NCBI GenBank assembly: GCA_964199315.1
Contig: OZ116711.1
Span: 806,001-870,000 of the forward strand
DNA length: 64,000 nucleotides
Direction of reading: 5' to 3'
DNA from: Orbicella franksi
Taxonomy: Eukaryota
The notes below the pieces were generated by a model. That model did no database searches and was not told the origin of the DNA. It worked only from the letters and a program-made list of their open reading frames with translations. The position numbers were made by a program, and so were the translations under genes. The first letter of the stretch is position 1; the number at the start of each line of letters is the position of its first letter. Below are positions 1 through 64,000 of this stretch, piece after piece.

Positions 1-1412
1 CTAAATACTTTCAGTAAAGTAACCAATGAAACACAAATGGACATGACTTATACTTGTAAAAAACATGACTTCAATTTATCGCCATGAATGACAATAAAAG
101 TGTTGTTAAAAAAATGAAGTGGTGGTTTTTGGCAGGTATTTATAGAGTTGATTGAGAGGCATACCCAGGTCTCTGTTGTCAGGAGAAAACTGAGAGGATC
201 TTGGTATTAGGAAAGGAGATACTCATCCTTAATATGTAAGGGTGGCTTTCATGTTAACGAAGTTGTATCTAGACATCCTGAACTTCCATGGTTAAGTTGT
301 TTGGCCATGTCTATTTCTTTGAATTGAGTGATAACCGTAATTAGAAAGACTTACGACTGAAACAAAACCAAACAACAACAACAATAACAACAAAAAACAG
401 GTTAAATGGCTCACATGTTTTTCACACGAAACACAGGGCTAATTGCTAAATTCTCAAAAGAGCATTATGGAGCAAAAACCGTGGTAGGGTCATCTTGATA
501 TTCACATCGTGATAGTCACACTATTTTTACATGTCAGTTAAAGGCAATATTGGGCTATTGCATGTAATATCCCCCCCACTGTTGAGCCCTGTTGAGGACA
601 GGCCTTTTCAAGTCTTTCATTCTCACCCCTAAAGAAAATTTAAACATCTTAACCCCCAAGGAATCCATTACAAATGACTAAACCTCTATAGACAGCCATA
701 AGAAATTGGCTAACCCCTCAAGAATCACCAGTGAAGAATTCAATTTTTCTTTTGTGCTCATTTCCTTTTGGAATTCCTGTATATCTGACCTTGCCCTAAT
801 TTATTTGCCCTTCCCCTGACCAATTCCATTGTTTATCATCAGAGGTGGGGGGGGGGGGGAGGGGAGGGGGGACGGGAGGGGTGGGGTGCATATACTATAG
901 GGGTCTATATATTAAATTCAATGGCCTATTGGTTACAACTTGCAACACAAAGATGACGACTGACAAACACAGCAAGTTGCAATGTGGATATGTTACGCAC
1001 AGAAACTTGTCTTACCATATACATGTAGTGCTAGCTATTTGCACTGAGCAAAGATACAAAATACACGTGATTTTTTTCTTGTGGGCAATGACCGGGCAAC
1101 CTAATGTTTGTTGCAAGTTGAAAGACAAATTGCCTCGCCCGACATGGCCCTGACTTCAAAATTAAATCGCATACTTACACATTTTCCTGAATAGTTCTTT
1201 TTGCTTCTGTAAAACAATACTTAAATCCCAGTAAACAATAACTAACTCTTCGGGTCAGAGTGATTTTTTTTTTGACTGGCACTAGTTACACAGGTGCAGT
1301 TATAGTGTCAGTCTGTCTGTGATTTCACGCCAAAAATGTTCCCACATGCAGATTTTTGTAAAACTTGCCATGAAGTAAGGTAAAGATCAACTATTGCCAA
1401 AAAGGCAAATAA

Positions 1413-1420
1413 AAATAATG

Positions 1421-1451
<31 letters not shown>

Positions 1452-1558
1452 GGAATGAGTGTAATTTGTAATTCGTTTGTAAGTTAGTATTTCCCTGACA
1501 TATATATTGTCCTAAGAATTTTTACAGTTGTAATTTTTTATAAGCCACTAATAAACAT

Positions 1559-1605
<47 letters not shown>

Positions 1606-2117
1606 GGTTTTAATAGTTTATTTCTTTTATTTACTTTTACCTTGTAATATACCGATATTGATGTTGAAACCCAGGAGGGAGCCATTATGTAAACATTGTT
1701 GAAATAGGTTTTAATAGTTTATTTCTTTTACTTACTTTTACCTTGTATATACCAATTTGTATGGAATGTGTTAATTAATGTTATGATGATGATAGTAGTA
1801 TTAGTATTAGTTGTAGTAACCATGATATCATGATTAGATACGGAAACATGTTTTACAGGTTTAACGGACATCAAATTATGTAAATATTATAGCATTTTGT
1901 AAAGCTTAGCTCTAGTTTTTGTTACAATAAACACTCCTCTTTATTTAAAAAAAAAAATTAAAAAAAAAAATAATAATAACAATAATAAAGGTGCTGGAGA
2001 TGTAGAAAGAAGAGAAAAAGCAAACAAGGGATGTTTCTTGGCTTCCCTAGGCAACTTGTTGTTTCCCGGAGCCAGTGACGAAACCAGCTTCAATATCATC
2101 AATAGCTGTGCGAATCT

Positions 2118-2180
<63 letters not shown>

Positions 2181-2182
2181 GT
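1413..2182. repeat. Cluster of (TAA)n microsatellites (~1413-1451, 1560-1601, 1969-1987, 2119-2182)
   Basis: Directly visible. Confidence 0.95.
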
Positions 2183-2232
2183 AATAAAACTTCTCTCGGC
2201 CCTCCTCTGGGCTTTCTCCGGTCTTGTTTTAC

Positions 2233-2460
2233 CACCGGATGTGTTTCACTTCCCTGGTTGTATAATTCACCGGATGTGTTCGAGTTCCCTGGTTATATAA
2301 TCCATGGTTGTATAATTCACCGGATGTGTTCGAGTTCCCTGGTTATATAATCCATGGTTGTATAATTCACCGGATGTGTTCGAGTTCCCTGGTTATATAA
2401 TCCACCGGATGTGTTTGACTTCCCTGGTTGCATAATTTACCGGATGTGTTTGACTTCCCC
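2233..2460. repeat. Minisatellite, six 35/50-bp units
   Basis: accggatgtgtt at 2234, 2269, 2319, 2369, 2404 and 2439. Confidence 0.9.
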
Positions 2461-2644
2461 TGTTTTAGTTTTCACTGCGCGTGCGGGAAACGTATTAAGC
2501 TTACGTGACGCTTCAGCCCGCTTTAGCCATGAATAAAGGACCGGAAAAAACAGACCCCTCCTTCACCTATGAAATAAAACATGCGGCAAACGAGATATGC
2601 GTCTATACCGAATTTTCAAATAGACACTGAAGCAAAAAGCAGTC

Positions 2645-2880
2645 TGCCTTCAGTATGCTGTGCACCTCGACGAAAGCGGAAATGAATACTTTCAGGATTA
2701 ATTTTAACGGAATCCGTCGTACTTCCAGTGAAAAAATTCTGCTCGCACAACTGTGAATAACGTTAATTGTCACAGTGTGCCTTCAGTATGCTGTGCACCT
2801 CAACAAAAGCGGAAATGAATACTTGCAGGATAAATTTTAACGGAATCCTTCGTACTTCCGGTGAAAAAATTCTTCTCGCA
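2645..2880. repeat. Direct repeat of ~103 bp, two copies, 133-bp period
   Basis: tgccttcagtatgctgtgcacctc...aaaattct.ctcgca at 2645-2747 and 2778-2880. Confidence 0.9.
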
Positions 2881-3418
2881 TTTGCTGCTAGAACTTGTTG
2901 TTTTCCAGAGTCGCCGGATCGGATACCGTCAACAGAGCAACAAAGCCTCTAACACAACGCTATTGGAGGGGGGCGTTGCGGTTTTCCGTTTTACTGTTTT
3001 GGTCATTTTTAGATCGTCCTTTTGGTTTTTGCACTAAAATACCCGGTGTTTCGGGTTTTTGTTATCTGTTGCAGTATTCGATATTTTCCTTTTTTAGCAT
3101 TGAGGTTTCGGTTTTTGGTCAGGAGAAAAGTGGTTTTTTTTAGGATTTAGTTAGTTACCTGACTTCCCATACAACCTCTTGTAAAATGGAATCTTTGCAA
3201 CTCAATACTAAGAAAAAGTGGCCGGCTGCCAGACTCTGTCATCACGTACTTTTTGACCTCAGCTGTCTTGTGACGTTATCAGGCGGTTTAGTTGTCTACA
3301 CTTGGACAGCTCGGGCTTCTTTAATTAATTGCGCGCGGTCGATACGATTATCTTTGCTTCTTCTTTCGTGAACAAGGTTTGACAATCTTTGCGAGAGCAT
3401 CTTTGGATCGGAGAGGTA

Positions 3419-6400
3419 ATGGAGATGCTTGTATGGAAAGCTGCGAGCCTGTCTATCTTGCTGTATAGTCTGGGATCTTCAGGTAAAACGTTGCTCCGTA
3501 CCGCAGAATGCTTAGCAAATCACTTATTTTAAATAGAATTAATGATTTCTCTTAATCTTCTGAAAACTTATAACTTGAAAAGATTTATCGCAAATTTGAC
3601 TTTTGACTTTAGAGATCCGAAAGAATAACGACGAAAAAATACAGTGCCTTTTCCTAATCAAACAGGAAAAATTTCGAAGATCAAAAATGTGTTACTTGAA
3701 GTGGTTTGAAACTCAGTTCCGCTGTTTTACTTAAAGGCTGTACCCACTCGTGCCTGCAGATTGTTCGTTTTAAGAGGCTCTTCTGTGCCGATCTCAAGCT
3801 AAGATCAAAAGCGTGGCAAAAAGCGTTCTCGAACGCGCACATGGTCCGTGTTCCAATATCAGTGACTCGGCAAAATGTTCGAGACGACGGCATTCAAGGG
3901 GTCATGGAACTGAGAAGAGCAAACTGAAAGGGGGGGCGGGGAGGGGAGTCGAATCGAAAAGCGAAGAGGTGGGAGGAGATTGTTGGGTGTATGATGAAGC
4001 ACACCAGTGTCTTACCGGAAGTGTCGTCAACTCAACATAACCAAGCAAGAATTAAGCTTCTAGCACTTGAACGTATCTAGAAATCAAAAAATCAAAAACA
4101 TGTTAAATAGGATGACTAAAAATTTGGTGGCTAAAAGGAGTTTTCCATTGAAGACGTTGAAGGATGTGACTTGAAAGGCAGATGCTCGGAAGTACCTTTT
4201 TTTTCTGTACCACCAGGAGCCATAATCGGGGACTCCGTCCCCGATTATGGCTCCTGGTACCACATAAAGTGATAATATTTTCCAATGACTTCAGTTTCGA
4301 TTTCTTTCGTTATTATCAGGCGATCCGTTTATATTCTTTTAACCGATGCCAGTAAATTCTTCGCTCCTTTCGGTTCACGTGTCCCGTAGCACGACCTTTT
4401 TACGGGATGGGGGTTGTTAGCCCCAAGCCCAACCCTCCTCCTTTATCCGGGCTTGGGACCGGCAAGATGGGACCAGAGGACCCATCCAGGCGGAGTTACA
4501 AGGTTGTACAGGAACTCGGTCCTACGGTATGCTAAATCTTGCCCGTAATTCGGCGGGTAGGTTTCAGAAGCCATATTAATTTTAGAAACCATTACCAGTG
4601 AAAACGCCCTGCGTGATTGAATTCCTGGGAAACAACTTCCTATTGGAAAATCGATTGAATATTAAGCACTTGACAGTGAGCTTTGTTTCCCCGAGACTTT
4701 CCCTAGGGAGTTAGTTAGCTTTGTTCGCCCTAGGGAGTTAGTGAGTTTTGACCCACGACACTTGACTCGTTCTCCCCAATCAGAAAACGTGTTTGAGCTG
4801 AGAGGTATAACAAATGTGTTTATTTCTTAGTGTGCGATGGATGTAACGAGACGTTTCAAGCAGATAAAGGAGGCTTTCATTCGCCTAACTACCCACAACA
4901 GTACCCGGATGATCAGTACTGCTCCTGGAGGATCACGGTCAGCCTCTCCCATCAAGTGTACTTGATGTTCACAAGCTTTAATTTACAAGCTGAAAACAAC
5001 ACAGATGCTGTTTATATGTACGATGGAGACAGTGAGACAGAGAAGGTGTTGGGAGTGTTTTATGGCAGTGAACGTCCCTCCAAAGGAATATATTCCTCGT
5101 CAAACAGTTTACTTGTAGTATTCAAGTCAGATAATAAGAGTTCTTCCACTGGTTTCCAGGCCGTCTACCATGCTATAAATTGTTCTGGTAAGTTAAGTTA
5201 TGCAGTCTTTTTCGGTTTTACAAGAAGTTTAAATGCTTAGTGTATCTCTGTAATTTTTAGTAACCGTGTCTTAAATTCAATAGGGTTAAATGAGTAAATA
5301 GACACACTCGGAAAATCGAGTACTGATTACTGAAGGAGGTGGAGTGACTTGGAATAAGAAGTACGCAAAGAGAAGCAGACATGGGAGTGATAGAAAATAA
5401 GCTACACAATCCTCCTGGGTTAGGCTCTACTGTGACGACCTTGAGAAATGATTAGCTAGAGATCTTTAGATTGGACGAGTACGAGACTGAATACGAGTAC
5501 GATTTGCGAATTTCAAACGAGTGACGTTTCCAGAGTCCTCGCTCTTCGTGTTGCTTTTAGGTGGAGAGAGTAGTTCATGGGATGCAATGGGTATGTGACG
5601 TTATAACGTGGAGCATGCAAACTAGAATTGAAAAGAGGTACTCGTACTCAAATCCTAAGTCCCCTACTGCTGATAACCCTCCTTCAATATCAAGGCTCGT
5701 CTCTAGGAGGGGTTCTCGGTGCGAGGTACCTAGCTAGAGGAACCAATGAAAATTGCACGATAGACCACAAGCTTAAATTTACTTGTAATTTTTGAGTAAT
5801 TTTAAAAAATTCAGTGAAATAACTGTAGCAGTATATGTAAGTTAGTGATAATTTGATAAAACAGTTATTCCATATGCGCGTGCTGGATATAATGCGATTA
5901 TAATCAATTGATTTCAGCTAAAATTCTGCGCCGTGACCTAGTTAGAAAAGGAATTGAATAGCGGGAACGTTATTTAGTCGATTTTCCAGCAAATTTAATT
6001 CGGGTGCCACTGGAACTTACATGTGGGTTCTTGATAAGAGCTATGAGGTTTGATGTTTTCGTTACAAAGATGAGAGCTACTTTTTAGCGAGGCCGGTTGC
6101 CAAGTTAACAAAGCATTTTCTTGAGTGATATGATTATTAGAAACTCATGACATTTGTAATGTTTTTGTCCCGCTGTAGTTTCCTTTCTGAATATTTACAT
6201 TCGAAGCGAAGGTTGCGACGATCCAGGAAAGACGTTTGGTATATGTGGTCGTGCTTACATCATGGTTAATGGAAAGGATCATTCGGTTCATGGGAGGGGC
6301 CATAATGTCGTCATTGTGGATGCTGCAACAGGTGTAGTAGCGCACACTCAATATGCAGTGTTTAGTACAATCAGTATAGCCAATAGCCAATAGCTAAGCG

Positions 6401-9400
6401 TAAACTCCACGTTAAATAAAGTATCGTATCGTAAATAAAGTATTCTATGTTGCCGTACGCCTAATAAATGACAGATGACGTCAAAATGTGGTAAGAACGG
6501 AAAAGTGGCACATGAGGCGATAGCCGAGTCTGTCACTGATGCTCTTACTATATTTTGACGTCTTGTGATTAATTACTGAGCAGACGCACGGCAATCATGG
6601 AGTCTTTGATTTATGTAATAATGCATTTCAACGACGTCATTTTTGCGCTCGTCCAATCAAACTGCGAGAATAATTTGACTTGTGAAATAAAATGAAATAG
6701 AAAATGCATTCAATTCCTGACCAAATGCACTTATGTCTCCTGTAGTTAGTGGGTTTAAGGACCTTTAAGAACACAAACTTTACTAAACGTATACTACATA
6801 CCAACAGCGAGGTGAAAGCGTTACAAATCATTATGTTGCGTTTTTTTTTTTTTAAATCAGATCCAATTCGACTTTACATGGTCGAATTGATTTTTTTAAC
6901 TACACTCACAAGAAAGCGTATTTATCATATTTCTGATTATGCCAAATTGAAGCTTGGTTTGAATGCATAACTGACACGTGTTCTTTGAATATAGGAGCAG
7001 TGTTGGCGTCAAGAAGTTATGACACTCACGGCAGTAGGGCTCAAGGGATCGGATTAAGCAAATATCTTAACTCCATTACTGAAAAGTAAGTTCAGGACCG
7101 ATGAAGCTATCTTGTTTCTGCTGTTGTTATTTCTAGTTTTTTTTCTTTTTTGGATTTCTTGGCATATGTTTTAAAGAAAAAGAATGTGAACGAAACTTAT
7201 CTTGAGCGACTATTTCAACGTAAATGTTGTATAAATTATGGGTCAGAGGAAGCTACACACTAAAACAAACAATAGATTTGTGATCATTTTTATCGTTTTG
7301 AACCTGAAATGCTATTGGTCAATTAGTACATAATTTACTTCGGCGCCTTCCTTGGAGTATCTTTAACATTCATCTATAACATCCATATATCTAAGGATTG
7401 CAATTTGTCTACTTTTACTTACTTACTTAGTTAGCTAATATATTTTGTGTAGTGTCACCAAATTGGTTCATTTCAACGTCATGAAGATTGAAAATTGAAT
7501 TAAGTTGCTTCAAACGGATTATTGACGAAGTTTGAGGCCAAGAAAGCCGAAATTTGGCCCATTTCCAGCCTTCTTGACCGAATGAGCTTCGGAAAACAAA
7601 CAAACCAGCAAAAACAGCAACAGCAGCAACAAAATATTACATGGCATAAAGAAAATCGGGCACATTGTGTTGTGTTCTTGGGCGGGACACTTTACTCTCA
7701 CAATTTCTCTCTCCGCCCAGGTGTATGAGTGAATGGGTACCAGCGAATTAAATGCTGGAAGGTAACCCTGAGATGGACTAGAAACCCATCCAGGGGGGGG
7801 GGGGGGGTACAAACACTCCTTGTCGCTTCATGCTACTGAAACCGGAATAAACTCCGGCCTGGTGGATCACTCCGCTCGTATGCAAACTTTGCCTTTTAAA
7901 CCTTTACAAAGGTAACTTTACATTTATAAACCATTCCTGTGAGGGAAAGAGCGGGTAATCTCGAGCCGGGAAGACTTGCGTGCTTGTGGAGCTAGCCAGA
8001 TGATGTAATAATGTATTGATGGTTGATTTATTCACGAGAAAAGGCATTTAGCTGGCCATTTACTAATAAATCGAAATACCTGTTCTAAGTCACTGACTTT
8101 CTTTTAACTGCAGTAAAATCGTTCTAATCGCCATTCAAGACGAGGGATCTGAGTTTGTGAGACCAGCTTTAGGTGCTCTCAGGAGACTAGGCGCTAAAGA
8201 TCCCATCCTAGTAAAATTTCGAGGTTCATTTGCTCTAGCTGGTTCCACTCAGAACAACAAGCCACATTGGGTCACACAAGACCAGCATGTTCGGTACAAA
8301 GGACCCAGCGAGATCTCTTTGAGAATTCTTCTCCAAAGCCACCGACCACGTAAGAATGTAGTCACGCATGTTTGACTTAAGAGTAGCGGTAATTGCGGTG
8401 GTAGGGTGCCAATAGCAGTAGCAGTAAAAGTGACAGTAGCAGTCACATAAGCAGCTGCCAGTAGTAGTAAGTAACAGTTCAAGAAGCAGTGTTGGCTGCG
8501 GTAGCGATGGCAGTATCGGTGGAATCAGCAATAAAGGTAGCAGCAGCAGTGGCGGCAGTAACAGTAACAGTATTAGTAGCAGTGGCAGTGGCAGTGGCAG
8601 TATCTGTTGGGGTAGCATGTAACAACAGTGGCAGTAGCAATAACAGTATCATTAGCAGTAATAGCAGGAACGATAGTGTTATCAGTAGACATATCAGTTG
8701 ACATATCAGTTGAGAGCGGGGATACTCAGGAAACTCCTAAAAGAGACAATTCTTACCCCAGTCTAAAACAGACAGAAAAATTGGAGCCATAGCAGAGTAA
8801 AGTGACGATAAAGACCTAAACAATAAAAGATCTCGTGGGCGAAAAAATTTTAATTTTGTCAATATAGGCCTTCAACACAGTATGACGCGTAGTGGCATCG
8901 TTAATTTTGTTGCTTGAAGCCGTAAAAGATATCTTAATACGTAAGAATTTGAACATTTTAAGAGACATAAAACAAGCATCCCCCCCTCCTTTACCTAAGA
9001 TTCCCCCCGCCCCCGCCAGGTAACTATACTGACACTTCATTCCTTTAATTCTAAATTTCTAGCACCTCTTGGAATGGAGAATGGTGAGATCGCTGATGCC
9101 CAAATAAGCGCATCTTCACATTGGAGTTATAATTACGCGGCAACGCAGGGGAGGTTAAGTCCTAAACGACGGAGAATCGACAGTGGGTGGTTTGCTCGTT
9201 CAAATGATCTCAATCAGTGGCTTCAGGTGGATCTCGGCAGTTTTACCACAGTGGTAGGTGTAGCGACTCAAGGAAGGTATTCATACAGGTGGAGGCAGTG
9301 GGTAACCAGTTTCAACGTACAGTACAGCAATGACGGAGTGATCTTCCAATTTTATACGGAAACATGGAACTCCTCCGCGAAGGTATGCACGTGCGGGGCG

Positions 9401-12400
9401 GGGGGGGGGGTTGAGGAGAGAGGGAGATACTCTCCTAAATAGCTTCAAAAAGCATCCAGAAACCCCCCAAGGCATGATGTATACAAATATACACGTATTG
9501 TCTTGTTTTCAGTTCTTACACTTCTTTCAGGTAAATCCTAAGAGTCAGAAGATAGTTTGGGGATATGTGATAAATTTTATTAGAGTTCATCGGTCGACTA
9601 CTTACAATGTCGTGGTCGTTTGGCCACCAAGAAATAGTAGTTATGGCAAGGGGATGTTGTATTGGGATTTTTCCATGGTAAAATTGCTGGTTTAGCCGTT
9701 TTAAAACGATGGTTCTTCTACAACCCTAGAAAGGTATACAGTTACTCGATATTACGACGCGCGCGATCGGACTCGCAGCCAGGCCATCTTTAGCGCTAAT
9801 CTTCGCGGAAAATAATATGGCGTGGGAAGATTGTCGCGTAGATTGCGTTATTCGGAGAAAGTCATCAACTACGAAAACCCAATCTGTTGTAACGTATTTC
9901 AAACTCTCCTTTTTACCTCTAAATAATTCCCGGATTCCATTCATGCTGGTCCCATTCGAGTCAATCAGTTTTGCCCATTAAAAAATGGTTCAACGTAATT
10001 GGTCACTGGTTGGGGGGAAAATGATCTATAAATATCCCGCTCGCTTATCTGATAGGACAAGACCATATACCAGTTATGGACACTAGCATTATGACCTTCT
10101 GATAACGGACTCATGTCATGGAATGAGATGCCAAGGTTTCCTTAAAACATGGGGATTAATACGACAAACGTCGAGATTCTAAAGATATGAAGCTTTTTTA
10201 CGAAATCTTTCTCTTCATTCACGTAGGTGTTTAACGGAAACCAAGATGGTGACACAGTTGTTTATAACGAACTGGATCCACCAATCACAACACAGTATAT
10301 CAGGGTGAGGCCATTGACTTGGTACAAGCACATATCAATGAGAATGGAGCTCTATGGTTGTCAAGGTATTCTATACATGAATGATTTCTCAGTATTGTCA
10401 TGATTATATTTAGCGCCCACTTCATTGTTGTTGGAAGTATCCACAAATTAAAGAAATCACCTTCAAATGGGCTGTTTATTTAACCTAAAATGCATAAGAT
10501 TGTTGATCGGCCCAATTTTGGCCCGTTAGAGACCTAGATAGGTCAATTGGACAGACTTATGAAGAAAAAAGAAAGTTTTAGAAAAAAATGTGCTTTTCCT
10601 TAAGAGACGGATATTCGATTCTTTACGTATGTACTAGCTACGCAACACTTTCGAGTGGTATACCATGGAATATCCCACGAATTACTTATATTTTCTCGGT
10701 ATACACACGAATCCTACCAAGAAAATGCAATTGATAAGGAAATGAAATTAGTAGCCAAGTCAAGCAATGCGGCACGCGCGCGTCGCACGATGGGAAGGCT
10801 GGGTGTCCTACCGTCTAGTGTATAGTATTCTGACTGGATGTATTTTTAAGGCATGGTAGAAATACTTAGACGGCACAATACCGAGATATGACGATTGTAA
10901 TAGTTTAACATTTTACTGTGGCTGAGTCTTGTAAAATTAATCTTCTTAACAGACTAGCCTTTCGCCCGGATAACTAGCGTTTCCAACAGAAAACACAAGA
11001 CTACAGGGTGATTACTTTGCTTCAATAACTTTAGGTTGCATACAACCTCTTGGCATGGAAAGTGGAGTGATACCCGATTCCCAGATAACCGCCTCTTCAG
11101 TCAACAAGAACAATCAATCTCCAGCACGAGCCAGGCTGAATAATTTGGGTTGGACTGCAGCTTTAGATGATCTCAAATCATGGCTTCAAATAGATCTGGG
11201 AAGTTACAAAATAGTGGCACGACTGGCAACCCGAGGTTCTTCACAATCAGTACCTGCGTCCTGGGTAACCAGCTACAGGTTACAATATAGTGATGACGGA
11301 TTCTTGTTCCATTTTTATCAGGAGCCAAGAGACACTTCTGCTAAAGTATACCCAGATTTTATGTGTGATCAAAAATTATTTTGTTTCGCATTCTTATTTC
11401 AAAGTCTAATTATTTAATATTTTTTCTCTCTTTTTTTTTTTAATGTGCAGGTGTTTCGCGGAAATCAAAACGCTGACTCTGTCGTGTATAATAAACTCAG
11501 TCAGCCAATCACAACGCACGTCATCCGGATATTGCCTGTACAGTGGAGCAAATACGTATCAATGAGAGTAGAAATTTACGGCTGTCAAGGTACATACGTA
11601 GATCTGTATAAAAATGTAAACCGGGAGTACACACCAGTACTAACTTCAAATGAGAGCAGTTCGCCGAGTCGATAGCAGTAAAAACACCTTTATAGGGTAA
11701 AAAGTTCGGTGTTTTAAACCCGATAGACAACTCAAGCTCTCTAGTTGTAAAATAACAAGTGATAAGACAACTATTATGTTGAGATTCACGGTGACGATTG
11801 GTCTGCCAATTTCAATTATAGCTTGTATAGCACCTCTTGGCATGGAACGGAAGTCAGTCTCTGATAACCAAATAAGCGCGTCCTCCCAACTGGATGGAAA
11901 CCACTCCGCAATACAGGCCAGGTTGCATTCCAAGGCTGGCGCTTGGTCACCTCTCACTAATGATCTTAATCAGTGGCTTCAGGTGGATCTTGGTAGTGCT
12001 ACCCGTGTGACTCGTGTGGCAACCCAAGGAAGCAATGCATACAACGAGTCGGTGACCAGATACAAGTTGCAGTATAGTGATGACGGAGTGACCTTCCAGT
12101 TTTACAAGGACGTTGGAGACAGTTCCGCAAAGGTATTTGCACGCTGTCAACGAAATATACATTTATTCATTAATTCATGTTTTAGCGTGTATCATCAAGT
12201 TATGATGCGCGTGGGGAGAGCACAAAAAAAAAAGCCAAAGAGAGAGAGTATCTTTAGCTTCTTGTATGCTTTCCAAAGCGCATCATCTTCATCTCTATGT
12301 ACATCTACTAATTTCGGGTTAGGGTTAATTCGTAGCAGTCTTAGGTTGTTTTAAACAAAGAACAAGCTTTCAGTTTCTGAAGAAACTGTTGTGCAGGGTT

Positions 12401-15400
12401 CTTAGGCAATCAAGACACTTATATGACTGTACAAACGAGCATTAAAGTCCTCACGCGTCCCATGCCCAGATCCAGGACTTATGAAGAAGATGGCGATGAG
12501 CCTCACATATTTGAGTCAAAAGGGTGGTTGAAAGGGAGGGGAACAGTTACTCCCCCAGTCCCCTCCGTTAGATGTGCCACACATTGTTTAATGCAAATTT
12601 CGTTGTTTTCAGATGTTTGATGGAAATCAAGAGAGTGGCACCGTTGTTTACAATAAACTGAGACGACCAATCGTAACAAGCTACATCCGATTTATACCAA
12701 CACATTGGAACAATCGCATTTCAATGAGGATTGAGCTCTTTGGTTGTCCAGGTATTTGTATCAGACTGTTCAAATCAGCCTTGTTACCAAGATACCGTAA
12801 AGGTCCGAATTTAAACCATTTCAGAAATGATGATGAAATTTCATGGCTGTTAACAAATTTCGAAAGTGACGTCCATCCAAATGTTCAAACTTGTTATGAC
12901 AAACAAGAGAACCAAGAAATAAACCAAACTGAACCAAACAGAACAAGCTGGCACTTGCTTTCGATGACTTATTATACATTCTTTTTAATGTGACCCTTTC
13001 TTCTCTGAAGGTAATGTGAAAATCTTTGCTTTATGCAGATGGCTTGGGTCCTATGGGGTATACATTTTAGCTACTTAAAAAACGCGATTTTCCACAAGTG
13101 GCGATAAGAAAAGGCTGCTAAACCCGCAAGTAGTAATCATAGATACTGATTGAAATGTCAAAACGATTTCAAGAAGTAGGGCGTACCTCTCGTTCCTGGA
13201 GAGAGTTCGCCTATTCTCGTTGGTTATCTCCTGTCGTTAAAGTTTGCTTGTACTGATCATTTCAGATTGCCTAGCACCTGTTGGTATGGGGAGTGGAGCA
13301 ATCTCTGATAACCAAATAAGTGCGTCTTCACAAAAAGATGACAACTATGCGCCACAGCGAGGCAGGTTGAATATGAAGATAAGCGGAGTCAAGCAAGGAG
13401 GGTGGAGACCTCTCCGAACTGATTTCAATCCATGGCTTCAGGTGAATCTTGGTAGTTACATCCGTGTCACTCGTGTGGCGACTCAGGGAAGAGACGGATC
13501 CGACATGTGGGTTACCAAATATAAACTACTGTACAGTATGGACGAAGCGTCTTTCAACTTTTACAAGGAAGTACATCAAAAGTCCGCCAAGGTAAGACCG
13601 TGTTATCACAATTGCCTCGTGCATTTGACCAGAAAATCAGTGCTGTTCAAATGTTATTTCTTCATTAAAATCTGTTTCACCTCATGAAATAGTAAAAAGA
13701 GATGGCTCTGATTTTATCAGAAAAAATACGATATCTTGCTAATAACACGACGGCGGCAATCTTCGCCATTTTCTAGACGACCTGGGTAATGACTATAAGT
13801 GTGCGATAGCAGTGAATCGATTACAGTGTGTGCATTAGTATACATGCACTATTGTATTGGACGAATTCCAGCAACACTTACAGCTACGTAACGGTGTATG
13901 TTTTGTTTAAGTGTATGCTTTGTTTTTGCGTTTAGGTGTTTGATGGAAATGACGACAGTGCCACTGTTGTTTATAACATTTTGAACCCGCCATTCACAGC
14001 ACGTTACGTCAGGATAGTGCCGGTAGAGTTTCACAAAGTCGTGTCAATAAGATTGGAGATCTACGGTTGTCCAGGTATTTTCCAGTGATTTCTGATGTAA
14101 AATGATAGTGCCTGAAGTTTTAGTTCCTGCTAGCAGTAATACTGCAATAAATAGTCCAAACCATGTCATGGAGAAGTACCAAACTGACATTGTAGACTTC
14201 ATGTTAGTTGCATGAAAGCATCGTATAGCGGGAAATAGCTGCCAATGAAGCTTGAAGGGGCTGGGTCACAAAATTTCAGTACAGACCCACTGGTCATAAA
14301 ATTAACTGAAGTAACACAATAACGGATAAAAAAGAATTCAAGAGAAACACACAAAAAGCAAGGGAAACACACAAATATACAAAAAACAAATTTATATCAA
14401 TATGTATGAAAGTGCCATTTGCAATGCCTGGAAGGTATTCTTGTTTGTTTTGAGGGCGCGATTTCCCCAGTAAATTAATGTTACTCTACCAATTTGAAGT
14501 TTTGAGCCCACACGTGACGAAAATAAGCTGAATTACCTAAAGTACTGTGACCTGGCCCATTCTAACTGTTAGCATCATGATATGGATGACAGAAGTCTGG
14601 GATACATACTAAACAACAAATAGAAATTAAGTATCTAACAGGAATGTATTACAAGTGTAAACCTGGAAACTACCCAACTGCTCTTTACTTGCTACATTAA
14701 TTTGCTAAAATGTATGGTCGAAGGCCAAGTCTCTGGCACTTGTATGAGTTATATTTTAAAGCTCTGTCTTTGTTTAATAAATCCAGGCTGCATTGCATCT
14801 CTTGGCATGGAAGATGGAGCTATATCCGATGCCCAAATAACCGCATCTTCACAATGGGATGACAATCATTCCCCGGCACGGGCCAGGCTGAATACCAAGA
14901 TGGCTGGCCCCAAGAAAGGAGCCTGGTCATCTCGCCCATCTGATCTCAATCAATGGCTTCAGGTGGATCTTGGTACCTATACAATAGTGACGCGTGTAGC
15001 GACTCAGGGTAGGAATGGTCACAATCAGTGGGTGACCAGTTACAGAATAGAGTATGGTAACGATGGAGTGAACTTTCATTTTTATCGAGAACCAGGCGAC
15101 AGTTCACCAAAGGTATTTTTACCGCGTCAGCTTTTCTCCTAGTTAGCGGGGTGTGCGGTAGCGTAATGGTTTTGTATAGAATGAGGTTCATCCACGGTCT
15201 TTTTTCACGAAGGAAAAAGTTGCATACGAGGAAACTTTAAAAGTATAACTACAACCGGGAGGCAATAAACTAGACGACTGTACGAAAAAAGCCTAAAGAA
15301 TTCCCGCAAGTTTTTTTAAAGCTTTTGGAACAGTTGCCTTTAACAAGACTTTGCTAGGGAGGGGGTGGGGAGAAGGGGAGGAATTTTGGGGTAGCTAAGC

Positions 15401-18400
15401 CCTCTTAAATTTTCACAAATTCCCCCCAGAGAATATTTTTTAATTTGAGAACAAGTTTTACCTTATAATGTTGAATTTTTGCAATGATATCTAACCGAGC
15501 TCGCTTTTAGTTATTGGTACTTTAATCTAGAATTAATGGTGTTTAAGGTTGTACTGTAGCTATGGTCCCCTTTTATGTCACCACAATGGCCAAAACGTGC
15601 TCATCAATGATTGGGCATATTATTGTAGGATACACTGATAAACAGTGGTAGTGAAAGCCCTCGTCAAAGCAACAAATAGATCGTAATGTACTAACAAAAC
15701 AGGCCGAGAGGAGCTTCTACACTTTGACTGTTTTCCAAATTCACAGCAATGATAAAGATAAATGTAGCAGTCGAGTTTGAACCTGAATAATGACCTGCAC
15801 AAGAGGGTCACACTTTCCAGTTTAATTCTTCTTTTACAGGAGCTATTCAAGTTTGCTTAGTAATTGTTTGTGCGACGTTATTTGTCAGGTTTTCAATGGA
15901 AACCAAGATACTGACAGCATTATATACAACACATTGAATTATCCAATTACAGCGCGCTATGTCCGCGTAAGGCCAGTGTCGTGGCGAGCCTGGATATCAA
16001 TGAGAATGGAACTCTATGGATGTCCAGGTATCTTAAAATTCATCTTATGATCGTTCAGCTCGTGTTGAGAAAATCTCCGAGTCACCCACCTTGGATGGAT
16101 GTCGATAGCAAGGGATAGAAATGAGAAAGAAACCAAACAAAAAGCACATCATATTTCGTATGTGTCCGGCAGTCAACAAGGACAGATCTCTTAAAGCATG
16201 CGTAAAACAGTTTCATATAACATCTATTTTAACTCAAATAATCTAGGGTGTGTTGCACCGCTTGGTATGGAAGATGGAACGATCACAGATGCGCAAATAA
16301 CCGCATCCTCACAAGTTGATGGCAACCATTCCGCTGTAATGGCCAGATTGAATTTTAAAGCCGATGATAGCAAGGCTGGAGCCTGGTCAGCTCTCACAAA
16401 TGATCGTAACCAGTGGCTTCAGGTGGATCTTGGTAGTTATACCCGAGTAACTCGCTTAGCGACTCAAGGTAGAAATGCATACAATGAGTGGGTGACCAAA
16501 TACAAGTTGCAGTACAGCGATGATGAAGGAAACTTCCAATTCTACAAGCAGGTAGGTTAAAGTGTTGCTGAGCTCCTCAGTTGATTTACCAGTCTGAAAC
16601 ATAACAGGAACTTTTCCTGCATTGCCATCATGTTATTAAACGTTCTAAGGGCCAATCCCTACAACGTCGTTGGAAGTTGAAACGGATTTAGCGTCTTTAA
16701 GGCTTCTGCTGCATTGCATCATATACCTTCCTCTAGGAGGGTCTTCTTAAAACCGATTGTGTTGAAGTCAGTCTTCTTTGTGGTTTTGTAGCAAGATTTA
16801 GTTTTACGTGGTGGGATTGCTAGTCCCACGCCCAACCCTTTACCTGGGCTTGGGACCTGCAAGCTGCTTCCTCAGCAAGGACCTTGGTGAGGAAAAGGCT
16901 ACTAAAATAGAATTACCTTAATTGTACATCGGTAGAGAAACTTTGTGGAGCCATTTTCCAGAGCCAATATACATTCTCGAGCTAGAGAAGATCGAAATAA
17001 TTCCATGCCAAGCAAAACGTGTTTAACACAGGACAAGGCAAGGTTTTATTGTCTAATTAAATTAATTGTTTTTGTGCTGATTTCTCTTTTCGTAAATTTC
17101 GCAAAATAAAATGGTAGGTTGTTGTTGCTGTTGCCGTGTATCGTCCTACAAATAAGACAGTGTGAGCCTAACATTGAAGAAGATAACGCTCTGACAAGCG
17201 TCACGTGAAGGCTTTCCTGTGCGTTTTTGAACGAATTATTTATTTTCTGCCAAGTGTAGGTGCTCGATGGTAATCAAGACAGCGACACTATTGTGCAGAA
17301 CAAACTGAGCCCACCAGTTACAGCACGATACATCCGATTAGTACCAGTAGACTGGAAAAACAAAATATCAATGAGAATGGAGATTTACGGTTGCCCAGGT
17401 ATTTCTATAACCAATAAATTCAACATCTTTTAGCGCCCAAGTTTTTGTCGCTATGTTATGAAAGAACTGGTTCATGCTTTTAGCTGTGTGTGTATCGAGC
17501 CATCGATGCACTTGGGAAGTTTGGTGAGCACTCAAGAAGCTAGTGATGGTTGAGGCGCAGCGGAGAGCAACTCTTACGCTTCCCTCGTGCTCTGGAAACT
17601 CTCCGCCTGCATCCACAATTCGATGTACGCACGCTAAGCATGAACCAATTCTTTATTTAAACGTATGTGAGTAGTACCTTTGAAACAAGTTTGAAACCGT
17701 TCCATGAAACCTGTGTTAAGAACGTCTTCATGCTTGAACAAATATAGCTTGTATAGAACCTCTCGGAATGGAAAGTGAAGCAATCTCAGATGGCCAAATA
17801 ACTGCCTCTTCACAACTGGATGACAACCACTCTGCAAGACAGGCCAGGTTACATTTTACGATAAGCGGATACAAGCGTGGAGGCTGGTCAGCACTCAGAA
17901 ATGATCTTCATCAATGGCTCCAAGTGGATCTCGGTAGTTATACCCGAGTGACACGTGTGGCGACTCAAGGAAGAAATGCATTCAATGAGTGGGTGACCAA
18001 ATACAATTTACAGTACAGCGATGACGGGGTGACCTTTGATTTGTACAAGGAAGGGGCTAACAGCTCAGCAAAGGTATTAATATCAATCATCCTCAGCCAG
18101 GATGTCACTCTAGTTGTATCCTTGATAGCATCTTAGCTGTGGTCGGCTACTGTGTGTTACATGTACATTAATTTAATAGACTGATAAAGATAGACAAAAA
18201 ACCAGCATCTCCAAATTCTAGTTTGACCAGGATAGAGGACCCGCATGAAAATCAGCAAAAGCTAATATTGTAATAAATTAGTGATCACTTCTTACAGGTT
18301 CTTAATTTCGTAAAACGCCAGTTTACAGGTAGGCTCGAATTATCGATCGAACTACAATGCAAAGCGAAAGTCAAGCCAGAATGAAATGATGTCGGTCGAG

Positions 18401-21400
18401 TGCCTACATGTTGATAGTTACACCCGAGCAACACACTAGCCAAGTATGATCTGCTTAAGACAAGTGGGTGACCAAATCAGGGCTACAACAGGCAAAGACA
18501 GAACACGCACAAAAAAAGTTGGTGTCAGGGCTAGGGACGTCCAACAAAATTCAGAATAAGAATACTTATTGTAGTTACCATTTGAAATCTGTATTTTTAG
18601 GTGTTTGATGGAAATCAAGACAGTGACACTGTGGTGTACAACAAATTGATTCCACCAATCACAGCACGCTACATTCGGCTTTTGCCAGTAGAATGGAAGA
18701 ATCACATTTCGATGAGGATGGAGCTCTACGGGTGTCCAGGTATTCCCCAACGATTTATCAAGTGAGCTTGTTTTGTATCACATTATCCGTCATTAAGACA
18801 AAGCTCGAACTCTCCCACTAACGATCTTATCAATTTTTTACTGGTAAATGGCAAGCCTCCTCGAGCACCAAACACTTCCTTTTTCACATAGCATTTTAAC
18901 AAAACAGGTAACCAACTCACATACTTATCACTGAAGTTTTGGACCAATGAAGAGAACAAGAGTTAACAAGAGCTCAAACTCTCGTAAACTCGAGGCGACC
19001 TTTGTGTGCATGCTCTTGACATCTCACGTGCTCGCTCGTAATCGGCTACTCTGGTGCAGTCGAATGTTTCTTGAGAGACGTCAAGATTCACTCATGCCCG
19101 CAGATCTGTTGAGGCTCAATTAAGGAACACTCTGGTATAACTCTCTTCTTTCAGCTATCAGCGAATATCCTAGTAATGTTTCCTAAGCTCGACAGCTTTT
19201 GAGATGACTTTTGTTTTGCGTTTACCATCACAGAAGCAAGTGTGCAGTACTGTGCACGAGCAGAACATTCTTTATCATTAATGCCCTGTCCCACGTGGGA
19301 AACAGGACAGAATTCTGAATATTATTTGAAGCCAAATACGGTATACAGTAATGCACACGGGTAGATCATTATTTAAAGTAAATTATTTGTAGGTGATCTA
19401 TGTACTCGCGACCAATAAAACGGTGTATTGATTCCACATACTTCACTTTTGCACAATTAACTTAGGTTGCGTGACACCTCTTGGCATGGAAAACGAAGCA
19501 ATCCATGATACACAAATTGACGCCTCTTCACAACTGGACAGCACTCATTCAGCCAAGCAGGCGAGGTTGCATTCTAAAGCTGACGGAAGTACTTGGGGCA
19601 GCTGGTCAGCTGGCACAAATGATCTGAACCAATGGCTTCAGGTGGATCTTAGTACTTACACCCGAGTGACTCGTGTCGCGACTCAAGGGAGGAATGGGTT
19701 CTACCAGTGGGTGACCAAGTACAAATTGCAGTACAGTGATGACAGGGATACATTTCATGTTTACGAGGAACCAGGAAATGATGGGGCGAAGGTATTTCCA
19801 TATTACAGGCTCAGAATATTTATCATTAAAAAAAAACTCTCGAGGCACCCGCAAAAATGATTATAAGCACGTCGCTCCTGTGAGTCGTATTCTCAAGTAA
19901 CTGTTGGCTCTTCGTACATTTCTTGCAAGGTGTTCATTGGAAATCAGGACTCTGACACAGTTGCGTACAATACCCTGACTCCGCCAATCACAGCACGATA
20001 TATTCGATTCAAACCCCTCGAGTGGTACAGTCACATATCGATGAGGATAGAGATCTATGGATGTCAAGGTATTCTTAATGATCATCTATTTTTGTTGGCA
20101 AGGGCACCCAACATCTCTAGAAAGCTTACCTTGAAGTAACTATTGCATTCTTCTCTGAGTACGTGGCGATTTTACGTTTGGATTGACGGTCCAATTTTTA
20201 ACGTTGTCATCGATGACGAAAATCCTTTTCCATCGATCCTGTGGGAACTCTGGAAGTTATATGTGAAGGTTAAAAAAGAAAATTCGATGTCCTGGGGGGA
20301 ATTATAGGAAGTGGCTCAGTCCATACAAACAATGTGGTTTCAGCAGACAGAAGATTATTATTAGACATCAGAAAAATCGCAAGTTATCACGGGGGGCCCA
20401 TGGTATTCTGACTTGTACGATTTCTAATGGTCAAAAAACCCTTGAGGGTCAGTCAAAGTCGTACAGGCGCATTATAATGACACAGGTCTTTTAATACTAT
20501 AGGAAATCGAGCAACAACTGTAATTCGTCCCCAAGACATCACAAGAAGCTATTCTATTTTGAACAGGGCTAACAACATTCAAAGAACAGTTCATGCTGAA
20601 AGTTATTTTGTATTAATCAAGACATAAATCAAACACGCCAAACAAAACAAGTATCGAGTCTCACTAAACATGCAAACTTATGATTTAAAACTGGATAACT
20701 TGTTAAAATATGATTAAAAAATGCCAGTTTTCCCGTTTTTCAAACTTAGGTTGCAAAGCACCTCTTGGAATGGCTTTTGGAGCAATCTCTGATTACCAAA
20801 TAAGCGCCTCTTCACAACTAGATAGCAACCACATCGCAGCACAGGGCAGATTACATTTCAAAGGCGATGGCAGCAAAGTTGGAGGCTGGTCAGCTCTCAG
20901 TAATGATGTCAATCAATGGATTCAGGTGGATTTTGGTAGTTACACCAGAGTGACAGCTGTAGCGACTCAAGGAAGATATAATGACGATCAGTGGGTGACC
21001 AAATACACGTTTCAATACAGTGATGACGGAATGACTTTTCAAACTTATAAGAAACCAGGAGATAAATCAACAAAGGTATTCCCAAACTGGCATTTTTCTT
21101 TCCTAGGATCACTTCGTAAAAGAACTTGCAATCAAGAGAAAATGTGAACACTCGCCTGTTTTATGTCAGCATGTTGATACAACATCACGCCAGCCTCAGG
21201 ATGCTTAGCAACTTATCTGGTGAAGAATAGGTGAAATTCCGAGTAAAAGAGCCACTTCTTACACTCCTGATTATATAGGTAGCATGTTATCTGAGCTTTA
21301 AAATAATGGTTTTGAATGGTCAATGAAAACTATTTTTGCAATTTTTCTTTGTTTAGGTGTTTGATGGAAATCAAGACAGCAATACTGTTAAGTACAACAT

Positions 21401-24400
21401 ATTGAGTCCACCGATAACGACACGTTATATCCGACTAACTCCGGTAGAGTGGCACAGTCACATTTCAGTGAGGATGGAGGTCTATGGTTGTCCAGGTATT
21501 TGTCAGTCCCAAGTCTGAACCCATAGAATTTAGAATCCAGTAATCAGTTTCTGTCGCAGCACTGGTCACAGTTGTATCATGCGCCCTTAAAATTTTAGGA
21601 CCTGGATTGACCGATCAATGAATGCAATTTGAAGGTATCATTTTCACTCTAGTCTGCTATCCATCCCTTAGGCCAGCAGCTCCTACCACCAGTTCACCTC
21701 TCTTTGAAGTCTGCCTCCCTCCCTCTCCCCACCTTGCCTTCCCTCTCAAAATGGCAACCCAAGACAAATTATACGCAAAAAATAATTATTCTGTTCCACC
21801 ACTTTAAGTTTGTGAATGTCCGCTATTAAATAGAAAACACATCTCGAGCAATTTTCAATGTTACTTTTCTGGTCCATGAGCTGATTTATGAATTATGTAC
21901 TGTACCCTGCTATCATCCCTCCTGTCTCTCAACAAATCCAGGATGTAATGCACCACTTGGGATGGATAGCGGAGCGATCACCGATGCTCAAATAACCGCC
22001 TCTTCACAATGGGATCACAATCATGCTGCAGCACAGGCTAGATTACATTTTAAGCGAGCTGGACACAAGCAGGGAAGTTGGTCATCTCGTCCAAATAATG
22101 TTAATCAATGGCTTCAGGTGGATCTTCGTAGTTATACCACAGTGACAAAAGTAGCGACTCAGGGTAGGAATGGGCATAGCCAGTGGGTAACCCAGTACAG
22201 GTTACAGTACAGTGATGACGGAGTGACATTCCAGTTTTTTAAGGAACCACAAAGCAGTTCAGCAAAGGTGGGCATTTTGATGTTGAGAAAGTCATGAAGA
22301 GGGGCGAAGTGATATGAAACACCTGAAATTACTGGTGAAATGAGACTGATAACAAAAGTTTACCCGTGTTTTCACAATTTCTCTGAACTTTGAAATTTAT
22401 TTTCTCGAGTTTCCATGGGAATTTGTTTTTGTTTTCTGGGGGGCACCTATTAACATCTCTAGCTTTGAAAAAATGCAAACAAGACTGTAATATACTTAAA
22501 ATTATTCTCATGTTATGTTGTATCATATTACATTATATTATGTTAAAATAAAAAGCAAAAGATTGTTTTTTTTTCGTAGCGTCAGCGGGGTCCATCTTGT
22601 ATAAATCCCATTGACCTTTCAATGAAGCTTGAACACAATTACACTGTTATACTTTTCATATTATTGTCTATTGTCCAGTGTCCTCCGTGTGTAAATAGAG
22701 GCTTAATGTTACCAATAAACAACTATACCTAAGAATTTATCGACCACATGCTAAGTTTCGCCCTGTCCTCTCATTTTTCATTAGTTGTTCCTTGGAAATC
22801 AAGACACTGACACCATTATGTACAACAGACTAAACCCACCAATTACCGCGCGACACATTCGACTAAGACCTGTAGCATGGTACGGACACATTTCCATGAG
22901 GATTGAGATCTACGGCTGTCCAGGTACTTGACATTACTGCTGTGGCGTTGTGCATTATTCAAACTGTTAACATATAAGTGGTCATGTGTTAGACCTTCAT
23001 CTATTATTATCGGAATGCGTTATGTAACGAAATCAAATGGCTGCCAAAATGGCAAATGAACTTCACGAGCTCAAATTCATAGCTTAACAAGTGTGATAAA
23101 ATAGTTTTCCGACCTACTGCTACCGTTAAACCCTTTATATAATACTCCTGTTCGTTCTGCAACAAATTTAGCTTGCGTAGCAGCTCTTGGTATGGAAAAT
23201 AAAGTAATCTCTGATGCACAAATAAGCGCTTCTTCTCAACTGGGTAACAGCCATTCTCCAAAGCAGGCAAGGTTGCACACCAGATCAGATCAAAGCAATA
23301 GTGGAGGCTGGTCAGCTCTAAGAGATGACTTTAACCAATGGCTTCAGGTGGATCTTGGCAGTTACACAACAGTGACACGTGTGGCAACCCAAGGCAGAAA
23401 TGGATTCAATGAGTGGGTGACCAAATATAGGATACAGTACAGCTATGCTGGAGTGACATTTCAGTTTTATAGGAAGGCAGAAAACAGTTCAGCAAAGGTG
23501 TGCCCTTATTGTCTTTTTGATCATAGCAGGCGAAAAGACCGAATTTTCTACCAAGAACAAGCGTAAACTATTACGGCGAGCATAAACTATTACGTACTGG
23601 CCCAATAGTCCGAGTCACTTGTCCGCCAAACATTTCTGTCTAGTGGGATTAAAAGGATTTGATACGATTATTTCTATATCTAACAGTATGTACCTGTGTA
23701 ATTGAAATTTCCTCAAAACTATTTTTCCTAAAAACAAGAACCTTCACTTCCACATCGGAGAGTCAAAGACTGAATCCACTAGCTCAACCACAAAATCCAC
23801 CAGCCACGGGCTATGAGACATGGCTTTTTTCCCAAACTGGAGAAAAATGCAATGTCATGTTGCCAAAATGACGTTTGTCTAATCAAAAACAATGGGTGTA
23901 TAGTTTATATATAGTCTATCATTAAAAAAGGATAACAGCCAGGAACTTCCTCATGTGATCGCCAGTAAAAAACATCCAAAAACAAAACCAATAACATTCG
24001 TGGATTTGCAATGTATTGGAATGATAGGTGTGTCTGCTAATATGCCACAAGTACACTGCAATTACTTGATGATTATATACATCATTTTGAATTTATAATC
24101 ACCATCGTCATCGTCATTTCAAATACACAGATTCAGTAGCTTACTACATGATCGCAGTAAAGTATAATAACTCGAAAACAAATGTAACATTTTGAATTTT
24201 TGTTCAGGCAATCCCAAAGCTCCCTTACTTTCTTCTCACTTTCTCTTCTTTTCAGGTGTTCGAAGGAAACGAAGACAGTGATACTGTGATATTAAACAAA
24301 CTAAGTCAGCCAATCACTGCACGTTACATTCGGCTTTTACCCATTGAATGGCATAACCATATATCAATGAGAATAGAAATCTATGGTTGCCCAGGTATAT

Positions 24401-27276
24401 ATTTTTTATCTTGTAATAATTTATTCATTAAACCTTTACTAGTTTTTTTGCTTCACCTCTAGGACAGTTGATGCTCTGTGAAGTAGTAACCACTAATCAA
24501 AAGAAATTAGTAGTAATGTTCCGAGACTGAAAAGAGCAGGTCTCAATAAGCACGACTGCAAATCACATAGTAAAAAGTAAACAAAATATATTGGGGTGGA
24601 AAAGTACAATTTCTTAACACCAAACCCAAGTATAGTTGTTATGTAGTTGGAGTAGAGGCAGCCATCCCAATTCTATTCTTATATTATTGGCATTTATTGG
24701 GTAATGACACTTTTTTCTTTCCTTGCTCGACTACCGTAGGGTGTATAACGCCTCTTGGCATGGAAAGTGGAGACGTCGCGAACGCCCAGATAAAAGCATC
24801 TTCAATGTTGGATGGTGATAATTCTCCGGGGCAAGCAAGGCTGCATCAAAAAGCAGATGGACGTATGGCTGGAGCCTGGTCAGCTCAAACAGATGATCTT
24901 AATCAGTGGCTCCAAGTGGATTTCGGTAGCTACACCAAAGTGTCACGTGTTGCAACTCAAGGGAAGAATGGATTCAACCAGTGGGTGACAAAGTACAAGA
25001 TACAGTACAGTAATGACGGTGAAAACTTTTGGGTGTACAAGGAGCCAGGGACCAGCTTAGCAAAGGTGACTTCATTCAGTCATTTTACGCTTAGTCTCCA
25101 TTTACCTGGAAAAAGTAGGAAATACCTACATGTGTAATTATTCGACTGCACGTATTACAACCCTGTCAAACAGCGTCAAACCACGTACTGTATCTGGAAA
25201 GCCGGCTGAAACATACATATTTTTTGATTGTCGGACTCTTTGCTTCCCAAAATCGTACGCTACAACAATTTACTAACAGGAAAAGAAATTATCTTGCAGT
25301 AATCGTATATGTTTTTAGAGTTATTGTCCCATTTAAACTAACCTTCTCTTTTAAGTTTATATTTTGTGCAGATGAGTCAACAAAGAGAAATTAATCGTCA
25401 CTAAGTAGTCTTACCCCCTCCTTAACATCCCGAAAGAAATAATTCCTTTCTATTTAAAAGTTCTCCCTAAAATGGTCTTGAAAGCTAATAAACTTCGTGA
25501 GCACTCAATGTGGTACTTTGGTGGTAACCTTATCAACTGTCAGTTTTCTAACAAAGCAACACATTTCGTTTCTGTTATGTTTAGGTGTTTCGTGGAAATC
25601 AAAATAGCGATACCGTCGTTTACAACATTTTGAGACTACCCTTTACAGCTCGCTACATCCGATTCGTACCAGTTGATTGGCACAATCACATATCAATGAG
25701 GATTGAGATCTACGGTTGTCCAGGTAAGAAGTTCCAGCAATTTCCAGGATCAAAATTTTTTAACAACTGTAAATATTTTATTTATTGAAATATAACAATT
25801 CATGGTAGCTTAAAAAAATATATCAGAGAAATTAACTTTAAACTTGAAATATTAGCTTACAAATAGGAAAACGTACAGAAAATATCAAGTGTTCACGGCT
25901 GCAGTGTCCTTACTGTAAAAGAAATGGGGAAAACTTATACTACTACTGTCACTGAGCGACAAAATGGCAAATCTAAGCAGAGCTTAAGAAATTTTTGGTT
26001 TAAAAAATTGCCGCATTTAGTACATAAGCATAAATTATTTTCTCTTGCACGAAAAAAAGGTTGCGCTGCAGCACTGGGCATGGAAAACGAAGGAATAACT
26101 GATGTCCAGATAAACTCATCTTCACAACTGGATGACACTCACACCGCCAGTGAAGCAAGACTGAATTTTAAAGCAGATGGAAGCGAGCGGGGAGGTTGGT
26201 CCGCTCTCACTAATGACTTCAACCAGTGGCTTCAGGTGGATCTTGGTACTGTTAACCGCGTGACTCGTGTGGCGACTCAGGGGAGGAATGGGCATGACGA
26301 GTGGGTGACCAGATACAGATTACAGTACAGTGATGACGGAGTATCGTTTCTGTTTTACAACGAGACTGTAAGGAGTTCAGCAAAGGTATGCTAGTTGTCG
26401 CCGGAATGTTTTCATTTACGATATGATATCTGGGTGTGTGAAGTGAAGAGGAGCGTTGTAAAGAAGTGGGGTACGGGACTAGCACCGGATGTCGGTTTTG
26501 CTGGACTAAGACAAGCCCTTCGGACTTACATTTCTCAGCAATAAGGGAGAAACGCGAAAGCCCTTTGGGGTCCCCTCCCTCCCCGCCCGTCACTGGAAAA
26601 GCTGTAGATAATCAGTAGAAATTCGAACTTTTGTATATCCAGTAGATCAGAGAAACAATTATAGGTTTAACTTTTCGCATTTGGCAAACCCAACTGAAAC
26701 TCTGGTTTTACCCTCTTTTCTCTCATGATCAGGTATTTTATGGAAATCAAGACAGCGACACTATAGTATACAATGTTTTGAATCCGCCTATTACAGCACG
26801 CTATATCCGAATAAGCCCTGTTGAGTGGCACAACCATATATCAATGAGGATGGAGATCTACGGTTGCTTTGGTAATGTATTATTAAATGATAACTACGGG
26901 TATTTGTATGTATGCAGTTGAAAAATACATCTCAGTAAATCGTCAAAGTATTCTGACTAAGTTTTAACACACGATACATCAATTTAAGCTACAATTTTGG
27001 AACTTAAATTGCTTTGTTGACTAACTATGATGTCCCCAATCGTCACAATCAAGAGAACAAGAGCAATAAGTGAACTGTGCGTAACAGGACTTTCGATTAA
27101 AATTCATTTTTTATCAAAATATTTATAACCCTACCCTCACCATTAATGTAACTTTACGTTTAATTGTAATTTTAGCTTTTTTAGCCTTTTTATTTCGTTT
27201 TTAATCTTGTCATGCGCATTTGAACATTTTATGAAATTTGCGCATTATAAATGTATTATTATTATCATAAAAAAAG

Positions 27277-27309
<33 letters not shown>

Positions 27310-29740
27310 GTAAGGCACCTCTAAAACCATCTAAATATTAAACTATGTTTGTGGCTCATTCATTCTTGCCTGAAAGAGGCTAGATAACTAATATTTACGA
27401 AGGAAACAGTACGATGTACGAGATAGAATAGCCAGTGAGTGGCTTCCTATACCGTAACTCAATTTCCCTTTCTGTACAGTTTTGTTTATTGTGTCCTCAT
27501 TTGCTGTCCAGAGACTTTTGTTGTTAATTTTACGTCTCGTTTCTTGGTTTTCGTTTACAGATTTGGATTTTCTTTTTTCTGGTAGTCCGCCAGTAATCAC
27601 TGGCCTTGGGCTTTTTAGTGAAATTATACAATATCCGGTCGTTAAGATCGCGACACGCGACTGACACAGCAGAATTATTCACACTAGTATTGTTTATTTT
27701 TAAGTGCCCACACCTGCTCCAACTTCACCATCGCCGGGAATGACGTCAGTTGCTAGTATGCCAACAGTGGAGTTCGGACCGGAAGCGAATAGAGGTGAAA
27801 ATAAGACGAGAAAAGGTAAAAGGAATTGTTTGTTAACACTGTTCTTCTTTGACGTGACTTAATGCTTTGATCCCGGACTGGGCTAGGGGAATGGGTCGAT
27901 CTTCCTAGACGAATTTGTTAGTTTTTGTCTCCGCTTTGAGAGAAGTATCTTTGGACATTTCTTCCAGTCTAAAACAGACTTTACAAAAATTGTTTTCTTC
28001 AAATAAAAAGAAACGTCAGAATTAAGTCTAGTTTGTAAAGGAAACGAAAGAGTAAAATAAGTCAACACGATACTTAGATTGTTAAACCTGGGTAAAAAGG
28101 TACAAAACAAAAGAAAAAGTCTGTTTTCGAGCCCAGTCGCCTATCAGGCCGGAGCTTATCCCGGTTTCTGTAGCATGAAGCGACTAGGAGTATTTCTACT
28201 CCCCCTGGATGGGATACTAGTCCATTGCAGGGTTTCCCCAAGCATTAAATTCTCATACACCTGGATGGAGAGAGGCACTGCGAGAGTAAAGTGTCTTACC
28301 CAAAAACACTTGATAATAACCCCAGTCAAGCTCGAACCCGGACTGCTCGATGCGGAGCCAGCTCATGAACCGTTACGCCACAGCACCTCAAATTAAAACT
28401 GGGATTGATTGAAAACGCATGCAGCATGTTGAAACGATCCAAACTATAACATACGTTTCTCTAATATCGTCATCTCATAATAACTCTGAGTTTATTGACA
28501 AGTGCTTGTTAACTTTCGATAGGTGTTAACGTTCCCGCCATTGTTGTACCCGTGGTGCTGTGTATTGTGATACTGATCTTGCTGTTGATTGGTTTCTTTT
28601 TCTGGAAAAGGTGAGACTAAATACACTGGTCGATGGGTTACCTTGTTGTAAATAAAGGGGCAATGCAAAGGTCGAGAGAACTAACTCGTTCAAACTAAAT
28701 AAACATGTTCAGATAAAAGCGTTGGTGTCTCAATGTAGCATTCAAATTCCCAAACGTCTACGGGAGCTAGAAAGGAGAATTAAAATTTGGAGCTTCGCTG
28801 GAATGCACTTCCAAGTTTATTCAACTACTAATCGTATTAAAAATTTTCCCATACAGTGATATTGACATAGCTATACCATCAAGAGATATATTCATTTGAC
28901 ACCTTGAAACGTTCAGTAGTGTCCGATAAATAATACTGTGTTGTTTTCTTTTCATCCAGGAGATATGGAAAGGACCTTAACATTAAACCAGTCGTATATA
29001 AGAGGTCAGTGAAAACCAAAACAAAACATGTGATTTCCCTGTGGATGTACCGAAATAAGCCCCAACACCATTCCATCATTTTATATGAGGGTCAAACACT
29101 TCCTTCCCAAGGAATAAGACAGAGATAGAAGAAGTAGATACAAAGGTACCAGAAAATATGGGGAAAGGGTGTGGGAGGTGGAGATAGGCTCCTTCTTGCT
29201 CTAAAAATCGAGAGGGTGGATGAGGACTTTCCTGCTGCTCCGATGATGAACACCATCCCAGGATAACTTTTCTATTCCTGGATGAACAGAGGAACTTGGG
29301 GGCGTGCAAATTCCAGTAGTCTTATCATTAGCGTTCTCAAAATCAACATGTTTAGTAAAATAATGCACGCTGTATCGTCACAGGCACAGAATCTTAACAT
29401 AATTAAATAAACGTAACGGGTTATTAAGTTCTTCAGTCAGACGTTGGTAACGCCTCACTTACGTGACGCGAGACGCGTGACGCGCAAGCATTTGTGGCAA
29501 AGCCACTTTACCATGTTTACGGTATTCGTCACAATCGGGTTATTATCGGCTTTTGCGATTTTCTCCTTATTTTAATTGTCTGACGTCTAAAGTGGAATAG
29601 ACCTGGAACGAATTTACTCCCTCGTTCAACTGTTTTTCTTGAAAGCTGCTTGTCGTTTAAATTCTCCGTTATCTTCTTTAATTTTCAGGGCAACCGATGA
29701 TTTACCCACAGCAGCGGAAAACTTGTCCAATGACCGGTAA
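3419..29740 (+). CDS. Gene 1: giant type-I membrane protein, signal-CUB-ILEI/PANDER-13x F5/8 type C (discoidin)-S/T/P stalk-TM-short tail; 35 exons, 2394 aa
   Basis: Hand-built model with GT/AG boundaries and compatible phases: 3419-3482 (MEMLVWKAASLSILLYSLGSS), 4831-5187, 6179-6331, 6995-7085, 8114-8349, 26 F5/8 exons (9063-26871), 27705-27815, 28523-28610, 28960-29004, 29689-29740. Exons sum to 7185 nt = 2395 codons with no internal stop. Neuropilin/DCBLD-like architecture but not a recognisable ortholog. Confidence 0.85.
4831..5187 (+). CDS. Gene 1 CUB domain exon (phase 1-1)
   Basis: CNETFQADKGGFHSPNYPQQYPDDQYCSWRI...YDGD...VFKSD...GFQAVY; acceptor ttcttag, donor G|GTAAGT. Confidence 0.93.
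6179..8349 (+). CDS. Gene 1 ILEI/PANDER (FAM3/GG-like) domain, 3 exons (6179-6331, 6995-7085, 8114-8349)
   Basis: Spliced peptide IYIRSEGCDDPG...RGHNVVIVDAATGAVLASRSYDTH...KIVLIAIQDEG...LRRLGA...FRGSFALAG fits the ILEI pattern (RG.NVV..D..TG...FDT; V..DE; R.S.A..G). Largely missed by the ORF track. Confidence 0.8.
7657..7893 (+). mobile_element. tRNA-derived CORE-like SINE, 5'-truncated copy
   Basis: ttggg..gacactttactctcac...ccaggtgta...atgggtacc body and gtcgcttcatgctac.gaaaccgg tail, shared with three other copies. Confidence 0.75.
8385..8690. repeat. Degenerate (GCA/GTA/GTG)n trinucleotide tract in a gene 1 intron
   Basis: Directly visible; source of several low-complexity ORFs. Confidence 0.85.
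9063..26871 (+). CDS. Gene 1 array of 13 F5/8 type C domains, each split into an N-exon (phase 1-0) and a 139-nt C-exon (phase 0-1)
   Basis: N-exons: 9063-9382, 11035-11345, 11822-12132, 13266-13591, 14787-15112, 16247-16551, 17748-18073, 19466-19791, 20750-21075, 21942-22267, 23172-23497, 24740-25065, 26060-26385. C-exons start at 10227, 11451, 12613, 13936, 15889, 17260, 18601, 19930, 21357, 22785, 24256, 25585, 26733. Motifs PLGME, QITASS, WLQVDLG, VATQG, SMRxExYGC. Confidence 0.93.
17461..17654. mobile_element. Palindromic MITE in a gene 1 intron
   Basis: aaagaactggttcatgct...agcatgaaccaattcttt; the arms stay imperfectly complementary inward. Confidence 0.75.
27705..29740 (+). CDS. Gene 1 stalk, transmembrane and cytoplasmic exons
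   Basis: Stalk VPTPAPTSPSPG (27705-27815); TM GVNVPAIVVPVVLCIVILILLLIGFFFWKR (28523-28610); tail RYGKDLNIKPVVYKR (28960-29004) then ATDDLPTAAENLSNDR* (29689-29740). Confidence 0.8.
28128..28388 (-). mobile_element. Same SINE family, minus strand
   Basis: Reverse-complement match to the 7657 and 61118 copies; B-box-like ggttcgag. Confidence 0.78.
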
Positions 29741-32677
29741 ACATCTTGATACATGAAACTCATGAACAGTATAGCAGTGGTGCCTCAGGACACCGCCGTA
29801 AACGTACACAACGCTGAACCTTTTTAAACTATAATAAACTGTAAGATGCCAACAAGTTGTGATCCCGGGCTGTCAAACTGCAGCCGCAAAGGGACTTCAG
29901 GAACGAGTACCTGCATTGTTGCGCCCAAATTTTAAGACCCAGCCAAGAGGAAGGCATTTCACTTACTTTGAATAGAAAGTGATAATTTGGATGGTAACAT
30001 GCTAGTAGTTGAGTTTCTTACATATCTTTTCCAGTGATGCAAAATATCGAAACTCGCATCCCTTGCCCTCGAAACTCAAAATGGAGCGACAGATAACCCT
30101 CTCACTCGGCCCCCGCCCCCACAGAAGTTTCAAAGTATGTTTAAGGTGTTCATACCTGTGCTCTCTTACTTCCTAACAGAGATGTTTTGCTGTTTCAAGA
30201 TTCCTAAGACATTCTGCAACGACAAAGACAGATAGCTCTGACACCACGATCATCCTGATAACCGCGTTTTAAGTTTACTATGTTAACAACTGTTCACCGA
30301 TCATGTACAACAACATGTACCTTCAAATAACTTGTTAGTGAAGATAAACTGTTGGTCCAACGGTTGTAATGCAAGTTATTTGAACTGAAATCGCTGATAA
30401 TTTAACATATCAAATGCCGCTTAAGTGCTATACTATTATTTTCCTTGCGACTTAATTTTGATGAGATTTGGGCAGCGCTTTCTAAGTTTACACTAGCTTA
30501 TACGCAGTCTTGCTGTAACCACTTGCTGCGATATCATTTAACTTGCATGAAGTATTACTGTATGTATGTTGAAGTGTGTAGTCATTTTTATCAAATAAAC
30601 CAGGAAAACACACAATGTTGTCTTTGATCATCAATTATAACGAATAAACTGCAGTCCTGGTGGTTCGAAGTAAAACCACTTACGGTTTATAGTCTCACAC
30701 TTGTATTGCAATGGCTGATTTGTTAGCACGGCTAATCGTGATGTTGGTGTGTAGTCATTGAGTCTCACGTTCGCGTTAATAGACGTATGAACGGCTTGCA
30801 TCTACGGAAAAAAATTGAATCTGGTTCAACTTTTTCGCGCAGACAAGCTACCCACACATTTCCTCTATTGCACTTTACCCACGTAAAGTCGTTAAAATTC
30901 AGTTTCCTCAACGCGTTCAAAATAACGTCAAATTAATAAGTCCCGCTTAATGCACCTACCTGTCACCCAATTTTTTGCGTTTGAATTTGATTGCGTTTGA
31001 TTGTAAAAATAAAAGGAACCATGAATTGACCAGAGGCGCCTGATATGCCGCCGAGGCGTGCCAAAAAGGTGCGATTAGGTATAAATATCAGTCAAGTCCG
31101 TTACCTTACCGGGTAGCACTCTTTGTTTTATTTGTGTTTGAATTTTTTAGTTACCGAATTTCATTTGTTTGTGTTTTATTCGTATGTTAGTCGTGTCTTT
31201 GATTTTGATTTGAATTTAGTATATTTACAATAACCACAGTAAGCTAAACCCTACTTAGTGAAGGTGATAATGGATCTGTTTTACTGTGAGGGGCCCTGAT
31301 GGACTGGATCAAACTCAGTGGTCCATAGTGATACCCCGCTATAAGTAAGACCTCGTTTTAGGTAGTTTTTACGTGGCTTGGGCAGATTCAATTTCATCTC
31401 CGCGTGCCTAAAATTATATCTATATCAGCACACCTTTTGTTGCTTTTATGTATGATTATAGTTTTTGAGTTTTATACTTTTTTATCATTCGTTAGATTGT
31501 TACTTCAACTAATAGCACGCTAGTTGTTGAAGTTTTATAATTATTCCACTTTCATAGATATCCACTGGACCCTTAGTTTTAATGTATAATATATATTAAT
31601 TTATGCGTGATCTATGTAACGCACACTTCAGCCCGAGGTGCTTGTATTTCTGAGAAACCGAAAGGTCATCATGGCGTAAACATGGAGCACTTTGCGTTCG
31701 CTCTTCACCCTAACTTTACCCTAACGTTGGTACTTTGTTTATGGAACCAGACATGATGCTGTAGCAAACGTTATGTGCGATAACCGTCCTGTTCAGCCTG
31801 CAATCATCAGGTAGGTTCAAAGAGCATGTACACGAGACTATAGGCATAACAAGTTGGGAAATGTAAACAACCTCGAAGCTAAAACTACATTGCTAACTTT
31901 GACAGCATTATTTGGCATGGTTTCTGATATTAGGTTAGGGAAATAACTGTAAGAAAAATAATTTAGTTCAGTCCAAGCACACGACACAGTTATCCTGGCC
32001 GTGATAATAATGGTATTTAACAGAAAAAGACAACCGAGGATGCATAGTATACTTCTACTGAAAAGTAACGACCTTCCTAAAGTAGCGACCATTCGAAAAG
32101 AAGCGAACCGAAAGTCTTAAGGTTTTTAGAAGATCTTGTAATGTACCGACCGGCCCTCAGATAGCTACTTCAAACGTGACTTAGTATCAGAGAAGGAGGA
32201 ACAACAGACAGAAGAAGCGGTACAAAACTAATGTAACGTGACCACAATTTCAAGGGCAATATTTTATATAATTTTTTTTAAACCAGGTTCGATCTTTTAA
32301 ATCTTCTAAATTAAGGTCGTGTTCTTTTGAAACTCTACGGCAAGATATAATACAGCATTCGGTATGTCAATTTCGAAAGTATTCTAAGTTTATTACAGGA
32401 CTTCGTGAACACCTCCTGAACTAAGTTCTGCCGATGGATCGCTTTGAGTTGGGCGGCCAAATTCAGCTAAATTTTGAAGGAATTTCTTGAATTATAGCAA
32501 CCGAAGGAGAATTCTAAATGCAAAAGGTTGTATAGAAAGATTTAGAAAGTATACTCTAATGGAATCGAATCGAAGAATCCAATCGAATTCAATTCAAGTC
32601 AGCAAAAGTAGACTGAAATGGAGTTTCTTCTCGACAATTTATGTCGATTAGAGTTCTCTGATAACATACCTTGCTAG

Positions 32678-33083
32678 AGGGTCGTAAAGGGGTATTCTCT
32701 TGATGCGTGATTGGCTGATTCTATTTTCCGTGAAACGTGAATTGAGGAAATTATTCTTCGTGACTCGTGACCTGAGGTTTTGCGTGACCCGTGAAGAACC
32801 TGTTTTATTAACCGATATTTGTAATTTTACCACTCTATTCTACATGATTTTGAGACGCAAGTCCTCCGAATGTTTAGAGTCGTCTATCGAGAGTGACTTA
32901 GGCATGCGATTTGCAATATGGAGCCTTGACTTAGCCATTCGCGAGTTTGCTTTCTTCAAACACTCTTTCTAGTGTAAGAAAAGGTTATTAAAAAGAGTAT
33001 CTTACTTGCGTATTTTCGTGATTCGGGAAAACGAAATTTTTATATCCGTGAACCGTACCAGAGAGGCCCCCCTGTACGACCCT
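32678..33083. mobile_element. MITE, 15-bp TIR, 8-bp TSD-like flanks (hAT-like)
   Basis: AGGGTCGTAAAGGGG...CCCCTGTACGACCCT; flanks cttgctag / tttgctag; approximate empty site in unit B near 51368. Confidence 0.75.
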
Positions 33084-33366
33084 TTTGCTAGGAATCATGT
33101 GAATTTGGCGTGATATTCTCGGAAACGTGACCTGAAGTATCCAATCGGGATCACTAGTGCTCGGGTATCGAACATTTGTTTACTCAAGTTCAGTGGACCA
33201 CAATCGAACTCAGTCGCTCGAAACGTATTTAGACCTATTTACGCTTTTGTGTCAATACAAGACTCTGAGAGTAATAATGCAGGGTTAAACGTGTAAAAAA
33301 AAACTAACTATATTATCTTTAAATCGAGACAGAAGACACTTAATAAAGCCCTTTCCCTTTAACTTG

Positions 33367-33608
33367 GGGTTCGAATCCCGTTGAAGCCCTGATTTTTTTT
33401 CAGGCTTCTTCTTTCCAATTGCTTAAATTGGAAAATATACTGCGATGATCATTCTTCACTTTCATCTACAACCGCAGTTCATATATAAATTATTTCATAT
33501 AAACTTCACATCATTTCACTCCTCACGGGAAGATATGAACTCAATCAAGTGGCCTCGTTCCCAATGTGTGGCTTCATAGCTCAGTTGGTAGAGCATCGCA
33601 CCGGTATC

Positions 33609-33642
<34 letters not shown>

Positions 33643-33767
33643 TGATTTTTTTTTTTCAGGCTTCTTCTTTCCAATTGCTTAAATTGGAAAATATACTGCG
33701 ATGATCATTCTTCACTTTCATCTACAACCGCAGTTCATATATGAATTATTTCATATAAACTTCACAT
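33367..33767 (+). repeat. 1.6 tandem units (253-bp period) of a repeat containing a tRNA-like cloverleaf (33570-33642, anticodon position GGT)
   Basis: GGCTTCA/TGAAGCC acceptor, GCTC/GAGC D stem, ACGGG-TTCGAAT-CCCGT T arm, followed by a T-run. C33 and an A31:C39 mismatch argue against a working tRNA. Not seen in unit B. Confidence 0.8.
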
Positions 33768-34430
33768 GATCACACCTTTGTCGCATAAACCTTAGCCAAT
33801 TTACCACACTCCACCAAGACCTTAAAATTTGGAATTCTCTACCAGTATCTATAACACGTTTAACAAGCTTTTCCAACTTTAAGAAAAAGTTGATCACATT
33901 TTTATTTACAAAATAGTGAATTGGTCATGCCGCGCCTGCAGAAGTTAAAATTATTAATACATTAACTTCTTAGGTGGCCTCCGTTATAAGTCTGGTGATT
34001 TCTTTTGGAGGTCTTCTCGCCGCTTTTTGAGGATTGTCAGGATATACCTTTTTTATTATTTACGTGGTAAATAATTGATGATGATGATGATGACGACGAT
34101 GATGATGATGATGATTAATTTACAGGGTCTATTCAATGGCCAGCTGGAACATACGGAATACCCAAACCTATAGCCGGGTGTCCTCAGGCTGATGGCTTTC
34201 GTTGGCATTCGGGATGGATGCTTCAGCGTGATGATTACCATTATCAAAATAATGGTTCAGAATCAAACAACTCAAGGTCACTGGAATTCCACATTGATGG
34301 AAAAGTAGATATCTTCAGAGTCAATAGATCGTTCTGCATGAAAGAAGACACAACAAAGGACTTCAAGTATAAGCGACCAACGTGGCCACGAGGTTCGTCA
34401 TGTGCTATGTTTTCTTAGCTAGCTTGTTTT

Positions 34431-34734
34431 CGAGGGCGGATTTAGGGTGGGGGAGGAGGGTGGATTGGGTGGTAAGCCATTCCCCTTTTGGAGAAGCAAA
34501 ACAAAAAAAAAAAAATTGAAAAAGATTGTGAATGGTATGGCAGAAATAAAGGCAAATGCTCTGGACGGGTACCTCTTTGTAATTTCTACTTTGTGGCATT
34601 GCTAGTATATTTGGTATAACAGTTCTCAATTAGGTTCCAATTCTCAAATTGCAGCAATTTTGGGGCACGCTCCATTCATTCTGCAAACCCAAGGTACCGG
34701 CCATCCCCTTGAAAAAATCCTAGATCCGCCCCTG
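34431..34734. mobile_element. MITE with CAGGGGCGGATC-type TIRs
   Basis: cgagggcggatttag...ctagatccgcccctg; flanked by tgtttt on both sides. Confidence 0.65.
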
Positions 34735-37700
34735 TGTTTTATTCAACGTCCAGCTCTATATAGTTATTTCCTAAATGGAATTTTTCACTCATTGCAGGGA
34801 AATACTGCATTTATAAAGGGAGCGACCGTTGCCCTAAAGGCTTGATACTTGGATGGGTCTTCTGGGCTGACAGCTATAGTAACGATGAAAAAGATGGATT
34901 TTTTCCTGATGGCAGATATTCGCAGTACACAGAGATTAACTTCTGTTGTAGAACAGACGGAGATAAAGACGAACCTATCCTCCTTCCTTCTAAATCTCCA
35001 TTTTTTCTGCTGGCTTACGAGTCAGCGAAATGCCAGATGGTTAAGTGGGCAGTAACTAGTCTGGAGTGGATATATTATTTTACACATAACAAGGAGAACG
35101 ACAAACGAAATGGCTCGTATCCTTACAACGCTGGAAAAATGCACCCCACCATTTATTACTGTTACTACCAGGGTGAGAAAACATAAATTAGTGCGAACAT
35201 TTTTCCTAAGCATCTTAACTCTGAAATTGAAAAAGGACTGCACGACTTCCCATAGCAAAACCACTATAGATGACAATTATCATGCGAATTCATCTTTCTC
35301 TATAGAGCAATGCCATTTTCATAGTTTACTAATTAAAACCTGTCCACCAGTTAAAACTCCCAAATATATAGGGGGAAATTATTTTTAAGGGTAATAGGGA
35401 CCATATTATTTTCCAGTCAAATTAAGGTGGGAATTAGTTTCTAGAATAACTGGGAAAATAACTTCATCGTGATTGACTGAGAGCAGGCCAATTTATCGTT
35501 CCTTTTTAATTTGAACTGCAGTGCAAATTAATGCTGGCGCGTTCTTGATTTTCTCAAAATAAAATGAATACTCGAGCAATTAAGGATTTGCATTACTCGT
35601 GGCATTTGAAAACTCTTTCAAATTGTACTCGCCTAAAGGCTGGTGCAATTTTGGGAGAATTTTCACTAAAGTATCATTCGTGGAATAAATCCTTAATTGT
35701 ACTTGTATTCATACGATTACCTGTACAAACTGCTGGACTGCGTCGGCGGGCAAATGAAACACTTTGTTGTTATCAGATTGAAACTGATAAAGGTAAATTA
35801 ACCGCCGTAGCGAGTTAGTGAAACTGACGTTTCCAGCATTAACCCTTCGTCCGTGACTTTGCTCAGACGAAAGCGTACGATTTTAACGTTGACTTGAAGT
35901 TGACAAATAGCTTCCTTTTTTCCCTATTTTTAAGGATGTAACAACACGTTGACAGCTGTCAGTGGCACTCTTACGTCAATAAACTATCCAAAACATTATC
36001 CGAATGGACAGTACTGCTCGTGGAAGGTCATTGTCAACACGACACAACAAATACACTTAAAGTTTGAAAGCTTTAGTTTGCAAATAGAGAGTTCTACTGA
36101 CGAGCTACATGTGTATGATGGAGAAGATGAAACAGGGGAGGTGTTAGGAGTGTTTTACGGAGGTCACCCTCCTCCAAAGGAGGGAATCTACTCTTCATCA
36201 AGCCGAATGTTTTTGATATTCAAATCAGACAAGAAAAACTCATACAAAGGCTTCAGCGCTTCTTATGTTGTTGGTAGAAAACCGGGTAAGTCTTATTAGC
36301 TTCCGTAGTTTTGTTCGTAATGTCATGGACTTAATTAAAAGTAAAAACCTCTAAATTCTTATTGGCTGCTTGTTACCACGTGACAACGCACGACGGCACA
36401 GTAAATTCCTAGTTCCTTTTTCTTTCATTTACATTTTTGTCCTTCACCGTATTTTTGACCTTTTTGTGATGGCAATAGTCAGTACACATAAATGTAAATT
36501 ATAAGAGTTACTGGAACCAAAAGGTAATTATATGCGGTGTTTCAGTTCTATTGGGGAGTGCTAACCTTTCAAAAGTTTTGCAATATTCCTTTGCTAAATT
36601 AACTTATTGTTCCCGTCGTATATAACAGTTCCTCGAGTCACACCTACGAAAGTACCAACCTCAGCAGCACGTATCACGTCACCGCATATCCTTACTTCTA
36701 AGATCTCTATAGCCTCAAAACTGACGTCATCGTCCACTGCTTTTGCTACTTCAACAACACAAACTTTGAAAGTGAAGTCCTCGCCTGTTGTTCCTACCAC
36801 GACTGCTAAAACCTCAAAGTTAACGTCATCGTCCCCTACACAAGCTTGGGAAATGGCGTCGTGGTCTTATGTTATTTCTATGACCCTGCGTACTACAGAA
36901 ATAACGCATTTATCTCCGATTACTCCTACAGCACAAACTCTTAAAGTAACGTCCTCGCCTATTGTTTCTACCACGACTGCTAAAACATCAACGTCATCGT
37001 CCTCTACACAAGCTTCGGAGATGGCGTCGTCGTCTTATGTTATTTCTATGACTCCAGAAGTAACGTATTTATCTCCGATTACTCCTACAACAGATACGCT
37101 GATAAAAACGACACCCAGAGGAAAACCGTGGACATCGACAACTAAAGTGCCGCCGAAGATAGGTAAGAAAAACGTAATAAAACATGTTTAGTACCCGACT
37201 TGTCGAGCGTCTACTTTTTGCAAGTAGTACGTATGGTTATGGTGGCGAGCCTTTTCTTCGTTTTTTGAAAAAAATGATTCGTGTTCGTTTAAAATTTTCG
37301 TAAATCGTTTGTTTAGCATTAAAACCAGGAGCTCTAGCTTCCTATAGACTAATAGTTGGCGACGGTGAGGCTCCAAGTTAATCACGGAAGTGGAACAAAA
37401 CCGAGAGCGAATAGTTTTATTATCTTAGTATAATTGGCCAGGGGCTCAACCATCATTTATTGATCATAGACTACATACAAAAATAGTTTTGTTTTCACAG
37501 TATTGTTTTCTACCTCGCACAAATGATGCACAAGAAAACGCACTTGAGTTAAAGCATTATTGTGTTCTGAAAGGTGGCATTTGGACGAGGAGTGTGGTAA
37601 AGTGCAGTTGTCTAAAATTCAAATTGGTACGGAAATGGTAACTGAGACTGTTACATACTAAGGAAAATTTAAAGTCGAATGGCCAGAACGGTTGATAATT

Positions 37701-39126
37701 TAAAACAACTCTGTTTTTTTTTGTTGTCGTTGTTGTTGTTTTTTTTTTCAGGATATAACGAAACTCTAACTGCAGTCAATGGCACTTTCCAGTCAACAAA
37801 CTGTCCAAGAAATTACTCGGATGGACAGTACTGCTTCTGGAGAATCGCGCTTACCACAGCGCAACAAATCTACTTAATATTCTCAAGCTTTAGTTTGCAA
37901 AATGAGAATAACAGAGACGCGTTTTACATGTACGATGGACAGAATGCGACAGGGGAGGCATTGGAGGAGTTTAACGGAGGTCACCCTCCCCTAAAGGAAG
38001 GAATCTGCATCTCGTCAAACCGGGTATTTGTTGTATTCAAATCAGACAAGGCGGGATCTTTCCACGGCTTTAGTGTTTCATATTATGGGGTTAGTAATTC
38101 GGGTGAGTGTTTACGAACCCTTGCAGGGTCGTTTTCGTAACCAATAGTGTCCGATCTGAATGCGTTTGCATATAACAACACATAACAAGGCATGGCAGTC
38201 GACAAACCAATAGTCAAACACTACACTCTGCTATTGTAGCTAAGTAGCTGGTATGCAAGTGATAACCTTTCATAAGTTAGTGGAATTAAAATTAAAGTGA
38301 CACTATCTTCCATGACAATTAGAGCCCTGTGCCATCGCAGCCTCACAGGCGTCAAAGGAAAGTGGAAAGAAGGATGAAAAAAAGCAGCCACAGAGAAAAG
38401 GTATACTGAAACTCAATTTTCCTCTGCTAAGATAATCATCCTCACTTCCCTTATAGATTATTCGAGGGCGACTTGTACACCTGAAAGTCTAATTCGAGGC
38501 AAGAGAGTCTCTAGAACAGTGAGGAAAGTTCACTGAGACCATGAGTATAGATTAAGATTTCAGAAGCAACCTGAGAAATGCCATGAGGGTATGGGCAGCA
38601 TAGTACATAATTGACACTTTTGGTCTGATTTAAATTTCCTCCATAATTATCGTATTGAATTAATGTTATTACCCTTCTTCAATAGGAGACAGAAGTGTTG
38701 AGACACTTAACTGTAAAATTATGCTTTTGAGAGTCCTGGAAACAGTTTTTCCCCTCTCCCCCAACAATGTACATTTTGTTTCTCTGAGACTACGCAGACC
38801 ACATCACCTGCATAACATTGAATTGGTGGAGAGGCGGGGTATCAGAGAATTATCGCCAGATGCATTTAAGTGGGCAAATATCATAGAGTATCATTTCCTT
38901 AGTGTCCCAACCACTTTTGTCGCTTATTGTAGTTATTTGGCTTGCTTAATTTATATATTTATCACGTTTTTATTTGCTTGTATTTGTTTTTAGTGTATAT
39001 ATAAAGTGTATGCTGAGTGTAGTAGGGGGTTACATTGCAATTGGCACGCTAGTTCTGTTTCTTTCCCCCGTCACATCCCGTACTCCAGTTTAATCTCCCG
39101 TAAGCGACCACCTTAAATGTCAAGCC

Positions 39127-39974
39127 TGTGAGTTACAAGGACAGAATATAGCAGGCCCAAAATCCAAGTAATCACATGCGTAGAGCAGTGCGTAGTGTTA
39201 AAACGAACTCGACAAGAACTTCCGACTACGATGTAAACAGAGTTTAATTGGCAGAGATCAATGTTCCATACAGACTCAAATGAAATGAAGCACGTGCCAA
39301 GACGAAGGTAGAATTAAACCACGTGCTGTAAGCTTAGCCGTAAGTCGTATAATGTAAACCGTATGCCGGTTCGAACTGAAATACAATAACGAAAATAGAA
39401 GCTAACGTAACTAACATACCGAAGTATAAAGATAAAATAACACAAATGAAGAAACTATTGCTAGCATTCTCAATAACGTCCGTAACATGGAAGTGTAACA
39501 TAATCGGCACTTATACTGATCGTACGGAAGGCTGGAAAACGATTAATAGGCTACACGGTGTGTAACTTGGACGGTACTTTATGGCAAAATAACCCTATAT
39601 TGGAGATATGGACCTAATCAAGCGCGATTCCGAGCATACAGAACTAACTAACCGATTTAGTAACGATAAAAGGAAACTCAACCGAAACAAATAACAATAG
39701 AAAACCTAAGAACTAACCCTAAAGAACAAGGAATAGATTACTCACTTTGGTTTGCACACGCACTGAACTTGACTTGATAGAATAGACGAGTAACAGTGTA
39801 TAGAGAAACTATGGCCCAATGCCGAGTAGAAGTTGACGCAGTGAAATCTGCACTTGAACTGACCTAACCGAGGAAAACCTCGTGGATATATCTAACCGGA
39901 GAACACGTACGCAAAACCTAGCGGTTATGACTATTTCCCTAACGGACATAGCAGCTGAAGGCTGGTCAACCACA
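39127..39974. mobile_element. Possible solo LTR inside a nest of repeats (~38945-40635) specific to the gene A intron
   Basis: TGTG...CACA ends; interrupts a gtggtcgcttacg-motif repeat; no TSD found; the whole block is absent from unit B. Confidence 0.35.
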
Positions 39975-42722
39975 GTAGATTAAGTAAGTAAGTAAGTAAG
40001 GCTTTGTTTGAAAATGACAATTACTTGATAACATCTACGGTAAAGTAAGTTCCTGCGACCAAAAACGAATTAACATCACGTTTCAAAACCAACAAAGCCT
40101 AGGTGGTCTCTTACGGGAGGTGGTCGCTTACGAGAGCTTAGGCCATATTGGATCCAAATTTGCCTCATTAGCACATGGTGCTGCAGAGACCTACCCCATG
40201 CGCCAATGCCTATCTAAACCCATGTAATAACTTTTAGTAGCCACAAATAATATTTTTAAGATTTCCAAAGTATTTATTCGGGGTATCATGGTTCGCTTCT
40301 GATTAACTACCTAATAAGGCGAACAGAATAACACCTTATTATCCAATTTTTGCTCTATTATCTGTTACAAGTGGTCACTTACTGGAGGTTAAAAACAAAA
40401 GAAAATTTCGAACTTTTAGCTTTAAAAGTGGTCGCTTACGAGAGGTGGTCGCTTACAGGAGGCTCCAAGTATAGTGATTTGACTCAGAAGTTTTTGGTAT
40501 TTTGGAAAACTGGTCGCTTACGAAAGGGTCGGAGGTTCCACTGTATTTTGGATTTATTTGCCTTTTGCAAGATAGTTGTTTGTCTATCTGAATGTATTTG
40601 TTCTTATATTTTGGTGAAAAAACAATAAACCTAAAGCTCTAGTTACCTTTAGTTTACGGTGCGTTCCTGTTTACAGGTTTAAATGGGGTAGTTGTTGTTG
40701 TTCCCGTGGTGTCAGCAATTCTTATAGCTGCCCTGCTTGTAGCTGGAATCTGTTATATGAGGTAATCGCATATAATGTATGAAATCAAAAACAGAATAAA
40801 CAGTTTTAAAATTGGGATTCTTCTTATTTAAGGTTTTAAAATTGCAAGAAGATCAAACGTCATTGTTCATCATACCTTGCTATTTGTTTCCAAAAATTTG
40901 TACTGTATTTGTGAATTTGTTTGTTTCAGGAAAAGGAGGAAAAGAGTTGAAGGAACAGACGATGAAATTTATTTAAGGTGTTTTTATTACTTTGTTTTAC
41001 AAAAAAGTAAAATGGTCCTTTAAATTGTTCACAGATTTGATAGAGTAACAAAGTATGTTCTTGAGGTCGTTCAGTCGGCTTACTGCCTTGAAACAAACAA
41101 CACCACCTCTGCTGGTATATAAAGGCTTGTATTTTACTGCTTTTTAGGTTAACCAGCGAACCAGCTGGGTCAGTTGAAAATACAGATTTATGACAAGTAA
41201 GCATCAAAGGTAATCAAAACCCTCTTGCATTTTCCAGTTCTAAAAAATTATAATTATTATTAGATTTGAAGACAATTGTCGGGCTGTTAGATTGTCACTG
41301 TGTGAAATACCTGGCAGTGGGTATATATGAAATGATATCCTATACGAGAAACACATCCCAGACATAACACACTTAACACAGTAATGGCCAGTTATCGATA
41401 TCTTGAAACCAGTCACCCCTATATCATTTCAGAACCATTTCTTGTCATAACATTAAGTATCAATTCTGATCTTGAAATTATTGTAGAGATTCGAAATTTT
41501 GTCATTGCAAAACTGTTTTGGCAAATATTCAGTTAACCCTAGTGATTGTATTTTACGTATTTGTCTTATTTTCTGTTTTTGAAACTTGATACTGTCATTA
41601 TTTTTATCAACATGATCAACATGAGTGCATACTATACTTACTTTAGACTAGTGCGCTTAATTTTTCTGACCAAACCTAAACTCATAGTCAGCATTTGCTC
41701 TTTCTTTGTCTTTTTGTAGCTCCGATTGGAAAAGGAAGCCCGGAGGCCGGCTTATTGCAAGTTCGCGAGCTGATCGAAAGAAAGTTTAGATCAAATGTGG
41801 AGTTTGATTGCTTCAAATAAACGGTGCCTGCAAAAGCTCGGAAAGACAATGATTGAACAACGAAAAGCCAAACAGGAAATAAAGGGTCTCACTGACAAGA
41901 CTGACAAGGATGCAAGTTTTCAAAAAGACAAATAGATACCGTTTTAATCATGGTACTTTAAGTCGCAAAGTTTAAAAAGGCCTTCACCATGGTTTCGAGT
42001 TCAGGGCATGTACGCCCCTTATCACCCCAAGATAAGTTAACCAATAACGGACCTTTTTACTAACAATGTATGCCCTCTACAAGCGAAATACAAAGATTTC
42101 TTTAGCGGTGTGGAAACGTTGTTTTCAGTTGTACTTATTGCGCTATTTCTGTTTTACATGCCTGACAACTCAGCAAATATACCAATATAGTTCATCACAT
42201 CTGAATAGTTTACAGTTGTCTTTTTCACCTTAATGTAATTTAGATTAAAGCTGAAATAAAGTGGAACATACTTGGTTATCAATAGTTTTTTGTCCTTCGC
42301 ATATTTTCTTGCTACGTTCATTTTCGAGGGCATTCCAGAGCGAAAGTCCAATTTCTCAAGGATTGCATCCGCCATAAGAATATTTGATTTCACCTTTGAA
42401 GCGCCCAAGAGAGTCTATTTTCCGTAGGTTAATTGGCAAACTGTTCCATTGTGATACCCCACTATACATGTAAGTAAGACTTTCTTAGTGGCTTGGACAC
42501 TTGTTGAAGTTTTGTTTTGTCCACGAGATATCCATTGGAAGAGTTTTTCATATCGTGGTGCTAGACTATGAAATTCTCTTCCAAATTCGATGAAAGCAGA
42601 ACTGTCTCTTAGGTCATTTCGTTAATCTCTTTGCACACTCACTCTCCACAATAGCAATTAACACTAGTAATTTTCAATCATGAAATTTTGTAATTGTATT
42701 GTTTTTAGTAATTTCTTGGCAC

Positions 42723-42791
42723 CAACCTCGTTCCCAGGGTCTTTTCCCTGGCTTGGGGGTGGGGCGGGAAAAGACCCTGGGATCGGCCGGT
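42723..42791 (+). repeat. Left TIR of AcademH with an internal 16-bp hairpin
   Basis: CCCAGGGTCTTTTCCC-17 nt-GGGAAAAGACCCTGGG. Confidence 0.95.
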
Positions 42792-42882
42792 GAATCCTTC
42801 ATATTGATTGGTTGATTGTTTTAAATAATTAATGCAAAATTTGGCCAAATAAAGATAATTTATGCATTATGCCGAAATAAAA

Positions 42883-45800
42883 ATGGCGGAAAGTATGTCC
42901 ACTCCGACGAAGATTTCTCCTCGCAATCCAGTTTGCAGACTCTGTGGTGATTCTCACGAGAGTCGCTATATGCTTCGAATATTCAGCAAAGCTGGTTCAT
43001 CAAAAGATCTGTGCGCTAAAGTCCATAAAACGTGTGGCATAAAAATTTCGGAAGACGATATGAGGTCAAAGGTTTTATGTAGGGGTTGTGTTTCATTCGT
43101 GAACAAGATGGAACAGTTTATTCAGAGAGCCCAATCCATAGAGAATACACCGTTGGACCAAAGCTCAGAATATGCTGTAAAGCGATGCGTTCAGCTCTCA
43201 CCTTCTTCGCTTCAGCCGTCGAAGCGTTTATCATCGAATATGCCATCCGAAAGCTCTGTGCACGTGGATGAGCCGTCGAAGCCAATCACACCAACAAGAA
43301 AGCAGCTCTCCTTCTCAACTCCACAAGCTGCGACAATTTTAATGCCTAAATCAACCGGAGATAACTACTCAGCCTCTTCTACGGATCAGCCGAGAAGAAA
43401 TACTTCGACGTCTGCAGAACAGTCGTCTTTCTCAACACCGCAAGATGCTACCGGCGTGACCGCGGTGCTAATGTCTAAATCAAAAGGACATGATTGCACA
43501 ATCACTTCCTTGGATCAGCTGTCGAGGCGAACGACATTAAGTTCGGTAGAGCAGCCTTCATTTCCAACTCAGCAAGCTGCAACTGTTCTAAGGCCTAAAT
43601 CAACAGGAGACAATGACTGTACATCATTATTTGAAGGGCAGTCGTTATTGACTGAAAGACAGCAGAAAATGATTGTACAAGCTGTCAGCCACAAGGATGC
43701 AATTGTATTGGCGGCTATCTTGAAAGATCACTGTCCAAGTGTTGTCAGAGAGTTGAAGAGAACCGTTAGTGAGGAGTTGAAAACATCGTGTGCAGAGCTG
43801 TGCAAGCGTTCTCAAGGTTCCATTTTATATGGAAATGATTATGACAGCATGAAAGACTTTGATTTCAGCAAAGTTTGGCTTGAATTGAAGACGAACCTCC
43901 CTTTCTTTGTTGAGCTCATGAACGCAGTGTCTGGCAAGGAGAACTCCGTCGCAGAAACAAAGCTTGAACTTCAAGTAAAGTACAGTTTTTTGTACTCAAT
44001 CCTTATGAACGAGAGGTGGCATGAACTCAACCTGGTGAAACGTGTGAATACAGTTCTCATCATTGAAGGTGGATGTACCAAAAAGGTCAGTAATATAATT
44101 TATAAGTTGATGATGTATAAAAAATTCATTGCTTTCCTTTATTATGTCCCTTACTCCCACTGCGTGAGTGGCATCAATTCATACATTGAATACAATCTAT
44201 GGTTGATCCTCTTTTCATACAAAGCTTGACAGAACTTTTGTTATTGTTTGGTAGTTTGGTGTCAAAAGTGAGTGATCAGTTAGGCTGTGATTGAGATTGT
44301 ATTTGAAGAATTCATTAAAAAGCATGTAATGTATAGGATATTTACACAGCGGCGTGAAGATATGAATTTTATTTTTTGGTGGTAAAGCAAGATTCTACAA
44401 ACGAGTGCAGCGAGTGAGAAAAATATTGTTTTGACACACCATGTAATCAGTTGTCTTTTCATGTATAGACAACTAACTGTTTGCAAGCACAACCATGAAA
44501 GTCATAAATATCCTCACTAGCGGGGATATGGCCAATATGCCACTTGGGTCCTGGATTTAGTTTCCTATGGATTTTATGTGTATTACATTTCCAGTAGAAC
44601 ACTCATGTCCATATAATAATAAGTGATCTTTGCAATGAATTGAAAATAAGAGATCAGTATTGCATGTATGCTGAATTTGACACTTTTATTTCTGCTCCCC
44701 TTGTAATAGCTTCAAGAACGACTGAATAAACTTGGCGTGTGCCTGTCGACTGGGAGAAGGGATACCCTGCTAAAGCTCTTAGGAGGTCACTTTTCAGATA
44801 TAGTGGTGCAGCAAGTAAAGAAAGGAAGTGTGTTCCGAGGCACTGGTGACAACTGGGACCTGAAAATTTTGAAGGGTCACATGAGAAAGGAAATCCAGAA
44901 TGATGATCTGCACTTGTTTGCCAGTAACCTGATTGAAAACAGAATCGACTTCAATCACTTGCCCAATGACAGCCCCAAAGGCAACATTAGAGATTTCCCT
45001 CGACATAATTTTTCTTTAAATGTACCGGAATGGAAAAGGTATGTAGAATGTGCCAAAATCATTGTTGGGCGAATTGTTCTTGAGTTCTTTCCCAAATTTA
45101 AGTTCTTGAAAGCTGTTATCCCTGAGCACATTTCTCATGAGTACAGCCAACAAATGTCAGAGAAGTCCATCATAGTAAGCCTGCCAATCATCAATGCAAA
45201 TGAAGCAAAGTATGATGATTGTGTTAACATTTTAAGAACCTATGAAAAGTGGATTGCTGAAATCTATGTTCAAGCAGGGCTGCTAGATGAAATGCCACAC
45301 ACAGATAATCCACCAATTCCTGAAGGACCTGCAGCACCTGGACAGACAAATGCACACCAACAAGACACCCATGATGACCCAATGAGAGATATGAAGATTG
45401 CATTTGCAGGTGATCAGCTAACTCGTGTGAGATTTGCAGGTGCCAAAGATTTGCTGTCTGGTTCGCACACAGCAGCTGATCGTTTTGAACATTGCTCGCC
45501 CTTTAAACCAGTGATGTGGCATACCAAAGCATCCCTTTTACAGTATTCATACTCATTTCTTCACAAAGCAGAGTCTGTCAATCAAGTTGGCACCTTAAAG
45601 TACTTCAGGGAGAAATACAATAGGAGGAATGCTACCCCTTCCAAAGTTCTTGACTCCTATGAAGGAAGCGAAGAGTTGTTCCTCAGTGTGGGGAAAGCCT
45701 ACATAGTAACTGCTGCCCTGAACTTTTTTGGGATGTCAGACCTTGAGGAGAGGCCCTCATTACATAAATTCCCAGAAAACATTGCGCGTGAGACCTTAGA

Positions 45801-46533
45801 AAACAAGAAGAAATACTTTGATGATGCTTTTGGCAAGTTCATTGACAAGTTCCTTTTACAGAAAGTAGATGTCAATGACTGCTGCAATGATGATGACTAT
45901 GTCAAGAATTATGCCCTTTGTTTTATTTTCTTGGCTATTCTTGTCATGCAAATGAAGGACACTGCAGCAGAGGGAGATGGCAGCAGAAATCTCATCAACC
46001 AAAAACTCTTGCTGTCAGTTTTCAAGTCAGTGGGGGCTTACAGCAAATATGCCATTGAAATGTTTGTGAGTATAGCCCAAATTGAGTGCCTATTAACTCC
46101 ACGCCTGGCTGAACAGTTCAAATGGGGATTTTTTGTAAATTGGAGGGGTGGTGCTGGAAGGAATATTGAAGACGACCTGGCCCAAGAAATTTCCAACCGT
46201 TGCAGTAAAAGCATTGTCCAGAGGCAGGGACCAAACAAAACCCTGAACTCTATAAGCAAGGTCTGCAAAGCAACCACTGGCATCCATCAGATTGTAGAAG
46301 AATTTGACTCTTCTGTAGGGATCCACAAGACATCTGTGCAACATACAACACGTGACTCACTTAAAGATGAGAAAGAAATGGTGTCTGACCTATTGCGATT
46401 GAATCCTTTCAATCATATGCCAGCAAGATTTCATGACAGCTTCCCTGACATTAAAAGGTCTCCTCTAAGGTATTTAAACATTGTGGACTATCATCAGTGG
46501 CTAGCCAAACACTTGGAAGAGTTATCAACTTAG
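42883..46533 (+). CDS. Academ-type DDE transposase (DUF6589-like) with an N-terminal C4 zinc finger (zf-AD-like); 2 exons, ~1008 aa
   Basis: Join 42883-44085 and 44710-46533 (AAG|GTCAGT, TAATAG|CTT; phase 0) reads ...GGCTKK-LQERLNKLGVCLS.... Motifs GDNWD, AGDQLT, PVMWH, DDLAQEISN; CRLC...CRGC at the N-terminus. An alternative ATG is at 42862. Confidence 0.85.
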
Positions 46534-46602
46534 ACATACACTTAGATGAAGATCACTGAGGGCCCAGTTAATCAATAGCATTCTTTAGGAGAGTAAATCA
46601 AT

Positions 46603-47940
46603 GTTCACAGTATTTACAATTTATGATGATGTTCTAATCATCATCAGAGATCATCAGTTCTACATATAGTATTGTGCTCAGATATGAGTGAAAAGAACAA
46701 AATTAATGTTAAAAGAAAAAAGATCAATGTCACGGTAACAACATAATTAATTAAATATCAATAGTGTATTTTAATAGAGTAAATCAAAGTTCACAGTATT
46801 TACAATTTATGGTGATGTTCTGATCATCATCAGAGTTCATTTCAGTTTTACATCTGGTATTGTGCTGAGATAATCATATATGCATGATAAGAACAAATGT
46901 AGACAAACTGATCAGTGTCATGGTAACAACAGAAATAATTAAATATCAATAGTGTATTTTAAGAGTAAATCAAGAAATATCTACAGGTCACAGTATTTAC
47001 AATTTATGATGTTCTGATCATCTTCAGAGTGCATTTCAATTCTACACAGTATTGTGCTCAGATATATGTGTGATAAGTGAAATGTAGACAAGCTGATCAG
47101 TGTCATGGCAACAACACAGAAATAATTAAATATCAATAGTGTATTTTAAGACAGTAAATCCAGATATATCTATAGCAGTTCACAGTATTTACAATTTATG
47201 ATGATGTTCTGATCATCATCAGAGTCTATTTCAGTTCTACACATAGTACTGTGCTCAGATATAAGCGAAAAGAACAAATGTAGACAAACTAATCAGTGCC
47301 ATGGCAACAACACGGAAATAATTAAATATCAATAGTGTGTTTTACGACAGTAAATCCAGATATATCTACAGCAGTTCACAGTATTTACAATTTATGATGA
47401 TGTTCTGATCATCATCAGAGTCCATTTCAGTTCTACACATAGTACTGTGCTCAGATATAAGCGAAAAGAACAAATGTAGACAAACTGATCAGTGCCATGG
47501 CAACAACACGGAAATAATTAAATATCAATAGTGTGTTTTACGACAGTAAATCCAGATATATCTACAGCAGTTCACAGTATTTACAATTTATGATGATGTT
47601 CTGATCATCATCAGAGTCCATTTCAGTTCTACACATAGTACTGTGCTCAGATATAAGCGAAAAGAACAAATGTAGACAAACTGATCAGTGTCATGGCAAC
47701 AACACGGAAATAACTAAATATCAATAGTGTGTTTTAAGAGAATAAATCAAGATATATCTATAGTAGTTGACAAAATTTACAAGTTATGTTGATGTTCTAA
47801 TCTTCGGAGTTCATTTTAGTTTGACATGTCAACAGGAGTATGCTCAGATATAGGCGAACAGAACATTTTAAGTTGATGCTCTAATCATCATCGGAGTCCA
47901 TTTCAGTTGTACACATAACAGTGTGTGCAGATATAAGTGA
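46603..47940. repeat. ~196-bp tandem array (7 units plus the source copy) between the convergent transposon genes
   Basis: gttcacagtatttacaa-type anchor at 46603, 46789, 46987, 47178, 47374, 47570 and 47766; the best-matched units are exactly 196 bp apart. Confidence 0.92.
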
Positions 47941-49966
47941 AAAGATCTGAGAAGAACAGGTTTCATCCCATATGCCAAATGATTTCAACAAGTCTGCTTC
48001 TGACTCAATAAATTCCACTCCCTCCACAACCTTTGCAGCCAGATTCTTATCTACAGAAATGTCAAATAGCCTTGAACACTCTGATGTCACTTTGGACTCG
48101 TGGTCAGAAATTGCACTCTTGATTAACCTTTCAAGGATAACGCGGTTATCGTTAGATAGAAATCTGACCTTGCTTCTAATAGCTTGGGGTAGATCCTCTT
48201 CAGTTGTTTTGAACTTGTCATCGCATATGCAGCAACAGTTCTCTTGTTGAACACTGGAGAATCCAAAGTAATCCAGAAGGAGTTTCCGTTGACAGGTGTC
48301 TTCTGATCTACAATATGACTTCATTGATTCTTCCACATGTTTTTTATTATTTCCAATATCAGAGTTATTGTAATAAAGTGTAGCACATGATGAAAGTCCC
48401 GTACGGCCAGCACGACCAATTTCTTGCATGTAAGCTTCTAGGCTACTTGGTGGTGTTATGTGAATGATGTTGGTCACATAAGGAGCATCAACACCCATGC
48501 CAAGTGCTGATGTTGCAAATAGCACCCTCACCCTTGATTGTTCTTTCTTTATTTCTGATATTATGTCTTTCTTCATGCGACTCGTTTGGGGGGCATGGAA
48601 CTGTGCAAACAGTCTTGCAGTGGGTTCTAATGTTTCACCAACACACTGTTTGGCTTTCAATATTCTTTCAAATAAGCCATAAGCATATCCGCAGTATTTC
48701 AGTTTTAGGTAAATGATTGTCATTGGGTAGTTTTCTCTTTGAATTGCCAGTTCATTGGCTATGGGTTTAAGGATTCTGTCATAACCTTCATTCCCATGAT
48801 GATTACTCAGACGCACTTTCTTGTCCAGGTATATGTTCACTCGGTTAGGGTTTCGTGCAACAATTTTACAGTCATTTTTCAATCGCAGACTTTGTTTCAA
48901 GTCTCTCAGTAAACGAGGTGGTGCTGTTGCTGTCAGAGCCATTGTAGGTACATTGGGAAAGAATGCCTTCAACACTGACAGGTCTTTGAAGTCTTTTCTA
49001 AAATCTTCACCCCTGAAAAGGAAAAAGAAACCCTGAGCTACAAATCTTCAAACATAAGTGCAATGAGGCATACTAACAAAATTTTTGTTTAAAAGTAAGA
49101 ATGTTTACTTAGTAGTATCTTGTTATTATGGTTCAGTTGTAAGAGCATGGCATGGAGACAGTGTATGATGTTCCAATAAGCAGTGTAAAAATCATAGAAT
49201 TCACTGATGAATTATCAATATAGTTCATAGAGTAAAATTGTCATCGTTTGTAAACAGATAGAGAATAGAGCATATTTTTTCCGAATTGTAGTCGCAATGT
49301 AAATACTTGTCGGTGCTGTAACCGTGATTTAGATTTCCCGGAAATAAGCTAAGTCTGTAACAAACATGACATGAATAGACAAGGAATGAATATTTTACGC
49401 ACTTACCATAATTCAACACAGTGAGCTTCGTCAACAATGCAGGCAACAACATTCTCCTGGAAGACTTTGCTTCCCATTAGCTCTCGACCTTCCTTACTTA
49501 ATAGAGCCTCTGGATGGGCGAATACAATTGAAGTGTTGCCATTAACAACATCTCGAGGAAACTTCGTTGAATTCGGGACCACGTGCTCGCTTGGTTCTTG
49601 TTCATTTCCGAACAAATTCTCGGCCGGTTCCTTCTCGTTTACAGCAAGCTGTAAGACATCAGCGGTTATCCTGCGAGCTTTTAAGACTTTCAGCTGATCT
49701 TCAATGATGGAATTTAATGGACATACCACAATAACTATGTTCTTGGTGGTCTTCACAGGAATAGAATGAGGTAGAAGGTGAAAGAGCATTGACTTGCCAA
49801 ATCCAGTAGGTAGGACTCCAATAACATCCTGACCTTTCAGCATATATTCAAAACACTTCATTTGAAGAGGTTTTAAATTTAAAGGTGGAAAATTACCGTT
49901 ATTTAAGGAAAATCCGACTCGACGAAGCACTGACAAAAACTTTGGTTCACTCGACGAGACCGCCAT
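47881..49966 (-). CDS. Transposon-encoded RecQ-like SF2 helicase; 2 exons, 563 aa
   Basis: complement(49407-49966, 47881-49012) gives LPTGFGKS, VVCPLNSIIEDQ, DEAHCVELW-GEDFR across the intron, ALTATA, ATSALGMGVD, QEIGRAGR and a Zn cluster C..TCQRK..LDYFG..CCCIC. Total 1692 nt, open. Confidence 0.92.
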
Positions 49967-50035
49967 CTTGAAAGTTCCGTTTAACATATGATAATTTAGT
50001 ACACCCAAGATATTTGGGTGTTCTGAGATCATGTG

Positions 50036-50104
50036 ACCAGCCGATCCCAGGGCCTTTTCCCGCCCCACCCCCAAGCCAGGGAAAAGACCCTGGGAACGAG
50101 GTTG
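50036..50104 (-). repeat. Right TIR of AcademH
   Basis: Reverse complement of the left TIR with 2 mismatches. Confidence 0.95.
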
Positions 50105-50350
50105 TCTTGGCACGGCTCTCTTGGAAACCAATTCTTTGTAACTGAAGAGATACCGTGTTGAAATAAATAGTCTGTCTGTCTGTCTGTCTGACTGGACCCT
50201 TTGTTTGTAATGTATAATATATTAATTTATGCATGATCTGTGTAACGGACGTTTCAGATTTCTGAGAAACCGAAAGGTCATTATGGAACTCTTTGCGTTC
50301 GCTATTCATCTTAGCTGAACATTGGCATATTGTTTATCGAACCAGACAGG

Positions 50351-53300
50351 ATGCTGTGGCAAACTTATGCGATAACTGTCCTGTTCAGCCTGCAATCATC
50401 AGGTAGGTTTAAAGAGCATGTTCTCGAGATCCCATTGACATTGCAAGCTGGGAAATGTAAACAATCGTGACTCGAAACTAAAAATACATTCCTGTCTTTG
50501 ACGACATTATTTGACACAGTTTCTGATAACAGGTTAAAATAATGACTGTAAGGGCAATAACTGAGCAAAAGACAGAGTGATCCTGGCCGTACTAGTGGTC
50601 GCATTTAACTGGAAAAAGACAATAGATACATCGTATAGTTTTAAAAGCAACGACCTTCCGAAAGTAGCGACCATTCGAAAAGACGCGCAAAAGTCTTAAG
50701 GTTTTTAGAAAATCTTGTAGGCGGATGTATCGACCCTCGTAAGTAATTTCTTCAAACGTGACTTCTTGTCAGAGAAAGAGGGACAACAGACAGAAGAAGC
50801 AGTTCAAAACTGATGTGACGTAAGTACAATTACGATGGGAATATATAATTTTTTAAAACTAGGTTCGATCTTTTCATCTCTCTACATAAAACAACCGAAG
50901 GAATGTTTCCTTTCACGAAGTATGGTATACGTTTTATAGCTAACCATTGTTGATTAAATGGCACCCTTACAGAAGCTTTTGGAAAAGGCTGGCAAATTAG
51001 AATTCTAACAAGGGTCGTGTTGTTTTGAAACTCTACGTTAAGATATGCGTACAGCATTCCGCATATCAATTTCGAAAGTATTCAAAGTTTATTACAGGAC
51101 TTCCTGAGCAGTTACTGAGCTTTGTTTTGCGAGGATCTTTTTGAGCCGGGCGGCCAAAATCAGCTAAGTTTTGAAGGAATAGCTCGAAAAGATGAATTTA
51201 AGCAGCCGAAGGAGAATTGAGAATGCAAAGGGCTTAATTTGTAGAAAGTTTACCCCAATAGAATCGAATCGAAGAATCCAATCGAATTAAAGTCAGCAAA
51301 GTAGAATGAAATGGAGTTTCTTCTCGACAATTTATGTCGACAAGACTGAGTTCTTCTGATAACTGATCTTGCTATACGGTAGGAATCATGCAAATTTGGC
51401 GGGATATTCTCGGAAAGTTATTTGACCTGGAGTAGTCAACCGGTGATCATTAGTACGACGGGTATGGAACATTTGTTTAGTCAAATTCAGTCAATCGAAC
51501 TCAGTCGCCCGAATCATCTTACATCGAACGGCTATCCACGTTTTTTGTGTATAATACAGGAATACGCAACGCAAGCGAGGAAAGGATTGTACTCTGTTAC
51601 CATATCTTTATCTGCTGATTACTGCACGCTCGCTGCATTCCCATACAAACTCTTATTATTCTTTCAATACAGGGGACATCACCAAAACAACTAGAAAGTC
51701 ATGATCATCATCTTTTAAAATGTCTTATGATAAAACATTCTACATAATTAAATGAAGTCTTAGCTAAGAATACATATAAATGATTGTTACACTTAAAAAG
51801 CTGTATTCTCAGACCATACTTATGGAACCATGTTAAGCTTCAGACAGTGAATTGATATCAATCACTATATTTTAATTTAATCCATAGAAAAGCTCGACAG
51901 AGATCTCCCGCCATTATATATGACCAACTGAAGCAGATATGTAAATGTATAAAATAGAAAGCTACAATAGCATTCTTCAAAATTCGATCTTCTTGAAACT
52001 TTTATCATTGAAAGTGGTTTTTTTTTCCTTAGCCTAACTATTTAGTCTTGATATAATGATAAAGATGTTTTAAACTTTTGTCGACTGTCCCTTGACCGTA
52101 CCATTACTTTACAGGGTCTGTTCAATGGCCAGCTGGAACATACGGAATACCCAAACCTAGAGCCGGGTGTCCTCAGGCTGATGGCTTTCGTTGGCAGACG
52201 GGATGGAGACTACAGGACACAAATTATTTTGACGATCGTAACAAATCAAACAACTCAAGGTCTCCGCAATTCCACATCGACGGAAAAGTAAAGAAAATTA
52301 CAGTTAATCGATCGTTTTGCATGAAAGAAAATACAACTGATGACAAGGATAGACCCGAGTGGCCACAAGGTTCGTCAAGTACTTTCTCCATTCCCGATTA
52401 TGCCTCCTGGCGTAGTTTATTAATTTAATGTTCAGCACGAAACCTTAATTTTACTCGGTGACTTCTAACGTGTCTAAAAGACACGTGTTGCATGCAGCTC
52501 GTGTCTTTTTAGACTCGCGGTATTCTTAGAGAATCTGACGTGTATACTCTCTTGAGTAGATGATTGAACTGTGCCATCATTGACCATCCACTGATACAGT
52601 GCCACACTAATGCAAAACGTTGTAAAACGTCAAGTTCCAAGAAGTTGAGAAATGACTCCAGCCTATTGGACATGAAAATTTTCCAATTTCAATTCCAACT
52701 CCAATTCAATTCTATATTTACACAATCATATCAGGGTGGAAAATTACCGAACAGCTCTCAAAACTCTCAACTTGATGGCCTTAACTCATATTTCTTTTGC
52801 CTTTAGTGTTGTGAATGTGTGGGTCACGATCACATCAAGTGATCAATTTCAAGGTAGCACATGAAGAATATCAGATACAGTGTTTCTGTGGTCATATGCA
52901 TATCTCTTACATGAATTTACCTGGAGCTAGTAGCCTCGTTTGTGAATTGAGTATATTGCCTGAGTAAAGGGGTTTTGTAGTACAAAATAAAAAAAGGGTT
53001 GCTACATTTTTTTCAACATCTCCTAAACAAAGTAGAAATCTATTCCATTCCCAGCAGGAGTAGTCATGTGGTAAGAAAGATTATGATTTGATTTTAATAA
53101 CCTTAACGGATTCAACCATTCCTTTTGCTAAAGCAACGTTGCTTTCAAAGAAAGTTTCTTATACTTTGCCGTGGGTCTTACCATAACATGGGCCAAACAC
53201 GTGTTAGAGTCAACCTCGCTCTACGAGATGCTGAACAGTCAAAGGAGTCTATATTTCGTAGACTTTAAGGCATGTTTGCTAATTGGAAAGATCAAACTAA

Positions 53301-56300
53301 AGAAGTGTTTACAAAATCGTCTATACATTTGCATTTTGCTGAACTTATTATTGCATGATAGCATGAAACACGACAAGACCTGGTCGTTCATTAAATCTAA
53401 CGCTCATTTCAGGGAAATACTGTATTTATAAAAAAGGCCCCTGTCCTGAAGGTTTGACATCAGGATGGGTCTTCTGGAATGACGACCAAGAACTCGATTC
53501 AAATAAAAAGGATGGTCTTCTTCCTGATGGCGATTACGGGGAATCTACGGAGATTGCGTTTTGTTGTAGAACAGACGGAGACAAAGACGATCCTGTCCTC
53601 CTTCCTTCTAAATCTCCATTTTTTCTGCTGGCTTACGAGTCCATGAAATGCCAGAAGGTGAAGGGGGCAGAAGCTAGTTTGGAGTGGATATATTATTCTA
53701 CAAGTGACCGGAACAACGACGACCAACGAAATGGCTCGTATCCTTACAACGCTGGCAAAATGCACCCCACCATTTATTACTGTTACTATCAGGGTGAGAA
53801 AACATGCAATGTAAATTAGAGCGAACATTTCGCCCAGCAGCTGAACTCTGAAATGCAAACTCGGACTGCGTGAAATTTCTCACCAACCCCAACACATACA
53901 TGACAATCATTTGACGAATTCAATTTTTGCTGGCAATGTAATTTTTACAGCTTATCAAGCCCAAGACCTCTCACTCCTTGTACCAATTACAGTAAGGACA
54001 CTTGAACTGTGAACACTTAACAGTTTTTTTGTACATTTTTTTGATGACCATGGAATAAAGCCTCTTCATATAATGTATAATGTTTGTATTTTTTTTAAAA
54101 GTGTAAAAACGCTAAATACTCTTGTTAGAAGGGAAGGCCCGCATTCTATGGTCACTAAAAATATGTTAAAAAAGTCGTAAGTGTTCACGGTTCGAGTGTC
54201 GTCACTGTAAAATTCCCAAATATGTAGGGGACGGCAATTTTCAAGGACAATCTCAAAGCAATTTGTTTTTATTTTCTAGGGCGTTAAAAAACCTGACAGA
54301 CGTCAGTGGCACTCTCAAGTCACTAAACTATACAAAACATTATCCGAATGGACAGTACTGCGAATTTTTCACCTTTTGTTACATAAAGAGTACTCACTAC
54401 ACATAAGTGTAAATTGTAGTAGTTATTGGAACCAAAAGGTAATTTAGTAGTAGGTTGAGACTCAGGGTGACATCTGCCGATGCTCATTGCAGAGGTAAAT
54501 ATTCGATCTGCCAGACATTGACAAATGAAGAATTTTCTATAGAGATTTCAATAATTGTCGAACAGCTGTGAGCATGTGTAACTTAGCTGTTGATTTCTTA
54601 GTAGTTGTTGTCGTTTTTCAGTGGGAACCGCGCAAAAGGAGTGCTTGGTGTGCCACTTTCTTTTGACTGCGCACATGGTACATAATAATGTCCATGGTGT
54701 TTATAGTGGTTCAATGTTTGATTATATGTAGTGTTTCAGTTCTACTGGAACTCAAACTCTCAAAATTTGTGCACAATTTCCTTGTTAAATTAACTTACTT
54801 TTCCGTTATATATAGCGGTTCCTACAAAAGCACAAACCTCGGAAGTGACTTCACCAGAAGACACATCATTACATGTCCTTACTTCCAAGACCTTTACGGC
54901 ACCAAAGGTGACATTATCGTCCACCGCAACATCGATAACAGAAACTTCGAAAGTGACTTTCTCGCTGGTTACTCCTGCCACGACTGCAAAAACCTTAATG
55001 GTGACGTCATCGTCCTCCACACGATCTTCGGAAATGGCGTCGTCCTCTTATGTTATTTCTATGACCCTGCAGTCTCCGGAAGTAACGCATTTATCTCCGA
55101 TTACTCCTGCAGCACATACGCTGATAAAAACGACACCCAGAGTTAAACCGTGGACATCAACAACTAAATTACCACCAAAGATAGGTAGAAAAAGCATGAT
55201 AAAACAGTTTTAGTACCCGACTTTTCGAACGTCTACTTTTTACAAGTACTGTACTAAAGGTTATGGTAGCGAGCCTCTTCTACTTTTTTTCTTGTTTGTA
55301 TAACATTAGACTTCGAGCTGTAGCTTGCTATAGATCAACAGATGGCGACGATGAGGCCCCGAGTCAACCAGGGAAGTGGAACAAAACAGAGAGCGAACAA
55401 CCTCATTATTTTAGCATAACTGGCCAGTGCCTCCGCCATTCTTTATCAGTCATAGGCCAAAGATAAAAATGATTTGTTTTTGCCGTTTAATTTTCTACCT
55501 TGAACAAATAGCTCATTAACAACTGCCCTCGAGCTTCTAGGGCCTTCTCCCAGTTGAACAGAGTAACTGCCTCCTTAGATTCTTAAAAAGGTACGTGACA
55601 TCAGACACGGTGTGTTCCATAGACTCGGTAAGCAGAGTCTACAGGACGCACCAGCTAGTTTACAGGTGCGCCAAGAAAAAAGAATAACAAACTAAAAGTG
55701 TATGTAAAATTTGGTTTGCTGCTTAGTGCAGTTGCCTGAAAGTCAAATTGGTACTGAGAAAGCAACTGAAACTGACAGGGGAAACATGATATACAGCAAC
55801 ATATTAAGGAAAATCAAAACGATAGATAACCCAAAACAATTCTTTTATTCCAGGATGCAACGAAACCCTAACTGCAGTCAATGGCACTTTCCAGTCATCA
55901 AACTATCCAAGAAATTATCCGGATGGACAGTACTGCTTCTGGAGAATCACGGTTATCACAGTACAACAAATCTACTTAATATTCTCAAGCTTTAGTTTGC
56001 AAAATGAAAATAACACAGACGTGCTGTTTGTGTATGATGGAGATAATGCGACGGGGAAGGCATGGAAAATGTTTTACGGAGGTCACCCTCCCCCAAAGGA
56101 AGGAATCTGCATCTCGTCAAATCAGATATTCGTGGTATTCAAATCAGACAAGGAGGGATCTTTCCACGGCTTCAGCGTTTCATATTATGGTGTTAATAAT
56201 TCGGGTAGGTGTTTTTGGGTCCTTTTAAGGCCCCTTCAAGGCCCTTTTAAAACTGGCATAAAATATGCGATTATCTATTAACTCTGATTGCTTTTGCGTA

Positions 56301-58579
56301 TATACAAAACATAAGAAGGCATGGCAATCGAAAAATCAATAGTCAAACACTACACTCTCTTATTATAGCTAAGTAGTTGGCATGCAAGTGATAACCTTTC
56401 ATATAAGTTAACACAATGAAAGTGACACCATCTTCCATGAAATTTAGAGTCCTGTGCCATTGCGGCCTCGCAGCCGTCAAAGGAAAGTGGAAAGAGGAAT
56501 GAAACAAAACAAACACAGAGGAAAGGTAAAACACTCAATTTTCCTCCGCTAAGATAATCATCTTCACTTCTCATGGCGATGATTCGATGGTAACTAGTGC
56601 ACCTGAAAGTCCAGGGGCACCCAACGACCGTTTTCTCTCTAATGCTGTTAGATGCTGTTTTAGGCTATCTGGAGTACTTTTAAAGCTCTGTAGGTTAATT
56701 TTAGGTTGCACTAAAAAAATTTTATCTGTTCGGATATTCTAGGGGAACTTGAGTATTCTCGAATTTATTAATGCTTTTTTGTCCATTTCCCGAAAACCTT
56801 AGGTCTTATCGCCTTTCCGAAAATGATAGCTGACCTTTTTTCGGTACTCAAAACGCCATTTTCAACAGTCCGAAAACAACAGACATTAAATTTCTTATAT
56901 CACGAAAGTCCGAGGTGCCAATTCTCTCAAGAAAATCAGAGGGGATTAAAGGCCTTCCGAACAGATAATTTACCGAAACGATCCGTTGGGTGCCCCTGAA
57001 AGTCTAAATCGAATCAAGACAGTCTCTATAACAGCGAGGAAAAGTTCACTGAGGCCATGAGTATAGATTAAGATTTCAGAAGTAACCCGAGGAAAATCAT
57101 AACGCTATGGGCAGCATAGTACATAATTGACACTTCCGGTCTGCTTTAAATGTCGATTCCATATTTATCGTACTCTCATTAACGTTATTATCCTTCTACA
57201 ATAGGAGACAAAAGTGTTGAGACACTGTAAAGTTCTGTTTTCGGCAGTCCTGGAAACAGTTTTTACCCTCGCCCCCCCTGAAGGATAAACTGCTACGCAG
57301 TCCCCATCACCTACATAACATTGAATTTGGGGGGAGGGGAGGAGGAGGGGGAGGGAGGGAGGAGGCGGAGGTGTCAAAGAATTATCGCTAGATGCCTTTA
57401 AGGGGATAAATACCGTAGAGTATCATTTCTTTAGTGTCCCAACCAGTTTTGTCGCTTATTGTAGTTATTCGGTCTGCTCTAAGTACCTTTAGTTTATAGT
57501 ATTTTCCTGTTTGCAGGTTTAAATGTGGTAGCTGTTATTGTTCCAGTGGTGTTAGCAATTCTTCTAGCTGCCCTGGTGGTAGCTGGAATCTGTTATATAA
57601 GGTAGGAGCATACAATGTATGAAATCAAAAACAGATCAAACAGTTTTAAAATTGGGATTCTCTTTTTATTTAAGGTTGTATAAATTGCAAGAAAAATCAG
57701 TATAAATCATAGTTTGCCATTTGTTTCCTAAAAAGATTACTGCATTTGTGAATTTGGTTGTTTCAGGAAAAGGAGAAAAAGAGTTGAAGGACCAGAAGAT
57801 GACATTTTACTTAGGTGATTTTACTACTTTTTAACAAAAAATAAAATAGTCATTTAAAATTCAGTTTTAATGTTTTTATATCTGTTTTAAACTCCTTTTT
57901 TAAATTTTAATCACGGGCACAGATCGCTCCAAAAGTTTTATCCTTTAAAGTAATTTACAGATCATTTTATTATTTAAGATTGTATAAAATGCAAGAAGAT
58001 CAAAAGCGAATCAGTGTCAATCGTAGTCCGCCATTTGTTTCCTAAAAATAAATACTGCATTTGTGAATTTGGTTGTTTCACGGAAATGAGAAAAAGAGTT
58101 CAAGGACCAGACGATGAAATTTTAAGGTGTTTTTATTACTTTTTTACCGAAGAAATAAAATAGTCCTTTAAAATAATTCACAGATTTGATATGATATTAT
58201 TTAAGATTGTATAAATTGCAAGAAGATCAAAAGCGAATCAGTGTCAATCATAGTTTGCCATTTGTTTCCTAAAACAATTACTGCATTTGTGAATTTGGTT
58301 GTTTCAGGAAAAGGAGAAAAAGAGTTGAAGGACAAGACGATGAAGTTTTAAGGTGTTTTTATTACTTTTTATTACAAAAAGTAAGAAAGTCCTTTTAAAG
58401 TAATTCACAGATTTGATATGATAGAGTAACAAAGTACGTTCTTTGAGCTCGTTCAGTCGCGTCACTGTCTTAATTCAAACAAACAACACCACCACTGTTG
58501 TTATTAAAACGTTTGCATCTTACTGCTTTTTAGGTTAATCTGCGAACCAACTGCGTCAGTTGGAGATACAGAATTATGA
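50351..58579 (+). CDS. Gene B: signal-ApeC-mucin-CUB-TM-tail receptor (528 aa; 543 aa if the third tail-exon copy is also used)
   Basis: Exons 50351-50402 (MLWQTYAITVLFSLQSS), 52115-52369, 53413-53793, 54816-55184, 55854-56204, 57517-57601 (TM GLNVVAVIVPVVLAILLAALVVAGICYIR), 57767-57814 and/or 58308-58352, 58534-58579. Open if the broken CUB exon near 54280 is skipped. Confidence 0.8.
54280..54361 (+). pseudogene. Remnant of the first CUB exon in gene B
   Basis: Aligns to A 35935-36015 with a 1-nt deletion and TAA. After ...GGACAGTACTGC it jumps to sequence matching the A intron near 36450, so most of the exon and its donor are deleted. Confidence 0.85.
56612..56998. mobile_element. MITE with CAGGGGCACCCAACG TIRs
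   Basis: Perfect 15-bp TIR; aaagtc duplicated at 56606-56611 and 56999-57004; empty site cctgaaagtctaa in unit A at ~38480. Confidence 0.85.
57690..58420 (+). repeat. Triplication of the first cytoplasmic exon and flanking intron in gene B
   Basis: Copies at 57767-57814, ~58083-58126 (acceptor broken, tttcacg) and 58308-58352. Confidence 0.9.
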
Positions 58580-58752
58580 CAAGTATGAAAGGTAATCAAA
58601 ACCCTCTTGCATTTTCCATTTCTAAAAAGTTCCAATTATTACAAGATTTGAAGACAATTGTTAGGCTATTAGATTGTCACCGTGTGGTTAGCTTGCGTGG
58701 CAGGCGTTCAAAGGAGATGGAAAACTAAAAGTGCAAAGCGAGATCAGAGGTT

Positions 58753-59012
58753 AAGTCTTCATACAAGCCAAGTGGCCCATCAGACCAGAGCTTATCCCAG
58801 TTTCAGTAGCATGACGCGATTAGGAGTATTTCGATTCTCCCCTGGATAGGATACTAGTCCATCGCGGGGTTAGCCCCCAGCATTACATTCGCCGGTACCC
58901 GGTGGAGAGAGGCACTGTGAGAGTAAAGTATCTTGCCAAGATGAGTCCGGCCATGGCTCGAACCCGGACCGCTCGATCCGAAGTCGAGCGCACTAACCAT
59001 AACGCCACCGCG
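58753..59012 (-). mobile_element. Same SINE family, near full length with a tRNA-like head
   Basis: Minus strand GCGGTGGCGTTATGGTT (A box)...GGTTCGAGCC (B box), followed by the shared body. Confidence 0.8.
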
Positions 59013-61117
59013 CCCCCCCCTTCCTCTCCCCCCCCCCCCAAAAAAACCCCCAAATTATCAGAACTACCACACAAATGCGTGAAACATCATCAGAGGAGAC
59101 GAGTATATGTGAAATACCTGGCGGTGGATATATATCCTATACGAGAACACATGCCATACATAGCTCGGTAATAACCAGTTATCGAAGTCTTGAAAGCGGT
59201 CAACCCTATATCGTTTCAGAACCATTTCTTATTAACAATAACATTAAATATTTGATCTCGAAACTATTTCAAAGAGTGGATTCGAAATTTTATCATTGTA
59301 AAAAATTGTTTTGGAAAATATTGCTTCTTCATGATTCAGTTAACTCTAGTGAGTATTTGTGTCCTAATTCAATTTTTGAACTTGAATTTAACATTATTAT
59401 TATCAACATATAGACGGATCTAAATGAGAGCACAGTATACTTCTTTTAGATTAGCGCGCTTAATTTTTCTGACCAAACTTAAACTTATTGTCAATATTTG
59501 CTCTTTCTTTGTCTTTTTGCAGCTCCGATTGGAAAAGGAAGCCTGGAGGGCAGAGTGCAAGTTCGCGAACTGATCGAAAAAACGTTTAGTTCCCATTTAG
59601 AGTTTTAGTGCTTGAAATGAAATAAACGGTAATTGCAACAGTTAGGAAAAGACATTGATTGAACAACGAAAAACCTAATCGGAAATAAAGGGTCTCATTG
59701 ACAAGACTGACAAGGATGCAAGTTGTTTAAATACTAATGATACCGTTTTAATCATGGTACATTTAGTCACAAACTGAATTTAATGAGGCCTTCACAATGG
59801 TTTCGTGTTCAGGGCATGTACGCCCCTATCACCCTGAGATAAATCAGCTACCAACAGAACTTTTTGCTAACAATGTATGTCCTCTACATGCGAAATACAG
59901 AGTTTTCTTTAACGGTGTAGAAACTGATTGTATTCCGTTGTACGCATTGCGCTGGTTTTCAAGACTGACAATTGCAACTTCTCACTTCTCAGCAAATATT
60001 TCAACATAGTTCATCACATTAGAATAAACATGGGCAGTTGTCTTTTTTACCTTAATGTGAAACAGTTTGAAACTGAAATAAAGTGGAACATATTTGAATT
60101 TCAATAATTTTTTGTCCTTCACGTCGTCCTGCTACACTCAAGGTTCCTTAAAAAATTCAAGGACTTTTCGAGAACATTCCAGAGCAAAATTCATTTTTTT
60201 CAACGACTCCATCGACTAGAAAAATGTCATTAGAATTTGACACTAGATGCTCAAGTAAAAAAGAGTTGATAATTAACTTGTACGTCCTGGTTTTACTCTT
60301 AAAATAGGAAAGAAAAAAACTCAGTTTAGTGGCATAAAAACTGTCCCTGCTTACAGACGATCCATTTTCCAAGTTGAGTGGCTCATAGTCATTTTGATTT
60401 AGTTCTTTCCCCACGTGGGCAATTTTTTTTTTTGTCAAGCTATTTGGCAGCTTGCTCTTTTTCCTTAAAATTTCATGGGTTTTTCAAGGGTCCAATGTAC
60501 TTTTCACGGAATTTCAAGACCTTAGATTTTTATTTTCAAATTCAAAGAACTTCAAGGTGCCTACCAACTCTGTTAATTTATTTTCCCTTTGACCGCAAAA
60601 AGTTAACTCTATCCTGGGCAGACGAGGAGGTGGGTACTAGGAACCTTGGTCCCTCATTAGTTTTCATCGCCTTGCGGTGCATGACTGTTTGCGCCATTTT
60701 TGGCGATACTGCTGGCAAGGCCGCACTACACAAGTGTTTTTGCTCTTTCTTCTTCTATCTCCCTATATTCAGATTACTCCGTAGGTAATACTACGGTTTG
60801 ACTTGGGCCGATTTTTGTCCCACCTTTACGGGGCCAAATCATAAGTGCATCATATACGGTAGCAACTTGAAAGAGGTGTTCATAAACAACTAAAGATAAA
60901 AATTGGTACCTGGCATTGGTGCCGCTTCCCATGCCAATGTTTGTATTCGAAATTTCCTTCCGACGTTTCTCTCTCCATACTGTGGTCATCTATCACGGAT
61001 AAGTGAACTATGAATGACATTTAACCGCATGTGTTTACATGCGTTTACACCGTCGTAGTCATTTCACGATGTTCTTTGCACAGGACGGTAATAAAGAAAT
61101 GTGCAGAGATACTGTAC

Positions 61118-61395
61118 GCGGTGTCCTCATGGATAGTGTGTTTGTCTCCGGATCGAAGGATCCGGGTTGGAGTCCTCGCCGTGGTCATTGTGTTGTGTTC
61201 TTGGGCAAGACACTTTACAAACCCTAACCCTAACCCCTAACCCTAACGAATTTAGTGCTGGGTATAACCCTGCGATGTACCAGCATCTTACATGTATCCA
61301 GGAATGAGTAGAAATACTCCTAGTCGCTTCATGCTACAGAAACCGGGATAAGCTCCGGCCTGATGGGCCACTTGGCTCGAATGCAAACTTTACCT
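61118..61395 (+). mobile_element. Same SINE family, copy carrying an internal (AACCCT)4.5 patch
   Basis: Shared head, body and tail; 61219-61246 is telomeric repeat. Confidence 0.8.
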
Positions 61396-61676
61396 CTATG
61401 TGGTTGCCATCGTGATTTGGTTATACGTACCCACTGTTTTTGCAATGTAGGCACGGCTTCGAGTTCGTTCACCGAAGATGTAGATTTATTACGGCAAGTC
61501 GTACTCTTCCATAGCTAAAAAAATCTCTTCAAGTTATTTCTAGGTAAAAAATTCCGAAGATTAACAAACTGTACATATTAATTACTGACTTTCACTATTT
61601 GCATAGCAAAAGTTTCCGAGAACCCAGTGAAACGGCATCGACATTTGGATTCTGTAAAGATCTTACAGTGAATGAG

Positions 61677-63881
61677 ATGGTCTTGTGGCGGGTTCTAGTC
61701 ATTATAACATTAAGATCCAGCCCCTTATTATCAGGTAGGCATGTGAGGGAAGTAATTAAAAAGAATTTTTACATCAACTTTGAAAAATAGGTGGAGATAA
61801 ATCGTTGAGTATTTCAGACCCGGAGGGTACTCCCTGAATTTTTAGGCGCAGTTAGGTACGTGTTGCTGGGCAGGGTATGACTTTATTTTAGACATCTTTG
61901 AGTCGTTTTGAACTGGGCACACATTATCATTAGTAGTAACCTAATCAGGACAATGCAACTGTCTGGTGTTTAACTGTGGAGGGATTTGAACGGGGCGTGA
62001 TTGCATAGACGTGTTGAAGTAAACTGAACCTTCTGTTATGTACAATATTGGTTGTATTTATGTTGCTTTAGAGTGATTCTAGCTCGTTAGGTTACCCATT
62101 TACATTGTGAATAAACGAAACGATTTATTTTTTAATACGTTGAACTGTCACTGTAAACATACTCTAGACCAAGGCTAAAATGCAGACTGCAGACTACAGA
62201 CTTTTTAAGTACTATATATCGTGTTATTTCCATTATCGAGTACTAACCGGACACAGGGTTATTCAGGCTAATCGCGGTGAAAGTTTGAACTCCGATTATC
62301 CTAATCACTCCGGTTGGACTTAATATCACTCCGGTTAGCCTAAATAACGCTCCGGTTAGCCAGGTTACGGTCAACGTTCAACGATGGAATTCTGATAAAA
62401 TGTCTTTAATCTGTATTCTGCGGTCTGCATTTTACCCCTGGTCCGCGGCAGTCTGCATTTTACCCTTCAGTCTGCATTTTACCGCGGTCGACAGTCTGCG
62501 TTTTACACTGACCGATACGTTGAAACCTTTTTTACCACAACCAAATGTTTACTTAGCTGTTTGTAAAAATGTTCGTGATAAATTCCTAGGTAGTTGCGTG
62601 CTTAGGGACAGACCTGAGCGCTGGAAGTGCTGAATCCACCTTACTCTAGGAACACTTGACAGAACTAATCGCAATCACTTTGATTTTTGAAATCTGAAGG
62701 GTAACAAAATTTACAGTTCTAGCCTAACCGGTACGTTTAACACCTGAATAACCCATCACCCATTTAGCAGCTTTCCTAGAAAAAGCGCATCCTTTTCTCC
62801 GATTCTTCTAGGAAAGATCAAAGTGTCTCCGCTCGCAAACTAGCTGACGGCACAGTGTTATGATTGCCTCGGAATTGTATGCTTGACAAAACTAATGTCT
62901 CCTATTTTTTGCGTGAGTGTCAGTTTACGTTTTGTAGTTTAAGGCTTCAAAATTGTGAGCAGTGTATTTTTTACAATCAGCTAGGGAAAGTTTTCGAGGT
63001 GTTTCTTGTCAAATTTAGAAAAGGTGAAAGCGGAAAGCTTCTAAAACACTCCTGCCACTTTGCAAATGTTAATTGTTTTTCTACTGCAATCTTCTTTGTT
63101 TGTGGGATTGCTTTACAGAGTCTGTTCGTTGGCCAGCTGGATTATACGGGATACCTAAACCTGCATCTGGGTGTCCCCGGTCAGATGGCTTTGTATGGAA
63201 AGAAGGGTGGAGATCGCAGTCCACTCATGGTAGACCATCAAATAGCACTAAATCAACGGAATTTCACCTTGATGGGATAGTAGATGACACGAAAGTCAAA
63301 AGATCGTTTTGTATTAAAGAAAATATAGCCGACGACGGAAGCAGACCTGCGTGGCCACAAGGTTAGTCTTGTAAAATATTTCGTTCATTTAATTTCCAGG
63401 TTCAATTTGTTGTTTCCGATCTTATTCACTTTTCTCCACCAAGATAGTCATAACTCGCATTACCTTTGATCGTCACTATTATCTATACTCTTTGCAGGAA
63501 AATATTGTATTTATAGGAAAAGGTACCAGTGCCCTGCAGGTTTCACATCAGGTGATGTCTTCTGGGATGATGAAGACACTTGGAACTCGAATAGACTCGG
63601 CGGAACACTTCCAGATGGCACCTATAACACGAACACATGGATCTATTTTTGCTGTAAAACAGATGGAGATAAAGATAATCCTATCCTTCTCCCTTCTAAA
63701 TCTCCATTTTTTCTGTTGGCTTACAAGTCAGCGAAATGCCAGATGGTCAAGTGGGCAGTAGCTACTTTGGAGTGGATATATTTTGACACTGAAGACTGGA
63801 ACAACCAAGACCAAGCCGATGGGGCATACCCTCATGATGCTGGGAAATCACCACCTACTGTGTATTACTGTTATTACCGCG
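61677..63881 (+). CDS. Gene C (5' part): signal-ApeC, probably continues past the window
   Basis: Exons 61677-61734 (MVLWRVLVIITLRSSPLLS), 63119-63361 and 63498-63881, all phase 1 and open; 8 ApeC cysteines; donor G|GTGAG at 63882. Confidence 0.82.
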
Positions 63882-64000
63882 GTGAGAAAAACACAAGTTT
63901 GCTCAAATTTCGCCTTTACCTATGTGTGTAGCCACATTAAGTCTTAACTGTGTCGAGAAAATGATGTCGACTCGGCCTTGTCCCGAGCGTGTTCTGCAAA

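Follow-up and report, generated by a model that had tools for sequence, protein, structure and literature searches.

Probable common exon scaffold in a tandem cluster of coral membrane glycoprotein genes, with a likely ILEI-discoidin chimera

The stretch of DNA analysed here (the window; 64,000 nucleotides of Orbicella franksi) contains genes, all on the forward strand, whose predicted ectodomains differ completely: gene 1 carries an ILEI domain and exactly 13 F5/8C (discoidin) domains, whereas genes A, B and C carry ApeC (E-values from 1e-18 to 1e-47). This raises the question of whether such genes form a single family, as was claimed in an earlier note describing one receptor chassis with exchangeable recognition modules. 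The sequence features named in that note were all recovered at the positions given there. We consider it probable that the genes of the cluster encode type-I membrane glycoproteins and share one ancestral exon scaffold, and that gene 1 is a chimeric member; a binding-receptor role is proposed for the encoded proteins.

The window covers the upstream end of a tandem gene cluster of approximately 110 kb (contig C14), which runs past the window end with genes D, E and F, located downstream of C; a further ApeC-CUB gene was detected at 2.04 Mb. Genes A, B and C (Table 1) have the architecture ApeC-CUB-mucin(-CUB)-TM, and the CUB of gene C is placed just past the window end, at C14:870291. ApeC is the distal module in genes A to F and is absent from gene 1, the only non-ApeC member of the family found. 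Genes A and B share 75–84% nucleotide identity, introns included, and the last exon of gene A was predicted solely from A-B conservation. The stop codon in the signal exon of gene A had been overlooked in the earlier note; the RNA depth of this exon was approximately 0.1–0.25 in run X23. A transposon-like insert, which does not belong to the gene family, separates genes A and B.

Table 1. Features of the window (positions are those of the whole stretch)
Feature	Position	Strand	Characteristics and basis
Gene 1	3419-30207	+	36-exon model, 2402 aa
Gene 1, signal exon	3419..3482	+	64 nt, ends in phase 1; ORF and GT donor
Gene 1, CUB exon	4831..5187	+	357 nt, phase 1-1; Pfam CUB, E 2.8e-28
Gene 1, ILEI/FAM3-like module	6179..8349 (6179-6331, 6995-7085, 8114-8349)	+	three exons, phase 1 in/out; splice choice by phase
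Gene 1, 13 F5/8C (discoidin) domains	9063..26871	+	26 exons; motif scan, splice contexts, uninterrupted ORF
Gene 1, stalk exon	27705..27815	+	Pro/Thr/Ser-rich, 111 nt, phase 1-1; RNA joints
Gene 1, TM exon	28523..28610	+	88 nt, phase 1 to 2; RNA joints
Gene 1, tail cassette 1	28960..29004	+	45 nt, phase 2-2; peptide RYGKDLNIKPVVYK; RNA joints 28610/28960, 29004/29689
Gene 1, tail cassette 2	29689..29736	+	48 nt, phase 2-2; encodes ATDDLPTAAENLSND, end of exon CG|GT; RNA joints
Gene 1, last coding exon	30180..30207	+	28 nt coding, DVLLFQDS then stop; RNA joint 29736/30180
Gene A	31753..41193	+	exon models, Pfam
Gene A, signal; ApeC	31753-31810; 34126-34392, 34798-35172	+	signal with TAG at codon 4
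Gene A, CUB1; mucin; CUB2	35935-36285; 36629-37162; 37752-38102	+	model, Pfam; each CUB a single exon, phase 1-1
Gene A, TM; cassette; last coding exon	40677-40761; 40930-40977; 41148-41193	+	TM 85 nt, phase 1 to 2; cassette 48 nt, phase 2-2; ends ...TDL, stop
Transposon-like insert, between A and B	42859..46530	+	two long ORFs: zf-AD (E 1e-9), DUF6589 (E 3e-37)
Gene B	50351..58579	+	tandem duplicate of gene A
Gene B, signal; ApeC	50351-50402; 52115-52369, 53413-53793	+	
Gene B, CUB1 remnant	54270-54361	+	out of frame
Gene B, mucin; CUB; TM	54816-55184; 55854-56204; 57517-57601	+	CUB a single exon, phase 1-1; TM 85 nt, phase 1 to 2
Gene B, cassette copies	57767-57814, 58308-58352	+	first copy 48 nt, phase 2-2; plus a third copy with broken acceptor
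Gene B, last coding exon	58534-58579	+	ends ...TEL, stop
Gene C, 5' part	61677..63881	+	signal 61677-61734; ApeC 63119-63361, 63498-63881 (Pfam ApeC, E 1e-22 and 9e-46)

The gene 1 model comprises, in this order, a signal exon, CUB, ILEI, the 13 F5/8C domains, a stalk, a TM segment and three short tail exons. Its predicted ORF is intact and all 36 exons have GT-AG splice sites. RNA-seq confirmed the TM and tail exons: the last six junctions were observed consecutively (157–292 raw poly(A) reads each), and each was also present in the contigs of one or both of two further RNA runs. Stalk joints 26871/27705 and 27815/28523 were covered by approximately 200–260 reads in X23 and by contigs in X27 and X1, the F5/8C junction 26385/26733 was present in RNA, and the read depth indicated a 3' UTR extending to approximately 30600. 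In RNA from adult colonies that had received no challenge, expression of gene 1 was strong and constitutive. A second coral assembly contains an orthologue in which the CUB, ILEI and F5/8C exons follow in the same order.

The models of genes 1, A and B agree in that the modules are bounded by phase-1 introns, as had been stated previously. All ectodomain modules (ApeC, CUB, ILEI, each discoidin domain, mucin and stalk) are in phase 1 at both ends, and their insertion, loss or tandem duplication is therefore possible without damage to the frame. Each F5/8C domain is composed of an a-exon of 305–326 nt (phase 1 to 0) and a b-exon of 139 nt (phase 0 to 1); domain 7 matched Pfam F5_F8_type_C with E-values of 3e-21 and 3e-8. 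ILEI exon 3 of gene 1 matched Pfam ILEI with an E-value of 9e-5, which is below the family cut-off, and the match was found in all 9 aligned exon copies (gene 1's own, 7 paralogues and 1 orthologue). The top PDB matches of the paralogue profile were FAM3B and the POMGNT1 stem, both weak (E-values of 0.013 and 0.18), and the protein-atlas neighbours of the module were ILEI clusters. ILEI exons were detected at 18 further positions in the genome, in one case directly followed by an F5/8C exon, and F5/8C arrays are massively expanded across the genome. The ILEI-discoidin block would most likely have arrived as one piece from such separately expanded ILEI and F5/8C-array genes.

The CUB exons of genes 1, A and B matched Pfam CUB with E-values of 3e-20 to 3e-28 and, as noted before, are of an atypical form. 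Their alignment (compare that of cubilin) showed that the first Cys pair is kept and the second is missing in each of the 7 aligned CUBs (genes 1 and A–E), all of which retain the conserved Glu and two Asp. In a six-frame search of the whole 497-Mb genome, which yielded more than 300 CUB candidates, the top matches to the gene 1 CUB were exclusively cluster CUBs (103–149 bits, 50–59% identity), compared with 74 bits and 40% identity for the best non-cluster locus. At the nucleotide level, the gene 1 exon is 68–74% identical to those of genes A, B, D and E. In the ML tree including other CUBs of the species, a test suggested in the earlier note, the CUB of gene 1 formed one clade (97/92) with those of genes A to E, with the CUBs of gene F and of the ApeC-CUB gene at 2.04 Mb as a sister group (95/98); gene 1 thus falls inside the cluster clade.

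The signal exons all end in phase 1, in accordance with the earlier description (peptides encoded at 3419-3481, 50351-50401 and 61677-61733 of the + strand, with one extra base before GT). The signal exon of gene 1 resembles those of genes D and E (shuffle p ~2.5e-5) and is kept in the orthologous contig L050, which has the second ATG only; the true start of gene 1 may be the second Met. Genes 1, A and B do share a TM exon of 85–88 nt (phase 1 to 2, G.N....VVPVV). That of gene 1 equals the TM exons of genes D and E in length and phases, and its nucleotide identity with E amounts to 57% (59% for D versus E); none of 200,000 composition-preserving shuffles attained the observed score (z ~6.7), and the score against a profile built without gene 1 (16.6 bits, E-value of 5.8) was not significant genome-wide. 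No significant similarity was found between the stalk exon of gene 1 and other stalk exons.

The tail exon of 45–48 nt (phase 2-2), previously regarded as shared, was upheld only in part: cassette 1 of gene 1 matches the cassettes of genes A, B, D and E in length class and phases, but not in sequence (no similarity to the cluster cassettes, shuffle p 0.24). Similarly, a Tyr does occur two codons before the split Arg codon in genes 1 (VVYKR) and A (EIYLR), but none of the three tail-exon copies of gene B has it; this, together with the lack of sequence similarity of this exon, makes the hint at Tyr-based signalling a weak one. The convincing tail homology of gene 1 resides in the 48-nt cassette 2, which the earlier note had missed: it is identical to the gene D cassette at 33 of 48 nt (34/48 for D versus E; shuffle p ~1e-5), and the two are equal in length, phases and split Arg codon. 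The similarities of the signal exon, TM exon and cassette 2 are each order-specific and far above composition-preserving shuffles.

Could these resemblances reflect the independent gain of common domains, plus generic signal and TM features, by genes that are merely adjacent? CUB domains and single-pass TM segments occur very widely, as illustrated by the number of CUB candidates in this genome, and the TM profile score does not reach genome-wide significance. We nevertheless regard this explanation, already disfavoured, as highly improbable in view of the clear break in similarity that separates the cluster CUBs from the rest, the supported clade, the loss of the second disulfide common to the cluster CUBs, and the collinear likeness over four exons of identical phases and lengths, each beyond shuffles. 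It also seems very improbable that gene 1 represents two genes, i.e. a decayed ApeC-family signal and CUB situated upstream of a separate ILEI-discoidin gene, which would make the N-terminal chassis an artefact. The RNA junctions examined are those at the 3' end of gene 1, and the cluster contains decayed pieces (the signal stop of gene A, the CUB1 remnant of gene B), both of which would be compatible with such a split; however, the phases of gene 1 all fit and its ORF is open, the signal, CUB and ILEI exons occur in the same order and frame in the orthologous contig (71–87% amino-acid identity), and the sequence ahead of the ILEI exon showed no other signal exon. Moreover, RNA links the TM and cassettes of ApeC-family type to the discoidin array, so the chimera stands even without the 5' end.

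According to the common-scaffold reading, which we prefer, the ancestral gene would have contained (i) a phase-1 signal exon, (ii) phase-1-bounded modules, (iii) a CUB without the second disulfide, (iv) a Ser/Thr/Pro-rich stalk, (v) a TM exon of 85–88 nt (phase 1 to 2), and (vi) short cytoplasmic cassette exons (phase 2-2). Gene 1 would be a chimeric paralogue that kept the signal, CUB, TM and tail cassettes and has ILEI and the 13 discoidin domains between CUB and stalk, its reading frame being preserved by the phase-1 symmetry of the inserted block. Compared with its neighbours, gene 1 is a well-supported case of exon shuffling. We infer that the event proceeded from an ApeC ancestor to gene 1; since no ApeC relic was found in the gene 1 introns, which no longer align with the cluster, the loss of ApeC is deduced from the tree only. 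The tandem family on a common scaffold thus holds by virtue of the CUB clade and the similarity of the signal exon, TM exon and one cassette, with gene 1 as a shuffled member. The formula of one chassis with exchangeable modules was an overstatement: with a single non-ApeC member, the exchange comes down to one event, and the position of the variable module relative to the CUB is not constant (the CUB precedes it in gene 1 and follows ApeC in genes A and B).

As regards function, the cluster proteins would be cell-surface binding receptors, for which an immune or symbiont role is conjectural. The class of ligand would depend on the distal module: ApeC would bind bacterial wall glycans, and the discoidin domains of gene 1 galactose-type glycans, lipids or matrix. 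The conserved Glu and two Asp of the CUB could make up a Ca-dependent site for protein contacts, and trafficking or adaptor coupling would be determined by the tail cassettes. The candidate motifs, all of them pattern matches only, comprise NPxY-like sequences (D and E), a carboxy-terminal T-x-L (A and B) and DRDVLL, which resembles an acidic dileucine motif (gene 1). It is also conceivable, if somewhat doubtful, that the family is structural, comprising mucin-like proteins for adhesion at the cell surface or to the matrix, in the epithelial glycocalyx, tissue-skeleton attachment or mucus layer, without any immune or symbiosis role, in which ApeC, CUB and discoidin would act as adhesion modules. 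Many matrix and adhesion proteins contain discoidin and CUB domains, the expression of gene 1 in unchallenged colonies points in the same direction, and long Ser/Thr-rich mucin exons are present in genes A, B and F as well as in the Acropora homologue ('serine-rich adhesin for platelets-like' in NCBI). Ectodomains of transmembrane proteins do occur in the coral skeletal matrix (PMC3748352). On the other hand, ApeC binds peptidoglycan in amphioxus and molluscs, and the domains tested agglutinate bacteria (PMC8361754, PMC9585378), in Stylophora, ApeC proteins are markers of an immune cell type (PMC8162421), and the putative endocytosis-type tail motifs of D and E would fit uptake receptors better than static adhesion.

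The system had been described as possibly novel, which is true only to some extent: the ApeC-containing proteins (ACPs) are a known, domain-promiscuous and lineage-expanded family, partly membrane-bound, also in cnidarians (PMC8361754, PMC9585378), while the Acropora homologues are uncharacterized in NCBI. Genes A to F resemble ACPs (amphioxus ACP5, with signal, CUB, spacer and ApeC, and the mollusc short-form proteins) in having a full ApeC (PF16977), a signal peptide and CUB. In contrast to the characterised ACPs, which are secreted, the coral genes encode type-I membrane proteins with the order ApeC, CUB, mucin, TM and cassette-built tails; gene 1, without ApeC, is by definition not an ACP but only a scaffold paralogue. 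The closest counterparts are Acropora palmata LOC141866665 and the Acropora muricata 'serine-rich adhesin for platelets-like' protein (P0054, P0152), in which ApeC is followed by CUBs of the same type (49% identity to the gene 1 CUB), mucin regions, a TM start GLN...IVVPVV and a short basic tail, as in the cluster. These proteins, known from annotation only, differ in having three CUBs and much longer mucin regions. For an uncharacterized Montipora foliosa protein (P0194), CUB and ApeC domains are recorded and nothing further; no ILEI or discoidin version was found in that search.

Neuropilin-1, neuropilin-2, DCBLD1 and DCBLD2 are vertebrate CUB-plus-discoidin membrane receptors. Gene 1 resembles them in its N-terminal CUB, discoidin domains, single TM and short tail without a catalytic domain, and the solved structures that best matched its CUB included neuropilin CUBs (E-value of 2.6e-20). 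It differs in having one CUB, ILEI and 13 rather than two discoidin domains, and in the absence of MAM and LCCL. The CUB-discoidin architecture of gene 1 arose independently in the coral ApeC cluster, and this likeness is a resemblance, not orthology. The three-exon module matches Pfam ILEI, the fold of FAM3B/PANDER and of the POMGNT1 stem domain; in gene 1 it lies inside a giant membrane protein, whereas FAM3 proteins are secreted and cytokine-like, and in POMGNT1 it forms the stem of an enzyme. Finally, Patthy's rule describes the shuffling of phase 1-1 module exons in metazoan extracellular proteins, from which the coral cluster does not differ in principle; here, the recipient family of a shuffling event and a candidate donor family can both be seen in one genome.

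The gene 1 model, assembled by splice context and reading phase, predicts a CUB-ILEI-13-discoidin membrane protein of 2402 aa encoded by 36 exons, with introns that all follow the GT-AG rule. All relevant genes of the window are located on the + strand, and the five peptides quoted in the earlier note were found exactly where it had placed them. The coordinates of gene 1 and of its ApeC-CUB-mucin neighbours (genes A, B and C) are listed in the table. Each F5/8C (discoidin) domain of gene 1 is split between an a-exon (305–326 nt, entered in phase 1 and left in phase 0) and a b-exon (139 nt, phase 0 to 1), and this exon structure, together with the PLGM...YGC pattern, is common to all 13 copies. 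Two of the domains have peculiarities: domain 1 (9063-9382) is devoid of the N-terminal Cys that in the other twelve pairs with a C-terminal Cys, and the a-exon of domain 6 (16247-16551) is 21 nt shorter than its siblings, its donor being placed after FQFYKQ.

Coordinates of gene 1 exons and of genes A–C in the window
Feature	Position	Strand	Basis or content
Gene 1, signal exon	3419-3482	+	splice/phase model
Gene 1, CUB exon	4831-5187	+	splice/phase model
Gene 1, ILEI (three exons)	6179-6331, 6995-7085, 8114-8349	+	splice/phase model
Gene 1, F5/8C domains (n=13)	9063-26871	+	splice/phase model
Gene 1, Pro/Thr-rich stalk exon	27705-27815	+	splice/phase model and RNA joints
Gene 1, TM exon (88 nt, phase 1 to 2)	28523-28610	+	splice/phase model and RNA joints
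Gene 1, tail cassette 1 (45 nt, phase 2-2)	28960-29004	+	RNA joints
Gene 1, tail cassette 2 (48 nt, phase 2-2)	29689-29736	+	RNA joints
Gene 1, last exon (28 coding bases)	30180-30207	+	RNA joint
Gene A	31753-41193	+	signal, ApeC (2 exons), CUB, mucin, CUB, TM, cassette, last exon
Gene B	50351-58579	+	tandem duplicate of A (75-84% nucleotide identity, introns included)
Gene C	starts 61677, extends past the window	+	

Four RNA runs were aligned, as reads and contigs, to the 3' end of gene 1 (window 26001-32000). The joints 26385/26733, 26871/27705, 27815/28523, 28610/28960, 29004/29689 and 29736/30180 were each represented by 157–292 raw poly(A) reads of run X23, and recurred in the contigs of runs X27 and X1, with the exception of 29004/29689 (X27 only). 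The depth over the 3' exons ranged from tens to hundreds of reads, while most introns were near zero. As these joints reveal, cDNA uses the predicted tail exons at the 3' end of gene 1, and the gene is well expressed in adult colonies. An apparent back-splice (a joint that goes back 809 nt, window 26058-26866, approximately 220 reads) is most simply explained not by a circular RNA, but by reads of exons 12b-13a misplaced on the similar exon 13b. In the same part of the window, an intron repeat (28000-28400 in gene 1; also at 58673-59168 in gene B) with a conserved ORF-like stretch (...MKRLGVF...DGILVH...) was covered by RNA contigs at a depth of ~25,000-55,000 with many loose ends, and probably represents a dispersed element, SINE-like or other, with high transcription.

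Domain tests were run exon by exon rather than on full-length spliced proteins. The CUB of gene 1 matched the Pfam CUB profile (PF00431) at all positions (1-110/110; E 2.8e-28), those of A and B did so with E 4e-20 to 3e-26, and F5/8C domain 7 matched PF00754 with E 3e-21 (a-exon) and 3e-8 (b-exon). ILEI exon 3 alone reached E 9e-5 against PF15711 (23.3 bits, under the family cut-off of 27), and a PDB search with this exon alone returned no relevant match. The ILEI match was present in 9/9 aligned copies of exon 3 (gene 1, seven paralogues and one orthologue; best E 3e-7), the top solved structures retrieved from PDB with the exon-3 paralogue profile were FAM3B and the POMGNT1 stem, and the protein-atlas neighbours of the gene 1 module are ILEI clusters. 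The ApeC domain (PF16977) of genes A, B and C is encoded by two exons, which cover profile positions 1-77 and 79-208, above the cut-off (Pfam E 1e-18 to 1e-47). The gene 1 model contains no ApeC exon, and a tblastn search for a relic in its 5' region (six ApeC exons against window 2500-9000) yielded noise only (E ≥0.37). Because it carries no ApeC, gene 1 is not a member of the ACP family, and only a paralogue of the scaffold, i.e. of the signal exon, CUB, stalk, TM exon and short phase 2-2 tail cassettes.

The relationship of gene 1 to this scaffold is visible in its CUB. In a six-frame search of the whole 497-Mb genome, its best non-self matches were the CUBs of D, C, B, A1, A2 and E (A1 and A2 being the two CUBs of gene A, and D and E further ApeC-CUB genes downstream of the window), with 103-149 bits and 50-59% identity. 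The split CUB of gene F, another downstream member of the cluster, gave partial matches at ~47% identity, and the closest locus outside the cluster reached 74 bits and 40% identity. A maximum likelihood tree was constructed from 39 rows, i.e. the best outside loci (some of them multi-CUB), eight cluster CUBs and two CUBs of a neighbouring multi-CUB gene. The gene 1 CUB fell together with A1, A2, B, C, D and E (clade support: ultrafast bootstrap 97, SH-aLRT 92); the sister group of this clade is formed by gene F and a gene at 2.04 Mb of the same contig (95/98). The single clade anticipated in the earlier note was thus recovered against the species' other CUBs, as represented by the 30 best loci of the genome, on which the tree drew.

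The description of this CUB as atypical was also borne out: the CUBs of genes 1 and A–E contain the first Cys pair only (7/7 aligned) instead of the canonical four cysteines (two disulfides), the positions of the second pair being occupied by N/T and Y/F. Loss of the second disulfide is a derived trait common to the gene 1/A–E clade. Glu54 and Asp58 are invariant, an Asp following Lys-Ser is present in 6/7, and Tyr-Asp-Gly is also kept; as in Ca-binding CUBs, the Glu/Asp/Asp (and Tyr) residues may form a Ca site.

The TM and tail exons had likewise been proposed to be homologous. The TM exon has 88 nt in genes 1, D and E and 85 nt in A and B, and in each of them it is entered in phase 1 and left in phase 2 at a split Arg codon (A-G|GT), with a nucleotide identity of 57% between gene 1 and E and 59% between D and E. 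The score of the gene 1 exon against A, B, D and E was reached by 0/200,000 shuffles that keep residue composition (z ~6.7), and TM segments of two unrelated neighbouring genes gave near-zero scores in the same comparison. A genome-wide TM-exon profile built without gene 1 assigned it 16.6 bits with an E of 5.8; because of this value, and since the exon is too short, it cannot alone bear a claim of homology. The signal exons (MLVWKAASLSILLYSLGSS in gene 1, MLWLQAISLITIFYSLKSS in gene E) add to this comparison, with a shuffle p of ~2.5e-5 for gene 1 versus E and D.

The tail exon of 45-48 nt (cassette 1) has only its length class and phase in common (shuffle p 0.24); its similarity is at chance level, and the tail Tyr to which the earlier note had drawn attention is therefore not supported as a sign of homology. 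Nor does this Tyr belong to a conserved ITAM/ITIM-like motif, as the Tyr of EIYL in gene A is replaced in 3/3 gene B copies. Cassette 2, missed in that note, is an exon of 48 nt, phase 2-2, ending CG|GT. It encodes ATDDLPTAAENLSND in gene 1, SKDESPISAENLYYD in D and SSDQRPISVENPYYG in E, with identities of 33/48 nt (gene 1 versus D) and 34/48 nt (D versus E) and a shuffle p of ~1e-5 for the similarity of gene 1. On these sequences the convincing tail homology is that of cassette 2 and not of the 45-48-nt exon. The proposal consequently holds for the TM exon and cassette 2, in length, phases and order-specific similarity, and not for cassette 1. Gene 1 has lost the two D/E tyrosines of cassette 2 (ENLSND versus ENLYYD and ENPYYG). 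The last coding exons of A and B (LTSEPAGSVENTDL and LICEPTASVGDTEL) match cassette 2 in place and phase, and were probably derived from it. The stalk exon of gene 1 displayed no detectable similarity to other stalk exons, and none of the introns of its 5' region could be aligned with the 5' regions of A, B, D or E.

Several further features of the tails were observed. The last exon of gene 1 (DVLLFQDS) resembles the start of the next cassette of D and E (DLVIAN, DVIIAN). Genes D and E themselves (C14:881-895 kb, the window being C14:806001-870000) have long tails of repeated phase 2-2 cassettes, some of which contain NPxY-like motifs (ENLYYD, ENPYYG, NPLYEA, NPIYDRF).

Genes A and B have diverged in several respects. 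The signal exon of gene A (31753-31810) reads ATG ATG CTG TAG, with a stop as its fourth codon (TGG in gene B), and contains a 3-nt insertion relative to gene B; the remaining ORF is intact. Because of this TAG and the near-zero RNA depth over the exon (~0.1-0.25, run X23), gene A could be either a pseudogene or a null confined to one allele. Most of CUB1 is missing from gene B, the deleted stretch corresponding to ~36017-36448 of gene A. What remains (54270-54361, approximately the first 90 nt) is not in frame and meets a stop immediately behind the acceptor; it is presumably a skipped pseudo-exon. The tail cassette of gene B has been triplicated in tandem (57767-57814, a copy near 58080, and 58308-58352); two copies are intact and that near 58080 is broken (acceptor CG instead of AG). 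The last exon of both genes, placed by A–B conservation only, predicts the C-termini ...TDL (A) and ...TEL (B), of the S/T-x-hydrophobic, putative class I PDZ-ligand type. A 1.7-kb insertion (38946-40636) is present in the gene A intron preceding the TM exon, with flanks aligning to gene B 57478/57476, and a transposon-like insert between the two genes (42859-46530) carries two long open frames, one with zf-AD (E 1e-9) and the other with DUF6589 (E 3e-37).

The continuation of gene C (C14:870001-877000) contains a CUB and a Ser/Thr-rich exon. No TM exon was detected with the TM-exon profile before the signal exon of gene D; the segment instead includes a Myb/SANT-like ORF of 332 aa. The product of gene C may therefore be a secreted or a truncated protein. 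The 50 kb downstream of the window comprise the CUB of gene C, two ApeC-CUB-stalk-TM genes (D and E) whose tails consist of several cassettes, and gene F, a sixth ApeC-CUB-mucin-TM gene, as well as two unrelated genes, one SRCR/FN3-like and one multi-CUB. A further gene or gene pair (ApeC-CUB-ApeC-CUB-TM) is located at C14:2.04 Mb.

How gene 1 may have acquired its ectodomain is suggested by the outgroups of its CUB clade. ApeC is found beside CUB in gene F, in the 2.04-Mb gene and in P0054, an Acropora protein with ApeC, three CUBs, mucin and a TM beginning GLN...IVVPVV; the ancestral order was therefore most likely ApeC-CUB-stalk-TM. In the gene 1 lineage, the two phase 1-1 ApeC exons would then have disappeared, and a phase 1-1 ILEI and discoidin block would have been inserted between CUB and stalk, a direction of change that we infer from the tree. 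The three-exon ILEI structure recurs at 18 other places of the genome, one of which (on contig C1) has an F5/8C exon ~1 kb after it, and the F5/8C arrays are hugely expanded (at least 719 candidates genome-wide). A donor family for the block thus exists, with candidate donor loci at C7:10.45 Mb, C1:20.28-20.29 Mb and C10:15.25 Mb. Regular tandem arrays of near-identical F5/8C exons (C5:33964748-33978824 and C5:30474816-30500332), with a spacing of ~1.1-1.2 kb and equal scores, point to recent discoidin amplification.

An orthologous contig of another coral assembly (L050) retains the gene 1 order of signal, CUB, ILEI (three) and F5/8C exons (71-87% amino-acid identity), and the chimera predates the split from this coral. 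The modules have no common slot, as the gene 1 insert follows the CUB and ApeC precedes it elsewhere in the cluster. A search for other inserts on the scaffold in other corals, with the TM and tail of P0054, gave Acropora orthologues only. A word-based search with the P0054 CUBs, in which matches were swamped, retrieved Acropora/Montipora ApeC-CUB proteins and no gene-1-like architecture. The CUB search of 1.84 billion representatives was similarly swamped by multi-CUB proteins (cubilin, tolloid), the useful matches being only P0054 and P0123, a partial sequence of the gene 1 orthologue. Overall, the observation that opened this analysis was confirmed, and exon shuffling is a well-supported and probable explanation of the locus.

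The cluster proteins are predicted type-I membrane glycoproteins. The ligands of discoidin domains are galactose-type glycans, phospholipid or collagen, and Ca-binding CUBs mediate protein contacts. The ectodomain head would set the ligand class, and the scaffold would provide anchoring and coupling. In amphioxus and molluscs, ApeC domains have been found to bind peptidoglycan and to agglutinate bacteria (PMC8361754, PMC9585378), and in Stylophora ApeC proteins mark an immune cell type (PMC8162421). An immune or symbiont role of the cluster is plausible; the data are about equally compatible with a structural role, in adhesion or as mucin. As pattern matches only, the tails contain NPxY-like cassettes (D, E), T-x-L ends (A, B) and, in gene 1, an acidic dileucine-like DRDVLL across the last junction. 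A bolder proposal, which we regard as rather unlikely, is that these are coral-specific modular receptors for recognition of microbes or Symbiodiniaceae and for phagocytosis, in which exon shuffling has re-paired one scaffold with alternative lectin-like heads and tail cassettes. ApeC would then serve bacterial wall glycans, and ILEI plus discoidin other glycans or symbiont surfaces, with NPxY-, PDZ- and dileucine-type cassettes pairing each ligand class with uptake, anchoring or sorting. At present, the locus represents an evolutionary and structural result rather than proof of an immune system.

To our knowledge, corals have no adaptive immunity, and little is known of the surface receptors by which they distinguish between pathogens, commensals and algal symbionts. 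A concrete and expressed candidate set is available at this locus, in the form of a membrane-anchored ApeC family and a sister gene. Gene 1 is a natural domain swap, in which 13 discoidin domains replace the peptidoglycan-type head on the same anchor and tail, so that the contributions of head and tail can be tested separately. Gene 1 further provides a clear textbook example of phase-1 exon shuffling, the recipient family being visible in the same genome. In a limited literature search, neither a CUB-ILEI-13-discoidin membrane protein nor the cluster itself was found to have been described. Genes A–C belong to the ACP family, described before and known to be domain-promiscuous and partly membrane-bound, and the membrane layout of the cluster ApeC genes is present, unnamed, in Acropora annotations. 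Amphioxus ACP5 also combines ApeC with CUB, but in a different order and in a secreted protein. Gene 1, in turn, is similar in architecture to CUB-discoidin receptors of the neuropilin/DCBLD type, but is not related to them.
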